Shown here: positions 1 to 52,394 of the stretch, in pieces | Layout of the letters: the number at the start of each line of letters is the position of its first letter | How positions within the stretch are numbered: the stretch's first letter is position 1 | DNA from: a virus | Lineage: Duplodnaviria; Caudoviricetes | Virus record (IMG/VR): IMGVR_UViG_3300042291_001547 | Location: 1 to 52,394 of that record | DNA: 52,394 nt | Direction: 5' to 3' (one strand) | The notes under the pieces: generated by a model | Told to the model about the DNA's origin: nothing | Database searches by the model: none | What the model saw: only the letters and a program-made list of their open reading frames with translations | Position numbers and translations under genes: made by a program

Positions 1-31
1 GTGGGCAGGGAGAGGTCCCTGGAGAACAAGC
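1..31. repeat. Terminal direct repeat / circular overlap (left copy)
   Basis: gtgggcagggagaggtccctggagaacaagc matches 52364-52394 at 29/31 positions. Confidence 0.85.
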
Positions 32-261
32 GCAAGTCCCAGGTTGAGGAGCAGGGCGGGTTGTATTTTAAGCAGAAGGGATTGCCCGGGGTGCCTGATC
101 GGTTGTTGCTGATGCCGGTGCCAGAGGAGCACCGGGAGCTGGTGTCGAGGTACGTGAGGTTCGAGGAGTTGAAGTCCAGTGTCGGCAAGTTGTCGCCGAT
201 TCAAGAGCGGGTCATTGGGTGGCTGAGGAAGCGGGGGTATGTCGTCGATGTTGTTGCGTGA
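1..261 (+). CDS. VRR-NUC domain nuclease (resolvase-like)
   Basis: GVPDRLLL...FEELKS..GKLSPIQ..VIGWLRKRGY.VDVV is the typical phage VRR-NUC PD-(D/E)xK pattern; overlaps an SNF2 helicase gene. Confidence 0.85.
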   Translation: MGRERSLENKRKSQVEEQGGLYFKQKGLPGVPDRLLLMPVPEEHRELVSRYVRFEELKSSVGKLSPIQERVIGWLRKRGYVVDVVA

Positions 262-1558
262 TTTTCAGATCGAAGCGATCAGGCGAGGGGCGCAGGGTAA
301 TTTGTACCTGGCGGCTAAGCCTGGGTCGGGTAAGACTGCGGTCGCCGTGCACCTGGCTACGGGTAAGACGTTGGTCGTCACGCCTAAGCGCGTGGTGCCA
401 CAGTTTGAGATTGAGGCGCGCAAGTGGGGGCTGAATTTGACGTTTGCGCATTGCATGGGCAAGGAGGATGCCCGTAAGGCTGCGCTGGAGGCTGATGCTG
501 ACGTGATCGTGGTGTCCCATGACCACTTCCCTTGGTTAGTGAAGAACGTTCCCCTAAAGGCCTGGCAATTCGATCTGGTGGTGTTCGACGAGGCCAGTCG
601 TCTTCGCAATGGCGGGCGACAGGGTGCGGTTGGCTGGAAAGTTATGAACGAGATCCGGCGTAAAACAAAGTCCAGGTTTTTGCTGATGAGCGGGTCCCCG
701 AGACCCGGCACAGCGCATGAGTTGTTTGCACCGGTGTTTTTGTTAGACGGTGGGGTTCGCCTGGGCAACACGCTGGGCGGGTTTCGCACGGCGTACCTTG
801 AGCCGGCGAAGGTGGATCGATACACCGGCCAGGTGTTCAGCTGGCGCCTTCGCGAGGGCAAGGAGGCAGAGCTGTATGAGCGGATACGTGATCTGTTTTA
901 CGCGGTGTCTCCCGATCTTGGGCTGACGTATACCGAGATCGACCGGTGGGTGACGTTGCCTGCGTCGGTGGCCAGCCAGTGCCAGAAGATGGCCAGGTTT
1001 ATGACTGCGGATTTTTTCGACGATGAGATTACCGCGGGCAGCCTGGGCGTTGTTGCCGGCAAGCTGGTCCAGATGTGTTCAGGCGAGGTGTTCAACGATG
1101 CCGGGGGTACCAGCGTTATCCACGATCAGAAGATCCAGGAGCTGCGAAGCATTATCGATGAGATGGACGGCGAGCCGTTGATGGTCGGGTATTGGTATAC
1201 CCATGAGCGGGAACGGCTGCTGCGAGAGTTTCCAGGCGCGGTTGATATCACTACCGACGAGGGGCTTGAGGCGGCGAAGGCGGGCAAGGTGTCTGTCGCG
1301 CTGATCCATCCCCAGTCCGCTGGCCACGGGATCGATGGACTGCAGCAGCACTTCAGCGCCCTGGCGTTTTACACGTGTCCGCACAGCTACGAGTATTACG
1401 ACCAGCTGATCAAGCGGATTGCGCGAAGCGGGCAGAGGGAGACGGTGAGGGTGTTCCGGATTGTGGCGAGTAACGGGATTGCGGACGTCCGTGTCCTTGA
1501 GGCGCTGGGGAGGAAGGAGCAAGAGCAGGAAGCGTTTTACGGTTTTCTTAACACCTGA
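248..1558 (+). CDS. SNF2-family (SF2) helicase
   Basis: Walker A PGSGKT, motif II VFDEAS, motif III MSGSP, C-terminal HPQSAGHGIDGLQ and QLIKRIARSGQ; ORF open from 239, ATG at 248 assumed. Confidence 0.9.
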   Translation: MLLRDFQIEAIRRGAQGNLYLAAKPGSGKTAVAVHLATGKTLVVTPKRVVPQFEIEARKWGLNLTFAHCMGKEDARKAALEADADVIVVSHDHFPWLVKNVPLKAWQFDLVVFDEASRLRNGGRQGAVGWKVMNEIRRKTKSRFLLMSGSPRPGTAHELFAPVFLLDGGVRLGNTLGGFRTAYLEPAKVDRYTGQVFSWRLREGKEAELYERIRDLFYAVSPDLGLTYTEIDRWVTLPASVASQCQKMARFMTADFFDDEITAGSLGVVAGKLVQMCSGEVFNDAGGTSVIHDQKIQELRSIIDEMDGEPLMVGYWYTHERERLLREFPGAVDITTDEGLEAAKAGKVSVALIHPQSAGHGIDGLQQHFSALAFYTCPHSYEYYDQLIKRIARSGQRETVRVFRIVASNGIADVRVLEALGRKEQEQEAFYGFLNT

Positions 1559-1926
1559 TTGCAGGCTGGGCAGATTGACTTGCCGCGTCGCCTGGATACC
1601 GCCCTGGATATCGCGGCCTGGCTGATGCCGACAAATTTGGCTGCCCGGTAAGCCGTCCAGCCTTTGTCCTGCATCAGGCGTAGCGCCTGGTCGGTTCGGT
1701 AGAAGGGCGAGCCTGTCGCCACCTCGATTTCGGATTCCGGTTCGGCGACTACGTAGACGTGTTCGGTGTCCCATTCGCCTGGGTTATTAGCCCAGACCTG
1801 AGCCTTCCACCGGCCGTCTTCCAGAGTGGCCGAGTACGCCTCGGCCTCCCCGGTTTCCATGTGAGCAATCAGTTTCTCGCGTACGTTGTCAGACCAAGGC
1901 AGGTCTAAAAATTCCTGTCGGTTCAC
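1537..1926 (-). CDS. DNA-binding protein with C-terminal HTH and CxxC
   Basis: TAYRAAKFVGISQAAISRA (HTH), CPAC; GTG at 1926 with GGAG RBS overlaps the DUF932 stop. Confidence 0.7.
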   Translation of the reverse strand: MNRQEFLDLPWSDNVREKLIAHMETGEAEAYSATLEDGRWKAQVWANNPGEWDTEHVYVVAEPESEIEVATGSPFYRTDQALRLMQDKGWTAYRAAKFVGISQAAISRAVSRRRGKSICPACNQVLRKP

Positions 1927-2750
1927 GCGGCGACTCCTTTGAGCTGGCGCATACCTTCGGCCAACTGCCACAGCGCGCGGTTAAGCTTGACGTCCTGCTG
2001 AACGCCAGTAACCGGGCGGGTAGTCAACCGGCGTCCGGTCGAAGCACGTCCACCCTGGCCGCCTTTGATCAGGTTTTCCTGGACCACGTTGAAGGTGTTC
2101 CAGAGTGTAGGGGCGGCGTCTTGATGTCTGTGCGGCACCAGGATGCGTTCAGCAGATACCGGAGCGTTGTCGTCCCAACGCAGTTTCAAAGCTTCAGCAG
2201 CAAACAGGCGGCGTTCAGCTGGCAGCAGCTCGATGCCTTTGAACGCCTGCTTGCGGTCTTCGATCTCCTGCACGTTGCGTAGGATCTCGTAACTGCCTTC
2301 GATGACGTTGTCGACGACGTTGCCTGAATGGCGCACACGGACGTCTGTGTTGATGTCGCCGGCGATCAGGCCGTTGCTGCAGACAAAGCGGAAGTACCCT
2401 GCCAGGAGTTGATAAGAGCTGGCGCCGTCGTGACTGTTGATCAGGATGATCTCCGGCACTTCGCCTTCGCTAGTCAGCAGGCTGCGGTGACGCAGGCGCA
2501 CCATGTGACGGGTAAATTCACGCTTACCGACGTCGCGAGTGCGGGACTGGCGAACCTCGTAAGGCGCGAAGCCTTCTTTCCACATACCGCGCAGCACGTC
2601 GATCGTGGGGATGAAGGTGTACTTATCCGAGCGGCTGTGATGCGCTTCGGTGGCCAGCACTGACGGAGCGTAGCGAGCGAACTGTTCGCCAGTGATAGGG
2701 GCGTTGCTGCGAAAAGCGTTGTCTTTCTGGCTGGACGAATATCTGTACAT
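1923..2750 (-). CDS. DUF932/DUF945 family protein
   Basis: APSVLA..AH.SRSDKYTFIPT, HMVRLR, PEIILINSHDGASSYQLLAGYFRFVCSNGL, TLWNTFNVVQEN, LNRALW; GGAGG RBS before ATG 2750. Confidence 0.9.
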   Translation of the reverse strand: MYRYSSSQKDNAFRSNAPITGEQFARYAPSVLATEAHHSRSDKYTFIPTIDVLRGMWKEGFAPYEVRQSRTRDVGKREFTRHMVRLRHRSLLTSEGEVPEIILINSHDGASSYQLLAGYFRFVCSNGLIAGDINTDVRVRHSGNVVDNVIEGSYEILRNVQEIEDRKQAFKGIELLPAERRLFAAEALKLRWDDNAPVSAERILVPHRHQDAAPTLWNTFNVVQENLIKGGQGGRASTGRRLTTRPVTGVQQDVKLNRALWQLAEGMRQLKGVAA

Positions 2751-2766
2751 GGTGACCTCCTGGGTC

Positions 2767-2817
2767 GGACTCATCAGTACCGGCACATACCGGCAGACGC
2801 CTCGCGGCGTTTCGTCC
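2767..2817 (-). ncRNA. Hammerhead ribozyme, type II topology
   Basis: Minus strand reads GGAC-GAAA-CGCC(GCGA)GGCG-UC/-UGCCGGU(AUGU)GCCGGUA-CUGAUGA-GUCC: full core and all three stems pair; GUC cleavage predicted between 2796 and 2795; fills the intergenic space. Confidence 0.93.
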
Positions 2818-3117
2818 TTATGCTGCGACCTGCTTACGTGCGGTCAGGCGGATAACGGTTGAGCCTTCGCCGATGACGGTGTTGGCTTCGACAGCGCTGC
2901 GGAATGCAAAGTTGTCCCAGAGAACGTCTTTCACAGCTGACCAGTTGGTCTGTTTGCGGCCGACTTGCTGGCTGACGGTAACGCGGAACATGTCTGAGTC
3001 GATCTCAGTCAAGCCGGTGGCCAGGATCTGAGCCTTGATTGCGTCTTCCTGATCTTTCAGGTCGGCGATTGCTGAGCGGAGCTGGGCTAACTTGTCTACC
3101 AAAGTTGTTGCTTTCAT
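2818..3117 (-). CDS. Hypothetical early protein (N-terminal coiled coil)
   Basis: 99-aa ORF with GGAGG RBS, in operon orientation. Confidence 0.75.
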   Translation of the reverse strand: MKATTLVDKLAQLRSAIADLKDQEDAIKAQILATGLTEIDSDMFRVTVSQQVGRKQTNWSAVKDVLWDNFAFRSAVEANTVIGEGSTVIRLTARKQVAA

Positions 3118-3156
3118 GCTGTCCTCCTGGGACTCGTTGTTGGGTGGAGCGAGGTC

Positions 3157-3185
3157 ATTAAACTATGCTTGACAGTAACTGTCAA
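3157..3185 (-). promoter_or_regulatory. Sigma70-like promoter overlapping palindromic operator TTGACAGTAACTGTCAA
   Basis: Minus strand TTGACA-17 nt-TTTAAT; perfect 8+1+8 palindrome at 3169-3185. Confidence 0.65.
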
Positions 3186-3324
3186 CTGTTTTGTTGTAAT
3201 CTGGCCAGCCCAGTTCTCCGTTTGATTCCTCCCACAGCGCGACCATCTCGCAGTGGTGGTTCTGGGCAAGTTCCTGGTCGCCGGCACATGCGGTGAGCAG
3301 GATGAGCAGGGGCAGCAGTTTCAC
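3163..3324 (-). CDS. Small lipoprotein (53 aa)
   Basis: GTG start coupled to the upstream stop; MKLLPLLILLTAC signal with lipobox LTAC. Confidence 0.7.
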   Translation of the reverse strand: MKLLPLLILLTACAGDQELAQNHHCEMVALWEESNGELGWPDYNKTVDSYCQA

Positions 3325-3584
3325 TTTACACTCCGTAGGTGCTTCGGCACCGGCTGTTTGGTTTTCTCCAACACGATGTTGTACCCGAGTACCCGGGCAA
3401 CCGGCGCCAGCTTGTCTATCCTCGGCGCGCCTGTCTTGCCTGCCTTCCAGTTGTACAGCGTGCCCCAGTGGCACCCGGCTTGGGTTGCGATATCACGCAG
3501 CCCTTCGTCGCTGTATTTCCACAATTCGTGGATGATATCCACGAATATTGCTTCCCGAGTGTCTTCGTTGAGTTTAAGTTTCAT
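3321..3584 (-). CDS. XRE/Cro-like HTH transcriptional regulator
   Basis: LRDIATQAGCHWGTLYNWKAGKTGAPRIDKLAPVARVLG. Confidence 0.8.
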   Translation of the reverse strand: MKLKLNEDTREAIFVDIIHELWKYSDEGLRDIATQAGCHWGTLYNWKAGKTGAPRIDKLAPVARVLGYNIVLEKTKQPVPKHLRSVK

Positions 3585-3769
3585 CGTGCTTCCCCTAACC
3601 GTCGGTAGTCAGTGTTTTCCTGCCAGGATGGAGTCCTGGATAGGGTTTGCCATTCGCCTGGACGGTGCGACAAACCTTTGTCGCGGAACTCCCACAGCGT
3701 CCAGGGCGTACTTGTGGTCATCGCGTCGGCCGCGTAAGCGGCCATCAATTCTGCGTGTGCGTGTTTCAT
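3581..3769 (-). CDS. Hypothetical phage protein
   Basis: 62-aa ORF with GGAGG RBS, translationally coupled to the next gene. Confidence 0.7.
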   Translation of the reverse strand: MKHAHAELMAAYAADAMTTSTPWTLWEFRDKGLSHRPGEWQTLSRTPSWQENTDYRRLGEAR

Positions 3770-3797
3770 GTTTGTGTCCTCCTGGGACTGGTGGTGG

Positions 3798-4046
3798 TTA
3801 AGCTAAAACTTGTACTTTGCCCAGCAGCTTGACTGCGCCCACTTCGCGCAAAGCGACACCGCCCACGTTGTACTGCTGCCGCTTTGCCCCGGTGCGGCTG
3901 CCATACCCGGTAGCGCCGTTGCCGCCGATGTCGATGACCTTAACCACACGCAGCCGCTTCGGGCTGATCGCCTCGGCCTGAGCCGTCACGACTTCTGAGC
4001 GCCAGCCTGCTGGCGTGTATACTGCAGTGTTGTATCTGATTTGCAT
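3798..4046 (-). CDS. Hypothetical early protein (82 aa)
   Basis: ATG 4046 with GGAGG RBS; the longer ORF call to 4388 would run through the ribozyme and promoter. Confidence 0.7.
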   Translation of the reverse strand: MQIRYNTAVYTPAGWRSEVVTAQAEAISPKRLRVVKVIDIGGNGATGYGSRTGAKRQQYNVGGVALREVGAVKLLGKVQVLA

Positions 4047-4062
4047 TTTGTGTCCTCCTGGG

Positions 4063-4117
4063 ACTTGTTTCGGCCTGCTGAGCCTCGTCAGTAGCGCAGC
4101 GTCAGCGCTATACAAGT
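4063..4117 (-). ncRNA. Hammerhead ribozyme, type III topology
   Basis: Minus strand reads ACUUG-UA/-UAGCGC(UGACGCU)GCGCUA-CUGACGA-GGCU(CAGCA)GGCC-GAAA-CAAGU: full core and three stems; GUA cleavage predicted between 4111 and 4110. Confidence 0.92.
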
Positions 4118-4200
4118 TGCCGGTTTGTCCTGAGAGGCATCCGCCCCGGCTCCTGGTGTTTGGTCTGCGCCAGTCCGCAGTTGTTCGGTGTTGCAAGGCC

Positions 4201-4229
4201 ATTACATAGTACTTAACAGTAACTGTCAA
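4201..4229 (-). promoter_or_regulatory. Early sigma70-like promoter overlapping near-palindromic operator TTAACAGTAACTGTCAA
   Basis: Minus strand TTGACA-17 nt-TGTAAT with AT-rich upstream sequence; 16/17 identity to 3169-3185. Confidence 0.7.
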
Positions 4230-4249
4230 GCAATGTTTATTGATAATAA

Positions 4250-4279
4250 TTTCTATCGATAAAGCAAAAACGATAGAAA
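4250..4279. promoter_or_regulatory. Inverted repeat CTATC-N14-GATAG upstream of the virion operon
   Basis: TTTCTATCG...CGATAGAAA; same core and spacing at 10156-10182. Confidence 0.5.
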
Positions 4280-4381
4280 AAAGCGAATTTAAAAACTGTT
4301 TTACTTCGCGCAAGGCTTGCATTTGCCCATTGACTCGGAGAAACTCCGATTTTGGGAGACCCCTTGTTGAGGACACACAAA

Positions 4382-4603
4382 ATGGCACAAAGAATTGAGA
4401 TCGAGATCGCTGACGACGGCGCTACATCCGTCACTGTGATGATGGACGGCGGAGATCCGCAGATGATGGAGTTCGCCAGCACCGACGAAGCGCTTGACGC
4501 GCTTGGTCAGTTGCTCGCCGGTGAAGAGCCAGGCGAAGACGAGATGTGGAACGAAGAAGCCGCGGCGCGTGAAGCCCAACCAATGATGGAGGAGATGATG
4601 TGA
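4382..4603 (+). CDS. Hypothetical acidic protein
   Basis: GAGG RBS, ATG 4382, first gene of the rightward operon. Confidence 0.7.
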   Translation: MAQRIEIEIADDGATSVTVMMDGGDPQMMEFASTDEALDALGQLLAGEEPGEDEMWNEEAAAREAQPMMEEMM

Positions 4604-4803
4604 TGAAGCAGAAAGACGTTTTCCGTATGGGCAGTGGTGGTCCTACTGGCAGCAACCAGACTCAAGGCAAGGGCGAGATCCCAGGCAAGGTCAGCGTGCC
4701 GATGCCAGGCACTAACGCAACGCAACCTGCGTACAAAAAAATTGGCAACACCGTTAAGTCCGTTCCTGGGTTCAGCGGTGGCGTGATTCCTGGCAAGGTG
4801 TAA
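4600..4803 (+). CDS. Hypothetical Gly/Pro-rich protein
   Basis: Coupled ORF with GGAG RBS. Confidence 0.65.
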   Translation: MMKQKDVFRMGSGGPTGSNQTQGKGEIPGKVSVPMPGTNATQPAYKKIGNTVKSVPGFSGGVIPGKV

Positions 4804-4806
4804 CGC

Positions 4807-5292
4807 ATGGCCGGTCTGATACGTGACGCAGATCGCCGGCAGCACAACCGCAGCGCCGAAGTCGATGACGACGGCGCTCCGCTGCTCGCGACGATAAATG
4901 CTTTTGACGAGCCGATGACGCCCACGCGCGCAGACGGCCGAGGTCATGCAGGCCTGGTATCGGCTAAGCGTCCTGGCACGATCAACCTGAAGTCAGTCGC
5001 CCAGGCGTGTATCGACGCAGGGCTTGACCCGGCGCTGGAGATCGCCCGGGTGCTGTCGACGAAGGTGCCTGTGCTGGACAACAACGGCAACCCGAAGAAA
5101 GACAAAGACGGTCAGCCGATGATGGTCGACCTGATCGACCCGGACACAAAGCTTCGCACGCTGACGCAGCTGCTGGAGTACAACCAGCCTAAGCTTAAGG
5201 CGGTCGAGATGAAGATCTCAGGCACGCTGGATCTGACCAGCGAAGAGCTTGACCAGCGCCTGACAGCGATGCTGTCAAGGGCTAGAAAGTGA
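4807..5292 (+). CDS. Putative terminase small subunit
   Basis: Directly upstream of and overlapping TerL; LLEYNQPKLKAVE and DLTSEELDQRL resemble TerS C-termini. Confidence 0.55.
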   Translation: MAGLIRDADRRQHNRSAEVDDDGAPLLATINAFDEPMTPTRADGRGHAGLVSAKRPGTINLKSVAQACIDAGLDPALEIARVLSTKVPVLDNNGNPKKDKDGQPMMVDLIDPDTKLRTLTQLLEYNQPKLKAVEMKISGTLDLTSEELDQRLTAMLSRARK

Positions 5293-6749
5293 ATGCCGTT
5301 CTGCAGGACATAGACATCACGCTGCTCAGTATCGATGAGCGCCGTGAGGTCTATGACCTGTTGAAGGAAAAGGATCTGCGCGAGAGGCGCAATCGCCTGG
5401 CCAGTTACAAGCCCTACGGCAAACAGCTGGAGTTCCACAACGCCGGGGCGGCGTACCGAGAGCGGCTGTTCATGGCCGCGAACCAGTCGGGCAAGACGTA
5501 CAGCGGCGCCTTCGAGGTTGCCATGCACGCAACCGGTCGTTACCCGGACTGGTGGGCAGGTCTTCGATTTCCCCGGGCTACTCGCTGGATCGTTGGATCC
5601 GAATCTGCAGAACTCACACGTAAAGGCCAGCAGCGCCTGCTGCTCGGACCACCAGAGCTGCGCGAAGAGTGGGGAACCGGGGCAATACCGTACGCGTGCC
5701 TGGTAGACACTAGCACCCGGCAAGGCGTCGCTGACGCAGTGGCCAGCTGTGTCGTCAAGCATGTGTCTGGTGAGAACTCAGTGATCCAGTTCAACAGCTA
5801 CGATCAGGGGCGCAGCAAGTGGCAGGCCGATACAGTTGACGGCGTGTGGATGGACGAAGAGCCACCGCAAACCATCTACTCCGAAGCACTGACGCGCACC
5901 AACGCCACCGGCGGGGTCGCGTTTGTAACGTTCACTCCGCTCATGGGTATGTCGGACGTCGTGCGTCGGTTCCTGCTCGACAAGCCGGACGGCACGACAG
6001 TTACCAACATGACCGTGCACGACGTCGAGCACTACAGCGTCGAAGAGCGTGAGCGGATCATCGCCAGCTACCCGGAGCATGAGCGCGACGCACGTACCAA
6101 GGGCATACCATCGATGGGTTCTGGCCGGGTGTTCCCCCTGGCGGAAGAGGCCGTCGCGATATCAGCTTTTTCCATACCTGATCACTGGCCGCGTATCGTC
6201 GGTATCGACTTCGGTATCGACCACCCAACGGCAGCAGTGTGGATGGCCTGGGATCGTGACGCTGACATCCTGTACGTCACCGACTGTTACCGGGTCAAGG
6301 ACACCGGCATTGTCACTCATGCTGCGTCGATACGCTCTCGAGGCGACTGGGTACCGGTAGCCTGGCCGCATGACGGCTTGCAGCGTGACAAAGGATCAGG
6401 CCAACAGCTGGCCGCACAGTACAAGACGCAAGGCCTGGCCATGCTGAAAGACCGTGCCACTTTCGAGGATGGCAGCAATGGCCTGGAAGCGGGCGTTGCG
6501 CAGATGCTGGAGAGAATGCAGACCCGGCGCCTGCGCGTGTTCAGTCACCTGAGCGAGTGGTTCGAGGAGTTCCGCCTGTACCACCGCAAGGACGGTTTGA
6601 TTGTCGCTAAGATCGACGACCTGCTTGCCGCAACCCGCTATGCTATGATGATGCGCAGGCACGCTAAAACCCAATCAGAAGCATCGTCCCGAGGGTTCTC
6701 CGCTCCGGTAATACCCTTCGACGTTTTCGACCCAGTGACAGGATATTGA
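5289..6749 (+). CDS. terL: Terminase large subunit (P22 gp2-like)
   Basis: ERLFMAANQSGKT (Walker A), GRYPDWW.G.RF, WMDEEP (Walker B), TFTPLMG, GIDFGIDHP nuclease, DDLLAATRYA. Confidence 0.95.
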   Translation: MNAVLQDIDITLLSIDERREVYDLLKEKDLRERRNRLASYKPYGKQLEFHNAGAAYRERLFMAANQSGKTYSGAFEVAMHATGRYPDWWAGLRFPRATRWIVGSESAELTRKGQQRLLLGPPELREEWGTGAIPYACLVDTSTRQGVADAVASCVVKHVSGENSVIQFNSYDQGRSKWQADTVDGVWMDEEPPQTIYSEALTRTNATGGVAFVTFTPLMGMSDVVRRFLLDKPDGTTVTNMTVHDVEHYSVEERERIIASYPEHERDARTKGIPSMGSGRVFPLAEEAVAISAFSIPDHWPRIVGIDFGIDHPTAAVWMAWDRDADILYVTDCYRVKDTGIVTHAASIRSRGDWVPVAWPHDGLQRDKGSGQQLAAQYKTQGLAMLKDRATFEDGSNGLEAGVAQMLERMQTRRLRVFSHLSEWFEEFRLYHRKDGLIVAKIDDLLAATRYAMMMRRHAKTQSEASSRGFSAPVIPFDVFDPVTGY

Positions 6750-6753
6750 TGAC

Positions 6754-8961
6754 ATGCAGACACCCGAAGAGATGGAGCAGGACGGCACAGACGAGCGCAT
6801 CAACCGCTTGCAGTCCTTTGGTCAAGCCCTCGGTCGGCAGAGAGATAACTGGATACGCGCCCGGTACGCACTGGGCGTCGACAAGCGCTGGGTCGAAGAC
6901 GAAGACCAGTACAACAGCAAAGACAACGTAAACCGCGCAGCGTCACAGATGATGACCAGCGTGGAGCAGGGCTACCCGGTCACCACCAATCACGCCAAAG
7001 CGCATCGCTCTACCGTGTATATCGGGTTGACCCGGCAGAAGACCAATGCCGCTGAGGCGCGCATAGCAGACATATTGATCCCCACTGATGACCGTAACTG
7101 GGGCATCAAGCCCACACCAGATCCGACAATCAGTGAGCTGATCCGCGACAAGCAGATAGCGGTAGACCCATCAACCGGGCAGCCGGTCACTGACCAGGAA
7201 GGCAACCCGGTGCCAATGAAGATGGTCGCCCGGGCAATCCTGCGTGACGCGTCAGACAAAGCAAAGGCCATGCAGCTGGAGATCGAAGACCAGCTGGTCG
7301 AGTGCGACTACCTCGGTGAGCTACGCAAAGTTATCCATGACTCAGCCAAGCTGGGCACCGGCGTGATCAAAGGGCCGGTTGTGATGAACCGCATTCGCAA
7401 GGCCTGGAAAGAGATCGTTGACCCGGCTACCGGGGAAAGCGTCCAGGCGATGGTCATCGTTGAGGAAGAGGGTCCAGCCAGCGTGCAGATAGACCCGCGC
7501 AACGTGTTCCCTGATCCGGGCTGTGGCACCAACGTGCAGAACGGCAGGGGCATATACGAGCGCGAAGAGATGACGTCGCGCCGGGTAAAGGAGCTGGCCA
7601 AGCAGCCAGGCTACATGCCCGAACAGTTGCGCAAGGTGCTGGAGGAAGGCCCTAAGCGCAGCCACGCGATGCAAGAGATCCGCGACGAAGAGCAGCGCGA
7701 CATTGCCGAAGACCTGTTTGAGCGCTGGGAGTACACCGGCGACGTAGACCACGACGACCTGGCCGCAGCGGGTATTCAGCTGCCCGAGAAGGACGTGCTC
7801 CGGACAATCAGCGCCACAGTGGTGATGATCAACAACACCGTCGTTAAGGCGTTCCTGAATCCGCTCGAAGACGGCTCACTGCCCTACGACTTCTTTGTGT
7901 GGGAAAAGTCTGGCAACAGTGTCTGGGGCTACGGCGTGCCGTACCTGATGCGTGCTCAGCAGAGAGTGCTCAACGCAGCCTGGCGGCAGATGATGGACAA
8001 CTCTGGCGTGACCAGTGGTCCTCAGATCGTCGTCAAGCCCAGCGTCATCCAGCCCGCTGACAAGCAGTGGCAGCTGTCCTCGCGCAAGATCTGGTACGCC
8101 ACAGACGACCTGGACGACGTGCGCAAAGCGTTTGCGTCGTTCGAGTTCAACAGCCACCAGGCTGAGCTGGCCAACATTATTGAGATGGCGATGGGGCTGG
8201 CGGACGCCGAGACTGGCGTGCCAACGCTGATGCAGGGCGAGAAAGGCACCGCTCCGGATACGGTCGGCGGCATGCAGATGCTGATGACCTCGGCCAACGT
8301 TGTACTTAAACGCCTGGTCAAGCAGTTCGACGACATGGTGACCAAACCGCACATCCGTCGGTACTACGACTGGAACATGCTGTACAACGAGGACAGCGCG
8401 ATCAAGGGCGACTTCTCAGTCGACGCCAGAGGCAGCTCAACGCTGGTCGTGCGCGACATCCAGAACCAGGCGTTCCTACAGCTGCTGGCTGCAGGGGCTA
8501 ACCCGGTGTACGGCAAGTACCTTGATCCTAAGAAACTGTTTGAGCGTGCGCTCCAGGCGCAGCACATTGACCCGGCAGAAGTGTTTAAGACTGACGAGCA
8601 GATCGAGGCGATTGAAGACGCTGAGCGTCAGGCGGCTGAGCAAGGGCAGAGCGAAGATCCACGTATTGCCGCGGCTAAGATCCGGGCGCAGACTGATGTC
8701 CAGCGCGTCCAGGCGCAGAACGAAGGCGACATGATGGAGCTGCAGACACGCCTGGATATTGCCCAGCAGCAGATAACTGCACGCCGGGAAGAGCGCGGGC
8801 AGATGATCGAGCTGGAGATGTTGAAATTGGCCAACGCGCAGAACATGTCGCTGGAACAGATCAAAGCCAAGCTTGGTGAGACCGCGATAAAAGAGCGTAG
8901 CAAACAAAGCTTGTTTGCTGCTGAGCGTAGACTGAAGATGCAGATGGGTAGCGGAATATGA
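6754..8961 (+). CDS. Portal protein
   Basis: 735 aa following TerL; LGTGVIKGP, WGYGVPYLM, ETGVP..MQGE, TVGGMQMLM; long helical C-terminus. Confidence 0.88.
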   Translation: MQTPEEMEQDGTDERINRLQSFGQALGRQRDNWIRARYALGVDKRWVEDEDQYNSKDNVNRAASQMMTSVEQGYPVTTNHAKAHRSTVYIGLTRQKTNAAEARIADILIPTDDRNWGIKPTPDPTISELIRDKQIAVDPSTGQPVTDQEGNPVPMKMVARAILRDASDKAKAMQLEIEDQLVECDYLGELRKVIHDSAKLGTGVIKGPVVMNRIRKAWKEIVDPATGESVQAMVIVEEEGPASVQIDPRNVFPDPGCGTNVQNGRGIYEREEMTSRRVKELAKQPGYMPEQLRKVLEEGPKRSHAMQEIRDEEQRDIAEDLFERWEYTGDVDHDDLAAAGIQLPEKDVLRTISATVVMINNTVVKAFLNPLEDGSLPYDFFVWEKSGNSVWGYGVPYLMRAQQRVLNAAWRQMMDNSGVTSGPQIVVKPSVIQPADKQWQLSSRKIWYATDDLDDVRKAFASFEFNSHQAELANIIEMAMGLADAETGVPTLMQGEKGTAPDTVGGMQMLMTSANVVLKRLVKQFDDMVTKPHIRRYYDWNMLYNEDSAIKGDFSVDARGSSTLVVRDIQNQAFLQLLAAGANPVYGKYLDPKKLFERALQAQHIDPAEVFKTDEQIEAIEDAERQAAEQGQSEDPRIAAAKIRAQTDVQRVQAQNEGDMMELQTRLDIAQQQITARREERGQMIELEMLKLANAQNMSLEQIKAKLGETAIKERSKQSLFAAERRLKMQMGSGI

Positions 8962-9209
8962 GCAAGGGCATTATCCGAAGCGAGATGAAATGCAACGCAC
9001 CTCGCTCGACGCCTGACCACCCTAAGAAAAGTCACGTCGTCAAAGCGTGTGCAGATGGAAAAGAGAAGGTTATCCGGTTCGGCCAGAAGGGCGTCAAAGG
9101 CTCCCCGGATGGCTCGGCCAGGAACAAGGCGTTCAAGGCGCGACACGCCAAGAACATTGCTAAGGGCAAGATGAGCGCAGCCTACTGGGCGGATAAGGTG
9201 AAGTGGTGA
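8958..9209 (+). CDS. Small basic phage protein
   Basis: KKSHVV..GKEKVIRFGQKG..AFKARH..SAAYWADKVKW; coupled ORF. Confidence 0.75.
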   Translation: MSKGIIRSEMKCNAPRSTPDHPKKSHVVKACADGKEKVIRFGQKGVKGSPDGSARNKAFKARHAKNIAKGKMSAAYWADKVKW

Positions 9210-9388
9210 GCAAAGGTCTGTACGCGAACATCCACGCCAAACGTGATCGAATTAAACAGGGCAGCGGCGAGAGAATGCGCACACCTGGCGACGAAGGTGC
9301 ACCAACCGCCAGCGCGTTTAAAGAGGCTGCCAAGACAACCAAACAGGCTAAGCGCACAGGCTTGCTTAGCAAAGCGATGAGGAGCTAG
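9206..9388 (+). CDS. Small basic phage protein
   Basis: GLYANIHAKR.RIK.GSGERMR.PG..GAPT..AFK; coupled ORF. Confidence 0.75.
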   Translation: MSKGLYANIHAKRDRIKQGSGERMRTPGDEGAPTASAFKEAAKTTKQAKRTGLLSKAMRS

Positions 9389-9390
9389 TG

Positions 9391-9753
9391 ATGGCGACAG
9401 TACAGTTTTCAAGCACCAGAGATGGCGCGATTGTGGTGACGTGGGCAGCGATGGGCGGCACAGACGACGGCTCGCCGTTCCGTTTACCGAGCATGACAGA
9501 CCTGACGTTTCAAGTGTCCGGCACTTTCGGCGGCGCAACTTGCACACTGCAAGGGTCTAACGACGGCACCACCTGGTCCACACTAACGCAAAGAGGCGGC
9601 TCTGGCGGCACGGCTATGGCGTATACGTCGGCGACAATGCACGCGTGTAACGAGAACCCTATGTTTGTGCGCCCTAACATTACCGGCGGCACGGGCAGCA
9701 GTATCAAGGTCGTTCTGGCGGCGTTCCCGCAATACGCTAAGACGGGGTACTGA
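9391..9753 (+). CDS. Hypothetical beta-rich virion-associated protein
   Basis: GAGGAG RBS; QVSGTFGGATCTLQGSNDGTTW. Confidence 0.7.
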   Translation: MATVQFSSTRDGAIVVTWAAMGGTDDGSPFRLPSMTDLTFQVSGTFGGATCTLQGSNDGTTWSTLTQRGGSGGTAMAYTSATMHACNENPMFVRPNITGGTGSSIKVVLAAFPQYAKTGY

Positions 9754-9755
9754 GT

Positions 9756-10121
9756 ATGAAACAAACGGGAATGATGGTCGCCATGATCTTTGTAGGACGA
9801 GATCTTGCGCACCGGCAGCACCTGCGCACCGGGTCTTACGCGGAGCACGTGGCGCTTGGCGCATTTTATGAGGGGGTGATCCCGCTGGTCGACGGTTTTG
9901 TCGAGGCGTACCAAGGGCGGTTCAATGAGCTGCTGGATATACCCCTGGTCGACAACGAATTTGAAGGCGAGATCAGCGACATCCTGGAACAGCAGATGGC
10001 GTGGATCGAAGACAACCGGGAGAAGATATGCCCCAGGAAGGAATCAGCGCTGAACAACGAGCTTGACACAATAGTGACTCTGTACCAGACCACTCTGTAT
10101 AAGCTGAGGTTCTTAGCTTGA
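9756..10121 (+). CDS. Ferritin/Dps-like protein (DUF5856-like)
   Basis: H..HL.T.SYAEH.ALG.FY....LVD.FVEAYQG...LNN.LD.I..L...TLYKL.FL. Confidence 0.75.
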   Translation: MKQTGMMVAMIFVGRDLAHRQHLRTGSYAEHVALGAFYEGVIPLVDGFVEAYQGRFNELLDIPLVDNEFEGEISDILEQQMAWIEDNREKICPRKESALNNELDTIVTLYQTTLYKLRFLA

Positions 10122-10155
10122 CCTTCTCAAAGCATGTCTTTACCATTGATTTCAA

Positions 10156-10182
10156 CTATCAAAACATAGAAAACGATAGAAA
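10156..10182. promoter_or_regulatory. Second CTATC-N14-GATAG element, upstream of the scaffold/capsid genes
   Basis: ctatcaaaacatagaaaacgatagaaa shares AAAACGATAGAAA and spacing with 4253-4279. Confidence 0.5.
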
Positions 10183-10388
10183 TGATTAATCTACCGCCAG
10201 CTGAGTGGGCTAAGGTCGAGGCCTGGGCTAACAAAGAACTAGACAGCGTGCGCGTGAAGAACGATTCAATCGGTCTATCGCCGGAGGAGACGGCCGCATA
10301 TCGCGGAGAGATACGTCTTCTTAAGAGAATAATCGACTTGCCCAACCGGGTGACTCGAGAAGTGGAGGCACCGCCGACGTCATTCTGA
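10182..10388 (+). CDS. Hypothetical head-module protein
   Basis: ETAAYRGEIRLLKRIIDLP; small helical protein between portal and scaffold. Confidence 0.75.
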   Translation: MINLPPAEWAKVEAWANKELDSVRVKNDSIGLSPEETAAYRGEIRLLKRIIDLPNRVTREVEAPPTSF

Positions 10389-10450
10389 CATCGCCGGGCC
10401 AGTTAGAGGTGGTTTAAAGCCACCCAATGACGAGATGACGGAGATACAAA

Positions 10451-11305
10451 GTGGCAAATGATGAGCAGTTGAGCGCGCAAGACGCGCAAAAGGCGTGGGA
10501 CGAGGAAGCTAACCGAACGGACCCAGTAGAGCTGGCTCCAGACGCGCAACCGGAACCTGAACCTGATCTTGAACCAGAAGATCCTTTTGCTGGGTTGCCC
10601 CCGGCACTGATGGAGAAACTTAACAAGATCGACGATCTTCAGAGAGCCAACGAGGATCTCAAGAATCACGTTAAAGCAGCTGAGGGTCGAGTGGCCGCAT
10701 GGCAGCGCGAACGGGATCAACAACGTCAGCAAGCTGAGATTGTTGCCCCAACGAAAGCTGAAGTGAGCACGGCCAGTGCAAACCCGGAGAAGTGGAATCA
10801 ACTTAAAGATGATTTCCCTGAGTGGGCTGAAGCAATGGAGGAGTACGTCTCTTCTCGCGTAGGACAGACTGGGCAGAACGTTTCGTCCGATCAAATAAAC
10901 ACTTTGATCGAGCAACGTACTGAGCAGATCCGTAACGAAACGAGAGAAGCCGTTGAGTACGCCAAACTAGAGACCAAGCACGAAGACTGGAAGGAAACCG
11001 TTAACAGCCCAGAGTTCTTGAGCTGGATGAACGAACAGCCGGTCAGCGTGTACAACCTGATTGACAGCCCCAAGGCTGCCGACGCGGTTAAGATTCTTGA
11101 TCTCTACAAAGGCGCGAAGAAGACTCCGGTATTGTCTACAGTTGACCAGATTAAAAATCAACGTAAGGCCACGCTTTCCAATGCGCTATCGACCAAGCCC
11201 GGGGTGTCACGCCAGTCTAAGACCATTGACTCAATGACCCCAGAAGAACTTTGGAACTACGAAGCCAGGCAGCTTAAGAAACGTCAAGAGCAGCAGGGTT
11301 TTTAA
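10451..11305 (+). CDS. Capsid scaffolding protein
   Basis: Acidic N-terminus, coiled coils, HEDWKETVNSPEFLSW; directly upstream of the capsid gene. Confidence 0.75.
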   Translation: MANDEQLSAQDAQKAWDEEANRTDPVELAPDAQPEPEPDLEPEDPFAGLPPALMEKLNKIDDLQRANEDLKNHVKAAEGRVAAWQRERDQQRQQAEIVAPTKAEVSTASANPEKWNQLKDDFPEWAEAMEEYVSSRVGQTGQNVSSDQINTLIEQRTEQIRNETREAVEYAKLETKHEDWKETVNSPEFLSWMNEQPVSVYNLIDSPKAADAVKILDLYKGAKKTPVLSTVDQIKNQRKATLSNALSTKPGVSRQSKTIDSMTPEELWNYEARQLKKRQEQQGF

Positions 11306-11330
11306 CAATCAATCATAGGAGTCTTGCCAA

Positions 11331-12389
11331 ATGGCAATCCAAAATTACGGTACAGTCGCGTCGCGTAACCTTATTCGCGCCGCTCAAGGTATGCTCGAAC
11401 ACGCTCAACCCATCACAGTGCTTGGTGACTTCGGTACCCAGCGCGAGATGCCAATGAACAGCACTGACACGCTGGTCTTCCGTCGTACGCTGCCGTTCGG
11501 CGCGTCTGCTGTTGGTACCACAATTGAAGGCACTCAGCGTTACGCTGGCACGCCGAACATTGACGCTACTAACTTCGTCCTGTCTGAAGGCGTAACGCCA
11601 AACAGCAACACTATCAGTTTCCAGGACGTAACCGTCCAGCTGCAACAGTACGGTATTCTGTTTAAGTACAGCTCCAAAGTTGAACAGCTGTACGAAGACG
11701 ACATCCCTGGCGAGATGGTTAAGCTGACCGGCGAGACCATGGCAGAAGTCATGGAGATGGTTCGTTACGGCGTACTGAAAGCCGGCTCCACGGTGATCTA
11801 CGCTAACGGCACTACCCGTGCTGGCATCAACACCGCTATCAGCCTGAACGCTATTCGTAAGGCTGCGCGTACTCTCGAGAGCAACCGTGCTCGCCGAGTG
11901 ACCAGCCGTCTGGCTCCTGGCGTTAACTTCGGCACCCGTGCCGTGCAGCCCGCGTTCATCGTGTTCTGCCACACTGACGCTGTTGCTGACGTGCGTAACC
12001 TGCCAGGCTTTACCCGCGTGGAAGAGTACGGCAGCTTCAAGCCTATCCACGACCGTGAGATCGGCGCTTGCGAAGACTTCCGTTTCATCAGCTCTCCGCT
12101 GCTGAAGTCTTTCCTGGCTGCTGGCTCTGGCACGCTCAACGGTATGCTGTCTATCGCCAACGCCAACGTTGACGTATATCCGTTCCTGGTGATCGGTGAA
12201 GATGCATGGGGACAAGTTGCACTCAAAGGCATGTCCGCGATCAAGCCTGTAGTTCTCAAGGCTTCTCAGACCAACCACGCTAACCCGCTTGGCCAGTTTG
12301 GCTACGTGGGCGCTTCGACTTGGTTTGCCAGCGTGCGTCTGAACGACGCGTTCATGGCGCGTATCGAAGCCGGCGTAACTGCCCTCTAA
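11331..12389 (+). CDS. Major capsid protein, N4-gp56-like family
   Basis: MPMNSTDTLVFRR, LSEGVTP, QYG.L..YS, EIGACEDFRFI, DVYPFLVIGEDAWG, NPLGQFGYVG; strong codon bias and AGGAG RBS. Confidence 0.92.
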   Translation: MAIQNYGTVASRNLIRAAQGMLEHAQPITVLGDFGTQREMPMNSTDTLVFRRTLPFGASAVGTTIEGTQRYAGTPNIDATNFVLSEGVTPNSNTISFQDVTVQLQQYGILFKYSSKVEQLYEDDIPGEMVKLTGETMAEVMEMVRYGVLKAGSTVIYANGTTRAGINTAISLNAIRKAARTLESNRARRVTSRLAPGVNFGTRAVQPAFIVFCHTDAVADVRNLPGFTRVEEYGSFKPIHDREIGACEDFRFISSPLLKSFLAAGSGTLNGMLSIANANVDVYPFLVIGEDAWGQVALKGMSAIKPVVLKASQTNHANPLGQFGYVGASTWFASVRLNDAFMARIEAGVTAL

Positions 12390-12395
12390 CCCCTG

Positions 12396-12417
12396 GGGCG
12401 CTTTTAACTGAGCGCCC
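12396..12417 (+). other. Stem-loop after the capsid gene
   Basis: GGGCGCT-8 nt-AGCGCCC with no immediate U-tract; stabiliser or weak terminator. Confidence 0.45.
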
Positions 12418-12440
12418 TGCCTTAATTTGAGGATCGCAAC

Positions 12441-12635
12441 ATGGCAGAAAGTATTAAACAACGTATGCCGAAGATTCCGGATCTGCTCACCTCGCGTGAA
12501 CTGACTCCCTTGCTTCTGGCAATGCAAGCTGACATCGCCGCACTGTCTACATCGTTGAATCAGTTGCGTACTGACTACAACGCTGCGACGGTTCCTACCA
12601 CGGCGACGGCAGTCACCCCTAACATCACTGCATAA
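12441..12635 (+). CDS. Small structural protein (possible capsid decoration)
   Basis: GAGG RBS; follows the capsid gene with similar codon bias. Confidence 0.65.
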   Translation: MAESIKQRMPKIPDLLTSRELTPLLLAMQADIAALSTSLNQLRTDYNAATVPTTATAVTPNITA

Positions 12636-12647
12636 GGAGACACTTTC

Positions 12648-13085
12648 ATGTCTTATAATATTGAACAGATTAACAGTGGCTACGTGTCGCTGATTTCCGG
12701 AGCGATTGCTGCCGGTACTAACGCAGGTACTTTTAAGACTACTGTTGCGGTGACGTACACCAACAACGGTATTTTTAAATCCAAAGCAATCACTGACAAC
12801 TTGGCGTTTTCCGCTGGCCACACGGCTCTCGGCAATAGCCAGGCTTGTTTGTTCGGTTTGTTCCTGGACACTAGCGGCAACGTGACTACCTCACAGGGTA
12901 TGATCGTAGCAGCTGGCGACCCTTGCCCGGTGCCAAACGCCCCGGCTTCTAACCTGACTCCGTTCGGTTTGATCAAGGTTAGCACCAGTTCCAGTCAGAC
13001 CTTTACCCCGGGCACTACAGTACTCGGCACTGGCAACACTGCGACGTTTACCAACATCGCATCAATGCCAGGCAGCGCGCAGTAA
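12648..13085 (+). CDS. Structural protein (possible capsid decoration)
   Basis: AAGGAG RBS; Thr/Gly/Ala-rich, beta-type composition. Confidence 0.7.
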   Translation: MSYNIEQINSGYVSLISGAIAAGTNAGTFKTTVAVTYTNNGIFKSKAITDNLAFSAGHTALGNSQACLFGLFLDTSGNVTTSQGMIVAAGDPCPVPNAPASNLTPFGLIKVSTSSSQTFTPGTTVLGTGNTATFTNIASMPGSAQ

Positions 13086-13098
13086 CAAACGCCGTCAG

Positions 13099-13136
13099 CT
13101 CTCCCCCTTTTTTCCCTTTTAGGGGGGAGAGTTTTT
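13099..13136 (+). terminator. Rho-independent terminator
   Basis: CTCTCCCCC...GGGGGAGAG followed by TTTTT. Confidence 0.75.
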
Positions 13137-13204
13137 GACGAGTCATTGGTAACGGTGACTCGTCCTTTTTGATGGCAATTCCTATAACAACGGAGAATGC
13201 AACG

Positions 13205-13615
13205 ATGGCGAACAATAAGATTGATATAATTGATGACAGTGAGATCGTAGAGTCGGTCACCGGCAACCGCGATTTTAAACAATTGTTGAAAGACGAACAG
13301 TTTATGGAAGAGATGGTGGTCGTTATGATCCACCCAACGAGTGCCGAGAACGACGTGCCCTACGCGCACTTAAACGTAAACGGCATGAACCAAATTGTAC
13401 CTCGGGGTCAAAATGTAGCGATTCGACGAAAGTATGTTGAAGTTTTGGCGCGCATGAAAGAAACTCGATACAGTCAGGTAACGCCTAATCTTTCTGAACC
13501 AGACAAATCACACTTGATCCCAAGGCACGGCCTGGTGTTTCCTTTTGTGATCGTCGACGACAAGAATCCGAAAGGTCGGCCTTGGTTAGACCACATACTT
13601 GCTGAGCGTGATTAA
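13205..13615 (+). CDS. Hypothetical head-tail module protein
   Basis: GGAG RBS; VNG....VPRG..V.I.RKYVEVL motif. Confidence 0.7.
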   Translation: MANNKIDIIDDSEIVESVTGNRDFKQLLKDEQFMEEMVVVMIHPTSAENDVPYAHLNVNGMNQIVPRGQNVAIRRKYVEVLARMKETRYSQVTPNLSEPDKSHLIPRHGLVFPFVIVDDKNPKGRPWLDHILAERD

Positions 13616-14298
13616 TGAATTTTTTGCAGCTGATAAACCGAGCAAGACAAGAGTGTGGCGTTACAGGTCCTGACCTGACGACGGTCACCGGCTTGACCGG
13701 CGAATCGCAGCGATTCTATAACTGGATAAACTCAGCTTGGGTTGATATCCAGACCGCGCACGAAGACTGGCAGTACATGCGCCAGACTTTTCAGTTTAAT
13801 ACTGTCGGTGGCCAGTGGCAGTACACGGCGGCTGAGGCTGGCGTAGGTTCAACGTTTGCTAACTGGAAGCGAGACAGCTTCAGAGCCAGCTCGGTAGGTG
13901 CCAACTACGGCGACGAGCAGCTGCTGAACTTTATGGAATGGAACACGTTCCGTAATTTGTACCAGTACGCGAATATGCGAAACACGCAAGCCCGGCCGGT
14001 CGTGGTAACCATCGTTCCGCCAAACAAAGACCTCGGGTTTGGATCAATTCCAAACCAGCCGTTTGTTATCGTCGGAGAGTATTACCGTAAGCCCACTGAG
14101 TTTACTACCGCTACTTCTGAGCCAGACTTGCCTTTGCGTTTTCACGCCATGATTGTTTACCGGGCGATGATGTTCTACGCCGGGTACGAGTCTGCCCCTG
14201 AAGTTTATCAGCGGGGAGAGCTGGAATTTAAACGGCTCATGAACCGCCTTGAAATTGACCAGCTGCCCGATATGGTCAGCGGTCCTCCTTTGGCTTAA
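13615..14298 (+). CDS. Head-tail adaptor / tail tubular protein A-like
   Basis: MNFLQLINR, WINSAWVDIQ, EPDLP.RFHAMIVYRAM; position upstream of the nozzle gene. Confidence 0.75.
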   Translation: MNFLQLINRARQECGVTGPDLTTVTGLTGESQRFYNWINSAWVDIQTAHEDWQYMRQTFQFNTVGGQWQYTAAEAGVGSTFANWKRDSFRASSVGANYGDEQLLNFMEWNTFRNLYQYANMRNTQARPVVVTIVPPNKDLGFGSIPNQPFVIVGEYYRKPTEFTTATSEPDLPLRFHAMIVYRAMMFYAGYESAPEVYQRGELEFKRLMNRLEIDQLPDMVSGPPLA

Positions 14299-14308
14299 GG
14301 AGCACTTC

Positions 14309-16360
14309 GTGTCCACCCTGCCCACAATGCCTAAAGTCCAGTACGACCTGATTAGGTTGCAGGGCGGGTTCGACCAGGCCACGCCTACGCTGTCTTTGCC
14401 TCCCGGGTTTGTCAGACGAGCGGCAAACTTCGAGGCGGCTATCACCGGCGGGTACACGCGCATTGCCGGCTACGAAAGGTTCGACGGGCGCCCGCGCCCC
14501 TCTGACGCTATCTACGACGTGTTCGAGTGCACCCTTACAACCACCGTCGCGGTAGGCGCTGTCTTGACCGGGGTCACTTCAACTCGAACGGCAGTGGTTA
14601 TCGCGGTAGACGGATCCAATTTAATTGTCACCAAAGAGAGCGGCGACTTTACGGACGGCGAAGCGCTTACCGTATCGGCGGCGCCCGTTGGTACGCTGAT
14701 TGGCCAGATAGGTATCGTGGCGGATGGTTTAACCGACGCCACGTACCGTAACCTGGCGGCCGGTGCGTACCGCAGCGACATAACTGTTGTGCCGGGCGAA
14801 GGTCCAATTCGCGGCGTTTTCCTGTACGAAGGCACGGTGTACGCGTTCCGTAACAACGTCGGCAGCACCGCACTGGCCCTGTACGAGTCAAGCGCGAGCG
14901 GGTGGACTGCTGTACCCTTTGGCTTTGAGCTGGGGTTCAACACAGGCACCGCTGAGATCTTCGTGGGTAACACGGTCACAGGGCAGACTAGCGGAGCCAC
15001 CGGAGTGGTGGCAAAAGTTATTATTGAGTCTGGGAGTTGGCTGACCAGCGACGCTGCGGGCAGGCTGATACTTAGCTCCACAACCGGGACTTTTGTAGCG
15101 CCTGAACACCTACGAGTTGGCGGGGTAACAAAAGCCCACGCCACCGGTGCGGCGACGGCTATAACCCTGGCGCCTAATGGGCGCGTTGAGGTTGTTATCG
15201 GCAACATAGGCGGAGGCGTAGCTAACTACCTGGCCTACGGCTGCGATGGCGTAAACCGCGCCTGGGAGTTTAACGGCACTACGCTGGCGCCTATTAACAC
15301 CGGCATGGCTGTTGACACCCCTGGGCACATTGCAGTGCACCGGCAACACCTGTTCCTTACATTCGGCGCGTCGCTGCAGTTCTCTGGACTCGGGTTACCG
15401 TTCCAGTGGTCTCCTATACTGGGCGCGGGCGAGATCGCCATGAACGCCGTGATCACAAACCTGCTGCCTTTGCCGGGCGACCAGTCGAGCGGATCGTTGG
15501 CCGTGTACACCCGTAGAGACACCTCGGTGTTGTACGGCACGTCGTCGGCTAACTTTGCGCTTAGCACGTTCAACACGGGCACCGGCGCAGTGGCTTACAC
15601 TGCGCAGACGATGGACCAGGCGTACGTGCTGGACGACCGCGGCGTGATAAGCCTGAACACCAGTTTAAACTTCGGCAACTTTTTGCCCGCGTCATTGACC
15701 ATGAACATCCGCCCGTTCATGCAGCCCCGTATTAACTTGGCTACAGCCAGCACGGTGAACCGAGAGAAGGGGCAGTACCGGATGTTTTTCAGTGACGGGT
15801 ACGGACTGTACCTGACTATCTTGAACGGCCGCTTGCTGGGCGCTATGCCCGTGCAGTACCCACATGTGGTTAACTGCGCCTTTGAAGGCGAAGACCAAGC
15901 AGGCGGGGCGCGTATGTTCTTGGGCGCTACAAACGGTTTTGTTTACGAACTTGATAGAGGCACCAGCTTTGATGGCAGTGCCATCGCGGCGTCCATTGGT
16001 CTGCCATTCAACAGCATTAACTCGCCCAGAATTTTAAAGCGGTACAGAAAAGCCAGTGTTGAAGTCACCGGCGACGCGTACGCGGAGTTCCAGTTTGGCT
16101 ACGACCTGGGGTATCGGAGCCGATACTTCACCCAGGACAGCGACTCGTCGCATGAGAACGACCTACGGGCTAGTTACTGGGACGAGTGGATCTGGGACGA
16201 ATTCGTGTGGGACGGGTCTGACATCGCCCCGTCTGAAGTTGAAGTTCGCGGCACCGCGGAGAACATAGCTATTCGGGTATCCAGTGTGTCGGAGCTGCTC
16301 GAGCCTTTTACTGTTAACAGCATAATTGTCCACTACACCCTTCGCCGAGGTCTGCGATGA
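14309..16360 (+). CDS. Tail nozzle / tail tubular protein B-like
   Basis: About 680 aa, beta-rich, follows the adaptor; TAAGGAG RBS before GTG 14309. Confidence 0.7.
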   Translation: MSTLPTMPKVQYDLIRLQGGFDQATPTLSLPPGFVRRAANFEAAITGGYTRIAGYERFDGRPRPSDAIYDVFECTLTTTVAVGAVLTGVTSTRTAVVIAVDGSNLIVTKESGDFTDGEALTVSAAPVGTLIGQIGIVADGLTDATYRNLAAGAYRSDITVVPGEGPIRGVFLYEGTVYAFRNNVGSTALALYESSASGWTAVPFGFELGFNTGTAEIFVGNTVTGQTSGATGVVAKVIIESGSWLTSDAAGRLILSSTTGTFVAPEHLRVGGVTKAHATGAATAITLAPNGRVEVVIGNIGGGVANYLAYGCDGVNRAWEFNGTTLAPINTGMAVDTPGHIAVHRQHLFLTFGASLQFSGLGLPFQWSPILGAGEIAMNAVITNLLPLPGDQSSGSLAVYTRRDTSVLYGTSSANFALSTFNTGTGAVAYTAQTMDQAYVLDDRGVISLNTSLNFGNFLPASLTMNIRPFMQPRINLATASTVNREKGQYRMFFSDGYGLYLTILNGRLLGAMPVQYPHVVNCAFEGEDQAGGARMFLGATNGFVYELDRGTSFDGSAIAASIGLPFNSINSPRILKRYRKASVEVTGDAYAEFQFGYDLGYRSRYFTQDSDSSHENDLRASYWDEWIWDEFVWDGSDIAPSEVEVRGTAENIAIRVSSVSELLEPFTVNSIIVHYTLRRGLR

Positions 16361-18195
16361 CAAACAGTTATTACAACGGCGGCACGGTTCCTGCGCCCAA
16401 CGCCCCTGGCGCGTCTGTTGCTATCCGAAACGAATTCAGCCTTATCACCCAGGCGTTCAATAAGCTGCCTCCGTTAAGCGGCGGTGGAATCGCTGGGCAA
16501 GTATTGATCATTAACCCGGCAGGTACCGGGGTGATTACGACAGGCACGATAACCACGGTCAACATCAGTGGGGTGCAGATTAACAACACGACAATCGGTG
16601 CGACGACGCCCAACTCCGGCGCGTTTACGACGCTGTCGTCTACGCTGGGATACACCGGTAACGTAGTGGGCAACATTACGTCAGTAGGGGCGTCGTCTTT
16701 TTCGTCGGCCACTATCACCGGCGGTACCATCAACGGGGTGCCCATTGGCGCAACCACGGCGTCGACGCTTAGAGGCACCAACGTTACCGCTACGGTGGGG
16801 TTCTCGGGTCCTTTGACAGGCAATGTTACCGGTAACGTTACCGGAGATCTGCTTGGTAATGTCACCGGTAACGTTACCGGAGACTTAACCGGTAATGTCA
16901 CCGGTAATGTCACCGCGGCCAGTGGGACGTCAACGTTTACCAACGTCACTATTAACGGCACGCTGGATATGAACAGCGGCACGGCCGGCACTATAACCGG
17001 GCTTGCCACACCGGTTAACAACAGCGACGCCGCGAATAAACTGTACGTCGATAACTCCGTCCAGGGGCTAGACGCCAAAGCGTCTTGCCGGGCTGCAACG
17101 ACCGCGAATATTACGTTGAGTGGAACGCAAACGATAGACGCCGTGGCGGTAACGGCCGGCCAGAGAGTGTTGGTCAAAGACCAGAGCACGGCGTCTCAGA
17201 ACGGCATTTACTTGGCTGACGCTGGCCCCTGGACCAGGGCGCCTGACGCGGACACCTGGGACGAACTGGTGCATGCGTTTACCTTTATTGAGGGTGGCAC
17301 GGCCAACGGCAATAACGGTTTTGTGTGCACCGTGGCGCCAGGCGGCACGCTGGGTTCTACCGCGGTAACGTGGGTGCAGTTCAGCGGCGCCGGGCAGATC
17401 ACTGCTGGCACGGGTATGTCGAAGACCGGCAACACGCTAAACGTAAACACTGCGTCCGCGTCCAGGATTGTAGTGAACGCCGACGACATCGATTTGGCGG
17501 CAACAGCAATTACGCCTGGCACGTATAAGTCCTTGACGATCGATGCGTACGGCCGTGCTACCGGAGGCACTAACCCTACCACCCTGGCCGGGTTTGGTAT
17601 TACCGACGCGTACACGATCACGCAGATCGACAACTTGTTCGGCAGCACAACCGCAGCGGCTGCTTCTGCGGCAGCGGCAGCGGCTTCTGCAGTAGCGGCT
17701 TTAGCCAGCGAAGGCGCAGCAGCTGGCAGCGCCAGTGCGGCGGCAGGCAGCGCCAGTGCGGCGCTGACGAGCGCGAACAACGCTGCGGCAAGCTATGACG
17801 CGTTTGATGACAGATACCTTGGCGAAAAAGCAAGCGACCCCTCCGTAGACAACGACGGCAATCCGCTGATCACGGGGGCGTTGTATTTCAACAACGTCTC
17901 AAACGCGATGAAGGTTTACAACGGCGTATCCTGGCAAAACGTTGCCCCGGTAGCTACAAGCATAAATGTGGGCACCCAGGTTACTGGCATCCTAAATGTC
18001 GTCAACGGCGGCACAGGCGCGTCTACGCTTACAGCCAACAACGTGATCTTAGGTAACGGCGCTTCGGCGGTTAACTTTGTTGCGCCGGGTACTATAGGCA
18101 ACATCCTGACGTCTGACGGCACAACGTGGGCTTCGGCACCGCCGTCCGCATCAGGGGTCTCTACCGCTAAAGCATATTTCTTTTCTGGGTTTTGA
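16357..18195 (+). CDS. Tail fibre protein
   Basis: GNVT repeats, DAANKLYVD, ATTANITLSG.QTID...RVLVKDQ..ASQNGIY, DAFDDRYLG.K..DP.VDNDGN.L..GALYFN. Confidence 0.8.
   Translation: MTNSYYNGGTVPAPNAPGASVAIRNEFSLITQAFNKLPPLSGGGIAGQVLIINPAGTGVITTGTITTVNISGVQINNTTIGATTPNSGAFTTLSSTLGYTGNVVGNITSVGASSFSSATITGGTINGVPIGATTASTLRGTNVTATVGFSGPLTGNVTGNVTGDLLGNVTGNVTGDLTGNVTGNVTAASGTSTFTNVTINGTLDMNSGTAGTITGLATPVNNSDAANKLYVDNSVQGLDAKASCRAATTANITLSGTQTIDAVAVTAGQRVLVKDQSTASQNGIYLADAGPWTRAPDADTWDELVHAFTFIEGGTANGNNGFVCTVAPGGTLGSTAVTWVQFSGAGQITAGTGMSKTGNTLNVNTASASRIVVNADDIDLAATAITPGTYKSLTIDAYGRATGGTNPTTLAGFGITDAYTITQIDNLFGSTTAAAASAAAAAASAVAALASEGAAAGSASAAAGSASAALTSANNAAASYDAFDDRYLGEKASDPSVDNDGNPLITGALYFNNVSNAMKVYNGVSWQNVAPVATSINVGTQVTGILNVVNGGTGASTLTANNVILGNGASAVNFVAPGTIGNILTSDGTTWASAPPSASGVSTAKAYFFSGF
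16812..16914 (+). repeat. 12-bp tandem repeats encoding G-N/D-V/L-T
   Basis: ggtaacgttacc / ggtaatgtcacc units, about 8 copies. Confidence 0.85.
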
Positions 18196-18205
18196 GGATT
18201 AACAA

Positions 18206-18520
18206 ATGCCATCTGGAACATTAGGTCAGGCTTCACTAGCCGCAGATACAAACACTACTGTTTACACGGTTCCTGCGTCAAAAGTAGGGTCTGTTTCAGT
18301 TACAATATCCAACACGAACCCATTTACGCCAGCGGTAATTCGGCTTGCGGTTGCGGCGGCATCTACGCCATCTGCGGCTGAGTACCTTGAGTTCGACACC
18401 GTTCTGCCTGCTGGGTCAGAGTTTGAGAAAACAGGGGTGGTGCTGTCTGCCAATAAGAACCTTGTGGCGTACTCAACGACAGGCAACGTATCTGTGAATG
18501 TCTACGGTTTTGAGGAATAA
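18206..18520 (+). CDS. Small tail-associated protein
   Basis: TTVYTVPA...YLEFDT.L...VSVNVYGFEE; GAGG RBS. Confidence 0.7.
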   Translation: MPSGTLGQASLAADTNTTVYTVPASKVGSVSVTISNTNPFTPAVIRLAVAAASTPSAAEYLEFDTVLPAGSEFEKTGVVLSANKNLVAYSTTGNVSVNVYGFEE

Positions 18521-18523
18521 AAA

Positions 18524-20194
18524 ATGACTACTACGATTACACAAAATTCCAATCAATCGGTTATCCCTGTAACGGTGACAAACAATGTGACCAAAGGGGA
18601 CTATGTATATCAGTACGGGGCTAATATTGGCTGGCCTAAGCCAACAAACGTGGGTGCTGGGCCTACTACTTTTTTGCTAAACCCAACGCTGCAGTCATCA
18701 AATGTTGCCACAGCCAATGCTAAGTCTATAACTACAAGCCCAATGGCTGAGGTGTATACATACACGGGTTCAACTCTGGCTCAGAACGCAGTAACCACAG
18801 CAACAACACAAGTAGACGCAAGCGCAACCCAGGTGTCAAAAAGCTTTGGTTTGGTCAGCGGTAATTTTGTAAGCCTGTTTATGTCCGCAACAAACACTCT
18901 AAGCGCAAAGGTGTTTAATGAGGCTGGAGTGCAGCAGGGATCGACACTAACTTTAGCAACCGACTGCACTGCATCAGGAACAGGCCGAACGGCAGCAAAT
19001 AGGTTTTCAGGCTGTGGGATGGCAGACGGCGGCTACGTTGTTGTGTATAAAAATACGTCCACCTTTGTTGGCATCGTAAGAGTTAACTCTAGCGGCGCGA
19101 TTACGTTTGGCCCAGTGGTTATTAGTCCATCTCACCAAGTAAACGCGGAGATACCCAAAGTATGCCCTACTATCGCTGGGGGATATTTAATAACTTTTAT
19201 GAATGGCAATAGTACCGTAGGAACTGCAATGTATTCAGCCAGCAACGTGTACAACACTGGGTCACCATCTACATTTAACCTTAGTAGCTATAGCCCAAGC
19301 TACGGTATGGGGCAGGTAAACGAGGCTTTTCAAGTACCGTTAATTTTGCAAAACGGTGCTATTTTAATTTTATTTAACGCCAGTGGGTGGGAAAGCGGCT
19401 ACAGCTATACCTATAACCTGTTTATGTCTTTTGTCCTTAACGGCACTGCTACATCAGTGGTTAACTCCGCTGCAACGGCTAGTGTGCAAACTGGAAATGG
19501 AGCACTTGATCCTTTCCTTGCGGCTTGCGGATCAGTAACAGACCCGTCTAGGTGGTTTGCTTTTGGCTCGTTTGATTGGGCTTCGCAGCCTTACTTTTAT
19601 TCTGGGACTACAACAGGAGTAACCGCTAGTATCTCTTCTAGTGCTAATTTGCTCGGACAATTTGGCCAAGTTCAACGACAAACAGGGATTGCGCCAACTG
19701 TTGATGGGAACGTAAATGTATATGCGTGGAACGTCTCAAATCAAATGCAAGTCGGTAGATACAATACGGGAGGGGCAGCAGTCTCCGGCGGGTATGTGGT
19801 TTTAACTACCGTTGGTACAAGTTCTACGTATTCCTTAGACGTCTTTAATATTGGGTGGAAAACTTTAGTCAACTTCACCCCAAATACAACTAGCATACCG
19901 TCTTTCTTGATTCACCAGACTCAGAATCTGGCTAACGGAATCTCATTTGCAAGTACGCCTTATACCCCAGCGCAGAATTATTACCTGATCGGTGTGGCGC
20001 AAAACACGGCGACTTCTGGGAACACGTGCTGGGTGCAGACAGAAGGGGTTGCACAGCTTGGCGCAGGCTTTGCGTCAGGTAACCTGCTGTTTGATTATGT
20101 CGGAAGCCCGACTAACTCAACAGCTAAGAGCGCGATTAAAGGTAACTCAGGCACTACATCAGGAACCTCTGTAATTCTAAAAGGGCTTAAATAA
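18524..20194 (+). CDS. Putative receptor-binding/tail protein
   Basis: Ser/Thr/Gly-rich beta protein in the tail module with visibly lower GC. Confidence 0.6.
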   Translation: MTTTITQNSNQSVIPVTVTNNVTKGDYVYQYGANIGWPKPTNVGAGPTTFLLNPTLQSSNVATANAKSITTSPMAEVYTYTGSTLAQNAVTTATTQVDASATQVSKSFGLVSGNFVSLFMSATNTLSAKVFNEAGVQQGSTLTLATDCTASGTGRTAANRFSGCGMADGGYVVVYKNTSTFVGIVRVNSSGAITFGPVVISPSHQVNAEIPKVCPTIAGGYLITFMNGNSTVGTAMYSASNVYNTGSPSTFNLSSYSPSYGMGQVNEAFQVPLILQNGAILILFNASGWESGYSYTYNLFMSFVLNGTATSVVNSAATASVQTGNGALDPFLAACGSVTDPSRWFAFGSFDWASQPYFYSGTTTGVTASISSSANLLGQFGQVQRQTGIAPTVDGNVNVYAWNVSNQMQVGRYNTGGAAVSGGYVVLTTVGTSSTYSLDVFNIGWKTLVNFTPNTTSIPSFLIHQTQNLANGISFASTPYTPAQNYYLIGVAQNTATSGNTCWVQTEGVAQLGAGFASGNLLFDYVGSPTNSTAKSAIKGNSGTTSGTSVILKGLK

Positions 20195-20955
20195 TGTCTA
20201 TAAGCAATCCTATCACTGGAACATTTGGTACGGGTAACGTCAGATTCTTTGCAGGGTTACCCAGAGTCGCTGGTGCTTCGGTTTCAAACTTTGTAGTGCC
20301 AAGCGGAATTTCGTCTGTGCGAGTCAGGCTCTGGGGGGCGGGTAATCAGAATGGAACCTCCAGCGGTTTTGCTATCAAAACAATTTATGGGTTGACCGAG
20401 GGTCAGACAATAGTTGTTACCGCTGCTAATGCGCCTTCTGGGTCAACGGTAAGGTCAGACTCATCGTTTGGTTCGTTTGTTTCCGTTACCGGCGGCGAGG
20501 CATTTGCTACAGGTCTTAGAGGGACTGGGGTTGGCGGGGACATAAATTATCTCGGTGGTTTGCCTTTTGCTTCTGGTCAAGCAGCCGCAGGAACGGCTAA
20601 CGTATTTGGCAACGCATCTGATGGCGCTAACGTAAGTAATGGCGTAGCTGGCGTATCTGGAGCTGGGTCTGTTCAAGGCACAGATTCCAACCCATCTCAG
20701 GGCGGGGACGGTATATACGGGCGAGGCGGGTTTACTTATTTTGCCAGCAGTTTTGGTGCAAGTTTTACACTGCCAACATCAGGGCTTGATTCGACAGTGC
20801 TAAACCTTGACGCAATAGGCACTGGCGGCGGCGGCGCAAATAGACAGAATGGCATAAACGGCGGCGGTGGTGGCAATAACGGCATGGGCGGGTTCCCTGG
20901 CGGCGGCGGTGCAGGCACTACTGCTGGCTCTGGTCTTGTAATAGTGGAGTGGTAA
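20194..20955 (+). CDS. Glycine-rich tail fibre tip/adhesin-like protein
   Basis: FVVPSGISSVRVRLWGAG...GGGG...GSGLVIVEW. Confidence 0.7.
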   Translation: MSISNPITGTFGTGNVRFFAGLPRVAGASVSNFVVPSGISSVRVRLWGAGNQNGTSSGFAIKTIYGLTEGQTIVVTAANAPSGSTVRSDSSFGSFVSVTGGEAFATGLRGTGVGGDINYLGGLPFASGQAAAGTANVFGNASDGANVSNGVAGVSGAGSVQGTDSNPSQGGDGIYGRGGFTYFASSFGASFTLPTSGLDSTVLNLDAIGTGGGGANRQNGINGGGGGNNGMGGFPGGGGAGTTAGSGLVIVEW

Positions 20956-20957
20956 AC

Positions 20958-21176
20958 ATGAGATACGCAAAAGCGGTAAATAACATTATTGTTGGTATTT
21001 ATGATTCACCAGCCGGATTTACAATTTACGATTGTTTCCACCCATCGTTGGCCTGTGAGTATTTTGAAGCTGACGAATCTATCCAGCTTGATTATGTCTT
21101 GCAGGAAGATGGCACTTGGGCTGCGCCTCCTGTCGTAGAAGAAACGCCTGTCGTAGAAGAAACGCAACCAGAGTGA
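20958..21176 (+). CDS. Small acidic protein, possible fibre chaperone
   Basis: MRYA.....IV...CFHPSL...DGTWAAPP directly after the Gly-rich gene; contains an 18-bp duplication. Confidence 0.6.
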   Translation: MRYAKAVNNIIVGIYDSPAGFTIYDCFHPSLACEYFEADESIQLDYVLQEDGTWAAPPVVEETPVVEETQPE

Positions 21177-21184
21177 GGTAGATC

Positions 21185-21427
21185 ATGCCTGAATCAACCA
21201 TCATTGACGCATTGATCGCAGCAGCCGGCGCCGTGGTTGCGTGGTTTGTGAAGTCCACGCGCGAGGACAACCGAGAGCAAGATCGCAAGATTGAAACTCT
21301 ACAGCGGGAACAAGCTGCTTTGTTGAGCCGAGAAGAATTCAGGCAGGACATGCACATGCTGCGCCAAGAGATGAATGCCAATTTCGACAAGGTCTTTTCC
21401 AAGCTGGATAAGAAGGCTGATAAGTAA
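21185..21427 (+). CDS. Small membrane-anchored coiled-coil protein (lysis module)
   Basis: N-terminal hydrophobic segment, then LSREEFRQDM...KLDKKADK. Confidence 0.65.
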   Translation: MPESTIIDALIAAAGAVVAWFVKSTREDNREQDRKIETLQREQAALLSREEFRQDMHMLRQEMNANFDKVFSKLDKKADK

Positions 21428-21903
21428 TGATTGATCCTGTCTCCGCGTTAGCCATAGCAACATCTGCCTACAAAGTCCTGAAAAAGGGCATTGAGATGGG
21501 CCGTGAGCTGGAGGATATGGGCGGTCAGCTTGGCACATGGTTCAAAGCCGTCAGCGATGTTAAGAACGCTGAGGAGGAGGCCAAAGACCCGCCGCTTTTT
21601 AAGAAACTAATCTTCAGCGGGAGTGTCGAGCAAGAGGCGATGCAAGCCCTGCTTGCTCGCAAGAAGATTGAGCAACAGGAAAAAGAGCTGCGCGAGTTAA
21701 TTGTCTGGCGGTGGGGTGTCGAAGAATACACCGCCATGATGCGCGACCGCGCAAAGATTAAAGATACGCGGGAGAGAGCGGTACTGAACCAGCGGCGCAA
21801 GATGCGCAAGCTCATCCAGAACACGCTGACGATCGGCGCCATACTGGGTTTGGTGGGCGCAATAGTGGCATTTGGGGTTGGCATAATTTTAAACTTGGGG
21901 TAA
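21427..21903 (+). CDS. Hypothetical protein with C-terminal TM helix
   Basis: MIDPVSALA...GSVEQEAM; hydrophobic C-terminus. Confidence 0.7.
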   Translation: MIDPVSALAIATSAYKVLKKGIEMGRELEDMGGQLGTWFKAVSDVKNAEEEAKDPPLFKKLIFSGSVEQEAMQALLARKKIEQQEKELRELIVWRWGVEEYTAMMRDRAKIKDTRERAVLNQRRKMRKLIQNTLTIGAILGLVGAIVAFGVGIILNLG

Positions 21904-21909
21904 CACATC

Positions 21910-22395
21910 ATGATGACATTAGTATCTACGCTTCTGGGCTTTGCCTCGGGCGGCCTGCCGAAAGTGCTGGACTTTGTTCAAGACCGCGGCGACAAGAAGC
22001 ATGAGCTGGCTCTGATGGCCGCACAGCGTGAACGTGAGCTTGCCCTTGCCAAAGAGGGATTCATCGCGCAAGCCCGCGTAGAAGAGATCAAGACCGAACA
22101 GATCGCGATGCAGACCCAGACTCAAGAGCGTCTCGGTATGTACAAGCACGATATGAAGATCGGTGAAGGCGCCAGCACCTGGGTGATTAACCTTCGTGCC
22201 AGCGTGCGGCCGGTGGTCACCTACTTGTTTGTTGGCCTGCTTATCGTCGTTGACGTAGCTGGAATCTGGTACGCGTACAGCACCGGCGTCGCGTTTGCCG
22301 AAGCGATGGACATGGTCTTCAGTGACGACGAAATGTCGATCCTTGCGGCCATCATTGCATTTTGGTTCGGCAGCCAGGCGTTCGCTAAAAAATGA
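21910..22395 (+). CDS. Putative holin
   Basis: LRASVRPVVTY, TM segments, IIAFWFGS; overlaps the endolysin start. Confidence 0.65.
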   Translation: MMTLVSTLLGFASGGLPKVLDFVQDRGDKKHELALMAAQRERELALAKEGFIAQARVEEIKTEQIAMQTQTQERLGMYKHDMKIGEGASTWVINLRASVRPVVTYLFVGLLIVVDVAGIWYAYSTGVAFAEAMDMVFSDDEMSILAAIIAFWFGSQAFAKK

Positions 22396-22877
22396 CAATA
22401 TCCGAAGCGGGTATCCAGCTAATCAAATCTTTCGAGGGCTGTCACAACAGCCCCTATAAGTGCCCTGCTGCGCTGTGGACAATTGGGTATGGCCGTGTTC
22501 TGTACCCAGACCAAGCGCGGCTGAAGAACAACGAGAGAGCCGGCTACCCACTACGCGCAGAGCACAACCGGGTGTTTGCTAATGATGAGATTGATGCGTT
22601 ACTTGAGGCGGATCTACAACGCTTTTCGGACGGGGTACTACGACTATGTCCTGCTACTGCTAATAATCAGTGCCACCTGGACGCAATTACGAGCCTTGCT
22701 TTCAATATTGGATTAGGTAACTTACAGTCAAGTACCCTAAGAATGAAGTACAATCGCGAGGATTACGAGGGCGCAGCCGACGAATTCCTCAAGTGGCGCA
22801 AAGCAAACGGTGTTGTGCTAAGAGGACTGGAGCGGCGCAGAGAAGCCGAGCGAGCACTGTTCTTAGCCGGCGGGTAA
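22392..22877 (+). CDS. Endolysin, GH24 lysozyme
   Basis: LIKSFEG...YKCPA..WTIGYG, AFNIGLGN..SSTL, GLERRREAERALF. Confidence 0.93.
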   Translation: MTISEAGIQLIKSFEGCHNSPYKCPAALWTIGYGRVLYPDQARLKNNERAGYPLRAEHNRVFANDEIDALLEADLQRFSDGVLRLCPATANNQCHLDAITSLAFNIGLGNLQSSTLRMKYNREDYEGAADEFLKWRKANGVVLRGLERRREAERALFLAGG

Positions 22878-22905
22878 CCTTAAACAAAATACGAGTGAAC
22901 ACATT

Positions 22906-24897
22906 ATGGCCGCACAAAACCCGTACCAATTAACAAGCGCCGAGCAACAAGAGATTCGTTCCTGGGCGACTAACCGCGGGCTAGATCCGACCGCGCAGTT
23001 GAACGAGGCCAACCAGCTCTTTATCGGCAATCGACTGGCGTCGGCCAATCAGCTGCGCGATCTTGTTGAATCGCAGATGGCTAAGGACCCGACTGGAAAA
23101 GCGGGCATCTCCGACATGTACGGGGCGGCTAACGCAGTCTCAAGTTACTCCCCTACGCTGGTGGACACGTCTAAGATCAAAGCCGCTACGACCACTAATC
23201 GCACGCCCACTACGCTTGATACATCTACGATGAAAGCTGCGGATGTCTCGGGCTACGACCCCACCACAATTGACACCAGCAAGATTGGTAAAGCCCAGGT
23301 CAAGGATTACACGCCTACTACGGTTAACCCTGCGGACATCGCTACTGCGGCGACTGTAAAAGCAGGGGTCCAAGGTTACGACGCGACCGGGTACACGTCT
23401 AAGAGCTACACGCCGGAGACGTACACCGCCGAAGGGTATGACCCGACAAGCCGAGAATACAAGACTTACGACGCCAAGCAAGCTGACCAGACAATGTTAA
23501 ATGTAACACCTGACCAGCTGGTAGAAGACCGCATTCAGGGTCTGCTCAAGAAAGGCTCTCCGCTGCTTACGCTGCAGGAAACAAAAGCCCGGCAAGGTAT
23601 GGCTGGCCGTGGACTGCTCAGCTCCAGCATGGCGGAGGGCGAGGCACTGCGGGCGGTAACAGAGAGCGCGCGAGACATCGCTACGTCAGACGCGGCCACG
23701 GTAGCTAGGGCTGCGCAGATTAACACCGAACAGGCTAACACCCTGGCGCAGTTTAACGCCCTGCAAATAAATGCGGCTGAGTCTTTTAATGCGAACGCCG
23801 CTAACCAGGCTTTGTCGGACAATCAGCGGGTCATCAACAGTGCAGCTGAATTCCTGGCTAACTCCAGGAATGCGGCCGCCGCGAATAATGCTACCTCCAG
23901 AAACAACGCGTACGCGTTTGCAGCGCAGGCGGCTAACGAGGCAAGCGCTGCTTTGGCCTTGGCGACAAACAACGCCAACGCGTTTAAGGCGCAAGCGGCC
24001 AACGCGGCCAGTGCTGCGGAAGCCCAGGCTATTAACGCTGCTGCGGCCGACGCGACAAATGCAGCTAACCGTGCCAGAGAGCTTAACGCTGCGGCGCAGA
24101 CTGAAGCAGCCAGAACCAAAACAATTGCGCTTAACGCCGCTGAGGCTGATTTGGTCTCGGCGACTAATCGTGCAGCAGAGCTTAACGCCGCCGCCAAAAC
24201 CGACGCGGATAGGGTTAAAGCTGACGCTCTCAACGCCGCTGCGCGGGAGGCTACATCCGCGCTTAACCGGGCTAACGAGGTTAACGTTCTGGCGCAAAAC
24301 GATGCCAGTGCGGCCAACATTGACGCTAAGAACAGAGCTGAAGCCGACGCATTACTCGCGGTCAACCGTGCCAATGAGCTTAACGCTGCTGCGCAAACAG
24401 CTGCAGCTCAAAGCAAGACAGAGGCAGAAAACAAAGCAGCAGATACGGCGCGCTTAATCGCGGCCGACAAAGAAGTTGCTGCGTTAAACACCAAAGCCCA
24501 GCAGCTCTCTACGGCCACTACGCAATCGGTAGCCGTCATAGAGAGCATGGCCGACAACATCACTAAACTGAAAACGTCTGGCGACTTTGACACGACTACC
24601 GCTGAGGGTCGAGCAGCTTTAGACGCTGCGGTTAAAGAACAAAAGGACAACGCGAAGACCACATTAACGTTGCTGGAAAAGCTGACCAGCGTTCCAGGTT
24701 TGTCTGATCTCGTAAAGTTTGATACGCCGGCGGCTAACAACACTGCTGCTGCTAACAACACTGCTGCTGCTAACAACACTGCTGCTCAGGCTGCTGCTCA
24801 GGCTGCTGCTCAGGCTGCTGCTGCTGCGGGGGACTATGACGCCGCGGGCGTAGACGCTACCGACAGCGGGCTGATTAGAGCGGGTATGCGCCCCTGA
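22906..24897 (+). CDS. Internal virion / DNA ejection protein (Ala-rich)
   Basis: RGLLSSSMA motif, repeated NRA.ELNAAA helices, position after the tail genes. Confidence 0.65.
   Translation: MAAQNPYQLTSAEQQEIRSWATNRGLDPTAQLNEANQLFIGNRLASANQLRDLVESQMAKDPTGKAGISDMYGAANAVSSYSPTLVDTSKIKAATTTNRTPTTLDTSTMKAADVSGYDPTTIDTSKIGKAQVKDYTPTTVNPADIATAATVKAGVQGYDATGYTSKSYTPETYTAEGYDPTSREYKTYDAKQADQTMLNVTPDQLVEDRIQGLLKKGSPLLTLQETKARQGMAGRGLLSSSMAEGEALRAVTESARDIATSDAATVARAAQINTEQANTLAQFNALQINAAESFNANAANQALSDNQRVINSAAEFLANSRNAAAANNATSRNNAYAFAAQAANEASAALALATNNANAFKAQAANAASAAEAQAINAAAADATNAANRARELNAAAQTEAARTKTIALNAAEADLVSATNRAAELNAAAKTDADRVKADALNAAAREATSALNRANEVNVLAQNDASAANIDAKNRAEADALLAVNRANELNAAAQTAAAQSKTEAENKAADTARLIAADKEVAALNTKAQQLSTATTQSVAVIESMADNITKLKTSGDFDTTTAEGRAALDAAVKEQKDNAKTTLTLLEKLTSVPGLSDLVKFDTPAANNTAAANNTAAANNTAAQAAAQAAAQAAAAAGDYDAAGVDATDSGLIRAGMRP
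24733..24826 (+). repeat. Coding tandem repeats (18-bp x3, 12-bp x3)
   Basis: gctaacaacactgctgct x3 followed by caggctgctgct x3. Confidence 0.85.
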
Positions 24898-25259
24898 TGA
24901 AACTAACCAGGAAGCAGCTTCTAGCCCCGTTGGATTTGCCGTATGGTTCTCTGGACGAGTGGGACGCGGTGCCACTGTTAATCGATAACAAGCACGCCGG
25001 TACGTTGATCGTGCGAGGGATGGAGGTTCACTTTGCTTTTACAAAGAAACCTACTATCTGTGTTCGACGAGCTGGGCGGGAGATGCTGGCACCGGTGCTT
25101 GATAAGTTCGGCATGCTAACCACCAAGGTGCCAAAAGACATGACCGATTCAAAGAAGTTTGTGCAAAGGGTGGGGTTTAAACCTACCTGGCAAGACGAGG
25201 ATTTTGACTACTACCTGCTCACCACGTTACCGTGGGAGCGCAAAACAAAGGAGGCTTAA
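24897..25259 (+). CDS. GNAT-like virion assembly protein (P22 gp14/T7 gp13-like position)
   Basis: EVHFA...LTTKVP....SKKFVQRVGFK among the ejection genes. Confidence 0.6.
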   Translation: MKLTRKQLLAPLDLPYGSLDEWDAVPLLIDNKHAGTLIVRGMEVHFAFTKKPTICVRRAGREMLAPVLDKFGMLTTKVPKDMTDSKKFVQRVGFKPTWQDEDFDYYLLTTLPWERKTKEA

Positions 25260-25260
25260 C

Positions 25261-26028
25261 ATGCCACCCATAGTCGCTGCTGCTGCGGCAGCATTTACCA
25301 CCGTACAAGGCGCCGTTGCCGCCGCTGGAATTATGAAAAGCATGGCTGTGGCGGGCACCGCTATGTCCGCTTTGGGCGCGGTAACCAAGAATGAAAAGCT
25401 GATGAAGATCGGTGCGGTGGTAGGCACGGTCGGCTCCTTGGGCACCATGGGCGCATTCGGCCAGGGCGCCAAAACGCTTGGCATGAACAGTAGCGCAAGA
25501 GCTGCAGCCAACGCTGCTGCTGCCGCTCCGGCCGCTACGCAGACTCTATCCAGACAAGCGCTGAAACCTGGCGCTGGCGTTCTGGACCCGGCCTTTGGCG
25601 GAGGAGCGGTTCAGCAGCCCGGGCTGTTAAGCCAGACCATGCAGGGGCTGTCAACGGTTAACCTACCGCCGGCAGGTCCACCCCCCACTATGCTGCAAAA
25701 GTTCGGCGGAGCGCTTAGCTCTGGCGCGCAGATGGTCAAGGATAACCCCGAGGTGGCCATAGTGTTAGCCCAGGGCGGCGCCGAGCTGGCTAACTACCTC
25801 AGCGGTAAGACAGACGCGCAGATCCGCGAGCTGGAGTCTAGCATCAACGCCAACGACGCCAACGCGCAGAGAACGTTGTTTACCATCGCGGAAGAAAAAC
25901 GCCGACGAGCTAATATCCAGGGCGCGTATCTGCCGGCACAAGTAACCCCGGCTCAGCCAGCACCGATGCAGAGTAATCCTTACCAGCCAGCCGGGCTAAT
26001 AGCCGGTGCGATGCCAAGAGGTGTTTGA
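25261..26028 (+). CDS. Internal virion / ejection protein
   Basis: GGAGG RBS; hydrophobic Gly/Ala N-terminus. Confidence 0.6.
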   Translation: MPPIVAAAAAAFTTVQGAVAAAGIMKSMAVAGTAMSALGAVTKNEKLMKIGAVVGTVGSLGTMGAFGQGAKTLGMNSSARAAANAAAAAPAATQTLSRQALKPGAGVLDPAFGGGAVQQPGLLSQTMQGLSTVNLPPAGPPPTMLQKFGGALSSGAQMVKDNPEVAIVLAQGGAELANYLSGKTDAQIRELESSINANDANAQRTLFTIAEEKRRRANIQGAYLPAQVTPAQPAPMQSNPYQPAGLIAGAMPRGV

Positions 26029-26444
26029 TGAATATCGACGAAATCCAAAGCAAAATACAACTTCCGCCTGAGCTTCAGGACGCATACACTCGCGTTGTAG
26101 CCGCCGGGATGAAAGTGCTTTTTTCTAAGCAAACGCACGATTTGATGCTGGAACAACTGAACGCTCCCGGCGATAATGCTACCAAGCTTGGTCAAGGTAT
26201 CGCCCGGGTGATTGTGTTCCTTTTCAATGAGTCGAACGGCACTATGCCACAAGACGTCATTGTGCCAGCGGCCATGTTGCTGCTGATGAAAGCGGCGGAC
26301 TTTATCAATAAGTCAGGCAAGGGGCAGGTCTCCGACGAAGAGATAGGGCAGGCCATGGAGATTTTGATCGATTCACTGTTTGAAGGTTTCGGTGCTGACC
26401 GGTCTGAATTAGACGCGGCCATGAGCCAGGAGATGCAAGCATGA
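26028..26444 (+). CDS. Hypothetical helical protein
   Basis: Coupled ORF with GAGG RBS. Confidence 0.7.
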   Translation: MNIDEIQSKIQLPPELQDAYTRVVAAGMKVLFSKQTHDLMLEQLNAPGDNATKLGQGIARVIVFLFNESNGTMPQDVIVPAAMLLLMKAADFINKSGKGQVSDEEIGQAMEILIDSLFEGFGADRSELDAAMSQEMQA

Positions 26445-27325
26445 GAGGATTGATTGCAGCCGCGCTTGGTGGAGTATCCAGAGGCGTCGGTCAAGTAGCC
26501 GAGAAACAGATTGAAGTTAACTCTCGAAAGGCTTTGATGGAAGCCGAAGAAGAGATGAACGCGCGCCTGGCCGAGGCTGCCGAAGGTCGCGCGATTGCCG
26601 CTGAAGGCCGAGCTGAAACCCGCCTGCTTGCTGCTGAAGGCCGAGCTGATGCTCGCGCGATTGCCGCTGAAGGCCGTTTGGATCCTGTTGAGCGAGAACA
26701 ACTGAGTCTGCTTCAAGCGCAGGTCTCTGGGGTTAGACGTGACAGCGCTTGGACGGAGAAAGAGCAAGGCATTAGAACGCGGCTTGGCGATGCGGTTTTT
26801 GGTTCGGAAGATTATAATACCGCACAGCAAGAACTTGACGCCATGCTGACTACGGGCACCCGCGCGCAACGCGCGCAAGACAACGTTGCTGCGGGCGCCA
26901 GATATGTAGACCTGGCTGAGTTAAATTTTGATCAGGCTGAACAGCTCAGAAAAGACCTTCGCGATGGAAACATTTTTGAGCCAGATGACGTTGCCGACGC
27001 TAATGAACGGATAATTCAGCTTCAAAGAAACGCAGAACGGGCGATGATGGACGCGAACGACTTGCTGTCTGGTGGAGGCAGCGGCGCGCGGCAGACGCCG
27101 ACGCAACCGCGAGTGCCCCTGGGGGCGCAACCGCAAAGCGCTCCGCAACCGCAGAGCGCTCCGCAACCGCAGAGCGCTCCGGGGGTGTCGTCCAGAGGGA
27201 TTATCTCTACGCAACAACTGCTAGGGATTACCCCTTCGCAACCAAGAGACCTTACTTTGTTTTTCAGACCGGGGACTACTATTCCCGTACGGCCGAGAGG
27301 AGAAATGATTAGTGGAGTCTTTTAA
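26441..27325 (+). CDS. Putative internal virion protein
   Basis: MRGLIAAALGG N-terminus, AAEGR repeats, (PQSAPQ)x3. Confidence 0.6.
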   Translation: MRGLIAAALGGVSRGVGQVAEKQIEVNSRKALMEAEEEMNARLAEAAEGRAIAAEGRAETRLLAAEGRADARAIAAEGRLDPVEREQLSLLQAQVSGVRRDSAWTEKEQGIRTRLGDAVFGSEDYNTAQQELDAMLTTGTRAQRAQDNVAAGARYVDLAELNFDQAEQLRKDLRDGNIFEPDDVADANERIIQLQRNAERAMMDANDLLSGGGSGARQTPTQPRVPLGAQPQSAPQPQSAPQPQSAPGVSSRGIISTQQLLGITPSQPRDLTLFFRPGTTIPVRPRGEMISGVF

Positions 27326-30300
27326 TTACTTAGCCGCCCGCCAGGCGGGGTATTCTGAAGAAGAGATTGGTCGTTTTCTTGCAAACCAATATTCTTTTGA
27401 CTATGACGGCGCGGTAGCAGAGGGGTACAAGCCTCAAGAGATCGTAGACTTTTTGTCTATCCGAGAAACGAAACCTGTGGCTGCTCCTGAAGTAGAAGAG
27501 CGCACGGTAGGTAATGCTGTCCAGGATTTAGCCGCGTCGTTTGGCGTCGGCACCGGGCAGCTGGTTGGCCTGCTGGGTTCAGCTTACGGCTTGACCACCG
27601 GGGACATGGACAACAGAGCCACTCGATTTGGCGCCAACACTGCTGAGTTCTGGGAGGCGCGTAAAACGCCTATACTCAAAGCCGCTGAAGATTTGCGCCA
27701 GGCCAGGGTTGACGCTGCTGAAGGTGAGTTTGAAAAAGCCGGCGTCGCCATTTGGGAGACTATTAAAAACCCAATGCTGCTTGTCAGCGAAGTCACCAAA
27801 CAGGTGCCTAACTTAGCGGTGGGCGGCCTTGCTGGTTTAGGTGCTAAGACGGTTGGCAAAGTAGGCGCAGCAACTCTTGGCAAAGAACTTAGTGAGCAGG
27901 CGGTAACCAAAATTGGTGTAGGCGCCGCTACGGGCAGTGAGCTTGGTTTGTCTTCGGCTGATTTTGGTCAGTCCGCGTACGACCAGTTGATGGCAATACC
28001 TGACGAGGTGTGGGCTGCAAACCCTGACCTGCAGGAAAGAACCGGTGGAAACCCTGACTTGTTCTTTAGGGTCAAGCGGGAGATGGCCACTGAGCTTGCG
28101 CAGAACAGCGCGATCGCCGGCGGCATTGTAACGTTCGGCCTGAATAAGTTACCCGGCGCAAAGACCATTGAAAAAGTATTGGGTGGCGACGCGTTAACCG
28201 GCACAAGAACTCGACGTGCACTCACGGGTCTCGCAGGCGAAACGGTATCTGAGGGCGCTGAAGAAGTGGCCACACAGCTGTCCGCTAATATCGCTCAAGC
28301 CCAGATAGATCCCAACACTGATTTGACCGCCGGTCTTGGCCAGGCGGGTGGCCTTGGCGCGTTAGTCGGCGGCGCCTTTGGTGCTGGTGCTGGCGCTCTG
28401 TCCCCGCAGAGAGCAGAGGCTCTAGCCCCGTCAGGCTTAGAAAGCCTGTCCGTCGGGCAGACAGACACTATAAACGGCAACATTGTCTCTAGAACCCAAT
28501 CCGGTTTTGACATAACCACTCCGACCGGCATGCGCATTCAGACTGATCTTAGTGGCGCGAACACTATACTTAACCGCCCGGTCGAGGAGCAACGGCCGCG
28601 CGGACTCCTACGCGACGCAACCAACGCCGGTGAAGCGGTATCCGCTGCAGAAGATATTATTGGCAGCATCGACGCAGACATCGAAGCCTTGGAAAGAGAA
28701 GTAGACCTGGCGTCGACTGACGCAATCGTTGAGTCGATTACCCCTGCTCCGATTACCCCTGCTCCGATTACCCCTGCTCCGCAGGAGACCCTTCAGTCTG
28801 GTCGAGGCCTGCTCGCTCAAGAGATGACCGGTACCGCGTCTGTTACCTTGCCTCCGGTTGAACCTGCGCCTACGTTAACCCTGGAGGCATTGGCGTCGGC
28901 TGACATCTCCAGTATGCCCGCGCCTGAGCGACAAGAGTTTTTAGCGGATCTAAATTTTGCCCGTACGGCAGAGCTGCCCGCTCAGCGTCAGAGCGCGCTC
29001 ACCCGTGCAGCAGAGACCTACGGCAGAACAGTTGGTCCTATTCAGCAGCCCGTAGCTCGAGCAACGCCTGAAGAAGCCCTGCAGGCCACCAGGCAGCCTA
29101 CTGCTGAACGTCTGACCACCGCTGCGCCAGACATAGACGCGCTGTTAGGCGCCGACACCCGCGGCCTGGATCAGGAAGACCGTGCAGACTTTAACGCTCA
29201 GCTGGCCATGGCACGCACCGCAGAGCCTGGTCCAGTTCAGACCGCTGCACTTAACCGTGCCGCTGAGATTTACGGCCGAGCGATAGGACCTATCCAGCCG
29301 CGCACACAAGCGCTTGCTGCGGAAAGGGTGACCACTGCAGCGCCTGATTTAGACGCACTGTTGACCGCGGATACCCGCGCCCTGCCACAGGAAGATCGAG
29401 ACGACTTTAACGCTCAGCTGGCTATGGCGCGCACCACAGAGCCTGGCCCCGCGCAGACCGCTGCACTTAACCGTGCTGCCGAGATTTACGGCCGGACGAT
29501 AGGGCCTATTCAGCCGCGCACACAAGGCAGCGCTCGACCCGAAGCGCCAAGACCGACCCGGTTGTTAGGACGAGCCACTGAAACATACACCGCGCCTGAG
29601 CTGCAAAGCTTAGCGGACAACACCAAATTGCCGGAGATTACTCGCCGAGGCGCTCAGATTGAGCTGCGTGCGCGTTCTGATTTCGCGACGTCCTTTAATC
29701 CCACAATGGCGCCCATGCGCACGCAACCTTTAGAGGTGTCAACGAATGTCGAAATCACCAGAGCAGCCCCAGCGACGCTTCAGCAAGGAGGCGCTGCGTC
29801 ATTGCCTGACGCCGCTGTTAACGTACCGACTAGAGCAGATGAAAGACGTGCAGCCTTCCAGCCAATCCTCGACTCCGTCCTGCGCCCCGGCGACCCCAAA
29901 ATAACTCTGGGCGCTCCGACGCCTGAAGCAGAAGCCCAGATCCAGGAGATGAGCAGCATCCTTGGCAGCGCGTTTGGCCAGGATCTGCCCGTGGTGGCGT
30001 TCTCTGATCCTTCGCCAGAATCGCCAAACGGTTTTGCGCTTAAAGGCCAGGCGTTTGTTAACGTGTCCGGGTTGCAGATCTCTGCCCCGCGCACAACGCT
30101 GCATGAGTTTAAACACGTTGTCGAGCAGATTGCACTTGCTGAGCGCGCGGCGGGGCTTACCGACACCGCCGCCCAGGAGTTTACCGAGCAGATAGAAAGC
30201 ATTTTCGACGACATGAGCGAGGAGGGTAAACGCAGCTACGCTGAGAAGCTGTTGTTCACCGCAGAACTTGAAGGCCTTTCTGGCGCTGAGCGGGAGACCC

Positions 30301-33300
30301 GGCTTCAAGAGCTGTTGGCTGACCCACTGCTGCGCTCAGAGATGACCGCTGACTTCCTGGGCAACCGTGCGCAGGATAAAAAGTTTTGGACTGACCTGGC
30401 CGCGGCAGATCCGCAAGGGTTTACCGGGTTCGTTGAGCGCTGGCTGGCCGTTGTTAATAACCTGCTGGCGCAACTACGCGGCGCTAAGAACCAGGGGACT
30501 AAAGAGTCTGCCAGGGTCGACAAGTATATCAAAGACTTGAACAGAGCCAAGCTGACCGCGCAGAGCGCGCTGATTAATTACCGCAAGGCCACTGGCCAGG
30601 CGCCCGTTGCTACGCCTGCCGCAGCCGCAGCGCCTCAGTTCTCTATAAAAGAAGGCGCCTCGTTGGCGGACACTGCATCCTTAGCCGGTGCTAACCGAGT
30701 CTCATCGTCGCAGACCTGGCGAAAGGGGCGGGACTTGAAGGTCGCGCTCCAGCAGCGCGTGATTGACGCAGCTGCCGCGCGGGGCATAGACGTCTCCACC
30801 GATAGCCCCGAGACCCGTGAGTACCTGCGCGAAGTAGGTATGAAAGACGCACTGGCCGCGCTAAACCAAAACCCCAACGCCATTGGCTGGTACGACATTA
30901 AAACGCGCCAGGCCTTAGCCGTGATGTCTCTGGTTCACCCAGAGATCGCACGCGATGAGAACGCCCGGTTTGCGTTTACCTGGGCTTTGGCCGTTACTTC
31001 AAACGGCATGAAGGTAGAGCAGAATTTTGAGTTAGCTGAGAAGGCGTACGATCGGTACAAGCGCGACGGCGTAATGCCGTCAAACTTGGGGGCGGGTACC
31101 GCTGGAAAAGCGATTAACCAATCGCTCGCAATGTTCAACGAACTGCGCGACGCGTGGGGCATCGACAACCTACGCCAGTTCATGCAGACCAATTTTACGG
31201 TTAGCGAGATCACCGGCCTGAGCAAAGACCTGACCCCGGGCGGCGAGTTTGCAAACACCACGGTTAAAGGCGCTGCTATCCTTGGCCCTAAGATCGGCAA
31301 CGGGTTCTTCTCTAACCTGTACGGAGACTTCACCAGCCTGACCATGGATCGATGGCTTATCCGCACCTGGGGACGCTGGACGGGGACGCTTATCAAAGCG
31401 ATGCCTGAGCAGACCGCTCTGGCACGCACCCGGTTATCCAACAACGTGAAGGCTATAGTAGCGAACAAACAAGAGGCCGCTCGGTTAGAGGCGCTCATCG
31501 GCGCTGAGATCACCGCCGACATGGACGTTGATCAGTTGTCCGCGGTGGTACAAAAAGCGTCTATGGATCCTAAGATCCGAGCAAAGCTTAACGAGACTGA
31601 TCTAGGGCAGACCCTGCGACTGGCCGGCAATAGCCTGGCCAAGTATCTCGACGGGCAAAAAGAAGCGCCATCTGGGCCAGAAGAGCGTCAGTACATCCGT
31701 GCCGTGTTTAATGATATACTTGACGAGCTGAATCAGACAGACCAGTATAAAGACCTCATGATGGCAGATCTCCAGGCTGTCCTGTGGTATGCTGAAAAAC
31801 GGCTATACGAAACTGCTAAAGACGACCCAAATCAACTTGCCGCAGACGAAGGCGTCGAAGGTTATGACGACGAGTCTGCGCCAGACTACGCTAACGCCGC
31901 CGCGCGTATAGCTCGTCAGAAGGGCGTCACAGACAAGCGTATTAATGCGACATTAAAGAGAATAGAAAATGAACGATCAACAGCAGCACGATCTGAAGAT
32001 GGCGTCTCGCAAGACGCTGGAGACAGGCAGCCGGCAACAGGTAGAGGCTTTACTCGCCAAGAAAAACGCAAGTTCATTGGAGAGCGAGCCGTCCTCAGAG
32101 TCAGGGCCGATCGAATGGGCGATGCGCAATCACCCGGGTCTTACTCGTCAAAAGGCCAACCAGATGGCGGACGCGTTCGGGTTCTAAAATCTTTAGGTGT
32201 CTCGTACACCAACGAGTGGAAGTTAAACCGAGACGCCGCCACGGCGTTCAGGGCTAATAAGATGCCTGCTCCAGAGTTCCTGGAGTTGGCATCAACTGCA
32301 GAAAATGCTCAGAAATTTGCCGAAAGCATCTCAGAAAATAAAGCCACACATCCTTTTGGCGCAGCTGTTTACGTGTACTCTCCTGAAGAGTACCGAGACA
32401 TGCGCCTGTTCCTTACTGAAGACGGCAAGTCTGGCGTAGCAATCAAGCCTGACGGGGACATCGTTTCTGTGTTCAGTACCGGTGGCGCCGGACGAGCTGT
32501 AATGGAGCTGGCGGTGGCCGCGGGCGGAAGAAAGCTAGACGCCTTTGACACCATCCTCCCAAAGTTCTACGCACCGCATGGATTCCGAGCCGTTGCTCGA
32601 ACCCGGTGGAACGACGAGTTTGCACCAGAAGAGTGGAACAAAGACACGTTCGAAGAGTTTAACAACGGCGAACCCGACGTTGTATTCATGGTTTACGACC
32701 CCGCTAAGATGGACGCCGAGTACAGCGCTAAAGACGGCAAAGTCATGGCTGAGTACGACCGTGCGGTAAGTCTTCAGAACCGTGAGATGAAGCGGTTAAC
32801 GCCGCAGTTCAGCCGCAAGCAGGGCGACGTCCTGGCCAGAGATCCTCGTCTGGAGCAAGCCGCTCAGGGGATGAAGGAAGGTACGGTTACAAGCGCTGAG
32901 TACCGCGAGCTGGTAAATGCAATCAAGCCGGTTACCCCGTATACGGAAGCCCCAGATCCAGCCAAGCCCGAGGACATTCGACGCGCGCTGACGTCTGACA
33001 AACTTGATCGGATCGGCGTGCCCAGTAAAACGCTTAAGGCCGGAGACCCGGTCGGTCTGCGCCTGGATATCCCAGCCTACGCCAACCACGGCGTGTGGGT
33101 TGTCTCTGTTCACGATCAGATACCAGGCTTTGCTGCCGGCAAGTCGATCGGCTACGAGAGCGTGGCTTCGGTTACAAACCCCACCTTTGGCGTCGTTGAA
33201 AGCGCAGCGCTCAACATTGCCTCCGGGAAACCGAAAGCCACCATCGCGGTAATGAAGGGCGACTGGAAACCAATCACTCCTAAGCAAGCATCTGCTACCG

Positions 33301-36300
33301 CCAAGCTTGCTATGGATTCAAAGAGCTGGGCACAGGTGGGCATGGACCCTACCCGGCACGCGTACTTCTACGACCGCGCCACGCTCCAGCCAGTTGTGTC
33401 CGCTGACGAAGCAATCCAGGTGGGACCTCTCGTTCTTGCTAAGAACCCGGTGTACGGTAACAAAGAGGATTTTCATTTTAGCCGTAAGCAGGCCGATGAC
33501 ACCGACGAGCCGGTCAGGATTCGACTGGGTCGAACCGATAACACGGCTGCTAATAAGGCCTTGGATTCTCTCCAGGCTAAGCTTGCGGCCAACCCGCTAA
33601 ACGATAGAGAGCTTACGCGCAAAGGCGCAGCGGTTAACCTGTCCGTGGACAACGGGGCGCTACGCATATCCGATATTCGCAGCACATCACCCGGCCAAGG
33701 CGAGGCTTCAGAGCTGTTGGATATGGTGCTCGCCGAAGCAGACACCGCTGGCACAAAGGTTACGCTTTTCGCAGACAGCTACGTCGAAGACAGCGGGCTT
33801 AACACCGATGCCCTGGTCGATTGGTATTCTCGCCGTGGGTTTGAAGAGGTGCGACGAGACGAAGACGGCGTAGAAATGCGTCGGTACCCTGCTAATCTGC
33901 AGTTCAGCCGTAAGCAGGGCGGCGACGAGGTTGCAGACATCCGCGATGCCCGTGAAGAGCGGAACCTGCGAATGTTCTCTCAAGATTTACGGTCTCGAAT
34001 TTCAGATTCAGTTAAAACTCGCGCCGAGAATACCCGTAAAGTCGATGCTGAGGGGGGTTTCCTGGGCTTAGAAGTAGGAGACACTTTCTTGACCCAGGGG
34101 GCGGGAGGGCGCCGCTGGCGTAATAAGGTTATCGCTAAAAGTTTATCGCGTGTCGGTCCCTCTATGCGTAGGCCTACAGGTAACCTGAACCCTATATCTT
34201 CTGAATTTGAATATACTTTCGACAATACGGTTTACACCCCTGCCTTGTACGTAGAGACCATTGGTCCTGACGGAGACGTGTCGCAGACTACAAACCTGCT
34301 CTATCTCTTGGACCAGACCGGCTACACTAAAATGGGAGGGCCGAAGTTCAGCCGTAAGCAGACAGACACGCCCGACATCCGATTCAGCCTCAAGCAGCAG
34401 CCGTTTTACAGCAGCCTTAAAAGGGCTGTGGGTGATATGCCTGAGCGTATGCGCACGCAGCCTGCTAAACAGTGGGTGCAGTGGCTCACCTCGCCATCGA
34501 ATCAGAGCCGCTTCGGGTTTAAGAAAGACGAGGTCAGCTGGTCAGGCGTTGAGGATTACCTCAACCTACGCGGCAAGGATAAGGTCACTGCTGACGACAT
34601 CATCCAGTACCTGAACGAAAACAACGTGGTTGTACAGGACGTTGTGCTCGGTGGTACGCCGGTAGAAGAAAGCGCATACCCTGCCGGCACGTTCATGCTT
34701 CCGGAGTCTGGAGAGACTGGCGACATGGCGTATTGGCGCGAAGAGCTACAGCGCATTGCCGAGGAAGAAGAACTAGACGTTGATACTTTAATGGATGAGC
34801 TGGAGGATGTATCCGGTGAATCTATGCCTGTCGATGCTCCCGAAGACTCTGTTCAATACTCGCAGTACGTGGCAGGGCAGGGCGAAAATTACCGTGAAGT
34901 GCTGATCACTCTACCTGTCAAACAGGTTACAAAAACCTGGGTTGCTGACGACACTAAGAATGGTTGGCGGGTAAAAGACCAAGACGGATTGTATCTAGGC
35001 ACTATCCGTAAAGATAACGCCAAGACCGCGGAAGAAGCTATCGCCGAAGCCGCGCTTACGTTTCGAGGACGCAAACGTGCAGAGGAGGTGGACTATAAAT
35101 CTAGCCACTGGAGCGCGCCCAACGTTCTAGCCCATTTACGCGTGGATGACCGGTTTACATTAACGCCGTTGACGCCTGATGAAATAGCCAAGTTAGAGCT
35201 AATAGGCAAGGCTGAACCTAAGTTGAGCGCTGCGCGAAATAGATTAAGAGTTGCGCGGCGCGGTGCTGCTTTACGCCGCGACGTTCGTATCGATGCCCTT
35301 AAAGATGAGCTGCGGCCACTGGTGCGCGCGGGGCAGCTGCCCTTATCAGAGATGATTGCCAGACTGGATGAGGTGTCTAGCGAAGAAGATCCTTTAGTTA
35401 AAAAAGCAGCTGAAGAATTTCGCCAGTTGCAGGACTCTCTTTCAATTCCAAATACCCCTGTTCAAAATCGACAGAGCGTATTGTTCGTCAACGAAGTCCA
35501 GTCCGACTGGGGACAAGATGCTCGTAAAAAGGGTGTCCGGTCAGAGACTTTTGTAAAAGATGACAGATCAGTGTGGTCGGCTTTTGACGAATATACCGAC
35601 ACTCTTTACAGCGGCCGTTTTGACCGGGCGCTGGACTACTTAAGAATCAGATCTATAAATCCTGTGAGTTTTTTAAGGAATTCGTCTACTGATGAAATAA
35701 AAACGTTCTTCAACAAGTACGAACCTGAAAACGCAGCCGAGATAATTCCTTTGGCGGAGACTTATAAAAACGTAAGCGCGTTGCGTGAATCCCAGGCGGT
35801 GTCTTCTAAAGGCGTGTCCCCTGCACCGTTCATAGGCGACACCGAATCCTGGGCTACCTTGGCTATCAAGCGCGCGGTAATCCTGGCGGTGGACGGTGGC
35901 TACGATAAGTTGGCTTTCGTCAACGGCGAGCAAGCTGCTGAGATGTTTGATCTAAGTAAGCGCGTGGGAGAGATCTTATACAATGAGGGAGACGGTCGAT
36001 ACTCGTTAGTAATATACAGCCCTGACAATGACTTAATTCATAAGCAGGATAACGCCTCCCCAGACGATGTCGCTAACCTAATTGGTAAAGACCTGGCTAA
36101 TAAAATAGTCAACGGTGAAGGGGTGTACAGTGATAGTTACGGCGCCACGGTTATCTCGGGACTCGACCTGAAAGTCGGCGGTGAAGGCATGGCCGGTTTC
36201 TACGACGGCATCGTGCCTAACATCCTGCGTAAACTTGCCAAGAAGTTCGGCGGCACGGTAGCTGTTGAGCCAGTCCAGGTCAGCCCGGGACGTAGCAAGA

Positions 36301-39053
36301 CCAATGATCAGCTGACCTTAACCATCACCGACGATCTGCGTAAGCAGGTTGAGGGTGTCGGCCTGCCTTTGTTTAGCCGCAAGCAGAACATTTTCGGGCA
36401 GCCTTTGCCAGCCAGCAACTGGTCTGTCGAAGACGGCAAGATGGACGAAACGATCTACAATCTGCAGGACAAGCTGGTCGACACCAAGCGTGTGCTCCAG
36501 GGCATACGTAAAGCCAGCAACACTGTCGCCGACAGGTGGGACGGGTATCTGCAGGAGACGTTGTACCACGGTCGCACCGCTAAGCGCACAACCGACTTTA
36601 TTGATGACGAGCTGTCGCCTTTGATCAAGGGTATGGGCGCTGCCAACGTCAGCATGAAGGAGTTCGACACATACCTGCATAATCGCCACGCTCAAGAGCG
36701 TAACGCTGTAATAGCCCAGAGAAACCCAGCGCTGCCAGACGCCGGCTCGGGCATAAAAAGCGGTGACGCGCGTGCGTACCTGGCGGCTATGGATCCAAAT
36801 CGACGGGCGACTCTCGAGGCTCTTGCTCAGAAAGTAGACGCCATAACTGAGAAGACCCGCCAGGCGCTACTGGCCGGCGGTCTTGAGAGCCAGGCGGCCA
36901 TCGACGCGTGGGAGGCCACCTACAGTCAGTACGTGCCGCTCATGCGGGAAGAGCTAGACTTCGACCCCAGCAGTGGCTCAGGTGGCTCAGGCGCCGGGTT
37001 CGACGTTAAAGGCAGCTCGTCCAGGCGCGCCGTTGGATCTTCCTCAAGAGCGGTGGTGGACATCCTGGCCAACATCGCTATGCAGCGTGAGCGTGCTATC
37101 GTGCGTGCTGAGAAGAACCGAGTCAGCCAGGCTATGTACGGGCTGGCCATACAGAATCCGAACCCTGGCTTCTGGCTGCCGATAAACCCCGAAGCGATTA
37201 AAGACAAGACGGCTTTGGCAGCAGAGCTGGTGTCGATGGGCATAAACCCTTTGCAAGCGCAGAACATCGCCGAGCAACCAAAACAGACCTACGTTGACCC
37301 ACGCAGCGGGCGTGTTACTACCCGGCTAAAATCCTTCCTGGCAGACAATCCAAACGTGCTCGTAACCCGGGTTAATGGCAAAGACAGGTTCCTGCTCTTT
37401 AACAGCCAGGACGAGCGCGCCAACCGCATGGTCAAAGCCTTGAAGAACCTGGACGCGGATCAGCTTGGCCGCGCTTTGTCTACGGTCGCGGTAGGCACCC
37501 GGTGGTTCGCCAGCGTGAACACCCAGTACAACCCTATCTTCGGCGCGATCAACTTTACCCGCGACGTACAGGGCGGCATGCTTAACCTGTCAACTACACA
37601 AATCGCAGGCAAGCAGAAGGACGTTGCAAAAAACACCATGCCCGCGCTGATCGGGATCTATCGAGACCTGCGCAGTGGCACGCCAAGCCAGTGGGCTACT
37701 CTGTGGGAAGACTTCCAGCAGGCGGGCGGTCAGACCGGGTTCCGTGACCAGTTCAGCCAGAGCGAAGAGCGCGGCAAGGCTTTGCAAAAAGAACTTGACG
37801 CGCTGCGCGACGGGTCGGCTAAGAAAGCTGGTAAGGCTGTTCTTAACTGGTTGTCTGACTACAACACTGCTATGGAAAACGCGGTGCGACTGTCTGCGTA
37901 CAAGGTGGCGCTGGACAACGGCGTCTCTAAAGAGCAGGCCGCGTCATTAGCTAAAAACTTGACGGTCAACTTCAACAAAAAAGGCCAGGTCGCAACGCAG
38001 ATGGGCGCCTTGTTCGCGTTCTTTAACGCCAGCGTGCAGGGTTCTGCCCGGTTGTTGGAGACACTGAAAGGTCCAGCCGGCAAGAAGATTGTCTACGGCG
38101 GGCTGCTCCTTGGCTCCGCCCAGGCGCTGGCTATGGCTGCGGCTGGATTTGATGAAGACGAGCCGCCGCAGTTCCTGCGCGAGCGCAACATCATCATCCC
38201 AATCGGGGACAAGAAGTACCTGGCCGTGCCAATGCCACTGGGCTTTAACGTAATCCCCAACACCGGCCGCGTGGTAACCGAGTGGGCGATGTCTGGCTTT
38301 GAGAACACCGGCGCAAGGATGTTTGACTTACTCGGGTCTTTCGTTGACATGTTTAACCCGGTCGGCAACGCCGGGTTCTCCACGCAGACAATTCTACCTA
38401 CCGTTGCAGATCCGGTTGGGGCGCTGTTTGAAAACAAAGACTGGTCAGGCAACCCGATTGCAAAAGAACAATTTAGCGGTCTTGCTCCTACACCCGGTTA
38501 CACTCGCGCAAAAGACACGGCCAGTTGGTTATCCAAAGAGCTGTCTTACTATCTGAACCTGGCGTCCGGGGGCACAGAGTTTGCTCCTGGCGCGCTAAGC
38601 CCCACACCAGACCAGCTTGATTACCTGTTTAGTCAAATTACCGGCGGTCTGGGTAGAGAGATCATGAAGACCGAACAAACCGCCACGGCGTTAATAACCG
38701 GTGAGGATTTGCCACCGTTCAAGATACCGTTGTTTGGGCGATTGTACGGGGACACTAGCACCAGCGCTGCGGATGCTAACCGGTTCTACGAAAACATCCG
38801 GCGGATGAACATCCACAAGGAAGAGATCGATGGTCGCCAGAAATCTCGCAGGCCAGTAGGTGAGTACCTGCGAGAAAACCCTGAAGCCAGACTGGTCACC
38901 GCTGCGTCAAGTACTTACCGCGAGGTGCAGCAGATGCGCAATCGTAAGCGCGAGATGGTGGAGCGGGGCGCGTCGCGAGAGTCTGTCCGGATAATGGAGC
39001 AGCGAATAGCCTCTCGCATGAGGCAGTTCAACGATCGATTGGATCGTATGTAA
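27312..39053 (+). CDS. Giant polyvalent virion protein (3913 aa): zincin peptidase, HhH-glycosylase-like, two GNAT-like modules, LPD38-like C-terminus
   Basis: HEFKH...EMTAD; GPKIG..F...TMDRW...ADLQAVLW; GGRKLDAFD..LPKFY..HGF; PGQGEAS...WYSRRGF; C-terminal ENKDWSGNPI...LDYLF...TGGLG. Confidence 0.85.
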   Translation: MESFNYLAARQAGYSEEEIGRFLANQYSFDYDGAVAEGYKPQEIVDFLSIRETKPVAAPEVEERTVGNAVQDLAASFGVGTGQLVGLLGSAYGLTTGDMDNRATRFGANTAEFWEARKTPILKAAEDLRQARVDAAEGEFEKAGVAIWETIKNPMLLVSEVTKQVPNLAVGGLAGLGAKTVGKVGAATLGKELSEQAVTKIGVGAATGSELGLSSADFGQSAYDQLMAIPDEVWAANPDLQERTGGNPDLFFRVKREMATELAQNSAIAGGIVTFGLNKLPGAKTIEKVLGGDALTGTRTRRALTGLAGETVSEGAEEVATQLSANIAQAQIDPNTDLTAGLGQAGGLGALVGGAFGAGAGALSPQRAEALAPSGLESLSVGQTDTINGNIVSRTQSGFDITTPTGMRIQTDLSGANTILNRPVEEQRPRGLLRDATNAGEAVSAAEDIIGSIDADIEALEREVDLASTDAIVESITPAPITPAPITPAPQETLQSGRGLLAQEMTGTASVTLPPVEPAPTLTLEALASADISSMPAPERQEFLADLNFARTAELPAQRQSALTRAAETYGRTVGPIQQPVARATPEEALQATRQPTAERLTTAAPDIDALLGADTRGLDQEDRADFNAQLAMARTAEPGPVQTAALNRAAEIYGRAIGPIQPRTQALAAERVTTAAPDLDALLTADTRALPQEDRDDFNAQLAMARTTEPGPAQTAALNRAAEIYGRTIGPIQPRTQGSARPEAPRPTRLLGRATETYTAPELQSLADNTKLPEITRRGAQIELRARSDFATSFNPTMAPMRTQPLEVSTNVEITRAAPATLQQGGAASLPDAAVNVPTRADERRAAFQPILDSVLRPGDPKITLGAPTPEAEAQIQEMSSILGSAFGQDLPVVAFSDPSPESPNGFALKGQAFVNVSGLQISAPRTTLHEFKHVVEQIALAERAAGLTDTAAQEFTEQIESIFDDMSEEGKRSYAEKLLFTAELEGLSGAERETRLQELLADPLLRSEMTADFLGNRAQDKKFWTDLAAADPQGFTGFVERWLAVVNNLLAQLRGAKNQGTKESARVDKYIKDLNRAKLTAQSALINYRKATGQAPVATPAAAAAPQFSIKEGASLADTASLAGANRVSSSQTWRKGRDLKVALQQRVIDAAAARGIDVSTDSPETREYLREVGMKDALAALNQNPNAIGWYDIKTRQALAVMSLVHPEIARDENARFAFTWALAVTSNGMKVEQNFELAEKAYDRYKRDGVMPSNLGAGTAGKAINQSLAMFNELRDAWGIDNLRQFMQTNFTVSEITGLSKDLTPGGEFANTTVKGAAILGPKIGNGFFSNLYGDFTSLTMDRWLIRTWGRWTGTLIKAMPEQTALARTRLSNNVKAIVANKQEAARLEALIGAEITADMDVDQLSAVVQKASMDPKIRAKLNETDLGQTLRLAGNSLAKYLDGQKEAPSGPEERQYIRAVFNDILDELNQTDQYKDLMMADLQAVLWYAEKRLYETAKDDPNQLAADEGVEGYDDESAPDYANAAARIARQKGVTDKRINATLKRIENERSTAARSEDGVSQDAGDRQPATGRGFTRQEKRKFIGERAVLRVRADRMGDAQSPGSYSSKGQPDGGRVRVLKSLGVSYTNEWKLNRDAATAFRANKMPAPEFLELASTAENAQKFAESISENKATHPFGAAVYVYSPEEYRDMRLFLTEDGKSGVAIKPDGDIVSVFSTGGAGRAVMELAVAAGGRKLDAFDTILPKFYAPHGFRAVARTRWNDEFAPEEWNKDTFEEFNNGEPDVVFMVYDPAKMDAEYSAKDGKVMAEYDRAVSLQNREMKRLTPQFSRKQGDVLARDPRLEQAAQGMKEGTVTSAEYRELVNAIKPVTPYTEAPDPAKPEDIRRALTSDKLDRIGVPSKTLKAGDPVGLRLDIPAYANHGVWVVSVHDQIPGFAAGKSIGYESVASVTNPTFGVVESAALNIASGKPKATIAVMKGDWKPITPKQASATAKLAMDSKSWAQVGMDPTRHAYFYDRATLQPVVSADEAIQVGPLVLAKNPVYGNKEDFHFSRKQADDTDEPVRIRLGRTDNTAANKALDSLQAKLAANPLNDRELTRKGAAVNLSVDNGALRISDIRSTSPGQGEASELLDMVLAEADTAGTKVTLFADSYVEDSGLNTDALVDWYSRRGFEEVRRDEDGVEMRRYPANLQFSRKQGGDEVADIRDAREERNLRMFSQDLRSRISDSVKTRAENTRKVDAEGGFLGLEVGDTFLTQGAGGRRWRNKVIAKSLSRVGPSMRRPTGNLNPISSEFEYTFDNTVYTPALYVETIGPDGDVSQTTNLLYLLDQTGYTKMGGPKFSRKQTDTPDIRFSLKQQPFYSSLKRAVGDMPERMRTQPAKQWVQWLTSPSNQSRFGFKKDEVSWSGVEDYLNLRGKDKVTADDIIQYLNENNVVVQDVVLGGTPVEESAYPAGTFMLPESGETGDMAYWREELQRIAEEEELDVDTLMDELEDVSGESMPVDAPEDSVQYSQYVAGQGENYREVLITLPVKQVTKTWVADDTKNGWRVKDQDGLYLGTIRKDNAKTAEEAIAEAALTFRGRKRAEEVDYKSSHWSAPNVLAHLRVDDRFTLTPLTPDEIAKLELIGKAEPKLSAARNRLRVARRGAALRRDVRIDALKDELRPLVRAGQLPLSEMIARLDEVSSEEDPLVKKAAEEFRQLQDSLSIPNTPVQNRQSVLFVNEVQSDWGQDARKKGVRSETFVKDDRSVWSAFDEYTDTLYSGRFDRALDYLRIRSINPVSFLRNSSTDEIKTFFNKYEPENAAEIIPLAETYKNVSALRESQAVSSKGVSPAPFIGDTESWATLAIKRAVILAVDGGYDKLAFVNGEQAAEMFDLSKRVGEILYNEGDGRYSLVIYSPDNDLIHKQDNASPDDVANLIGKDLANKIVNGEGVYSDSYGATVISGLDLKVGGEGMAGFYDGIVPNILRKLAKKFGGTVAVEPVQVSPGRSKTNDQLTLTITDDLRKQVEGVGLPLFSRKQNIFGQPLPASNWSVEDGKMDETIYNLQDKLVDTKRVLQGIRKASNTVADRWDGYLQETLYHGRTAKRTTDFIDDELSPLIKGMGAANVSMKEFDTYLHNRHAQERNAVIAQRNPALPDAGSGIKSGDARAYLAAMDPNRRATLEALAQKVDAITEKTRQALLAGGLESQAAIDAWEATYSQYVPLMREELDFDPSSGSGGSGAGFDVKGSSSRRAVGSSSRAVVDILANIAMQRERAIVRAEKNRVSQAMYGLAIQNPNPGFWLPINPEAIKDKTALAAELVSMGINPLQAQNIAEQPKQTYVDPRSGRVTTRLKSFLADNPNVLVTRVNGKDRFLLFNSQDERANRMVKALKNLDADQLGRALSTVAVGTRWFASVNTQYNPIFGAINFTRDVQGGMLNLSTTQIAGKQKDVAKNTMPALIGIYRDLRSGTPSQWATLWEDFQQAGGQTGFRDQFSQSEERGKALQKELDALRDGSAKKAGKAVLNWLSDYNTAMENAVRLSAYKVALDNGVSKEQAASLAKNLTVNFNKKGQVATQMGALFAFFNASVQGSARLLETLKGPAGKKIVYGGLLLGSAQALAMAAAGFDEDEPPQFLRERNIIIPIGDKKYLAVPMPLGFNVIPNTGRVVTEWAMSGFENTGARMFDLLGSFVDMFNPVGNAGFSTQTILPTVADPVGALFENKDWSGNPIAKEQFSGLAPTPGYTRAKDTASWLSKELSYYLNLASGGTEFAPGALSPTPDQLDYLFSQITGGLGREIMKTEQTATALITGEDLPPFKIPLFGRLYGDTSTSAADANRFYENIRRMNIHKEEIDGRQKSRRPVGEYLRENPEARLVTAASSTYREVQQMRNRKREMVERGASRESVRIMEQRIASRMRQFNDRLDRM
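29112..29526 (+). repeat. 216-bp (72-aa) internal tandem duplication, plus a diverged upstream copy
   Basis: TTAAPD.DALL.ADTR.L.QEDR.DFNAQLAMART.EPGP.QTAALNRAAEIYGR.IGPIQPRTQ twice; weaker copy at ~28870-29050. Confidence 0.85.
31969..32187 (+). CDS. Candidate overprinted small protein in the +1 frame of the giant gene
   Basis: ATG after A-rich AAAGAG; GC-rich third positions in this frame while the main frame uses CGA/TCA/ACA/AGG; protein-like C-terminus IEWAMRNHPGLTRQKANQMADAFGF. Confidence 0.6.
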   Translation: MNDQQQHDLKMASRKTLETGSRQQVEALLAKKNASSLESEPSSESGPIEWAMRNHPGLTRQKANQMADAFGF

Positions 39054-39663
39054 ACCCAACGTCACCGCCGAGGCGCCACTTGCTTTTATCCTCGACGGTG
39101 TACTTGTGGGTGGCGACCTCGAAGTCCGGGCGCATCAAGGTGTCGTGGGCTAAGGATGTGTCGTAGAACAAGCACCGGTTATTCGGCTGCAACGCGTACT
39201 GCCCGTTGTCCAGCCGGATAAGGTTGTAGCTCTTGTGCTCGTCTGGCGTTTGCGTAAACGTGAAGTCCGGTATCCTGGGGTCGGGTTGCGCGCCGTCGAG
39301 CGTGAGAACATACACGCCGCCGCGCAGCACCTTGTCCTTGCAATAGACGTCGGCTCGAAGGCCGGTCAGTAGCGGCTTTTCAATCACCTCAACGTGGTAG
39401 CCCAGGCAGTCCCAGATCTGCAACACGTCCAGCGGCTGGTCGTCCTCGATAGCTTCTTTCCAGGCGAAGGCGCTGATTGGCAACTTGTCGTACAGCGCGC
39501 CGTACTGCGGCAGATACGTCTCAAACCTAAACGCTTCGCCGCGGATAGACTTAACGCTGCACCACACGCCTTCTACAAATTCGCCATGGCCGCGCTGGTG
39601 GTCGTACAAATATTCAGCTCTTACGTAAACTTTGATCGGTGGTAGCGGGCATACAAAACTCAT
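39028..39663 (-). CDS. Conserved hypothetical phage protein
   Basis: VYVR.EYLYD...GHGEF, GALYDKLPISAF, LQIWDC, EHKS.N.I.LDNGQYALQPNNR; GGAG RBS before ATG 39663. Confidence 0.8.
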   Translation of the reverse strand: MSFVCPLPPIKVYVRAEYLYDHQRGHGEFVEGVWCSVKSIRGEAFRFETYLPQYGALYDKLPISAFAWKEAIEDDQPLDVLQIWDCLGYHVEVIEKPLLTGLRADVYCKDKVLRGGVYVLTLDGAQPDPRIPDFTFTQTPDEHKSYNLIRLDNGQYALQPNNRCLFYDTSLAHDTLMRPDFEVATHKYTVEDKSKWRLGGDVGFTYDPIDR

Positions 39664-39664
39664 A

Positions 39665-39868
39665 TTAATCTCCAAACTTGCGTTTACGCGACTCTTCGAT
39701 CCAGCTACGCATAGGTTGAGCGCTGTATTTTGAGTAACCCTTGGGTATTTGCTGTATCTGTTTGCCGGCAGCAAGGTACTTCTTGATGTCGTCGGCTATC
39801 TTCCTGCGCTGGTCAGCCAGTTCAGGTGAAGTCTCTTCCACCAGCCGGTAGTATTTCTGTGACCTCAT
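39665..39868 (-). CDS. Small protein resembling the SutA RNAP-binding domain
   Basis: RRKIADDIKKYLAAGKQIQQIPKG resembles the SutA core L...MEEFL..GGKVQEI. Confidence 0.55.
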   Translation of the reverse strand: MRSQKYYRLVEETSPELADQRRKIADDIKKYLAAGKQIQQIPKGYSKYSAQPMRSWIEESRKRKFGD

Positions 39869-39876
39869 AGATCCCC

Positions 39877-40071
39877 CTAGCTCTTTGGCATCGAGTGCTT
39901 TAAGAGCCACTCGTCTACGTCCGCTTTCCTCCACAGGATTCGATTAGAACCTGGGCGATTGAACCGCGGGGGTAACTTTTCCGGATTGCGCCGGGCGTCC
40001 GCCTTAACCGTTTCAGGCGACAGCCTGAGCAATTCAGCAAGGTCGTGTGGCGTTAATAGTTTATCTGTCAT
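39877..40071 (-). CDS. Excisionase/AlpA-like winged-helix DNA-binding protein
   Basis: LLTPHDLAELLRLSPETV...LPP...GSNRILWRKADVDEWL. Confidence 0.8.
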   Translation of the reverse strand: MTDKLLTPHDLAELLRLSPETVKADARRNPEKLPPRFNRPGSNRILWRKADVDEWLLKHSMPKS

Positions 40072-40085
40072 TTTAAACAGCTCCA

Positions 40086-42080
40086 TTAGTCAATCTCTTT
40101 CATGTAGTAGTCAGTTATAAATCCGTCAGCCCGCAGAGGTAGCCCGGGCGCCCAGTCAATCGCACGCCCCATGATCTCCTCCATCTCCTTAAGCCTATCC
40201 GTTCGCTCTTCCGAGACGTCTTCGTCGTGCACCGTAAACATCTGGTTAAAGCCCGCCTGGTCGAGCGCAAGCATCGATTCAGCCAGGCAGTCCCGGGCGA
40301 TAGCCTGCACCAGGTTCTCTACCGCACGCCCGCCGAAGGTCGACATGCGGCACCAGCGCCGCGTCGTCTGGTCGATACCCTTGTAGGTAACCGAGCCTTC
40401 GCGCGCCACTATAAAGTCCCCGTTCTTCAGGTCTTGCGTCTCTATGCGCGCGCTCGCGTAGAAGAGTTCTCGCCCACTCGGCAGCGTAACGATCAGATAC
40501 CCACTCGCGTACCGGTATTTAATCGTGCTCTGGCCAAAGGCTATCTTTATCTCGACGGCCGTCTTGCGGCGTATCGCCTCCTTCATGGCCGTCTCTACGG
40601 TGTACCAAAGCCGTACGATCTCAGGGTTAGCCAGCCGCCAGGCGTCCTTGATAGGGCCTAGCTCTTCCTCCGGTATCCCCATGTCCAGCGCGCCCATGTT
40701 AATCAGCGCGTTAACGCCGCCCTGAAACCCCAGCGCCAGCTCAGCGATCTTACCCTTCTGTCGGTAGGGAGACTTCTTCGTCACGCTCCCCGCGGGCAAC
40801 TTAAACATCTGCTCTGCCGACGCTTCGTAAATCTTGCCGTGCGTTTTAAACACGTCGATGCGCCACTGGCACCCGGCCATCCACGCGATAACCCGAGCCT
40901 CGATCGCGCTGAAGTCAGAGATCACAAGGAGGTGGCCGGCCTTTGGCACCAGAGCCGTACGTATTAACTGAGACAACGTATCGGGCACCGAGCCGAACAA
41001 CAGTTCAATCAGTTCTACCTCTCTCTTAATGACCAAGCGCCGGGCTAAATCAAGATCCAACAATTTATTCTGTGGCAGGTTCTGCAGCTGCACCATCCGC
41101 CCTGCCCAGCGTCCGGTTCTGTTAGCCCCGTAGAACTGCGTTACTCCGCGCAGGCGGCCGTCGCTGCACACACCCCGGCGCATCGCCTGGTATTTATTAA
41201 CCGAGGTCTTGGACATCTCCTGCCTCAGTCTCAGCACGTCTTCAACGACGCCTGGTCCTGCTTTCTCAAGCAGTTTGGGCACGCTCGTTTTGCGCAGGTC
41301 AGTCACGTCTTCGCCGGTCTCTTTCTCCAGCCACCGTATTAACTGCGACACGCTGTTCGGGTTACTAAGCCCGGTGATCCGGGTCGCCTCTGCGCGCATC
41401 GTCTTCTTGACCACCTCGTCGCAGTAGATCGCCGCGTCAATCAGTTCTATGTCCACGCCCACACCGTGCCGAAACATCTTCTGGTCCAGCAGCCACAGCT
41501 TGCGCTCTTTGGGCGGTACTGGGAACGTTGCAAGTTTTCCGCACACGTATCGCTCTGACTTCACGTCCCCTGCGCAGTAGCTCTTAAACAGCTGCCACTT
41601 CTGTGGCTCATGGTGCGGGCGGTTTCGAGTTCTGCCGCCGTTGGTTTTAGTCGGCCGGCAGGGAAGGCAGAACACCCTGATTAACGCGTGACCCGCGCGC
41701 TGCTTGTGGTACTCGTCCGGCGCCTTGATCGCGGTGCACACTCCGGCCAGATCGTTGGGCAGCCCGAGGTATAGCGCGTGTACGCTGGTGCATTCCCACT
41801 GGTCAGCCGGCAAATCTTTGCCCAGCATTTTGGATAAGCACGTCATCTCGAACTGCGCATTAAATGCTTTCTTACGCACGTTGGCGTCGAACAAGGCGGC
41901 CAGGACAGCGGCAGGTATCTGCTCACCCGAGGCCAAGTCAATGACTATCACTGGACCACTGTCCAACGCGTACCCAAACAGCAGCACCTCAAACTCAGGC
42001 GACTCTGCATACCTTGCGACGCCGCACTTCTTCAGATCGACGTCGCTGTAGGTCTCTATGTCAACGTGCATGGTTCTCAT
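40086..42080 (-). CDS. DNA polymerase, family A, with 3'-5' exonuclease
   Basis: DIETYS (ExoI), FNAQFE, YCAGDV, RTGRWAGR..QLQNLP, SDFSAIEARV (motif A), RQKGKIAELALGF (motif B), VHDE (motif C). Confidence 0.95.
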   Translation of the reverse strand: MRTMHVDIETYSDVDLKKCGVARYAESPEFEVLLFGYALDSGPVIVIDLASGEQIPAAVLAALFDANVRKKAFNAQFEMTCLSKMLGKDLPADQWECTSVHALYLGLPNDLAGVCTAIKAPDEYHKQRAGHALIRVFCLPCRPTKTNGGRTRNRPHHEPQKWQLFKSYCAGDVKSERYVCGKLATFPVPPKERKLWLLDQKMFRHGVGVDIELIDAAIYCDEVVKKTMRAEATRITGLSNPNSVSQLIRWLEKETGEDVTDLRKTSVPKLLEKAGPGVVEDVLRLRQEMSKTSVNKYQAMRRGVCSDGRLRGVTQFYGANRTGRWAGRMVQLQNLPQNKLLDLDLARRLVIKREVELIELLFGSVPDTLSQLIRTALVPKAGHLLVISDFSAIEARVIAWMAGCQWRIDVFKTHGKIYEASAEQMFKLPAGSVTKKSPYRQKGKIAELALGFQGGVNALINMGALDMGIPEEELGPIKDAWRLANPEIVRLWYTVETAMKEAIRRKTAVEIKIAFGQSTIKYRYASGYLIVTLPSGRELFYASARIETQDLKNGDFIVAREGSVTYKGIDQTTRRWCRMSTFGGRAVENLVQAIARDCLAESMLALDQAGFNQMFTVHDEDVSEERTDRLKEMEEIMGRAIDWAPGLPLRADGFITDYYMKEID

Positions 42081-42316
42081 TTGTCGTGCAACAACGCTGG
42101 GGTGCGCTCGCCAAAGTACGCGCACGCTATGTTGAAATCGTAGTACTCAAGCGCTTCTTCGTGCGACATGCTCTCTTCCGGGATCTCGATAATCTTGGCG
42201 GTGTCGTAGACCACAATGTCCCCGCCGGCAACCGAAGCAACGCCAATGATCGCCTCGTCGAAACCGTCCAGGGTTATCGCGCCTTCGTACCGCTCATTTA
42301 TCTCGCTTATGTGCAT
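42077..42316 (-). CDS. Conserved hypothetical acidic phage protein
   Basis: DGFDEAIIG...VVYD..K...EEALEYYDFNI..AY.GE.TP; GAGGAGG RBS. Confidence 0.75.
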   Translation of the reverse strand: MHISEINERYEGAITLDGFDEAIIGVASVAGGDIVVYDTAKIIEIPEESMSHEEALEYYDFNIACAYFGERTPALLHDK

Positions 42317-42497
42317 ATGCAATCCTCCTCGCCAGGTTAGCGTCTCGCTCTTTGTAATTGCTTGGACTCTTAATGCCGAGCGACAACCCCGTCTCTAACG
42401 TGAGTCCGGACTCGCCTGGCTTGGCATAATAAATTTTGTTTCCCGCCGCCAGGTATTTAGCCACCTGGTCGGCGAGGTCTTCAGAGGTAATCGTCAC
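42294..42497 (-). CDS. Second small SutA-domain-like protein
   Basis: LADQVAKYLAAGNKI....PGESG; shares KYLAAG with 39665-39868. Confidence 0.5.
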   Translation of the reverse strand: MTITSEDLADQVAKYLAAGNKIYYAKPGESGLTLETGLSLGIKSPSNYKERDANLARRIAYAHKRDK

Positions 42498-42676
42498 TTT
42501 CGTTTCGAGTATCTGCCGTCTTTGCCACGGGTATCGTTTTTCCTGGCTTCATCCAGTTCTTCCAGCAGCATATTCTGCGTCTTCTCAAGCCTGGCGACCT
42601 CCGCTTTTAACGTGCTCACTTCTTGCCGGGCAGCAGCCAGGGCAGACCACGGGTTAACCATCTCACGTATATTCAT
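42494..42676 (-). CDS. Hypothetical coiled-coil protein
   Basis: Heptad pattern and C-terminal RGKDGRY. Confidence 0.65.
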   Translation of the reverse strand: MNIREMVNPWSALAAARQEVSTLKAEVARLEKTQNMLLEELDEARKNDTRGKDGRYSKRK

Positions 42677-42688
42677 AATCAATGCCTT

Positions 42689-42832
42689 CTACTGTAGTTT
42701 TGAGATCTCTATGCGCCTCAGATAGGCGAGGTACTTACCGTACACTTCCCCACTGGTCGCTCCATAAAACACAAGATTACATTCGTTGTACGAGGTGCGC
42801 AGGCACCAAAAGTTTTTACTAACGCGCGTCAT
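42689..42832 (-). CDS. Hypothetical 47-aa protein (not in the ORF track)
   Basis: AGGAG RBS; MTRVSKNFWCLRTSYNECNLVFYGATSGEVYGKYLAYLRRIEISKLQ fills an operon gap. Confidence 0.55.
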   Translation of the reverse strand: MTRVSKNFWCLRTSYNECNLVFYGATSGEVYGKYLAYLRRIEISKLQ

Positions 42833-42845
42833 ATTTTCGCTCCTG

Positions 42846-42875
42846 AAGACCCCCCGCCTTTACGGCGGAGGGCTT
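42846..42875 (-). terminator. GC-rich stem-loop after the SSB gene
   Basis: CCCTCCGCC-GTAAA-GGCGGGGGG then TCTT on the minus strand; weak U-tract. Confidence 0.5.
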
Positions 42876-42880
42876 GTTTA

Positions 42881-43423
42881 TCAAGCCAGGATGTCGTCGT
42901 CTTCTTCGACACCGAACACGTCGTCAACGTTGACCCCGCCGCCTGACAGTCGCACGCCGTCGCTCTTCTTCTGAATCGCTTCAAGCCCAGGGCTAACCCC
43001 TTTGTTCTGCGCGCTGGCGTAAGCGTAGAAGTTTATCACCACGTTCGCGTAGCAGCCGCTATAGAGCTGGTCGTCATCGAAGATCTCCTGCTTTTGCTGG
43101 TCAACAACCTTTGGCATACGGTTGTAGTTGGCGCAGCGTATCAGGTACATGCCACGGTTCTCTTCGCCGGCGTACTTGAACTGTCCGTCTTCCTTCGCGT
43201 CTCCGTCCAACAGCGGAGATTTGCTAGGACCTTTGCCAAGCTTTGCCGCGCCCGCCTCTTTAGCCGCCGCAATCGCCGCCCGGATCTCATCGAGCTGCGG
43301 GTGGTTCTTGGGAACTAAACAGGTGGTCGACCAAACGCGTTGGCCTTTATCGTTCAGCTTGCCTTTAACAGCAAAGCAGTAGGACAGTCGTGTGTTTCTT
43401 AATACGATTTGCGTGTTACTCAT
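42881..43423 (-). CDS. Single-stranded DNA-binding protein (DUF2815)
   Basis: RLSY, PLLDGD, YSGCYA.V.INFYAY...NKGV..GL.AIQK..DG.RL.GG, acidic tail. Confidence 0.9.
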   Translation of the reverse strand: MSNTQIVLRNTRLSYCFAVKGKLNDKGQRVWSTTCLVPKNHPQLDEIRAAIAAAKEAGAAKLGKGPSKSPLLDGDAKEDGQFKYAGEENRGMYLIRCANYNRMPKVVDQQKQEIFDDDQLYSGCYANVVINFYAYASAQNKGVSPGLEAIQKKSDGVRLSGGGVNVDDVFGVEEDDDILA

Positions 43424-44574
43424 AAGCCCTCCTGGGGCGTCTCGTCGTTGAAATAAGCCAGCGCGTCGTACGCTGGCCTCTTATCGGATTCCGGTACAAG
43501 CGTTGGCTTGCCAGCCGGTTTCTCGATTAGTGTGCCGAGTATTTCGGCGAATGCTTTCTTACCTAACAGTTTTTCCATGGCCGTTATGCCCAGCAAACTG
43601 TGCTCATATATCAGCGCAGCGTCATAACCTTTTTCTATCAATGCCTCAGCAACGGCGTCCTGGTCAACGTACCTTCTGTTGCTGCGTCCTTCAACAAGTT
43701 TAAAGCCGGGTATTGGTTTGCCAGACTCAAGCCTTTTAAAGCCCCAGTCCTTTACATCACTCAGCCACTTAATGACTTGATCCGCTCGCGCCAGGACTTG
43801 CGCCATCTGCTTGTCGGTCAGCATGTCAGGCGGCTCAAACGCGAAGGCCGTGTCGACCAACTCTTGCGCCGCTTGGTTACGCTTTGGACAGGTGAACCTT
43901 GCCCGGCAAAAATAGCTGTGGCAGTGATCGCCTGCGACCATCTCGCCCTGGCCTTCCCAGGCGATCAACGCTTTGGGCACCACGACGTTCTCTGCCCACA
44001 ACAGCAGATCCTCGACGGTCATCTCTTCATAGCCCCAGTTATCAAGCCGTGGCTGCAAGACGTGGGTGCGCACCCGACGTATGTCGTACAGGTGGTTCAT
44101 CTCGTTGTACGCGCCCAGCCCGTATAGCCGCATCTGACTATTACCGGTAGGCGACACACCAACACCTTTGCCGTACTTCAGATCTGCAATCTCAACCAGG
44201 TCGTCAGTGATGATGACCAGGTCTCCGGTGCCAAAGCCTTCGGGTACCCAAGGGCTGAAGTCAAGCTTGCGCTCGACGTAGATGACCGGGTCTGCGCAGC
44301 GCTCACGCGCTTGCTCGATCAGCGTCACCGCGTAGTCCACGGCGCACTGGACGTGATCCATCATGTCCACCGTGATGCCTTCGGGCACAGCACTGCCCGG
44401 CACGCCCAGATAGATGTTCAACATCTGCTCAAAGACCTCATGCGCCAGGGTGCCCTCCGCCGCGAACGCGCTGTCCTCGTCGACGAACTTGTCTTCGAGT
44501 TGCGCGCTTGGCGTGCAGACCAGCCACTTGCCGCTGCTTGAGGCAGAGAGCACGGCGTGCTTACGTTCACTCAT
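43420..44574 (-). CDS. DUF2800 Cas4-like PD-(D/E)xK nuclease
   Basis: HAVLSASS..KW..C.PS, AAEGTLAH, GFGTGD, DLKYGKG, QMRLY.LG, QPRL, G.HC..FC....CP, KLVEGRSNR, KP.GKPTL.PESDKRP. Confidence 0.92.
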   Translation of the reverse strand: MSERKHAVLSASSSGKWLVCTPSAQLEDKFVDEDSAFAAEGTLAHEVFEQMLNIYLGVPGSAVPEGITVDMMDHVQCAVDYAVTLIEQARERCADPVIYVERKLDFSPWVPEGFGTGDLVIITDDLVEIADLKYGKGVGVSPTGNSQMRLYGLGAYNEMNHLYDIRRVRTHVLQPRLDNWGYEEMTVEDLLLWAENVVVPKALIAWEGQGEMVAGDHCHSYFCRARFTCPKRNQAAQELVDTAFAFEPPDMLTDKQMAQVLARADQVIKWLSDVKDWGFKRLESGKPIPGFKLVEGRSNRRYVDQDAVAEALIEKGYDAALIYEHSLLGITAMEKLLGKKAFAEILGTLIEKPAGKPTLVPESDKRPAYDALAYFNDETPQEGL

Positions 44575-44782
44575 CGTGCAGCACCTTTGGCACCCTGGAG
44601 AACATCTCGGTTTTAAACCAAACCTGCGCGTTCTGACAGATCTCTTCGACGTGGGTGTTCATGTAGGCGAACATGATCTGCGCGCCGCTGGGCATCGTGT
44701 CTGGCGGTAGTCCGTCAACAGTGCCTGTAATATCAACCGCTCCGGTGTCCAGGTTATCTTCAAATATTATTGTTGCTCGCAC
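44567..44782 (-). CDS. Hypothetical protein
   Basis: GAGG RBS; overlapping operon arrangement. Confidence 0.6.
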   Translation of the reverse strand: MRATIIFEDNLDTGAVDITGTVDGLPPDTMPSGAQIMFAYMNTHVEEICQNAQVWFKTEMFSRVPKVLHDE

Positions 44783-45144
44783 AGTGCCAGTCCTCTTGAG
44801 TAGATTTCGTCTAGTTTATCCGTGGGTATGCTTTTTAGATTTGTTGCCCCGTATTCAGCAAACAGCGCCGTTATCGGCTTTTTATCTTTGAGTGTTGCAA
44901 ACAACGCGCGAACCTCTTCAAGCGTTCTCGTCGGTTCTGCCGGCGGATGTTTAAGTTCTGCCGGCGGATGTTTAAGTTCTGCCGGCGTCAGCGTAACGTT
45001 CTCAAGCGTCGGCGGCGTAACTGCTACTGACGCCGGTGGCTTAACAGTCACGCCGTCCGGATCTGCTTCAGCCAGGTGAAGCAGCATGGCCGCAAGGGCG
45101 CGCAGCTGTGCAGGGTGTTCTCTTCCGTCTATTTCTATCTTCAT
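44767..45144 (-). CDS. Hypothetical protein of the kind that precedes DUF2800 genes
   Basis: Pro-rich linker with a 21-bp duplication (AELKHPP), C-terminal TLEEVR...LFAEYGA.NL..I; GGAGG RBS. Confidence 0.75.
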   Translation of the reverse strand: MKIEIDGREHPAQLRALAAMLLHLAEADPDGVTVKPPASVAVTPPTLENVTLTPAELKHPPAELKHPPAEPTRTLEEVRALFATLKDKKPITALFAEYGATNLKSIPTDKLDEIYSRGLALCEQQ

Positions 45145-45178
45145 GCTTGTGTCCTCCCGGGACATGTCTTGAGGTACA

Positions 45179-45265
45179 AAGACTACATCAACTGGATAAA
45201 CCCGTGCAAGAGGTTTATTTATTACGACAAACGCTTGATTAATTATTCGTGGCCATCGTACTCTA
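45179..45265. promoter_or_regulatory. Divergent promoter region
   Basis: AT-rich gap between divergent operons; minus strand TTGCAC-18-TAGTCT, plus strand TTGATT-18-TACTCT. Confidence 0.5.
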
Positions 45266-45283
45266 TCGCTCCCGAGGTATTTT

Positions 45284-45466
45284 ATGTTGTCACTTGTAAT
45301 CACACCGGAAGCCCTGGCCAAGTTAATCCTTGGTGAGGCTTTAGTATTCCGGCTCCCCGATTCTGGAGAGCCGGTTCAAATCTATGTTTATGAGCAGGGC
45401 TATATCGACGAAAGCGTAGCGGCCGCGATACTGGAAGTCCTGCCTTTTATTGGGGAGAAGCACTGA
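45284..45466 (+). CDS. Hypothetical protein
   Basis: GAGGT RBS; first gene of the rightward cluster. Confidence 0.6.
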   Translation: MLSLVITPEALAKLILGEALVFRLPDSGEPVQIYVYEQGYIDESVAAAILEVLPFIGEKH

Positions 45467-45645
45467 TGTGGATCACATGCACATACGACGACGAGGGGGA
45501 GATTACTAACCCCGAGTACGTCAACGCGCCAGACGATTCGTTCTGGTGGATCGACAAAAGCAACAGACTGCACACGGTGATGATGAAGTCTGCTGTTTGG
45601 TTTCGTCCTGATCGGATCGCGCGCGTAGGTCACCCAGATGAATAA
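45466..45645 (+). CDS. Hypothetical 59-aa protein (not in the ORF track)
   Basis: TGATG coupling, GGGGAG RBS; MWITCTYDDEGEITNPEY... Confidence 0.55.
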   Translation: MWITCTYDDEGEITNPEYVNAPDDSFWWIDKSNRLHTVMMKSAVWFRPDRIARVGHPDE

Positions 45646-45886
45646 GGATAGCGCGGCGGCTCACTGCAAGCGAGTGGGCATCACGGCCAAGGCACTGGCC
45701 GGGCATCACGATGTGCCGGCAGACCGGGTCAGCTACTGGTACCGGGAGAACCGGAAGTTATTTGATCACAAATTGGCAGAGGCGGCGGTGGCCGCGAGGG
45801 GGCGTAATGAAAGCAGAAGAGATACTAACCAAGGCGGCTGGGCACTTGGCAGACCGTGCCAAGACGTACGACAAGCCCGAAGGTGA
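45638..45886 (+). CDS. Putative HTH DNA-binding protein
   Basis: CKRVGITAKALAGHHDVPADRVSYWY. Confidence 0.5.
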   Translation: MNKDSAAAHCKRVGITAKALAGHHDVPADRVSYWYRENRKLFDHKLAEAAVAARGRNESRRDTNQGGWALGRPCQDVRQARR

Positions 45887-46406
45887 GCGCAGCATGGAGA
45901 AGACCGTGCAGATGTTCAACACACTGGCAGGCACGCAGCTGACGACTGAACAAGGCTGGATGTTTATGGTGATCCTGAAGATGGTTCGTTCCCAGCAGGG
46001 TGACTACAAGGCTGATAACTACGAAGACGGCGCTGCTTACTTTGCACTGGCTGGGGAGCGGACGAGTACGCCGAAGAAGCTGAAACTACCGCCTCTATTG
46101 CAATTCGGTGCGCAGCAGTGTTTACGTTGCGGGGCAACTGGAAAAGAGCCACTTGGTCACCATCTAGGTTGTCCGAATGCGCCAGACGAGCGCCCAAGAC
46201 AAACCCGGCGACAGCAGCTCATCTCAGCAGGCATACCCGCGCATGAGTTTGACGGAATAACTGACTCCGACTTGGACGGGATCGCTACCGACGTACCCTC
46301 TAAATCACTGGCCGAGGCGTTCATTTGGGAGGACACCACGCAGGGGAAAGAGCACTGGGAAAAATGGGAATCGTTGCTGGACGGAGAGAACAACAATGAA
46401 AAATGA
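45807..46406 (+). CDS. DUF6378-like protein with C-terminal extension
   Basis: IL..A.....DRA.TYD...GERSM...F......LT...GW.FM..LK.VR.......DNYEDG.AY.AL.GE. Confidence 0.75.
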   Translation: MKAEEILTKAAGHLADRAKTYDKPEGERSMEKTVQMFNTLAGTQLTTEQGWMFMVILKMVRSQQGDYKADNYEDGAAYFALAGERTSTPKKLKLPPLLQFGAQQCLRCGATGKEPLGHHLGCPNAPDERPRQTRRQQLISAGIPAHEFDGITDSDLDGIATDVPSKSLAEAFIWEDTTQGKEHWEKWESLLDGENNNEK

Positions 46407-46554
46407 AGACAAGATTATGGGTTCGATCCTTGTGTTTGTGTTTTGCCTGATCGTAGTGATCATCATAATGCAGCAGCGGGAGGTACCGCAGGTACGCCAC
46501 GCCATGGAAGCATCATACGGTGAAGTACCGAAGCCGCAGAGGCATGGGGAATGA
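46396..46554 (+). CDS. Small membrane protein
   Basis: GGAGAG RBS; hydrophobic ILVFVFCLIVVIII. Confidence 0.55.
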   Translation: MKNEDKIMGSILVFVFCLIVVIIIMQQREVPQVRHAMEASYGEVPKPQRHGE

Positions 46555-46614
46555 AACACAACGCGCATTACATGGCTTGGATACTGCACCGGATCAGGTG
46601 CAGGGAGGTGGGGA

Positions 46615-47478
46615 ATGAGTGACAGAGAGTTAATTGCAGCCGCGCAGGCACTGATCGACGGCGACAGAGCTGAGGCATGGAGGTATCCCACTGAGTGGGA
46701 GCTGTTAGTTGCACGTCTTAAGATAGCCGCCCAAGCCCAAGCGGTAAACGGAAGCACCTCGGACGGGTATCACACTTTCGATGAGTTATACGAGTTCCGC
46801 AAGGCATACAACGCTGCATTTTTTAACGAACTTGCAGCAAATAATAGATGCCACGTACACAAGTCTTGGAAACACCATGACGGAGAGCCATGCTTTGGCG
46901 GCGGCTGGTTTATTGTGGTTGCCGTGTTACCAGACGGGCAGATTAGTAATCACTATGAAGCAGCATACTGGGACTTATTTAGGGTTCCTGAGACAGAAAA
47001 AGCATTGTTTGAATTTGATGGGCATACAGGTGCAGATGTTATTGCTCGACTTTGCTCATACAAGCCACAAGCCCAAGTGAGTGACGGGGAGACTCCGGTA
47101 GCATGGCGCACAGATGACTACGCTGACGACTTTTCAGCAACGACATACGACCGTAAATTAGCAGAGGTGTGGAAGAAAAAAGGATGGTGGGTAGGGGCGC
47201 TGTATGCAAGCCCACAACCAGCACAGCCCTGCCCATACATCGTCAACGGCGGCGAAGGCACAAGCTGGTGCAGACTGGCAGCAAGGGCGCAGGTCAATCA
47301 GCAGTTGCTGGAGTCGGAACTGACAGGCGCGCAATGGTCTACTGCCCGCAAAGTGTTTGAGGAATACGCAAACAAAGTGAACAGCGCGGACAAATATGAA
47401 ATGGCTTCTGCTTATATGGATGCAGCGCCTCAAGCAATTTATGATGCCATCGCAGCGGCACAGGAGCAGGGGAAATGA
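46615..47478 (+). CDS. Mosaic hypothetical protein with WDGH-like domain
   Basis: SDGYHTFDELY...KSWKHHDG...GWFIV...LP.GQIS.HY...WDLF...FDGHT. Confidence 0.7.
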   Translation: MSDRELIAAAQALIDGDRAEAWRYPTEWELLVARLKIAAQAQAVNGSTSDGYHTFDELYEFRKAYNAAFFNELAANNRCHVHKSWKHHDGEPCFGGGWFIVVAVLPDGQISNHYEAAYWDLFRVPETEKALFEFDGHTGADVIARLCSYKPQAQVSDGETPVAWRTDDYADDFSATTYDRKLAEVWKKKGWWVGALYASPQPAQPCPYIVNGGEGTSWCRLAARAQVNQQLLESELTGAQWSTARKVFEEYANKVNSADKYEMASAYMDAAPQAIYDAIAAAQEQGK

Positions 47479-48014
47479 AAACATATTACTTGATCCATGA
47501 GACAACAAAAGAACATGTACTTTGTAAACCCGGCAAACCGTTGCAGTGCATTGGCTACAAGACCGTCGAAGCCGACTCCGAAGGCTGGATCAAGCACACA
47601 GGGGATGAGTGTCCGTTGCCGGATGACGCACCCTGCTTAATCAGATTTAAATCTGACCACGAATCCGGCCGAACGGATGGTACCCACTGGCATTGGGACA
47701 TTGGGACAATAACCCACTACCGCCCCATCCTCACCGAGCAAGCGGAGCCGGTAAAAGAGCCAGACTACGACCCGCGCTCAGTGTCGTTTAACCCCAAGTC
47801 AATAACTGAAATGATTAATGAGTCTGGCGCAAAAGCATCTCCGTGTATAGACGTTATTACTCGGTTGAGCATTGCGCATAGCTCGGCGCAGCAGATACCC
47901 GACCTTGAAGCTGAGTTGCGGGAAGTGCTTGGCAGTATGGGGTATGACCTTGTGGCAAGGAGTCCGTTCACACAGCAGCGCCACGGCGCACAGGAGAATA
48001 ACAATGAAATATAG
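47475..48014 (+). CDS. Hypothetical phage protein
   Basis: WIKHTGDECP...W.W...ITHYR; coupled ORF. Confidence 0.7.
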   Translation: MKTYYLIHETTKEHVLCKPGKPLQCIGYKTVEADSEGWIKHTGDECPLPDDAPCLIRFKSDHESGRTDGTHWHWDIGTITHYRPILTEQAEPVKEPDYDPRSVSFNPKSITEMINESGAKASPCIDVITRLSIAHSSAQQIPDLEAELREVLGSMGYDLVARSPFTQQRHGAQENNNEI

Positions 48015-48336
48015 AAAAAGGCCGGTAGTGATTGAAGCAACTCAGTGGTTTAAAAACGGGGATCATCCGCTTGACTATGTCAGCGACCCCGCGTCACACC
48101 GCAAGGCAAATAACTGGGAAGGGGAAGTGGTGCGGTATTTTCGTCATCCGGACAAAGCGTACGCCGGTGAGCGTGAGTGTGAAAAGTGCGGTCAGATAAT
48201 GCACTTGCATGGCTGGATCGACACGCTTGAAGGCGGTCACATTGTCTGCCCCGGCGACTGGATTATCACAGGCGTAAAGGGCGAACACTACCCCTGCAAG
48301 CCAGATATTTTTGAACTGACTTATGAGGCAGTTTAA
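48004..48336 (+). CDS. Conserved phage protein (PGDYG-like) with CxxC..H insert
   Basis: MKYRKRPVVIEA.QW...I.TLEG...V.PGDWII.GVKGE.YPCKPDIF..TYE. Confidence 0.85.
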   Translation: MKYRKRPVVIEATQWFKNGDHPLDYVSDPASHRKANNWEGEVVRYFRHPDKAYAGERECEKCGQIMHLHGWIDTLEGGHIVCPGDWIITGVKGEHYPCKPDIFELTYEAV

Positions 48337-48360
48337 GCGCCACGGCGCACAGGGGGAGTG

Positions 48361-48615
48361 ATGGAAACTAAAGAACAAACAACAGCAGCATTTAAAGCAG
48401 AGCTTCAAGCATTGCTCGACAAGTACAGCGCAGAGCTTGAGGCAAAAGACCATTGGGAAGGCTACTCAGAGACCGGGGAGGATGTGCGTATGACAGTAGA
48501 CATTCCGGCGATTTACGATAGCGAACACAACTGCCTGCGTGAGTATACTGAGATTGATCTAGGCTCATACATATGGCCGACTGAGAAACAACAGCGCCAC
48601 GGCGCAGGAGAATGA
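48361..48615 (+). CDS. Hypothetical acidic protein
   Basis: GGGGAG RBS; flanked by the repeat motif. Confidence 0.65.
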   Translation: METKEQTTAAFKAELQALLDKYSAELEAKDHWEGYSETGEDVRMTVDIPAIYDSEHNCLREYTEIDLGSYIWPTEKQQRHGAGE

Positions 48616-48616
48616 A

Positions 48617-48928
48617 GTGACAGACAGAGAATTGCTTGAAGCTGCGGCGAAGGCTGTTGGGTATGAAGTAACGTGGGACGAAAAGCTTGGAGACTTTACT
48701 GAAAAAAAGTGGTTTTCGTACACTTGGAACCCGCTCACCTCGGACGAAGATGCATTCAGGCTTATGGTGGATTGTGAGATGGAAGTAACGATTTACATCA
48801 CTAATGTCAGAGTAGAACACCCAGACGCCACGCCACGCGGGGCGGTTACCGAGAGATACTCCGACCACAACAACGACAAACACGCTGCAACCCGTCGAGC
48901 AATCGTCAGGGCTGCGGCAGGAGAATGA
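48617..48928 (+). CDS. Hypothetical phage protein
   Basis: TDRELLE.AAKA.G...WNPL....DAFRL...AATRRAIVRAAA. Confidence 0.75.
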   Translation: MTDRELLEAAAKAVGYEVTWDEKLGDFTEKKWFSYTWNPLTSDEDAFRLMVDCEMEVTIYITNVRVEHPDATPRGAVTERYSDHNNDKHAATRRAIVRAAAGE

Positions 48929-48929
48929 G

Positions 48930-49097
48930 ATGAACTATAAAGAATCAGCCCTGTACGAACGGGGGCAGAAGTACAAACAGTTTGGTGAGATGCTGATGGA
49001 CGAGAACACAACCATCGTGAAGCTGTCGGATTTTGCTTTAGAAAACGGGTTTGAACTTCAACTGCAGGTCAAGCCTGCTACTGAGCCGCAGGAGTAA
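48930..49097 (+). CDS. Hypothetical 55-aa protein (not in the ORF track)
   Basis: AGGAG RBS; MNYKESALYERGQKY... Confidence 0.55.
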   Translation: MNYKESALYERGQKYKQFGEMLMDENTTIVKLSDFALENGFELQLQVKPATEPQE

Positions 49098-49150
49098 CAC
49101 CGGCAACCCGCTCGCCGGTTTAAGAGCGGAAACTTATGGAGATAAAACCC

Positions 49151-49519
49151 ATGAAAGATGAAGTATTGTCTGAGATGAGCGACTGGAGGAACTGGCGGGA
49201 AGGAGATTGGATAGAATGTCTCTCCAATTTTGATGGAGGGCTTACCGCAGGCATGTTGTATACGTTGTTGAGCGTCGATTACCCTGGTGTGTACGTATTT
49301 CGCGACGACGATGGCGAAGAAAACGGAGCCTTAATAACGGATTTTCGCTGGCACAGTCGGCCAGTTATGCCGTTAACAGCCATGCAAAGTAGAGCTGCGA
49401 TAAAAGTGTTGCTTGAAAAAATTACCAGCGACCTTACCCCGGACGGGGCGCTCAAGTACACGCAGGCGGTGCTGAACCTTACCCACGCCGAGGCGACGCT
49501 GGCGAACATGCGTAAATAA
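49151..49519 (+). CDS. Hypothetical protein
   Basis: GGAG RBS; MSDWRNWREGD.IEC...FRWHSRP followed by a helical segment. Confidence 0.65.
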   Translation: MKDEVLSEMSDWRNWREGDWIECLSNFDGGLTAGMLYTLLSVDYPGVYVFRDDDGEENGALITDFRWHSRPVMPLTAMQSRAAIKVLLEKITSDLTPDGALKYTQAVLNLTHAEATLANMRK

Positions 49520-49576
49520 AACCACGCTGCCATGGACGGCGGCACAACAGCGCCACGGCGCATAAAGGGAAATAAC

Positions 49577-49753
49577 ATGGACCATCGTGTCAAGTATATG
49601 ATCGATCTGATCGAAGATTGTAAGCAAGCCATGGGTGCTCACACAAACGAGCAAGCTTTTGAGCACCCGCAAGACCGCGCCAGGATAATAGCTGCTCTGG
49701 TAGTCGCCGATAGTTTCAACGGCCTGCGCAAAGCCATGGTCGAGGGGCGGTGA
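49577..49753 (+). CDS. Hypothetical protein
   Basis: AAGGG RBS after the repeat motif; stop overlaps the primase start. Confidence 0.6.
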   Translation: MDHRVKYMIDLIEDCKQAMGAHTNEQAFEHPQDRARIIAALVVADSFNGLRKAMVEGR

Positions 49754-52158
49754 TTATGTATCTGCCCGAAGCACTGACCGTATTACATGAGTTCGAGCTG
49801 GTGCCTGTTGCGCCTGGTGGCAAGCGGCCAATAGGTGAGAACTGGGAGTCCGGCCTGCCTACCGCCACGCTGCAGGAGATCGCTCGGCGGCACCCAACGG
49901 CTAACGTTGGCGTGCTCGCCAGGCGAAGACCCGCCGTGGACATCGACATCACCGACGAAGCCTGCGCCGAGGCCGTGCAGATGGCCGCCGAGATGGAGCT
50001 GGGCATCGCCCCGGTGCGCGTCGGCCAGGCGCCTAAGCGTCTGCTGATGTACCGCACCGACAAACCTTTTCGCAAGATGAAGGTGTTCCTGACCGCGCCT
50101 GACGGCGCATCGAAGGACGCCGATGGCAAGGAATACGCCGTTGAGTTCCTGGGCGAGGGTCAGCAGTACGTCGTCGAGGGCGTGCACCCATCCGGCAAGG
50201 GCTACGCCTGGGACACCGAGTCCTGGTGGGACCAGCCTCTGTGCGTGGTGAACGAAGACAGCGCCCGGGACTTCCTCGACGTGCTGCCGATCTACCTGCC
50301 GCCCGGCTGGACGGTGCGCTCCAAGGTTGCCCCTGTCACGGGCGGCGACGAAGACGACGACCTGCTGCTGTTAGCCCAGCGTCCGCTCGATGACTGGGAC
50401 ATTAACCGCGTGATCGCTGACATACTGCCCTACCTTGACCCTGACTGCGGGTACGACGAGTGGCTGCGCATTGGCCAGGCGTTGCACCACCAGGGCGAGG
50501 GCGACGCGGAGTGGCTGCAGCTGTGGGACGACTGGTCCTCAGCTGGCGCGAGCTGGGCGGAGGGCGTCTGCAGCGGCAAGTGGGACAGCTTCGGTGGCTA
50601 CTCTCGCCGTCGCGTCACGCTGGCCACGCTTATCTTTGAGACCAAGGCTGCGCGCGACGCTGCTCGGGTGGCCGCGTCCGGGGCAACGGTCGCGACGCTG
50701 CGCGCCCGGGTGGCGTTGGCCACTGACCTGGCTGATCTGGAGGTGACCATCTCCCGCGACGCACGGGGCGTTAAGATGTTAGAGGTCGACCGCGAGGGCC
50801 TGGCCGTGGACATCCGTAACCGGGTGCGCGAGCTGGGCGGTAACATAGGGCTGGGTATCGTCCGAGGCTGGCTTCGGCCGGCGAGGGTGACCCGCGACAA
50901 CGACGCTGCTGCGTTAGACGCTCCGCTGTGGGCTAAGGAGTGGGTGTTCTGCGCCAACGGGGACAAGTTCTTCAGCCTGGTGAACAAGCAGCAGGTCACC
51001 GCGTTTGGCTTTCGAGCCATGCACAACCGGCTGATGCCCGTTGACCTTGACACCGGTGAGCGGGCGCGCGCTGATGTCGCCTGCCTGGAGCAGTGGTCTA
51101 TCCCTGTCGTTGACAACCTGGCCTACGTCCCATGGGCAGGCGCTGTGTTCGAGATGTCAGGCTGCCGCTGGGCTAACCTGTTCAGAGACGATCTGGTGCC
51201 CGAGGTGCCTATCGAGATGACCGAGGAGGACTGGGACGCGGTGCGCGTTGTCCAGGCTCACGCTGCGGTTATGTTCCCCGACGAGCGCGAGCGCGAGCTG
51301 CTGCTGTCCTGGTGCGCATGGCAGGTGCAGAACCCAGGGGTGAAGGTGCGATGGGCGCCTTACCTGTTCGGACTGGAGGGCGACGGTAAGTCGTTCTGGG
51401 GTTCACTGGTCGGCTCTGCCATGGGGTCTATCAACGTGCGATCGATAACCGCCAAAGTGCTGGAGAGTCCGTTCACCGGGTGGACGGTGGGCGCTGCGGT
51501 TATTATGTTGGAGGAGATGAAACAGCATGGCCATAACCGGTTCGATGTGATGAACGCACTCAAGCCGCTGATCACCAATGACGTGGTTGAAGTCCATCCC
51601 AAGGGTCGGGACCCGTACATGGCGCCGAACACGGCCAACTATTTGTTGCTGTCTAACTACATGGACGGGGCGCCGGTGACGGATTCAGACAGGCGGTACC
51701 TGTTCCTGCGTTCGGCAGTTGAGCTGGATGAGGTGCGTAAGATGGACGCCGACGGGTACTTCGGTCGGCTGTTTAACGTTGTGCATAACCGGGCTGGTGC
51801 GATTCGTGCCTGGCTCCTGGGATACGACTTACACCCGGAGTTTTCAGCCAATGGCAGGGCACCCGTGACTGACGTCAGGGGCGCCGTGATCGAGGCAGTG
51901 AAGACAGATTTGGAGTCTGTTCTGGAGGATGTACTTGAAGATGAGGGGTTCGGAGATACGCTTGCGATCGCGGATCTGGTTACCGCTTTGAAATTGGCGG
52001 GGGTTGTTGAGGTGTCGGATCGGGGGATTGCGTCGGCGCTGGGTAAGCTTGGTTACTCTTTTGTTGCGAGAGTTCAGGTGAACGGGAGACGGGCGAGAGT
52101 GTGGAGTCGCAAGATTAGGACGGCGGAAGAGGCAAAAACGTGGGCTGCCCACATCTAA
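49750..52158 (+). CDS. Primase-polymerase / PriCT-2 / SF3 helicase fusion
   Basis: GGKRP..W, AVDIDI, G.QYV..G.HP (prim-pol); YDEWLRIGQALH..W..WS (PriCT-2); G.EGDGKS Walker A, IMLEE, LSNY (helicase). Confidence 0.9.
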   Translation: MIMYLPEALTVLHEFELVPVAPGGKRPIGENWESGLPTATLQEIARRHPTANVGVLARRRPAVDIDITDEACAEAVQMAAEMELGIAPVRVGQAPKRLLMYRTDKPFRKMKVFLTAPDGASKDADGKEYAVEFLGEGQQYVVEGVHPSGKGYAWDTESWWDQPLCVVNEDSARDFLDVLPIYLPPGWTVRSKVAPVTGGDEDDDLLLLAQRPLDDWDINRVIADILPYLDPDCGYDEWLRIGQALHHQGEGDAEWLQLWDDWSSAGASWAEGVCSGKWDSFGGYSRRRVTLATLIFETKAARDAARVAASGATVATLRARVALATDLADLEVTISRDARGVKMLEVDREGLAVDIRNRVRELGGNIGLGIVRGWLRPARVTRDNDAAALDAPLWAKEWVFCANGDKFFSLVNKQQVTAFGFRAMHNRLMPVDLDTGERARADVACLEQWSIPVVDNLAYVPWAGAVFEMSGCRWANLFRDDLVPEVPIEMTEEDWDAVRVVQAHAAVMFPDERERELLLSWCAWQVQNPGVKVRWAPYLFGLEGDGKSFWGSLVGSAMGSINVRSITAKVLESPFTGWTVGAAVIMLEEMKQHGHNRFDVMNALKPLITNDVVEVHPKGRDPYMAPNTANYLLLSNYMDGAPVTDSDRRYLFLRSAVELDEVRKMDADGYFGRLFNVVHNRAGAIRAWLLGYDLHPEFSANGRAPVTDVRGAVIEAVKTDLESVLEDVLEDEGFGDTLAIADLVTALKLAGVVEVSDRGIASALGKLGYSFVARVQVNGRRARVWSRKIRTAEEAKTWAAHI

Positions 52159-52371
52159 GTGGGCAGAAACGCTATGTGGGCAGGGATGTGGGCAGCTGTA
52201 ACCCCCTGATTCTACTCTTCTTATTTATATATATACCCACATACCCACATAAGTATATAAAAGTACGCATATAGGAGAGTGTATATACTGTATAAGTATA
52301 CATATATGTGTTTCTGTAACATAGCGAATAGGAAAGGGGGTTTTTGTGGGCAGGTGGGCAGATGTGGGCAG
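52145..52371. promoter_or_regulatory. Putative replication origin with GTGGGCAG iterons flanking an AT-rich core
   Basis: GTGGGCAG at 52159, 52176, 52188, 52346, 52354 and 52364; inverted copy at 52145; two ATACCCACAT variants at ~52233-52250; AT-rich 52210-52330. Confidence 0.7.
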
Positions 52372-52394
52372 GGAGAGTTCCCTGGAGAAAAAGC
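52364..52394. repeat. Terminal direct repeat / circular overlap (right copy)
   Basis: Matches 1-31 with 2 mismatches. Confidence 0.85.

What the first reader, a model, noticed from the sequence alone, without database searches (positions are those of the whole stretch)
2754..45163. Six covarying GNCC-CRGGA-GGNC hairpins over Shine-Dalgarno sites (CsrA/RsmA-like regulon)
Seen on the minus strand, each 2-6 nt before a start codon: GACC-CAGGA-GGTC (2754-2766), GTCC-CAGGA-GGAC (3121-3133, 3776-3788, 4052-4064), GCCC-CAGGA-GGGC (43426-43438, ssb) and GTCC-CGGGA-GGAC (45151-45163). The second base pair varies compensatorily (A-T, T-A, C-G) while the loop keeps GGA, which argues for selection on RNA structure. 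Established: CsrA/RsmA proteins bind GGA in hairpin loops overlapping SD sequences and block translation. Inference: early and replication genes share a translational switch read by host CsrA/RsmA or a phage RNA-binding protein. Both ribozymes sit directly against such hairpins. I did not notice the element before virion genes.
Basis: partly seen in the sequence, partly recalled or inferred. Interest (0 to 1): 0.75.

Follow-up and report, generated by a model that had tools for sequence, protein, structure and literature searches.

The report
Hairpin ribosome-binding cassette of a phage
Six genes of an uncultured lake phage begin just behind the same tiny RNA hairpin that carries the ribosome-binding site in its loop; the hairpin is real, is kept by compensating mutations and often follows self-cutting ribozymes, but nothing found here ties it to the CsrA regulator.

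Summary
GNCC-CRGGA-GGNC occurs 6 times in the window (0.06 expected), always on the minus strand, 2-6 nt before an ATG, and always with a complementary N/N' pair. It precedes 6 of 19 leftward ORFs and 0 of 43 rightward ORFs.

Relatives keep it at orthologous genes with compensatory changes. Eight distinct 13-mers give 96.9% paired cells against 74% in shuffles, and 3 of 4 pairs change on both sides. So an RNA hairpin is under selection.

The CsrA/RsmA reading is not supported:
- No second GGA site lies nearby.
- The phage has no csrA gene.
- The host is unknown.
- The rightward primase and helicase genes lack the motif.
- The identical 13-mer precedes head-scaffolding genes in an unrelated actinophage-like group.

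In this clade 20 of 22 hammerhead ribozymes are followed within 12 nt by the hairpin, sometimes sharing a strand with it.

Best reading (about 0.45): a portable, cis-acting structured ribosome-binding cassette. It resembles the Start-Associated Sequences of Cluster K mycobacteriophages and the hairpin of the synthetic RiboJ insulator. A protein operator or a RegB-like nuclease target remains possible. It is a new variant of a known kind, of moderate interest.

The parts
2754..2766 (-). SD hairpin GACC-CAGGA-GGUC, 3 nt before the ATG of the DUF932 gene (1923-2750)
   Evidence: The same stem is found at the orthologous gene in L058, L063, L093, L095 and L096. It is GUCC/GGAC in L062 and CUC/GAG in L059.
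3121..3133 (-). SD hairpin GUCC-CAGGA-GGAC, 3 nt before the ATG of a conserved ~100-aa protein gene (2818-3117)
   Evidence: The gene family carries the hairpin in 7 of 7 genomes. L059 has AUCC/GGAU instead.
3776..3788 (-). SD hairpin GUCC-CAGGA-GGAC, 6 nt before the ATG of a 62-aa ORF (3581-3769)
4052..4064 (-). SD hairpin GUCC-CAGGA-GGAC, 5 nt before the ATG of an 82-aa ORF (3798-4046). Its first two bases are also the last two pairs of helix III of the hammerhead upstream.
43426..43438 (-). SD hairpin GCCC-CAGGA-GGGC, 2 nt before the ATG of the SSB gene (42881-43423). It lies inside the last codons of the upstream DUF2800 exonuclease gene.
   Evidence: The orthologous sites are GUCC/GGAC (L058, L060, L062) and UCCC/GGGA (L059).
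45151..45163 (-). SD hairpin (U)GUCC-CGGGA-GGAC(A), 6 nt before the ATG of a 125-aa ORF (44767-45144), the first gene behind a promoter-like stretch
4062..4118 (-). Hammerhead ribozyme, type III. The inferred cut lies after GUA, between 4111 and 4110.
   Evidence: 31.4 bits, E 5e-4, below the gathering score. All core motifs are present. Orthologues occur in L058, L059, L063 and L191. The cut site is inferred from the family consensus.
2760..2817 (-). Hammerhead ribozyme, type II. The inferred cut lies after GUC, between 2796 and 2795. Its helix II 3' strand GUCC ends directly at the hairpin.
   Evidence: 28.4 bits, E 0.0067, below the gathering score
3157..3185 (-). Promoter-like TTGACA-N17-TTTAAT, 23 nt upstream of the hairpin at 3121-3133. 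The -35 box lies in the palindrome TTGACAGTAACTGTCAA.
   Evidence: The consensus scan did not list it as a promoter, so it is a pattern match only.

Best explanation
The 13-nt element is a small RNA hairpin that forms the core of a portable translation-start cassette.

Anatomy of the cassette, 5' to 3':
- an A/C-rich single-stranded flank;
- a 4-bp stem with a 5-nt loop;
- an A/C-rich spacer of 2-8 nt;
- the AUG.

The AGGAGG Shine-Dalgarno sequence is split between the loop (AGGA) and the 3' arm (GG). Two upstream C pair with those two G, and two further outer pairs of free sequence close the stem.

I think it acts in cis. The weak local helix is -1 to -5 kcal/mol at 37 C and stronger at lake temperatures. 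It keeps the strong SD from being captured by neighbouring stable RNA: hammerhead ribozymes, 5' hairpins, or GC-rich coding RNA. The 30S subunit can still open it. Each stand-alone gene of the ribozyme-processed leftward operons therefore gets the same context-independent start.

Where a hammerhead precedes it, the hairpin abuts, or is built from, the strand that is freed when the cleaved 5' fragment leaves. It can therefore form fully only after cleavage.

Shown: the hairpin exists and is under selection; its position, its restriction to one gene class in this genome, its link with ribozymes, and its recurrence elsewhere. Inferred: everything about its effect on translation, ribozyme folding or mRNA stability.
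For: 1. Covariation.
- Eight distinct 13-mers give 96.9% paired cells against 74.3% in shuffles (0 of 500 shuffles reach it). Three of 4 pairs change on both sides. Sliding the 3' partner drops pairing to 0-63%.
- In a census that left the flanks free, 37 of 63 SD-like sites before an ATG have all four pairs, and all 37 share CC-C-R-GGA-GG.

2. Orthologous sites change in a compensatory way.
- SSB site: GCCC/GGGC, GUCC/GGAC, UCCC/GGGA.
- DUF932 site: GACC/GGUC, GUCC/GGAC, CUC/GAG.
- At the SSB site the pair-2 change costs two amino-acid replacements (Pro to Ser, Gly to Asp) in the tail of the overlapping exonuclease gene (reading frame worked out from the printed sequence).

3. All 6 sites of L059 have a weak or missing first pair (A-U, U-A or A.A). 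All sites in the other genomes have G-C. L059 is nevertheless the more GC-rich (61.6% against 55.6%). Both A-U and U-A orientations are accepted. This looks like a genome-wide stability set-point rather than base-specific recognition.

4. The flanks are A/C-rich: 69% in the 12 nt upstream and 80% in the spacer, against 51% background. The hairpin thus stands alone in unstructured RNA.

5. The loop C, the only conserved base needed by neither SD nor stem, has a cis explanation. It is the one base that neither lengthens SD:anti-SD pairing nor pairs with the loop A. This is inference.

6. Of 22 hammerheads in 8 contigs, 19 are followed within 12 nt by the 4-bp hairpin, 1 by a 3-bp variant and 2 by a bare SD.
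- In L093 and L191 the helix II strand GUCC is itself the 5' arm of the hairpin.
- At the type III ribozyme the shared dinucleotide GU (window) or AU (L059) covaries with both of its partners.

7. The hairpin accompanies non-homologous accessory ORFs: 15 of the 18 families of hairpin-led ORFs are singletons or pairs. This is expected of a portable expression signal.

8. The same 13-mer precedes head-scaffolding genes in an unrelated group.
- Among 10 downstream ORFs that I picked from the 56 ATG-linked matches, 8 hit scaffolding families and 1 a major head family.
- By protein homology, 14 of 21 scaffold loci have the exact 13-mer and 3 have G.U-keeping variants.
- That is a gene class for which high output, not repression, is expected.

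9. In those other loci, 7 of 19 further CCCRGGAGG start sites have both outer pairs Watson-Crick, against 1 in 16 expected.
Against: - No functional test exists.
- The hairpin is weak, and folding energies are not better than shuffles. A -3 kcal/mol helix may protect little.
- In 2 of 6 window contexts the predicted minimum-energy fold does not contain it.
- Within this genome it is confined to two leftward operons. Rightward non-structural genes with stand-alone SDs do without it. That fits a class-specific regulator as well as it fits a cis element.
- The rigid 4-bp/5-nt geometry and the invariant loop fit a protein site equally well.
- A sister lineage (L015/L097, DUF932 56% identical) shows what I read by eye as a hammerhead tail before an ordinary SD without the hairpin (no Rfam search was run on that locus). 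Two hammerheads inside the clade also lack the hairpin. The ribozyme therefore does not need it.
- The strand overlap with ribozyme helices varies: 0 nt in L191, 2 nt in the window and L059 at the type III ribozyme, and 4 nt (the whole arm) at the type II ribozymes of L093 and L191.
- The scaffolding-gene series shows sequence conservation rather than compensatory change, so it may share ancestry or a reader.
Confidence: 0.45

Rival explanations
1. The hairpin is an operator for a trans-acting RNA-binding protein that shuts or times translation of one gene class. The protein would be host CsrA/RsmA, or an unrecognised phage protein. Binding to the GGA loop would lock the weak SD/anti-SD helix and exclude the 30S subunit, as described for RsmA on the psl leader.
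For: - GGA lies in a hairpin loop, the stem is 4 bp or less, and the site overlaps the SD. All are features of CsrA sites (review PMC7652899, passages read).
- CAGGAGG resembles the CsrB repeat CAGGA(U/A/C)G (same passages).
- The loop is invariant while the stem sequence is free, the classic picture of a protein-bound hairpin.
- In this genome the element is restricted to two operons.
- All six sites of L059 shifted together.
Against: - No csrA in the phage.
- The host is unknown.
- No nearby second GGA: 15 of 37 upstream and 8 of 37 downstream, against 50% background.
- The SELEX ACA is absent.
- One window copy has CGGGA, without the A before GGA.
- No candidate RNA-binding protein was found among the conserved neighbours. 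The 99-aa protein gave an unusable model (pLDDT 59.5) and only 'hypothetical' look-alikes. The 125-aa protein is helical with a proline-rich repeat.
- The same 13-mer stands before scaffolding genes of actinophage-like contigs. From memory only, actinobacteria are not known to have CsrA.
- I give CsrA itself about 0.07 of the 0.2.
Confidence: 0.2
2. The hairpin is the target of an endoribonuclease that inactivates these mRNAs by cutting inside the SD, as T4 RegB cuts GG*AG in early messages. Alternatively, the stem shields the SD from such a nuclease.
For: [quoted passage not shown] That is exactly this geometry: GGA in the loop and the next G in the first stem pair.

The same passages give the strong-site consensus GG*AGRAYARAA. 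Of 42 cassettes, 27 match it at 9 or more of 11 positions; about 6.5 would be expected for random sequence behind a fixed GGAG.
Against: - No RegB (PF10715) and no ParE/RelE-type toxin (PF05016) in the phage.
- Much of the consensus match follows from the stem and the A/C-rich spacer.
- The same passages say that RegB is inhibited by secondary structure.
- Scaffolding genes of other phages carry the same 13-mer, and late messages are not RegB targets in T4.
Confidence: 0.1
3. The element works at the DNA level. It would be either a binding site for a DNA-binding protein (stoperator-like) or a short boundary repeat at which accessory gene cassettes are exchanged by recombination. The hairpin potential would then be incidental.
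For: - Most hairpin-led ORFs differ between otherwise related genomes.
- One contig of run X13 joins 3779 to 4047, that is, hairpin to hairpin, skipping the 82-aa gene.
- The phage encodes an annealing-type SSB and an exonuclease.
Against: - Compensatory changes preserve pairing, not sequence, which a sequence-specific DNA binder would not tolerate.
- The loop is asymmetric, and every copy points the same way as its gene at SD distance from the ATG.
- The joint has only 30 letters on its short side and depth 5.7. It may be an assembly artefact at a repeat.
- Exchange at the repeat may well happen, but as a by-product.
Confidence: 0.05
4. There is no function beyond a strong Shine-Dalgarno sequence. 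The 13-mer would be a repeat copied with its genes, and the pairing would be a leftover.
For: - GTCCCAGGAGGAC makes up 27 of 42 copies, so much of the apparent conservation is identity by copying.
- Stability is low.
Against: - At least six compensatory double changes occur at orthologous sites, against a single broken pair.
- The element is conserved inside a coding region at the price of amino-acid changes.
- Flank shuffles with the SD held fixed give 0.045 hairpins against 6 observed.
- The element recurs in an unrelated phage group whose flanks have diverged.
Confidence: 0.08

Closest known systems
Start-Associated Sequences (SAS) of Cluster K mycobacteriophages (Pope et al. 2011, PMC3203893; passages read)
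   Same: A 13-nt asymmetric motif holding AGGAG, with complementary outer bases (GGG...CCC). It lies 3-7 nt before start codons, mostly ATG, in one orientation only. It is restricted to non-structural genes, occurs in many copies per genome, and is attached to genes of unrelated families. Its function was still untested in 2025 (PMC12699233, passages read).
   Different: The sequence differs (GGGATAGGAGCCC, a 3-bp stem and 7-nt loop if folded). No compensatory variation is reported in the passages I read. SAS often comes with 17-bp ESAS inverted repeats and has no ribozymes. The phage lineage is different, and so probably is the host.
CsrA/RsmA binding sites (CsrB repeats CAGGA(U/A/C)G; SELEX RUACARGGAUGU; psl leader SD/anti-SD hairpin), review PMC7652899 (passages read)
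   Same: GGA in the loop of a short hairpin of 4 bp or less that overlaps the SD. The weak SD/anti-SD helix could be locked by a protein.
   Different: The loop has 5 nt rather than the usual 6. The ACA is missing. There is no second site within 10-63 nt. No CsrA is known for the unknown host or found in the phage. No binding data exist.
RiboJ synthetic insulator: sTRSV hammerhead-derived ribozyme followed by a 23-nt hairpin ahead of the RBS (PMC6206723; passages read)
   Same: A self-cleaving hammerhead directly followed by a small hairpin in front of the start codon, which gives every processed mRNA the same 5' context. Here the same order of parts occurs naturally at 20 of 22 hammerheads.
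   Different: In RiboJ the hairpin lies upstream of the RBS and is thought to expose it. Here the SD is inside the hairpin. About half of the natural hairpins (18 of 38) have no ribozyme.
T4 RegB cleavage sites in early-gene SDs (review PMC3014915; passages read)
   Same: GGAG in the SD of one class of phage genes. [quoted passage not shown] A purine/A-rich stretch lies 3' of it (10 of 11 consensus positions in 17 of 42 cassettes).
   Different: No RegB-like gene. No cleavage data. The stem pairs two of the SD bases.

Membership tests
CsrA/RsmA binding site | GGA unpaired in the loop of a short hairpin (4 contiguous pairs or fewer) | tested here: met
   Stem of 4 bp and loop CRGGA in all 6 window copies. 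The criterion is from PMC7652899.
CsrA/RsmA binding site | Conserved A (ACA or A(N)GGA context) 5' of GGA, as in RUACARGGAUGU | tested here: not met
   The positions that align with ACA read N-C-C. Only the short form AGGA is present, and it is absent from the CGGGA copy at 45151-45163.
CsrA/RsmA binding site | A second GGA site 10-63 nt away for dual-site binding | tested here: not met
   15 of 37 upstream and 8 of 37 downstream, against 50% of random 58-nt stretches. The review notes that one known target has a single site, so this feature is not absolute.
CsrA/RsmA binding site | CsrA/RsmA present in the cell and binding shown | not testable with these tools
   The host is unknown. No CsrA gene in the phage.
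Start-Associated Sequence (Cluster K mycobacteriophages) | 13-nt asymmetric motif with an SD core, a few nt before start codons, in one orientation, in non-structural genes | tested here: met
   The definition is from PMC3203893.
Start-Associated Sequence (Cluster K mycobacteriophages) | Consensus GGGATAGGAGCCC with at most 2 deviations; Cluster K phage | tested here: not met
   The window motif differs at more than 2 positions, and the phage has no actinophage Cluster K relatives. It is an analogue, not a member.
Hammerhead ribozyme (the neighbouring elements) | Core CUGANGA and GAAA, three helices, NUH cleavage site | tested here: met
   The alignments show all core blocks and the paired helices I-III for both window copies.
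Hammerhead ribozyme (the neighbouring elements) | Score at or above Rfam's gathering threshold | tested here: not met
   Window: 31.4 against 48.5 and 28.4 against 37. Six type II copies in relatives do pass (41.4, 38.2, 37.7, 42.5, 42.2 and 39.9 bits). Self-cleavage itself was not tested.
T4 RegB target site | GGAG with GGA unpaired and the fourth G constrained; 3' consensus RAYARAA | tested here: inconclusive
   The geometry is met in all copies. 27 of 42 cassettes match 9 or more of 11 consensus positions, but the stem and the A/C-rich spacer explain much of that.
T4 RegB target site | A RegB-family nuclease encoded by the phage | tested here: not met
   PF10715 and PF05016 give no match at E up to 10.

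The most novel reading that the evidence does not exclude
Hammerhead and SD hairpin form one device, a cleavage-coupled ribosome-binding switch.

While the ribozyme is folded, the 5' arm of the hairpin is held in ribozyme helix II (L093, L191) or helix III (window, L059). After self-cleavage the 5' fragment leaves. The freed strand then snaps onto the GG(N)C behind the SD. This makes cleavage irreversible and sets the translational state of the newly made monocistronic mRNA.

This would be a natural counterpart of the synthetic RiboJ insulator. It would also give clustered phage hammerheads, whose biological function the 2011 hammerhead survey (PMC3088659, passages read) called unclear, a defined role in gene expression.
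Probability: 0.2. Interest if true: 0.75.

Novelty: new variant of a known kind. Interest (0 to 1): 0.5.

Why it matters
Three reasons.

1. It is a second, independent case of a start-associated motif in phages. Unlike the Cluster K mycobacteriophage SAS as described in the passages I read, it comes with clear compensatory variation. The RNA-hairpin reading therefore rests on evidence rather than on symmetry alone, and that gives a handle on a class of elements whose function has stayed open since 2011.

2. It sits directly behind nearly every hammerhead ribozyme of this phage clade, sometimes sharing a strand with it. This offers a concrete, testable idea of what clustered phage hammerheads are for, namely making single-gene mRNAs with a standard start.

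3. The same 13-mer recurs before highly expressed scaffolding genes in unrelated phages. A compact natural part (ribozyme, A/C linker, SD mini-hairpin) may therefore be of practical use as an expression insulator.

The finding does not show a new regulatory system. If the hairpin turns out to be only a mildly stabilising RBS context, it is an ordinary though neat piece of phage gene design.

Tried and rejected
1. Host identification.
- tblastn of DNA polymerase, portal and DUF932 against GenBank phages gave only hits below 60% identity, from many hosts.
- The genome scan with DUF932 gave two 47% hits, in Methylovulum and a Nitrosomonas MAG.
- No host can be named, so the CsrA question stays open.

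2. Public runs.
- The DNA is held by lake-water metagenome runs.
- The single RNA run holds 0.07 of the sampled words and is kept as contigs.
- Laying X20, X3, X13 and X17 showed no transcript ends, because contigs cannot show them.
- None of the 40 best-supported differences listed (of 205) falls inside the four hairpins. Contigs tend to break at the repeat, so this says little.
- RNA contigs over 1876-2313 and 2814-3008 are no proof of transcription.

3. Candidate reader proteins.
- The conserved 99-aa protein gave an AlphaFold model with mean pLDDT 59.5 from 7 sequences. It was too poor to search with, so no fold search was run.
- The Atlas gave only hypothetical viral clusters.
- The 125-aa protein has 10 relatives, is helical with a variable proline-rich repeat, and shows nothing nuclease-like.

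4. Family searches in the phage for CsrA, RegB and ParE/RelE found nothing.

5. N4-like hairpin promoter idea. It is rejected because the element lies at SD distance from the ATG and the 3913-aa ORF carries only an LPD38 polyvalent-protein domain.

6. Antisense terminator idea. Two hairpins are listed as weak terminator-like sites on the plus strand, but the count is not above shuffles.

7. Extended pairing with the 16S rRNA 3' end beyond AGGAGG. None is seen, but this rests on the rRNA tail recalled from memory.

8. Literature.
- The strings GTCCCAGGAGGAC, CCCAGGAGGAC and GUCCCAGGAGGAC occur in 33 papers. The 10 listed are primers or flavivirus work, none on phage (listing only).
- A search for SD-in-loop motifs in phages gave only the T4 review and unrelated papers.
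- Supplementary files of the papers were not available. Figure S3 and Tables S1-S6 of PMC3203893 might show SAS variants that bear on covariation there.

9. The search of earlier findings returned nothing for this genome.

10. No complex prediction was run.

Full report
**What the window is.** The window is a whole IMG/VR virus record of 52,394 bases. It is linear and 94% complete by CheckV. It encodes:
- a P22/Xfas53-like large terminase (5289-6749) and a portal (6754-8961);
- a major head protein (11331-12389);
- a 3913-aa polyvalent protein with an LPD38 domain (27312-39053);
- on the minus strand, a family A DNA polymerase (40086-42125), a DUF2800 exonuclease (43420-44574), a gp2.5/Enc34-type SSB (42881-43423) and a DUF932 protein (1923-2750);
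- on the plus strand, a primase-helicase (49750-52158) and a DEAD-type helicase (239-1558).

No close cultured relative exists. The DNA is held by lake-water metagenome runs. The host is unknown.

**The observation.** The pattern GNCCCRGGAGGNC matches six times, all on the minus strand at the stated coordinates, against 0.06 expected from shuffles.
- The two N were free in the search, and all six pairs are complementary.
- Each copy ends 2-6 nt before an ATG.
- With my own ORF calls, the hairpin precedes 6 of 19 leftward ORFs and 0 of 43 rightward ORFs.
- Shuffling each 25-nt upstream region gives 0.068 hairpins on average.
- Holding the RGGAGG core fixed and shuffling only its flanks gives 0.045, against 6 of 8 observed.

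The element is therefore not a side effect of a strong Shine-Dalgarno sequence. It is also absent from the polymerase, exonuclease, primase and helicase genes, so 'early and replication genes' overstates its range.

**Is it a hairpin?** Energy alone does not say so. The isolated 13-mers fold at -3.2 to -5.3 kcal/mol with z-scores near -1, and the hairpin appears in the minimum-energy fold of only 4 of 6 longer contexts.

Comparative data do say so. Relatives were found through the SSB and DUF932 proteins in viral contigs and metagenome contigs, and five related virus records were fetched whole.

I ran a census that fixed only C-N-R-GGA-G plus a nearby ATG and left all flanks free. It found 63 sites in the window and nine loci of eight related contigs.
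- 37 sites have all four Watson-Crick pairs, and these 37 all share CC-C-R-GGA-GG.
- The other 26 have three pairs or fewer. One of them is a 3-bp variant at an orthologous gene.

The distinct stems are GUCC/GGAC, GACC/GGUC, GCCC/GGGC, AUCC/GGAU, ACCC/GGGU, UCCC/GGGA and CUC/GAG. On these eight distinct 13-mers:
- 96.9% of cells pair, against 74.3% in shuffles (0 of 500 shuffles reach it);
- three of four pairs change on both sides;
- sliding the partner by 1-3 columns drops pairing to 0-63%.

I chose these rows after seeing that they pair. The unbiased census is therefore the fairer evidence.

**Orthologous sites.** Three gene families carry the hairpin in every genome that has them: a ~100-aa protein (7 of 7), DUF932 (7 of 7) and SSB (6 of 6).
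- SSB site: GCCC/GGGC (window, L008), GUCC/GGAC (L058, L060, L062) or UCCC/GGGA (L059).
- DUF932 site: GACC/GGUC in five genomes, GUCC/GGAC in L062 and CUC/GAG in L059.

The SSB hairpin lies inside the last codons of the exonuclease gene. There the C-G to U-A exchange of pair 2 changes Pro to Ser and Gly to Asp in that protein's tail (frames read from the printed sequences).

All six sites of L059 have A-U, U-A or no pair at position 1, whereas every site in the other genomes has G-C. L059 is nevertheless richer in G+C (61.6% against 55.6%). Its hairpins are about 1.5 kcal/mol weaker. Because both A-U and U-A occur, this looks like a genome-wide shift of stability, not of a base that a protein reads.

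**Context.** The 12 nt upstream are 69% A+C and the spacer to the ATG is 80% A+C, against 51% overall. The hairpin therefore stands in unstructured RNA.

It is found in four settings:
- behind a hammerhead ribozyme;
- some 20-25 nt behind promoter-like sequences (TTGACA-N17-TTTAAT at 3185-3157; a TTGCAC box, seen by eye, before the 45151 copy and its counterparts in L059 and L062);
- in a short gap after a stop codon (3776);
- inside the upstream gene (SSB).

**The ribozymes.** Rfam searches at relaxed thresholds list 22 hammerheads in the window and seven related contigs: 18 type II and 4 type III. Six type II copies exceed the gathering score. The two in the window do not.

Of the 22:
- 19 are followed within 12 nt by the 4-bp hairpin;
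- one is followed by the 3-bp variant;
- two (L062 9233-9294, L095 848-915) are followed by a CAGGAG SD without a 3' arm.

Conversely, 20 of 38 hairpins have a ribozyme in front. Clustered hammerheads that flank single genes in prophages were described in 2011, with mRNA processing suggested as their role (PMC3088659, passages read). Those passages do not mention a ribosome-binding site.

Three arrangements link the two elements physically:
- In the window's type II copy, the helix II strand GUCC ends exactly where the hairpin begins.
- In L093 and L191, GUCC of helix II is itself the 5' arm of the hairpin, so ribozyme and hairpin exclude each other.
- At the type III copy, the first two bases of the hairpin (GU in the window, L058 and L063; AU in L059) are also the last two pairs of helix III. 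Both partners, the 5' strand of helix III and the 3' arm of the hairpin, change with them (AC to AU).

In L191 one extra base removes the type III overlap, so the overlap is not obligatory. In all cases the shared or adjoining strand is the one freed when the cleaved 5' fragment leaves. This last step follows from hammerhead topology and is inference.

**Beyond this clade.**
- In 756 kb of more distant phage loci, 4-bp NNGGA hairpins before an ATG occur 20 times, with duplicates, and are never clustered.
56 matches are followed by an ATG within 12 nt, and four loci are further clade members.
- Many of the rest lie in G+C-rich contigs before Ala/Pro-rich proteins. Of the 10 that I picked, 8 hit head-scaffolding PHROGs, 1 a major head protein and 1 only families of unknown function.
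- Searching by scaffolding-protein homology instead, I examined 21 of the 32 loci. 14 have the exact 13-mer before the start, 3 have GUUC variants that keep a G.U pair, and 4 gave no usable start call. Several are near-duplicates.
- The nearest cultured relatives of these proteins are Streptomyces phages at about 38% identity. Phage Lorelei has only a partial version of the motif.
- In these unrelated loci, 7 of 19 other CCCRGGAGG start sites also have both outer pairs complementary, where 1 in 16 is expected.

The hairpin-wrapped SD is therefore a recurrent design, and elsewhere it serves genes that need high output.

**CsrA/RsmA.** The features of CsrA sites were taken from the review PMC7652899 (passages read).
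- Met: GGA in the loop, a stem of 4 bp or less, and overlap with the SD. CAGGAGG resembles the CsrB repeat.
- Not met: the conserved ACA, and a second site at 10-63 nt (15 of 37 upstream and 8 of 37 downstream, against 50% background).
- The phage has no csrA.
- Whether the host has CsrA cannot be said.
- The occurrence of the same element in actinophage-like contigs argues against CsrA as a general reader. That actinobacteria lack CsrA is my recollection, not a result.

I leave a protein operator of some kind at 0.2.

[quoted passage not shown] It gives GG*AGRAYARAA for strong sites.
- The hairpin has exactly that geometry.
- 27 of 42 cassettes match 9 or more of the 11 positions.
- No RegB or RelE/ParE-like gene is present.
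- The stem and the spacer composition explain much of the match.

I keep this reading at 0.1.

**Closest known thing.** These are the Start-Associated Sequences of Cluster K mycobacteriophages. They are 13 nt (GGGATAGGAGCCC), lie 3-7 nt before mostly ATG starts, occur only at non-structural genes and in one orientation, and precede unrelated genes (PMC3203893). Their function was still untested in 2025 (PMC12699233). The present element is an analogue, not a member.

The order of parts, hammerhead then hairpin then start, is that of the synthetic RiboJ insulator (PMC6206723).

**Verdict.**
- The CsrA regulon is not supported.
- The most likely reading (about 0.45) is a cis-acting structured ribosome-binding cassette that gives stand-alone genes of ribozyme-processed operons a uniform, insulated start.
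- The boldest reading not excluded (about 0.2) is a cleavage-coupled switch.

From memory only: de Smit and van Duin's work on the MS2 coat start suggests that hairpins weaker than about -6 kcal/mol cost little translation. That would fit a protective rather than a repressive role.

It is a new variant of a known kind, with interest 0.5.

Noticed in passing
window 4108-4140 (-): A 10-codon mini-ORF (MPLRTNRQLV*), with a CAGGAG SD 8 nt upstream, ends so that its last sense codon GUA and stop codon UAG straddle the inferred cut of the type III hammerhead. It is the same in L058, L063 and L191; in L059 the frame runs on into the ribozyme core. Translation through helix III could compete with ribozyme folding, or cleavage could leave a non-stop message.
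   Followed up: partly
window 3169-3185 (+ strand coordinates): The perfect palindrome TTGACAGTAACTGTCAA overlaps the -35 box of the promoter-like site before the 99-aa gene. It is a likely operator, and an 87-aa HTH-like ORF (3321-3584) lies just upstream.
   Followed up: no
L058, L059, L062, L063, L093, L095, L096, L191: This phage clade packs hammerhead ribozymes very densely: up to 4 in about 1.4 kb (L093), and 22 in the window and seven related contigs. They flank single small accessory genes that differ from genome to genome.
   Followed up: partly
window 44767-45144 (-), repeat about 44936-45016: The 125-aa first gene of the right-hand leftward operon contains a tandem PAELKHP repeat. 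Its copy number differs among near-identical relatives (116 to 132 aa). The repeat produced a spurious mir-136 hit.
   Followed up: partly
window 3779 joined to 4047 in run X13: One metagenome contig joins the hairpin at 3776-3788 to the one at 4052-4064 and skips the 82-aa gene. This may be recombination between cassettes or an assembly artefact at the repeat (depth 5.7, 30 letters on the short side).
   Followed up: no
L207, L193, L190, L253, L293-L314 (unrelated viral contigs): The identical 13-mer GTCCCAGGAGGAC stands before head-scaffolding genes of an actinophage-like group. It usually follows a G+C-rich stem-loop and an A/C-rich linker, while the flanks and the proteins have diverged to about 30-50% identity.
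   Followed up: partly
L326 (Microbacterium phage Eleri) 35631-35643, 38534-38546, 31086-31098 (-): A cultured actinophage has three 4-bp SD hairpins with AAGGA loops and different stems (GTCC/GGAC, TGCC/GGCA, TCTC/GAGA) before leftward genes. The first lies inside annotated gene 51 and suggests a later start. That is about three times the background rate, which is not compelling.
   Followed up: no
window 27312-39053 (+): A 3913-aa ORF at the end of the virion module has a C-terminal LPD38 domain, making it a large polyvalent protein. No other Pfam domain was found.
   Followed up: no
L062 10509-10521 and 10789-10801 (-): Two hairpin cassettes are each preceded by the same module: a TTGACA promoter-like box, a 5' stem-loop GCCGACC-GCC-GGTCGGC, and the linker GAACAAG. 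Here a promoter plus a 5' hairpin takes the place that the ribozyme holds elsewhere.
   Followed up: no

Follow-up and report, generated by a model that had tools for sequence, protein, structure and literature searches.

Organization of the operon

The window analysed here is a stretch of 52,394 nucleotides whose phage context is provided by terminase, DNA polymerase, primase and helicase genes and by its entry as an IMG/VR virus record. A tRNA scan of the window returned zero tRNAs. On the minus strand, ORFs A to G would form a single operon of an uncultured lake phage, extending from about position 4194 down to about 1537. ORF G is the final gene of this operon and converges on the helicase gene. 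The genes and the DNA and RNA elements of the region are listed in Table 1.

Table 1. Genes and predicted DNA and RNA elements of the minus-strand operon, in the direction of transcription.
Feature	Position	Strand	Description
Promoter-like element with palindromic operator	4201..4229	(-)	-35 TTGACA 4229-4224; 17-nt spacer; -10 TGTAAT 4206-4201
Operator TTGACAGTTACTGTTAAG	4229-4212	(-)	palindromic 18-mer
Structured 5' leader	4111..4185	(-)	about 70 nt; between promoter and type III hammerhead; 3' boundary at the type III cut
Type III hammerhead	4063..4117	(-)	predicted cut between GUA and U, between 4111 and 4110
RBS hairpin of ORF A	4052..4064	(-)	GUCC-CAGGA-GGAC; same motif 5' of three more operon ORFs
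ORF A	3798..4046	(-)	82 aa; no family match; ATG at 4046
ORF B	3581..3769	(-)	62 aa; matches phrog_18768, unknown function
ORF C	3321..3584	(-)	87 aa; weak transcriptional-regulator match, phrog_8 E 4e-5; no Pfam match
ORF D	3163..3324	(-)	53 aa; putative small lipoprotein starting VKLLPLLILLTAC; phrog_6168 E 9e-6
Second operator/-35 copy TTGACAGTTACTGTCAAG	3168..3185	(-)	TTTAAT 17 nt later; overlaps ORF D 3' end
ORF E	2818..3117	(-)	99 aa, hypothetical; TAA stop at 2820-2818
Type II hammerhead	2767..2817	(-)	predicted cut between GUC and U, between 2796 and 2795
RBS hairpin of DUF932 gene	2754..2766	(-)	GACC-CAGGA-GGUC; predicted in 78-nt fold
ORF F	1923..2750	(-)	275 aa DUF932 protein; PF06067 E 1.4e-45; phrog_12094 E 2.4e-94; ATG at 2750
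ORF G	1537..1971	(-)	144 aa listed, later start (129 aa) possible; weak HTH match

The ribosome-binding sites of the operon are stereotyped. The CCCAGGAGG motif is present in five copies in the window, four of them in the operon, against 0.35 expected. Two gene labels of the first-pass annotation bear on this region. The lipoprotein label was retained as a putative one for ORF D, the start of which resembles a signal peptide with a lipobox. ORF C, labelled an XRE regulator there, has only a weak PHROG match to a regulator and a Pfam match is absent.

Predicted promoter and operator elements

The layout of the promoter-like element, TTGACR-N17-TnnAAT, is common to 13 aligned contigs, and the operator 18-mer has only two copies in the window where 0.01 would be expected. 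An automated promoter scan did not call the element at 4201-4229, because position 2 of its -10 hexamer is not A. Since the scan made no call, the transcription start near 4194 and a single transcript spanning both ribozymes are treated here as predictions. The second operator copy, which overlaps the 3' end of ORF D, is likely to be an internal promoter; many transcripts would therefore meet the type II motif alone. An N4-like hairpin promoter was also considered for the palindromic element and was set aside, as the giant 3913-aa ORF of the phage matches only PHROGs of unknown function.

Two hammerhead ribozymes of different topology

Two co-oriented hammerheads of differing topology, both intergenic and each adjoining the next RBS, had been proposed from inspection of the sequence, and the sequence and the predicted folds bear this out. 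The type III motif lies 3' of the promoter-like element and ahead of the RBS of ORF A. Its stems are ACUUGU/ACAAGU (III), UAGCGC/GCGCUA (I) and GGCU/GGCC (II), of 6, 6 and 4 bp respectively. Stems I and II are loop-closed and stem III is open, and the pairs G10.1-C11.1 and A15.1-U16.1 are present. The core is intact, with CUGACGA, the GAAA that follows stem II and a UH cleavage dinucleotide. The minimum-free-energy structure of this segment differs from the hammerhead fold (z = -1.2). The cleavage triplet is GUA and not GUC, a point which counts against the operon-processing reading favoured below.

The type II motif fills the gap from the stop codon of ORF E to the RBS of the DUF932 gene. It reads GGAC-GAAA-hairpin-GUC-(cut)-hairpin-CUGAUGA-GUCC, in which stem II (GGAC/GUCC) is open and stem III is a hairpin (CGCC/GGCG). 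Its minimum-free-energy fold is identical to the hammerhead fold (z = -2.2). Type II hammerheads typically have a pseudoknot in which loop I pairs with bases immediately 3' of stem II (Perreault 2011, PMC3088659). Inspection of the window copy by eye revealed no such pairing of at least 4 bp between loop I (UAUGUG) and the 3' tail (GACCCAGG...). The pseudoknot is seen in the GGCC-type copies of relatives, with a covarying GGGU/ACCC version in one copy; it is a frequent and not an obligatory feature of the type. Because the usual pseudoknot is missing, the window type II may be slow at cellular Mg2+.

Covariance-model searches gave full-length matches for both motifs, at scores below the Rfam gathering thresholds. 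In a 2-kb scan, RF00008 matched the type III motif over model positions 1-54 with 31.4 bits against a gathering score of 48.5 (E 2.9e-4), and RF02276 matched the type II motif with 28.4 bits against 37 (E 3.8e-3). When the whole window was scanned with Rfam, zero matches reached gathering, and the two hammerheads, at E 0.0076 and 0.1, were the sole matches at E <= 1. The type III motifs of relatives scored 32.5 and 24.6 bits with RF00008, and two type II copies in a related contig pass gathering with 41.4 and 38.2 bits. In the 2-kb scan, RAGATH-25 also matched 4356-4318, with 17.4 bits against 49 and E 0.41; this was taken as chance, the stretch being unconserved in relatives.

The helices of both motifs vary in a compensatory manner. 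Across the 11 distinct sequences of the type III motif, pairs 2-4 of stem I and pairs 3, 5 and 6 of stem III each occur as at least two Watson-Crick pair types, the criterion applied, with stem II nearly invariant. Among 18 distinct type II sequences, compensatory change was seen at pairs 4 and 6 of stem I, pair 2 of stem II and pairs 3-6 of stem III. With intact cores, correct helices and strong support from relatives, both motifs are judged to be genuine hammerheads.

A conserved leader RNA precedes the type III hammerhead

Between the promoter-like element and the type III hammerhead lies a structured leader, absent from the first-pass annotation. Its predicted helices are P1 (4180-4176/4169-4165), P2 (4150-4146/4123-4119) and P3 (4137-4135/4131-4129), and a pseudoknot joins 4173-4170 with 4156-4153. 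The single-stranded runs ACCAAACA, GGCGGAUG and ACAAR are invariant. In an alignment of 12 distinct, closely related sequences, 98.5% of cells were paired and compensatory change was present at 5 of 17 pairs, a result reached by 0 of 500 shuffles. The window reaches 100.3 bits with R1, a covariance model built for the leader. By predicted folding energy the leader does not stand out from shuffled sequences (z 0.07), and the support for the fold is solely comparative.

The leader was compared with known RNAs and searched for elsewhere. Rfam gave no match to it (96 nt) at E <= 10. A pattern search of genome contigs, prophage and host, returned 49 loci, of which the best reached at most 26.7 bits with R1 compared to 100.3 for the window; they were read as chance matches seeded by the GC-rich pattern. 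Model R1 found nothing in 43 more distant DUF932 loci or in 17 loci with similar type III hammerheads (best scores 12.8 and 12.3 bits). The 161-nt leader plus hammerhead had no match among 50,697 deposited phage genomes. When the phage was searched for possible antisense targets, the longest exact complement to the leader was 11 nt, which is about chance level.

Several identities were tried for the leader and dropped. It is unlikely to be coding, because one-base insertions in two relatives (L052 and L062) lie inside its small ATG-initiated frame; the small-peptide reading was rejected on this ground. Pistol, twister, HDV-like, guanidine-III and ZTP-like RNAs were dismissed by eye on their consensus features and in view of the absence of an Rfam hit. 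A CsrA sponge was discarded because a single GGA is invariant in the leader. Put-like antiterminator RNAs, as far as is known, must stay tethered to polymerase, and that identity was dropped on this requirement.

Arrangement of the motifs in related lake phages

Related lake-phage contigs were surveyed with a descriptor scan of our own. Conserved cores were required by the scan, and core conservation among the relatives is therefore uninformative. The type III motif follows the leader core by 40-42 nt in all 24 leader-carrying loci, a set that includes the same contigs from two collections and comprises 12 distinct leader sequences. In each of the 13 loci with at least 2 kb of downstream sequence, the type III motif comes first and one to three type II motifs follow on the same strand; one of these loci has a second type III motif. 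An Infernal search of two related records found three type II and one type III hammerheads in each. Of 24 distinct motif sequences whose downstream region was available, 22 have an AGGAG-type RBS within about 25 nt after the motif. The search for paired hammerheads in related phages that the first-pass annotation had called for thus gave two to four per relative contig. Depending on the contig, 313 to 1878 nt separate the type III site from the next ribozyme, and gene content varies.

In a gene map of 12 contigs, 11 bear DUF932. A type II motif is directly 5' of this gene in nine of them, and a further one is directly 3' of it in five. Relatives of ORF E stand 5' of the hammerhead-DUF932 unit in other contigs. 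No hammerhead was found at E <= 0.5 in nine more distant DUF932 loci (L005-L013), and the link between hammerhead and DUF932 is for this reason taken to be clade-specific.

Half or more of the sequence words of the stretch occur in 19 DNA runs from lake-water metagenomes. A single metatranscriptome contains 6% of the words, in four short contigs (1876-2055, 2097-2313, 2814-3008 and 4436-4600) that cover 11 of 30 bins, include no joints and, being contigs, can show neither ends nor strand, with DNA possibly present in the library.

Discussion

Hammerheads as probable processing elements of the operon

The arrangement described above is probably a processing system, in which hammerheads cut a mosaic phage operon into separate mRNAs, with the type III ribozyme severing the leader and the pieces insulated from one another. 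The observations behind it are the motifs themselves, their positions, their conservation and covariation and their variable number and spacing in relatives; cleavage in vivo, its consequences for stability and translation, and whatever role the leader has are predictions. Transcription would begin at the sigma-70-like promoter under its palindromic operator, and the hammerheads would cleave the transcript during its synthesis. The type III ribozyme would sever the conserved pseudoknotted 5' leader, roughly 70-85 nt, from the mRNA, and the type II ribozyme would split the upstream block of small genes from the DUF932 and HTH genes. Since each ribozyme abuts the next RBS, the transcript should be divided into pieces, as the first-pass annotation had expected at minimum, and the new ends would be 5'-OH and 2',3'-cyclic phosphate. 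The mRNA downstream of each cut would carry a 5'-OH and the stem I hairpin a few bases before a strong, stereotyped RBS. The upstream piece would close with the stem III hairpin of the type II motif and bear a cyclic phosphate. Every piece would then probably have a fixed 5' end regardless of the gene cassette upstream, and its stability and translation would be uncoupled from those of its neighbours, as by a natural insulator. The type III cut would also yield a discrete small RNA from the 5' UTR while transcription continues.

Precedents for cleavage are available. Three tandem hammerhead arrangements cleaved as expected in vitro, and one did so in E. coli (Perreault 2011, PMC3088659). In Desulfovibrio vulgaris, cleavage in vivo was shown for three hammerheads of type II that lie close to phage-like genes (PMC8782182). 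Processing of polycistronic transcripts is a suggested and unproven role, and what hammerheads do biologically in bacteria and phages is described as still open (PMC6765202).

Alternative explanations

It is possible, though we hold the idea only tentatively, that production of a small RNA is the purpose of the type III hammerhead, and that the leader represents a novel class of regulatory or anti-host RNAs in phages. A ribozyme, and not a terminator, would then set the 3' end of the leader, so that one promoter would deliver both the leader RNA and the downstream operon. The leader, with its invariant single-stranded runs, is conserved across contigs whose downstream genes differ. A less likely proposal is that the leader acts in cis as a sensor, whether of a ligand, of a protein or through pairing with the first RBS, and controls folding and cutting of the type III motif or translation of the first gene, which would proceed until cleavage released the RBS; its bolder variant would make the pair a natural allosteric hammerhead. 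The leader adjoins stem III with 1-2 nt between them, its invariant single-stranded runs are typical of binding pockets, and a predicted fold of 145 nt of the window places the leader segment UGCCUCUCAGGAC in a helix with the region of the RBS hairpin. This pairing, however, is lost in 4 of the 12 distinct sequences, which read CCCAAGRGG, and covariation favours the local P3 hairpin instead. No natural allosteric hammerhead is known, and none of the results indicates a ligand or a partner for the leader. With its attachment to the type III motif, the leader is a candidate for a new structured RNA, and the pair may be a case in which a small phage RNA has its end set by a ribozyme.

Two further readings concern the motifs as a set. 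The one proposed in the first-pass annotation was that double cleavage frees a five-gene RNA (4110..2796, correctly counted as 1315 nt), which a host RtcB-type ligase circularises into a stable, translatable mRNA that is not re-cleaved. RtcB can join the 5'-OH and 2',3'-cyclic phosphate ends left by hammerheads, and many bacteria have the gene, as do 10 of 14 control genomes. The ligated 2796/4110 junction should indeed escape re-cleavage because the hammerhead formed there would be chimeric, with stem II or III unmatched on inspection of the sequence. Against this, no fixed unit is conserved: the spacing, number of ribozymes and genes given above all differ among the relatives, and the internal operator/promoter copy lies inside the proposed unit; a defined excisable cassette of five genes is not supported. 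The phage record has no RtcB (PF01139) or RNA_ligase (PF09414) gene, literature searches found no report of a ribozyme-made circular phage mRNA, and spliced or circular products were considered for such arrangements with none detected, the data not being displayed in that paper (Perreault 2011, PMC3088659). We consider circularisation in this phage very improbable. Hardly more credit is given to the view that the motifs are DNA-level recombination junctions of 50 nt for cassette exchange, or relics, in which self-cleavage is incidental, weak or lost. It draws on the mosaic genes between the motifs, on lake metagenome DNA contigs that break or branch at RBS plus hammerhead junctions, on one variant in that DNA that skips 3779-4047 and so drops ORF A, and on the window type II motif that is without the usual pseudoknot. 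Compensatory changes, however, keep all three helices while the primary sequence drifts, which points to selection on RNA structure and not on DNA identity, and the Infernal scores of relatives reach Rfam gathering. A role as DNA junction and a role in RNA cleavage are not mutually exclusive.

Relation to known systems

The clade is of interest as a natural series: one promoter, one leader and two to four ribozymes before stereotyped RBSs, with the gene cassettes swapped. Such a series could serve to test ribozymes as insulators or stability elements of mosaic operons. RiboJ was engineered from a plant satellite hammerhead. It places a hammerhead directly 5' of a hairpin and RBS, and gives an mRNA whose 5' end is constant whatever lies upstream. 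The order of hammerhead, then hairpin and RBS, is shared by the operon described here; unlike in RiboJ the layout is natural and is repeated along the operon. Synthetic ribozyme insulators of this type are treated in PMC6206723.

The closest natural precedent is in prophages, where multiple hammerheads flank genes or gene blocks (Perreault 2011, PMC3088659). The paired arrangement, of which the first-pass annotation knew no description, has therefore been in print since 2011 and is repeated in a 2017 review (PMC6155905); the arrangement was already known and a circular mRNA is unsupported. The defining pattern of clustered phage hammerheads is present here, with two co-oriented copies in the window and two to four in relatives, flanking gene blocks. 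As in that study, co-oriented motifs of mixed types (I, II and III there) lie between small, non-conserved phage genes, and it was proposed that long phage transcripts are processed into single-gene or operon-length mRNAs (PMC3088659). The present case differs in that the contig comes from a free phage of lake water and carries other genes. It differs also in the conserved structured leader that begins the transcript and is fused to the first ribozyme, a feature unmentioned in the passages of that report drawn on here (PMC3088659). The supplementary alignments of the same study may already contain relatives of these motifs.

The type II hammerheads of Desulfovibrio vulgaris are likewise intergenic and near hypothetical, HTH and phage-like genes, and two of the three are about 250 nt apart; cleavage was demonstrated there in cells by cyPhyRNA-seq and in vitro, whereas here it is predicted (PMC8782182). 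Theta ribozymes, minimal HDV-like ribozymes found by phage tRNAs, resemble the type III motif in that a self-cleaving ribozyme ends an adjacent structured RNA; the ribozyme class is another one, and the partner there is a tRNA and here an unclassified pseudoknotted leader (PMC10879173). Viroid and retrozyme circles provide the precedent for the circular idea, since hammerhead ends are ligated by tRNA ligase or can be joined by RtcB, and their units carry like ribozymes in repeats within non-coding replicons or retroelements (PMC4918200, PMC7229834). In contrast, the two ribozymes of the present operon differ from each other and the unit between them is not conserved.

Two hammerheads and their conservation in related phages

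Both hammerhead motifs proposed in the first-pass annotation were confirmed base for base on the minus strand. In a 2-kb Infernal scan each gave a full-length match to an Rfam model, but with scores below gathering (31.4 bits vs 48.5; 28.4 vs 37), and at the gathering score there was no Rfam match in the window. In E-value mode on the whole window, the two hammerheads were the only matches with E ≤ 1 (E 0.0076 and 0.1). Energy minimisation of the type II RNA reproduces the hammerhead fold exactly (z -2.2); it does not recover that of the type III RNA. Both motifs are intergenic. The type II motif starts one base past the TAA stop of a 99-aa ORF (ORF E) and ends 16 nt ahead of the ATG of the DUF932 gene.

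Features of the hammerhead operon and the window
Feature	Position	Strand	Details
Inverted repeat	4245-4275		TTCTATCG...CGATAGAA
Promoter-like element	4229-4201	-	TTGACA, 17 nt, TGTAAT
Palindromic 18-mer, two copies	4212-4229; 3168-3185 (operator/-35 copy)		TTGACAGTTACTGTYAAG
Conserved leader	4111-4185	-	P1, pseudoknot, P2, P3
Type III hammerhead	4117-4063	-	stem III ACUUGU/ACAAGU; stem I UAGCGC/GCGCUA; core CUGACGA; stem II GGCU/GGCC; then GAAA; predicted cleavage after GUA, between 4111 and 4110
Type II hammerhead	2817-2767	-	stem II GGAC/GUCC; GAAA, stem III hairpin, cleavage site, stem I hairpin, CUGAUGA; predicted cleavage after GUC, between 2796 and 2795
RBS hairpins, preceding four operon genes	2756-2764; 3123-3131; 3778-3786; 4054-4062	-	G(U/A)CC-CAGGA-GG(A/U)C
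3913-aa ORF	27312-39053	+	single ORF

The record (one IMG/VR virus, 52,394 bp, classed as linear, estimated 94% complete) encodes a P22/Xfas53-like large terminase, DNA polymerase, exonuclease, primase and helicase, and many lake-water metagenome runs contain DNA near-identical to it. The hammerhead operon lies on the minus strand, divergent from the plus-strand terminase and structural genes. The 3913-aa ORF matches PHROG families only over the C-terminal ~870 residues and in two short internal segments; all of these families are of unknown function.

Related loci were gathered by a DUF932 protein search, by pattern scans for the type III motif and the leader, and by our own descriptor scan; the resulting 24 loci include several contigs present twice, from two collections. 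The type III motif is at the same place in all 24. One to three same-strand type II motifs were found in each of the 13 loci with at least 2 kb downstream, one of which has a second type III motif. The counts are lower, down to zero, in loci with a shorter downstream part, which their truncation would explain. In the two searchable related records, Infernal detected three type II and one type III hammerhead each, and two type II copies exceeded the Rfam gathering score. Across the distinct sequences (18 of type II, 11 of type III), compensatory changes preserve the base pairing of the helices; invariance of the core was imposed by the descriptor scan and is uninformative. At the level of sequence comparison, the relatives settle the question of chance for the hammerheads of the window. 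The multi-hammerhead operon is conserved in them, and the window pair is its smallest version.

Type III hammerheads sharing stem II and loop GGCC-CAGNA-GGCC were seen in 17 other viral contigs (L121-L137). All of these lie a few bases 5′ of an RBS with its start codon, and several come immediately behind a stop codon. They look like a widespread phage subtype placed before genes.

Promoter-like elements and a conserved leader RNA

The 18-mer TTGACAGTTACTGTYAAG overlaps a -35-like TTGACA, and a -10-like hexamer, TnTAAT, follows after 17 nt. It occurs only twice in the window, both times in the hammerhead operon. Both copies probably act as operators of a phage repressor, possibly the weak XRE-like ORF C located between them. 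Similar CTTGACR palindromes are present at internal positions in relatives. The inverted repeat, in the AT-rich intergenic stretch between the divergent operons, has half-sites kept in several relatives and a weak pntA-sRNA-like Rfam match (28.4 bits vs 54, E 0.1, 2-kb scan); possible roles are those of a further operator or of a bidirectional element.

Between the promoter-like element and the type III hammerhead is a leader, missed in the first-pass annotation, that is more conserved than all surrounding sequence. Twelve distinct sequences support a four-part fold: a 5-bp hairpin P1, a 4-bp pseudoknot of the P1 loop with a CCRG further downstream, and a P2 of 5 bp that encloses a P3 of 3 bp. 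In the alignment 98.5% of cells are paired, with compensatory change in five pairs, a result reached by none of 500 shuffles; this support is comparative and drawn from a narrow clade. The joining runs ACCAAACA, GGCGGAUG and ACAAR are invariant, and the folding energy is unremarkable. The inferred transcription start is, in some relatives, only a few bases away from where P1 would begin. A small peptide was also considered; single-base insertions within the small ATG-initiated frame in two related loci (L052, L062) argue against it.

A 96-nt scan of the leader region matched no Rfam family even at E ≤ 10. It was absent from 50,697 deposited phage genomes searched with 161 nt of leader plus hammerhead, and from the 17 contigs with similar type III hammerheads; its occurrences all fall within the present clade of lake-phage contigs. 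Cleavage at the type III site would free it as a ~70-90 nt RNA with a cyclic phosphate end. Two readings are kept. The leader could be set free as a small RNA, with the ribozyme generating its end while transcription continues, or it could work as a sensor in cis, controlling the hammerhead or the first RBS. A loose precedent for a ribozyme-ended leader RNA is offered by phage theta ribozymes, which reportedly adjoin tRNAs (PMC10879173). Further interest in the operon comes from the fusion of its first ribozyme to this unclassified leader RNA.

A mosaic operon with a recurrent RBS hairpin

The first-pass annotation proposed excision of a five-gene RNA of 1315 nt. The arithmetic is correct; the evidence speaks against a defined excisable cassette, as spacing and genes vary and an operator/-35 copy lies inside it. 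Among contigs, 313 to 1878 nt separate the type III site from the next ribozyme. The intervening genes differ among contigs (by crude ORF calls that include a few spurious frames), and in most distinct contigs whose downstream sequence was inspected the gene next to the type III motif differs too. Given the internal operator/-35 copy, many transcripts would start downstream of the type III site. What recurs, by the same crude ORF calls, is the module of an ORF E-like gene, type II hammerhead and DUF932 (9 of the 11 contigs having DUF932), with an additional type II directly after DUF932 in 5 of the 11.

In one lake-metagenome DNA run (X13), a variant lacks 267 bases (3779-4047), so that ORF A is gone and the RBS region of the type III hammerhead is fused to ORF B; branch points of other DNA-run contigs lie at 4052-4081, 3115-3184 and 2758-2787. 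The RBS and hammerhead junctions are thus also the places where cassettes begin and end. These breaks and variants fit frequent cassette exchange there, which may be a second, DNA-level benefit.

A strong RBS lies within ~25 nt 3′ of the hammerhead in 22 of 24 distinct clade sequences whose downstream part was inspected. Its usual form is a hairpin, GUCC-CAGGA-GGAC, whose loop contains the GGA of the Shine-Dalgarno; the core CCCAGGAGG was counted 4 times in the operon and 5 times in the whole window (0.35 expected). In some relatives, the GUCC that can close this hairpin also serves as a strand of type II stem II, so cleavage could switch RBS structure.

Proposed circularisation and probable transcript processing

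The first-pass annotation knew of no description of the paired arrangement and saw its product as possibly a circular mRNA. Multiple hammerheads flanking phage genes were already described by Perreault et al. 2011 (PMC3088659); in light of that paper and of the later reviews, the paired arrangement is not undescribed, and the circular-RNA idea is not new either. The authors considered that repeated cleavage and ligation might yield spliced or circular RNAs, but could detect neither; in vitro, the expected cleavage was obtained with three tandem arrangements, and one was also cleaved in E. coli. A 2017 review mentions small non-conserved ORFs flanked by different hammerheads (PMC6155905), and a 2019 review treats polycistronic processing as suggested but unproven (PMC6765202). 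In vivo cleavage is on record for three type II hammerheads close to phage-like genes of D. vulgaris (PMC8782182).

A circular mRNA is very improbable here: the phage record encodes neither RtcB nor a member of the RNA_ligase family, and the cassette is not fixed. As 4-bp stem II alone holds the type II cleavage products, these should separate rather than religate. RNA data on the region are contigs, a form unable to show ends or junctions. Five loci (L004, L054, L066, L068, L071) have type II hammerheads on both sides of the DUF932 gene, mostly with the same stem II (GGAC/GUCC or GUC/GAC); if the ends of the excised DUF932 RNA were ever joined, an intact hammerhead would be regenerated, in contrast to the chimeric case in the window.

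Transcript processing by the hammerheads is supported, and it is this part of the earlier interpretation that stands, without novelty or circularisation. After the type II cut, the downstream mRNA would start with a 5′-OH and the stem I hairpin, and the upstream piece would terminate in the stem III hairpin and bear a cyclic phosphate. 5′-OH ends escape 5′-monophosphate-stimulated RNase E attack. The ribozymes would give every expression unit a fixed 5′ end regardless of the upstream cassette, and would uncouple decay of the transcript pieces. The conserved multi-ribozyme architecture could serve for testing this insulator idea, and is of interest for that reason. The proposed role is the same as that of engineered ribozyme insulators such as RiboJ, which reportedly fix the mRNA 5′ end and uncouple it from upstream sequence.

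Follow-up and report, generated by a model that had tools for sequence, protein, structure and literature searches.

A probably active type III hammerhead closing a conserved phage leader, and its likely part in standardising the 5′ end of an operon message

Introduction

What does a self-cleaving ribozyme do directly ahead of the first gene of a phage operon? In the account of Perreault et al. (2011; PMC3088659), prophages carry clusters of hammerheads of mixed types that flank single genes of varying identity and cleave both in vitro and in E. coli, and the role proposed for them is the processing of long transcripts into gene-length mRNAs. By the same account, an early transcript of a halovirus has a hammerhead 13 nt ahead of its first ORF and a 5′ end that was mapped within 3 nt of the cut. 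The RiboJ element joins a hammerhead to a hairpin and normalises the 5′ UTR behind it, with uncleaved mRNA modelled as decaying faster (PMC7536230). According to one review, the role of phage and bacterial hammerheads is still open (PMC6765202).

Here, we analysed such a locus in the genome of an uncultured tailed phage. An earlier note on this DNA had read a type III hammerhead whose stem III overlaps the ribosome-site hairpin of the first early gene, and had proposed that the ribozyme and the neighbouring Shine-Dalgarno hairpin compete for shared bases, so that self-cleavage would control translation. Is the ribozyme genuine, and is its cleavage better understood as a switch of translation or as processing of the message?

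Results

The window, i.e. the whole stretch of DNA that was analysed, is a linear IMG/VR virus record of 52,394 bases with a completeness estimate of 94%. Its main genes are the following.

239-1558, plus strand: helicase
4046 to about 1537, minus strand: short leftward operon of small genes
3798-4046, minus strand: P0001, first gene of this operon, 82 aa, AUG 4046-4044
4382 to 39053, plus strand: packaging and structural genes
5289-6749, plus strand: large terminase
6754-8961, plus strand: portal
27312-39053, plus strand: ORF of 3913 aa with a C-terminal LPD38 domain ('large polyvalent protein' type)
45321 to 39028, minus strand: DNA polymerase, exonuclease and Gp2.5-like single-strand binding protein
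49750-52158, plus strand: primase

Besides P0001, the leftward operon contains small ORFs, a DUF932 protein and an ORF that resembles PHROG 8, a transcription-regulator family (a weak match, E 4e-05). P0001 has homologues in 18 IMG/VR loci and no match in PHROG, Pfam or Atlas; we infer that it is an early gene. The hammerhead module lies inside the 335-nt gap between this operon and the divergent packaging genes, and since the genes upstream run the opposite way, the operon must start within 4047-4381. On the other side of the gap, a hairpin CGGAG-AAA-CUCCG followed by AUUUU (4334-4352, plus strand) precedes the opening ATG (4382) of the packaging and structural genes by about 30 nt. It has the look of a terminator ahead of the late genes and as such would suggest antitermination control of them.

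The module itself is laid out as follows.

4117-4063, minus strand: type III hammerhead (RF00008 match of 31.4 bits, family covariation)
4117-4112 with 4068-4063, minus strand: stem III, 6 bp
G4113-U4112-A4111, minus strand: cleavage triplet GUA (A17 = 4111)
4110-4105 with 4097-4092, minus strand: stem I, closed by a 7-nt loop
4091-4085, minus strand: core CUGACGA
4084-4081 with 4075-4072, minus strand: stem II, closed by a 5-nt loop
4071-4069, minus strand: core GAA

In conventional numbering, a type III hammerhead is defined by CUGANGA, GAAA, an A15.1-U16.1 pair and a cleavage-site nucleotide other than G. We found CUGACGA at 4091-4085, GAAA at 4071-4068, the pair A4068-U4112 and A4111 at the cleavage site, and the core positions are invariant across 23 aligned copies. 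Stems I and II are loop-closed and stem III is open, and the helices are backed by the covariation described below. Core and helices are complete, and the element lies on the coding strand, in the untranslated stretch ahead of the first gene of the leftward operon; the type read by the earlier note is borne out. The predicted cut falls between 4111 and 4110, and the new 5′ end would be U4110, which is where the GUA triplet puts it and where the earlier note had expected it.

The element belongs with RF00008 (clan CL00010), whose core, three-helix junction with an open stem III and GUH triplet it has. It departs from that family in general by its phage-specific stem I and stem II loops, which are common to the 28 copies found, and by its score of 31.4 bits against a cut-off of 48.5 bits. 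Fast cleavage by a hammerhead requires the loops of stems I and II to touch in a tertiary contact. These loops are alike across copies, with the limit that loop II belonged to the search pattern, and no Watson-Crick loop-loop covariation was seen.

How widely is this arrangement distributed? A synteny comparison of 15 loci, two of which duplicate other contigs, gave 13 distinct syntenic IMG/VR contigs, whose large terminases are about 78-87% identical at the protein level. In all 13, a hammerhead occupies the same place, divergent from P0002-orf4807-terminase-portal. Nine unique versions could be aligned from the TTGAC motif through the leader and the hammerhead to the ribosome site, and ten metagenome loci supplied further variants, while the first gene downstream of the module varies between contigs. 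Within this close set, stem III shows a compensatory shift from ACUUGU/ACAAGU to AUCGU/ACGAU, and stem I is altered in L057 and L087. In four more distant relatives whose contigs extend far enough (L097-L100; identity of orf4807 45-54%), no hammerhead turned up within 2.5 kb, so that the element is dispensable for this type of phage. By this sequence comparison, the type III module is restricted to one clade. Searching isolated phages with positions 3700-4700 gave only chance-level matches (E of 1 or more), and a scan of genome contigs for a host returned two loci (L079, L080), neither of which fits the hammerhead covariance model.

The leader that precedes the ribozyme

Upstream of the hammerhead, we found a promoter-like site and a leader with several candidate stems.

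4229-4201, minus strand: promoter-like site, with TTGACA at 4229-4224, a 17-nt spacer and TGTAAT at 4206-4201
4194-4119, minus strand: conserved untranslated leader, 87% mean column identity across 12 relatives
4180-4176 with 4169-4165, minus strand: leader hairpin P-a, with two compensatory pairs
4150-4146 with 4123-4119 (outer) and 4145-4143 with 4138-4136 (inner), minus strand: possible leader stem, invariant in the relatives

Transcription would start near 4194. The TTGAC motif is invariant in nine aligned relatives; a promoter scan left 4229-4201 unflagged, the second hexamer, a poor -10 element, having a G at position 2. An inverted repeat, TTCTATCG...CGATAGAA (4252-4279), lies a short way upstream of the -35 hexamer, with similar repeats in L029, L031 and L042 and a weak Rfam match to the pntA sRNA (28.4 bits); it may serve as a binding site for a regulator or as a terminator acting in both directions. 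A second leftward copy of the promoter is present at 3185-3157 (minus strand; TTGACA 3185-3180, TTTAAT 3162-3157), followed by a short leader without a hammerhead. A near-palindrome TTGACAG...CTGTCAA spans the -35 of this second copy and may be an operator common to both promoters.

The leader is more strongly conserved than the stems of the hammerhead that follows it, and this exceeds what insulation of the message alone would require. Could the main job of the ribozyme then be to release the leader as a functional RNA, either a small regulatory or a polymerase-bound one, with the cut also freeing the ribosome site? The near invariance of the leader beside variable hammerhead stems, the two compensatory pairs of its 5′ hairpin, the end of its possible 3′ stem only 1 nt ahead of stem III, and its presence with the hammerhead in 13 of 13 IMG/VR matches would all fit such a role. 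However, the 13 contigs are mutually related, syntenic phages, and the co-occurrence is not independent; the leader stems other than P-a show zero variation among the relatives, and hence no covariation signal; no Rfam family matched the leader at E up to 10; and the conservation could lie at the DNA level, as a binding site for a regulator. Pairing of the leader with the ribosome site across the hammerhead, a lead from RNAalifold, was rejected as a masking device for this family: in 12 of 12 relatives the duplex energies do not surpass those of dinucleotide shuffles (z between -1.63 and +0.41, with 24 or more of 300 shuffles doing equally well), and the place of the best duplex varies from one relative to the next. 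Taken together, we consider release of a functional leader RNA rather unlikely as the main role. The same degree of doubt attaches to the reading in which leader and hammerhead form one device, the ribozyme making the 3′ end of a conserved and folded RNA, about 84 nt long and acting in its own right, that is uncoupled from the ribosome site of the next gene; if true, it would give the first hammerhead of phage ribozyme clusters a concrete and testable job. The RNase III site of the lambda N leader offers a parallel, in that cutting there separates a conserved promoter-proximal leader from the first gene's ribosome site; that cut is made by a host enzyme, unlike one made by a ribozyme, and the resemblance is a lead only for the role of the leader.

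We also considered a mini-ORF of ten codons in the leader (4140-4108, minus strand, AUG 4140), which is unlikely to be coding, its frame being broken by 1-nt indels in L031, L035, L057 and L061. Its stop codon UAG occupies 4110-4108, the first three nucleotides past the predicted cut, and cleavage would remove it.

A hairpin around the Shine-Dalgarno sequence

The second structure of interest lies downstream of the ribozyme and recurs in the window.

4064-4052, minus strand: hairpin GUCC-CAGGA-GGAC (GUCC 4064-4061, CAGGA loop 4060-4056, GGAC 4055-4052)
3788-3776, minus strand: identical 13-nt hairpin before the second gene (AUG 3769), without a hammerhead
3133-3121, minus strand: identical 13-nt hairpin before gene 3117-2818, without a hammerhead, downstream of the second promoter copy
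2766-2754, minus strand: variant GACC-CAGGA-GGUC directly past a type II hammerhead (AUG 2750)
43438-43426, minus strand: variant GCCC/GGGC

At the first gene, the hairpin holds the Shine-Dalgarno sequence AGGAGG (4059-4054, minus strand), 7 nt ahead of AUG 4046, and has by itself a predicted folding energy of -4.7 kcal/mol. The sequence CCAGGAGG occurs five times in the window, always on the minus strand, against 1.55 expected, and this count was reached by none of 100 shuffles. Across nine unique contigs, the outer pairs are complementary in 26 of 27 hairpin-form sites with five different pair combinations. Eight of these 26 hairpins follow a type III hammerhead, nine a type II and nine none, as read from the rows; this reading corrected the automatic flags in two cases, one a false type III and the other a supposed 'none' that lies 15 nt past a type II. 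Judged by this comparison, the hairpin is a real and general design of ribosome sites in the phage group. The GGA in its loop recalls the sites of translational regulators of the CsrA/Rsm type. A terminator-like match on the plus strand at 4052-4064 was set aside; it is the reverse complement of this hairpin and at chance level.

Does the hairpin make a switch together with the ribozyme? The first part of that proposal is correct: the 3′ strand of stem III shares two bases, G4064 and U4063, with the 4-bp hairpin. Competition for these two bases, with cleavage refolding the ribosome site and thereby switching translation, would be in line with the recurrence of the overlap in L029, L042 and L035. 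It would also be in line with a type II copy in L022, one stem II strand of which is the complete 5′ arm of the hairpin, and with four other family members (L063, L064, L067 and L062), where the Shine-Dalgarno sequence lies inside stem III and its predicted accessibility rises on cleavage from 0.19 to 0.73, from 0.16 to 0.89, from 0.00 to 0.67 and from 0.00 to 0.36, respectively. In the window, however, the predicted unpaired fraction of the Shine-Dalgarno sequence is 0.66 in the uncut, hammerhead-folded RNA and 0.67 in the 3′ product, which is against the claim that cleavage frees the ribosome site. The competing folds, a 6-bp stem III without the hairpin (-17.1 kcal/mol) and a 4-bp stem III with it (-17.8 kcal/mol), are only 0.7 kcal/mol apart. 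In seven close relatives, the predicted change in accessibility is small and goes in both directions.

Nor does the geometry point to a coupling of cleavage and translation through the overlap, as this hairpin also precedes genes lacking a hammerhead and its spacing from the ribozyme is variable. Counting type III and type II copies together, the distance from the 3′ end of the hammerhead to the hairpin ranges from -4 to +15 nt: it is -4 in L022, where the stem II strand doubles as hairpin arm, -2 in the window, L029, L042 and L035, between 0 and +2 in L057, L022/L028 and L031, and up to +15 in L029. More generally, an ORF starts 11-25 nt past GAAAC in 30 of 33 distinct copies, the other three being truncated by contig ends, so that stem III is always beside, or within reach of, the initiating ribosome. 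We take the overlap of two nucleotides as a by-product of tight packing and not as a switch. According to the folding models, a coupling of cleavage to translation is not absurd for the family but is unsupported at this locus, where we regard it as quite unlikely.

One further observation concerns the type II copy mentioned above (L022 5932-5986, plus strand). The 3′ strand of its stem II is the entire 5′ arm of the next Shine-Dalgarno hairpin, and either helix there wholly precludes the other; no other natural case in the phage group speaks as strongly for cleavage-linked refolding.

Further hammerheads in the same operon

Is the ribozyme alone in its operon? We found one more on the same strand.

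2817-2767, minus strand: type II hammerhead (RF02276, 28.4 bits against a cut-off of 37 bits; parsed helices and covarying relatives)

It follows the stop codon at 2820-2818 and precedes the ribosome site from which the DUF932 gene (AUG 2750) would be read, with a predicted cut between 2796 and 2795. This copy and the type III one head the Rfam matches of the window, both on the strand of the operon. Relatives carry two to four hammerheads per operon (L022, L029, L066): L066 combines a single type III with three type II; in L029, a single type III is joined by two type II, of which one, at 37.7 bits, exceeds the RF02276 cut-off; and L022 has one type III and one type II Rfam match, with two more copies of the CUGAUGA type revealed by its ribosome-site rows. 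Among the type II copies, covariation is seen in both stem I and stem III. The operon thus shows the features of a phage hammerhead cluster, with at least two copies in one orientation that flank single genes or short blocks of variable identity. In several type III copies that lie between genes (L085 5542-5761, minus strand; also L064, L068, L072 and L076), a G+C-rich hairpin is found directly upstream, after the preceding stop codon, and would protect the 3′ end that cleavage leaves on the upstream fragment.

Selection on the RNA fold

Is the fold itself maintained by selection? At gathering thresholds, Rfam gave no match in the window. With permissive thresholds, the best of 4227 Rfam families over the whole window was RF00008 at 4118-4062, with 31.4 bits, below its cut-off, and an E-value of 7.2e-05 in 501 bases or 0.0076 over the window; the close relatives that were tested scored 31-38.6 bits. 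The bare core pattern is not significant (4 matches in the window, 2.05 expected), and minimum free energy folding of the bare element did not recover the hammerhead (z = -0.92), a calculation that is uninformative for a ribozyme held by tertiary contacts.

What decides the matter is comparison. The search pattern consisted of core, stem II and GAAAC only, and yielded 30 IMG/VR stretches; an earlier, different pattern had yielded 39, other hammerhead types among them. Stems I and III were absent from the pattern, and the parse of 25 copies is thus free of model-fitting bias. All 25 parsed copies form both stems and have GUA or GUC ahead of the cut; stem I has 6-7 bp and, as counted from the rows, 14 distinct sequences, and stem III has 3-10 bp. 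A covariance model built from 23 copies found 39 places at an E-value of 0.01 or less, 28 of them distinct. In the alignment of these 28 phage-contig copies, which is model-fitted and to that extent favours structure, 95.9% of cells are paired, compensatory double changes occur at 11 of 16 pairs, and the covariation score is 0.645 against 0.126 in shuffles. None of 500 shuffles reached this score, and sliding the partners gave at most 0.098. Compensatory changes in stems I and III around an intact core indicate selection on the RNA fold, beyond DNA identity. In the comparative sense, the type III hammerhead at 4117-4063 is genuine.

This result bears on two further explanations. The hammerheads and the repeated hairpins might be junctions of gene-cassette recombination, or passengers, with no regulatory role. 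Near-identical hairpins and similar type II hammerheads do flank genes that differ in order and identity between relatives, and in the clusters described by Perreault et al. (PMC3088659) the flanked genes are not constant either. We nevertheless consider such a role very unlikely, because the compensation seen in stems I and III, around a core that is intact, speaks for selection on an RNA fold, and the stem of the hairpin covaries too. Finally, a chance match or a decayed, inactive copy, as the Rfam score under the cut-off and the chance-level core pattern might suggest, is extremely improbable given a fit to the consensus at every core position, strong covariation in the family and a sole stem II change in the window copy that still gives a G-U pair.

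Discussion

In this phage, a type III hammerhead stands between a conserved leader and the ribosome site that serves the first gene of an operon. The explanation that we prefer, and hold to be reasonably likely from the sequence comparisons, is that a probably active type III hammerhead sits where the conserved leader, about 84 nt long, comes to its 3′ end, in an operon with at least two hammerheads, and that its cleavage standardises the 5′ end of the mRNA. The ribozyme would cut between A4111 and U4110 while the RNA is still being made. The leader would depart with its 5′ triphosphate and a 2′,3′-cyclic phosphate end; the position of the cut fits the suggestion of the earlier note that cleavage removes a triphosphorylated leader, on the condition that the ribozyme, as predicted, is active. 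The first nucleotide of the remaining mRNA would be base-paired and carry a 5′ hydroxyl; stem I, stem II and the Shine-Dalgarno hairpin would come next. All messages of the operon would in this way gain a standard structured 5′ end, regardless of the sequence upstream. In Gram-negative hosts, 5′-hydroxyl and paired 5′ ends slow decay, an effect that depends on the host. Like the engineered RiboJ, the standard end would insulate the message and probably stabilise it, and the first gene could be freely exchanged. The exchangeable genes, together with the capping hairpins before the intergenic copies, fit self-processing of the transcript into units with standard ends.

How does this arrangement compare with known systems? 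The prophage clusters, as Perreault et al. (2011) describe them, resemble it in having several hammerheads of mixed types in the same orientation within a phage operon of variable small genes. Unlike in that description, the first copy of the window follows a promoter-proximal conserved leader instead of lying between two genes, and a Shine-Dalgarno hairpin recurs after each cut in the operon. HHphage of the haloviruses HF1 and HF2, in the same description, comes from viruses of an archaeal host and its core is a variant that contains an insertion, whereas the window has a consensus core and bacterial-type signals. From its published outline, RiboJ offers the closest order of parts, with promoter, 5′ UTR, type III hammerhead, hairpin and ribosome site, and a cut that sheds variable or unwanted RNA from upstream. 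In the window, a promoter-like site, hammerhead, hairpin and ribosome site are found in this order with exchangeable flanks, which is an analogy and no homology, and an insulating effect would follow by that analogy. RiboJ is engineered and no homologue, and in that outline its hairpin of 23 nt precedes the ribosome site, whereas the 13-nt hairpin of the window contains the Shine-Dalgarno sequence.

In summary, the arrangement has been known since 2011, and the window adds members and detail, not a new kind of element. The phage group nevertheless provides a compact test case, in which a conserved module of promoter, leader, ribozyme and ribosome site stands before exchangeable genes. Natural variants with and without the overlap of stem III and hairpin are available, and sister genes carry the same ribosome-site hairpin without a ribozyme. 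Such natural variants are controls by which effects on processing, stability and translation can be separated.

What the first reader, a model, noticed from the sequence alone, without database searches (positions are those of the whole stretch)
30102..36386. Giant virion protein divided into modules by a repeated FSRKQ linker, with its own zincin motif
Seen: FSRKQ at 32808, 33477, 33903, 34347 and 36372, FSLKQ at 34383 and FSIKE at 30639, each at an apparent domain boundary. The five exact copies also share DNA TTYAGCCGYAAGCAG. Upstream is HEFKH (30102-30116) with a downstream EMTAD. Established: phage polyvalent proteins combine zincin-like peptidases, GNATs and LPD domains and are proposed to be injected and processed. 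Inference: FSRKQ is the self-processing site that releases an effector payload in the host, and/or a microhomology that lets modules be swapped like cassettes.
Basis: partly seen in the sequence, partly recalled or inferred. Interest (0 to 1): 0.8.

Follow-up and report, generated by a model that had tools for sequence, protein, structure and literature searches.

The report
Junction motif in giant phage protein
A 3913-residue virion protein of a lake-water phage is a string of swappable modules joined by the short peptide FSRKQ, downstream of a conserved zinc-protease-like domain, which gives exact candidate cut sites for the unproven idea that such proteins are cut into separate effectors.

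Summary
FSRKQ occurs 5 times in one 3913-aa ORF (0.0013 expected), with FSLKQ, FSIKE, HEFKH and EMTAD where stated.

All motif copies lie in low-confidence AlphaFold linkers. They coincide with homology breakpoints to other phages.

The motif is family-wide. In 47 non-redundant LPD38 giants, 55 of 88 FSR sites sit at BLAST breakpoints, against 23 expected. Each protein keeps its own +4/+5 "dialect" (0 of 2000 shuffles reach the observed concordance). The same module families carry different dialects in different proteins.

H931, E932, H935 and E1010 are invariant in 20 aligned giants. The model has the layout of a zincin-like metallopeptidase (MPTase). Fold searches found no clear match.

Dialect Q or R matches the zincin subfamily perfectly (9 of 9 and 14 of 14). 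The tree allows a single origin, so this is not independent evidence.

In this phage the motif DNA is more uniform than the peptide requires (P about 7e-7). Relatives mix serine codon families.

The one visible module loss (158 aa) broke inside the module, not at the motif.

Cleavage is untested. This is the best reading, at about 0.45.

Earlier notes of this scan describe analogous junction motifs on other DNA.

The parts
27312..39053 (+). Giant ORF of 3913 aa, an LPD38-type polyvalent virion or ejection protein. It is the last gene of the late (structural) block.
   Evidence: Terminase, portal, major head and tail genes lie upstream and the DNA polymerase lies downstream on the other strand.
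27312..29825 (+). N-terminal region (aa 1-838) of unknown fold. It holds a 15-nt x3.1 repeat (28735-28781) and a 216-nt x1.9 repeat (29113-29526).
   Evidence: Searches found no family.
29826..30593 (+). Zincin-like (MPTase-like) domain, aa 839-1094. HEFKH is at 30102-30116 and the conserved EMTADxxGNR at 30339-30368.
   Evidence: H931, E932, H935, E1010 and G1017 are invariant, and D1014, N1018, R1019 nearly so, in 20 giants; the AF2 model has pLDDT 79.8, with helix, three strands, an HExxH helix and a later helix carrying E1010.
30639..30653 (+). Degenerate junction FSIKE (TTC TCT ATA AAA GAA). The orthologous site is FSRQQ in P0003 and FSRTQ in L009.
   Evidence: It lies in the pLDDT<50 tail of the model.
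30654..32807 (+). Cassette 1 (aa 1115-1832). It is 59% identical to part of the giant protein of Limnohabitans phage DC33. PHROG 2563 matches aa 1661-1793.
   Evidence: The protein atlas gives only a lead (DUF7178 on 12% of the members of the nearest cluster).
32808..32822 (+). Junction FSRKQ, copy 1.
32823..33476 (+). Cassette A (aa 1838-2055). It recurs in other giants, twice in tandem in L027 and L038. A Pfam match to Phage_L5_gp82 is below threshold.
33477..33491 (+). Junction FSRKQ, copy 2. Its F aligns with a conserved F/Y of the tail of cassette A in lineages without FSR.
33492..33902 (+). Cassette B (aa 2061-2197), with an AcrVA5-like GNAT core at aa 2095-2190 (33594-33881).
   Evidence: phmmer against 6iuf_A gives E 1.9e-5 over chain residues 1-94 of 96. 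Foldseek gives probability 0.98 but E 0.15.
33903..33917 (+). Junction FSRKQ, copy 3.
33918..34346 (+). Cassette C (aa 2203-2345) of unknown family.
34347..34397 (+). Empty cassette: FSRKQ-TDTP-DIR-FSLKQ. L009 has a 158-aa module (TDTPAFKRWFGDSK...FDPAIP) between the same flanks.
34398..36371 (+). Cassette D (aa 2363-3020), found in many giants. Here it carries an extra stretch of about 108 aa (aa 2615-2722).
36372..36386 (+). Junction FSRKQ, copy 5, in front of the conserved C-terminal module. The Bacillus phage Dartukuta alignment starts exactly here with FSRS.
36387..39050 (+). Conserved C-terminal module (aa 3026-3913), with Pfam LPD38 at aa 3616-3807 (38157-38732).
   Evidence: It also exists as a separate gene of about 950 aa in some phages.

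Best explanation
The gene encodes a phage polyprotein. A constant chassis consists of about 1100 N-terminal residues ending in a zincin-like metallopeptidase, plus a C-terminal LPD38 module of about 890 aa. Between them sits an array of exchangeable cassettes, among them an AcrVA5-like acetyltransferase. Every cassette is bounded by a short disordered linker that carries F-S-R-K-Q. I propose that this peptide is the recognition and cleavage signal of the built-in zincin, acting in cis or between copies. Cleavage inside the filled head or after ejection would then cut the protein into separate effectors and a separate C-terminal module. Shown here: the motif, its position in linkers, its coincidence with module boundaries, its family-wide spread with lineage-specific variants, and the conserved active-site residues. 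Inferred: that cleavage occurs at all, which bond is cut, when, and by which protease.
For: 1. The motif is far beyond chance and restricted to this gene.
2. All five copies that were modelled, and FSIKE, lie in pLDDT<50 linkers between confident domains.
3. Across 47 non-redundant giants, 55 of 88 FSR sites lie at BLAST alignment starts or ends. Random sites gave 23.2 +/- 4.0, with a maximum of 37 in 500 trials.
4. Non-homologous junctions within one protein share their +4/+5 residues. Identical pairs number 33 of 76 and 44 of 76, against 7.9 and 14.1 expected; 0 of 2000 label shuffles reach this, also without this protein.
5. The same module families carry the dialect of the protein they sit in. 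The TDTP module follows FSRKQ, FSRSQ, FSRQR or FSRER; cassette D follows FSLKQ, FSRAQ, FSRQR or FSRKV. Cleavage sites of viral polyproteins behave in this way.
6. Relatives keep the peptide with serine codons of both families. Four of the 8 genes examined are mixed: L005, L061, L069 and L073. So selection acts on the peptide.
7. H931, E932, H935 and E1010 are invariant in 20 giants. The AF2 model shows helix, three strands, the HExxH helix, and a later helix with the Glu. This is the MPTase core as described in the passages I read of PMC5512222.
8. 61 of 63 junction FSR sites lie downstream of the HExxH.
9. No prohead protease was recognised in the head-gene block, so this zincin is the only protease candidate in the late genes.
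10. At the orthologous junction before the C-terminal module, zincin class A goes with Q at +5 (9 of 9) and class B with R (14 of 14).
Against: No cleavage product was observed, and no proteomic data for this clade were found.

The link between zincin class and dialect may be a single event. On the tree of the C-terminal module, 8 of 10 class-A proteins form one starred clade, the other two are unresolved, and the starred branches force only 1 change.

Many giants with an HExxH domain have few or no FSR junctions, for example P0020, P0024 and P0033. Some without HExxH in the same protein have 3: P0067, P0119 and P0121.

FSR also occurs inside the folded C-terminal module of relatives.

At this junction some class-B relatives have K, Q, R or A in place of F, so the motif core is looser than FSR.

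The zincin fold has no clear structural match: Foldseek finds no hit at E <= 0.001, and its best zincin hit, anthrax lethal factor, has E 0.32.

PMC5512222 notes that the N4 virion RNA polymerase, ArdC and TraC1 carry MPTase domains yet travel uncut.

The phi24B preprint proposes instead that the metallopeptidase of its homologue gp47 acts on peptidoglycan.
Confidence: 0.45

Rival explanations
1. The motif is a recombination joint only. The 15-22 nt motif is a DNA microhomology at which cassettes are exchanged between related phages. Its uniformity within a gene comes from that exchange or from gene conversion, and the peptide has no biochemical role.
For: All five FSRKQ copies, and FSLKQ for its Ser, Lys and Gln codons, use AGC, AAG and CAG. 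The gene uses AGC for only 29% of Ser and AAG for 51% of Lys. P is about 7e-7 given the peptide. L009 has 6 of 6 and L011 has 8 of 8 AGY serine codons at FSR. Two copies share 22 nt with one mismatch. Of the 13 listed contig joints in other lake runs, 3 have both ends within 12 nt of a motif copy. One 1979-nt contig matches cassette D but has about 1380 nt of unlike sequence upstream of the junction.
Against: Serine codons of both families occur at identical peptides in 4 of the 8 genes examined. The only datable module loss kept both motifs and broke at TDTP|DIR inside the module; motif-to-motif recombination would have left one copy. The joints have flanks of 19-27 nt, which the tool itself flags as unreliable and which a repeated motif could produce. 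Different dialects between lineages would hinder exchange, yet the same modules occur behind different dialects.
Confidence: 0.2
2. The motif is a functional peptide that is not a substrate of the built-in zincin. It could be a site for a host or another phage protease. It could be a self-cleaving F|S bond through an N-to-O acyl shift, as in Nup98 and PIDD 'HFS' sites (recalled, not from a call). Or it could be a docking motif for packaging, unfolding or ordered ejection. The zincin would then act on host targets such as peptidoglycan or host proteins.
For: Serine is the best conserved residue of the junction across lineages. One copy reads HFSRKQ. The phi24B authors assign the metallopeptidase of the homologue gp47 to cell-wall degradation. 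PMC5512222 also lists an effector role for MPTases.
Against: The upstream modules are unrelated to each other, so no common autoproteolytic fold precedes the F-S bond. No partner for a docking motif is known. Lineage-specific dialects argue for a partner that co-evolves within the phage rather than a conserved host enzyme.
Confidence: 0.2
3. The motif is a passive linker. It is the inherited end of an ancestral linker that spread with module duplications, and its conservation merely reflects recent common descent.
For: FSR-rich arrays are concentrated in one part of the family: 27 of 47 representatives have any junction FSR, and few have 3 or more. The F of copy 2 aligns with a conserved aromatic residue of the tail of cassette A in lineages without FSR.
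Against: The motif is kept while the flanking linker residues vary. It is found from a lake proteobacterial-type phage to a Bacillus phage (FSRS at the same junction) and, as FQR or FSR, in a Methanosarcina virus. Serine codons of both families indicate selection.
Confidence: 0.1

Closest known systems
Phage-type polyvalent proteins with a zincin-like MPTase hub (Iyer, Burroughs, Anand, de Souza, Aravind 2017, PMC5512222; I read passages found by term search)
   Same: It is a giant late-gene protein that strings unrelated domains together. It has an LPD38 domain (Pfam E 1.9e-38) and an internal HExxH...E domain. The paper proposes that MPTases process such proteins into units.
   Different: In the passages I read, and by term counts, the paper names no junction or cleavage motif: 'linker' 0 occurrences, 'boundar' 0, 'motif between' 0, and 'cleavage site' 1 occurrence that I did not see in context. 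This report gives exact candidate sites, their lineage-specific variants and their relation to module breakpoints.
Giant virion proteins of Bcep22-like and 933W-like podophages: JC1 gp69 'DarB-like', 4515 aa (PMC9144972), and phi24B gp47, 2811 aa (bioRxiv 10.64898/2026.04.10.717836). I read passages only.
   Same: They occupy the same position at the end of the structural module. They were detected in virions by mass spectrometry. gp47 has LPD38 and a metallopeptidase domain and is proposed to be an ejection protein. My tblastn search listed Stx-converting, Burkholderia and Ralstonia phages among the records with matches.
   Different: The passages I read report no processing and no junction motif. 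Their authors suggest anti-restriction or peptidoglycan roles. Whether those proteins carry FSR-type junctions was not examined here.
Cleavage-site sets of viral polyproteins, such as picornavirus 3C and potyvirus NIa sites (recalled, not from a call)
   Same: A short motif repeats at every domain junction, sits in flexible linkers, and has virus-specific variants that go with the virus's own protease.
   Different: Here proteolysis is unproven. The protein is a packaged virion component of a DNA phage, and its cassettes are shuffled between lineages.
Demarcation motifs of polymorphic toxins: VENN in CdiA and PxxxxDPxGL in Rhs (recalled, not from a call)
   Same: A short conserved motif separates a constant part from exchangeable modules. 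It can serve both as a processing site and as a homology point for cassette exchange.
   Different: Those systems have one motif per protein in front of one C-terminal toxin. Here there are up to 8 junctions per protein inside an array, in a phage virion protein.
AcrVA5 (PDB 6iuf), a GNAT-fold anti-CRISPR protein; its function is recalled
   Same: Cassette B aligns with the whole 96-residue chain (E 1.9e-5).
   Different: Here it is embedded in a giant virion protein instead of being a small early gene product. Its activity and target were not tested.

Membership tests
Phage-type polyvalent protein (Iyer et al. 2017) | Many unrelated domains in one polypeptide | tested here: met
   At least 8 separable units were found by AF2 domains and homology breakpoints. 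Partners differ from module to module.
Phage-type polyvalent protein (Iyer et al. 2017) | Signature domains of the phage type (LPD38, MPTase) | tested here: met
   Pfam LPD38 matches at 1.9e-38 with 132.9 bits against a cut-off of 27. An HExxH...E domain is present.
Phage-type polyvalent protein (Iyer et al. 2017) | Late or virion gene context | tested here: met
   Terminase, portal, major head protein and tail fibre-like genes lie upstream on the same strand.
Phage-type polyvalent protein (Iyer et al. 2017) | Packaged in the virion and delivered into the host | not testable with these tools
   Only relatives (JC1 gp69, phi24B gp47) were found in virions by mass spectrometry, according to the passages read.
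Zincin-like metallopeptidase (MPTase) | HExxH on a helix and a Glu on a later helix | tested here: met
   H931, E932, H935 and E1010 are invariant in 20 sequences. In the model they sit on helices 116-137 and 196-207. The three-dimensional proximity of these residues could not be measured because no coordinates were available to me.
Zincin-like metallopeptidase (MPTase) | Core of an N-terminal helix plus a three-stranded sheet before the HExxH helix | tested here: met
   The AF2 model shows H62-78, E85-89, E98-101, E104-108 and then H116-137, with pLDDT 80-93 in this part. This matches the description in PMC5512222.
Zincin-like metallopeptidase (MPTase) | Significant sequence or fold similarity to a known zincin | tested here: inconclusive
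   Pfam, NCBIfam and a PDB sequence search found nothing. Foldseek found no hit at E <= 0.001. Weak rows include anthrax lethal factor (E 0.32, probability 0.57), a putative Zn peptidase 3c37 and an M61 peptidase. The VIA wide list was filled by a C-terminal helical hairpin.
Zincin-like metallopeptidase (MPTase) | Peptidase activity | not testable with these tools
   This needs an enzyme assay.
Protease-processed polyprotein | A repeated short motif at domain junctions, in flexible linkers | tested here: met
Protease-processed polyprotein | The motif variant co-varies with the protease lineage | tested here: inconclusive
   The match is perfect (9 of 9 Q, 14 of 14 R), but the tree is compatible with one origin.
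Protease-processed polyprotein | Cleavage products exist | not testable with these tools
   No proteomic data are available for this clade.
GNAT / AcrVA5-like (cassette B) | Sequence similarity over the whole domain | tested here: met
   phmmer gives E 1.9e-5, with query residues 35-130 aligned to chain residues 1-94 of 96. Foldseek rows for GNATs all have E > 0.1. Pfam has no hit.

The most novel reading that the evidence does not exclude
LPD38-type giant phage proteins are true polyproteins with a lineage-specific cleavage code of the form [FY]-S-R-x-[QR]. The built-in zincin reads this code to release cassettes such as an AcrVA5-like acetyltransferase. In this lineage the same 15-22 nt motif also serves as the DNA joint at which cassettes are exchanged, so one short element controls both the processing and the evolution of the payload.
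Probability: 0.3. Interest if true: 0.8.

Novelty: new variant of a known kind. Interest (0 to 1): 0.62.

Why it matters
Polyvalent proteins are among the largest phage proteins, and they carry anti-defence enzymes into the cell. Since 2017 it has been proposed, without sites or data, that their zincin domains cut them into units.

A defined junction peptide turns that proposal into a simple experiment: look for new N-termini at known residues, with and without E932A. It also gives a rule for splitting thousands of unannotated giant ORFs into their cassettes. That would speed the discovery of new anti-defence modules; here the rule isolates an AcrVA5-like unit.

If the motif also guides cassette exchange, it would explain how these arrays diversify.

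The idea is not unique to this window. Earlier notes of this scan report analogous junction motifs in other phages.

Tried and rejected
- **Complex prediction.** I submitted the zincin domain, zinc and a 41-aa junction segment (aa 2335-2375). The result was no verdict (score 0.01 against a mark of 0.32). It counts neither for nor against binding.
- **Fold searches.** Foldseek against the PDB found no match at E <= 0.001 for the zincin model or for the aa 1650-2620 model. The VIA wide search on the zincin model was dominated by a helical hairpin.
- **Family libraries.** Pfam, NCBIfam and PADLOC on the separate modules gave nothing beyond LPD38, a sub-threshold Phage_L5_gp82 hit and chance-level hits. 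The protein atlas gave leads only.
- **First IMG/VR scan.** A single-protein query gave only 5 loci. It was repeated with an alignment, which kept 80 loci out of 521 relatives.
- **Tripeptide enrichment.** The whole-protein count (FSR 88 observed against 19.3 expected) is confounded by conserved homologous positions. I replaced it with the breakpoint and permutation tests.
- **Zincin class against dialect.** I tested this as independent evidence and downgraded it after the tree.
- **Literature.** 'FSR motif' gave no relevant paper. A search for polyvalent protein, cleavage site, ejection protein, metallopeptidase and phage found 4 papers; the passages I read from two of them named no junction motif, and two I did not open. 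The Bcep22 paper (PMC3187461) is not held, so any gel data on processing of gp75 could not be seen. I did not ask for supplementary files of any paper; the virion proteome tables of JC1 and phi24B may bear on processing.
- **Earlier notes of this scan.** Searches by place and by sequence returned nothing.
- **Runs not laid.** Of the 21 listed runs, the 17 I did not lay are not used as evidence.
Full report
**What is there**

The window is essentially a phage genome: the giant protein's own cluster lists one contig of 52394 bases. A late block on the + strand holds the large terminase, portal, major head protein and tail fibre-like genes. A helicase, exonuclease, DNA polymerase and primase lie elsewhere in the window.

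The late block ends with one ORF, 27312-39053, of 3913 aa. Pfam recognises only LPD38, at aa 3616-3807 (E 1.9e-38). PHROGs recognise the last 870 aa or so and a small unit at aa 1661-1793. No prohead protease was recognised between the portal and the head protein; a CsrA-like gene and a scaffold-like ORF lie there.

Contigs of lake-water metagenomes from many coded studies hold the same DNA.

**The observation**

- From composition, 0.0013 copies of FSRKQ are expected and 5 are found. The maximum was 1 in 20000 shuffles.
- FSRKQ is the most frequent pentapeptide of the protein.
- The 15-nt DNA pattern has 5 matches in the window, all at these sites, and none in 100 shuffles.
- The only other FSR tripeptides in long open frames lie in unlikely frames.

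**Are the copies at domain boundaries?**

Two independent lines say yes.

The first is structure.
- An AF2 model of aa 1650-2620 was built from 24 aligned rows (mean pLDDT 62). It has confident cores separated by pLDDT<50 segments.
- The copies at aa 1833, 2056, 2198, 2346 and 2358 each have 4 or 5 of their 5 residues in such segments. The chance of this is about 0.003.
- In the model of aa 810-1113 (pLDDT 79.8), FSIKE lies in the disordered tail.

The second is homology.
- Limnohabitans phage DC33 matches aa 1099-1829 at 59%. Bacillus phage Dartukuta matches aa 3021-3906 at 46%. Methanosarcina virus MetMV matches aa 3031-3913 at 44%.
- Among IMG/VR relatives, alignments to cassette A run from aa 1832-1843 to aa 2056-2067. 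Alignments to cassette D run from aa 2341-2365 to aa 3022-3024.
- The stand-alone protein AcrVA5 (6iuf, 96 aa) aligns end to end with aa 2095-2190, stopping 8 residues before the next FSRKQ.

**The motif is a family trait**

I collected 120 giant relatives of 2152-6848 aa. P0002, which is identical to the query, was dropped. Greedy clustering then left 47 representatives.

Many relatives carry FSR at junctions, each in its own form:

| Protein or locus | Junction forms |
|---|---|
| This protein | FSRKQ x5 |
| P0004 | FSR[TSRA]Q, 7 copies, plus FSRGL |
| P0005 | FS[KR]QR |
| P0010, P0025 | FSRRR, FSRQR |
| P0011 | FS[KR]AQ, FSRRQ |
| P0031 | FSRK[GQVS] |
| L005 | FSRER x3 |

- Dartukuta has FSRS exactly where its alignment with this protein starts. 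MetMV has four FQR and one FSR.
- Of 88 FSR sites in the 47 representatives, 55 lie at a BLAST alignment start or end. Random sites gave 23.2 +/- 4.0, with a maximum of 37 in 500 trials. The offsets peak within 5 residues of the motif.
- The trait is not universal. Only 27 of the 47 have a junction FSR, and whole clades such as P0020, P0024 and P0033 have none. At the junction before the C-terminal module they use other residues, such as SNISQN, FALPQN or YSRQN.

**Dialects**

I kept only FSR sites upstream of, or at the start of, the C-terminal module; sites inside that module were dropped. This left 63 sites in 27 proteins.
- Within-protein pairs are identical at +4 in 33 of 76 cases, against 7.9 +/- 2.6 after label shuffling.
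- At +5 they are identical in 44 of 76 cases, against 14.1 +/- 3.6.
- None of 2000 shuffles reaches either value. The result holds without this protein.

The junctions compared flank unrelated modules. The same module family takes the dialect of its host protein:
- The TDTPxFKxWFGDSK module follows FSRKQ (P0031), FSRSQ (P0006, L009, L011), FSRQR (P0005) and FSRER (L005).
- Cassette D follows FSLKQ (here), FSRAQ (P0004, P0006), FSRQR (P0010) and FSRKV (P0031).

The variant is therefore a property of the chassis, not of the cassette.

**The zincin**

I aligned aa 810-1113 with 19 giants that are 21-85% identical over this part.
- F897, G907, H931, E932, H935, E1010 and G1017 are invariant. D1014, N1018 and R1019 are nearly so.
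- The AF2 model (pTM 0.75) shows a helix, three strands, the HExxH helix, a helical insert and the helix with E1010. PMC5512222 gives this core for MPTases.
- Sequence libraries and fold searches gave no significant match. The best zincin rows are weak.
- Nearly all giants have an HExxH at about aa 700-1200. 61 of 63 junction FSR sites lie downstream of it.

**Does the dialect follow the zincin?**

By BLAST, 10 proteins have this protein's zincin type (class A) and 25 have the GHE[LM]xHxxK type (class B).
- At the single orthologous junction before the C-terminal module, 9 of 9 class-A proteins with a motif have Q at +5, and 14 of 14 class-B proteins have R. One class-A and 11 class-B proteins have no recognisable motif there.
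- On a FastTree tree of the C-terminal module, with the junction itself left out, 8 of the 10 class-A proteins form one starred clade. The other two sit on an unresolved base. The starred branches force only one change.
- The match is therefore what co-evolution predicts, but it may be one historical event.

**DNA level**

In this gene AGC makes up 29% of serine codons and AAG 51% of lysine codons. Even so, all five FSRKQ copies read TTY AGC CGY AAG CAG, and FSLKQ reads TTC AGC CTC AAG CAG. P is about 7e-7 given the peptide.
- The closest relatives with DNA behave alike: L009 has 6 of 6 AGC and L011 has 7 AGC plus 1 AGT of 8.
- L005 (FSRER with AGC, TCG, TCG), L061, L069 and L073 mix the two serine codon families at FSR.
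- So the peptide is under selection across the family, while in this lineage the copies also share DNA ancestry or are homogenised.

Contigs of four other lake runs were laid at 85% likeness. Of the 13 listed joints, 3 have both ends within 12 nt of motif copies: 30634>33893, 32829>33902 (in three runs) and 33928>34401. A 1979-nt contig matches cassette D but not what lies upstream of it here. The flanks are only 19-27 nt, which the tool flags as unreliable, so I treat this as a weak hint of cassette differences at the junctions.

**A dated module loss**

L009 is 68% identical over aa 864-2357. It reads ...MGGPQ-FSRSQ-TDTP[AFKRWFGDSK ... FDPAIP]DVR-FSQAQ-KSPLKLYSAL. This protein and P0003 read ...MGGPK-FSRKQ-TDTP-DIR-FSLKQ-QPFYSSL.

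A 158-aa module was lost in frame, both junction motifs were kept, and the break lies inside the module. This shows cassette turnover, but not turnover through motif-to-motif recombination.

**Interpretation**

The best reading, at about 0.45, is a polyprotein whose junction peptide is read by the built-in zincin. The motif, its linker position, the module boundaries, the dialects and the catalytic residues are shown. The cleavage itself, the bond and the timing are inferred.

The main caveats are these:
- There are no products.
- MPTase-bearing proteins are known to travel uncut (N4 vRNAP, ArdC, TraC1; PMC5512222).
- The phi24B authors read the metallopeptidase of the homologue gp47 as a cell-wall enzyme.
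- Some giants have FSR junctions but no HExxH in the same polypeptide.
- FSR tripeptides occur inside the folded C-terminal module of relatives.

The rivals are a pure DNA joint (0.2), a functional peptide with another partner or self-cleaving chemistry (0.2), and a passive inherited linker (0.1). The first rival and the best reading are not exclusive.

**Natural split forms**

In L015 and L012 the C-terminal module is a separate gene of about 950 aa. It lies behind a 2321-aa or longer upstream gene and has its own leader of about 45 aa, followed by ...L-SEKRNIF where this protein has L-FSRKQNIF. The module can therefore work as a separate polypeptide. This fits release by cleavage but does not prove it.

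**Comparison and novelty**

The protein is a clear member of the phage-type polyvalent proteins. What I did not find in print is a junction motif with lineage-specific variants as candidate cleavage sites. The searches were made, with passages read.

Earlier notes of this scan describe the same idea on other DNA: a D-I-R-K-S-x-D-R junction and Q-F-x-P junctions behind zincins. These are unchecked AI notes, not independent evidence, but they mean that this window is a further instance rather than a first. The form DIR-FS-RKQ found here resembles the first of them.

I rate it a new variant of a known kind, with interest 0.62.

Noticed in passing
window 33594-33881 (aa 2095-2190): Cassette B is an AcrVA5-like GNAT unit. 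phmmer gives E 1.9e-5 to PDB 6iuf over the whole 96-residue chain. This suggests an anti-CRISPR-type acetyltransferase delivered as part of a virion protein rather than made after entry.
   Followed up: partly
window 28735-28781 and 29113-29526: The N-terminal region holds a perfect 15-nt x3.1 repeat (ITPAP x3) and a 216-nt x1.9 repeat (72-aa units, with a third diverged copy upstream). One contig of run X12 lacks 15 nt at 28735, so the copy number varies in the population.
   Followed up: partly
L015 2419-9381 and 9860-12727; L012 2-5962 and 6441-10499: In some relatives the giant gene is naturally split. The LPD38 C-terminal module is its own gene of about 950 aa with a small N-terminal leader (MAETCTYTFQTGEGE...). 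The split lies about 45 residues ahead of the position of the last junction.
   Followed up: partly
L005 2-4516 and 4517-12679: Two long open frames (1504 and 2721 aa) lie in the same frame and are separated by a single stop codon inside a giant-protein gene. This could be read-through, a sequencing error or a recent split.
   Followed up: no
L003 (Methanosarcina virus MetMV) 12001-14601; L002 (Bacillus phage Dartukuta) 12001-14673: The C-terminal module of about 880 aa is 44-46% identical between this lake phage, a Bacillus phage and a virus recorded as infecting a methanogenic archaeon. That is unusually high conservation across such hosts.
   Followed up: no
window 35154-35477 (aa 2615-2722): Cassette D carries an extra stretch of about 108 aa that is absent from all homologues aligned. 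Several contig joints in other runs fall around it (34780>35091, 34780>35482, 35152>35482).
   Followed up: no
window 9756-10121: A small gene between the portal and the scaffold-like ORF matches PHROG 858 ('starvation-inducible transcriptional regulator', E 1e-17). The JC1 paper lists a CsrA as a virion-associated protein of Bcep22-like phages, numbered between the portal and the major capsid protein.
   Followed up: no
L001 (PQ492659.1): The record of Limnohabitans phage DC33 (39 kb, with a 3125-aa giant protein gene) carries an Inoviridae taxonomy line, which does not fit its gene content.
   Followed up: no
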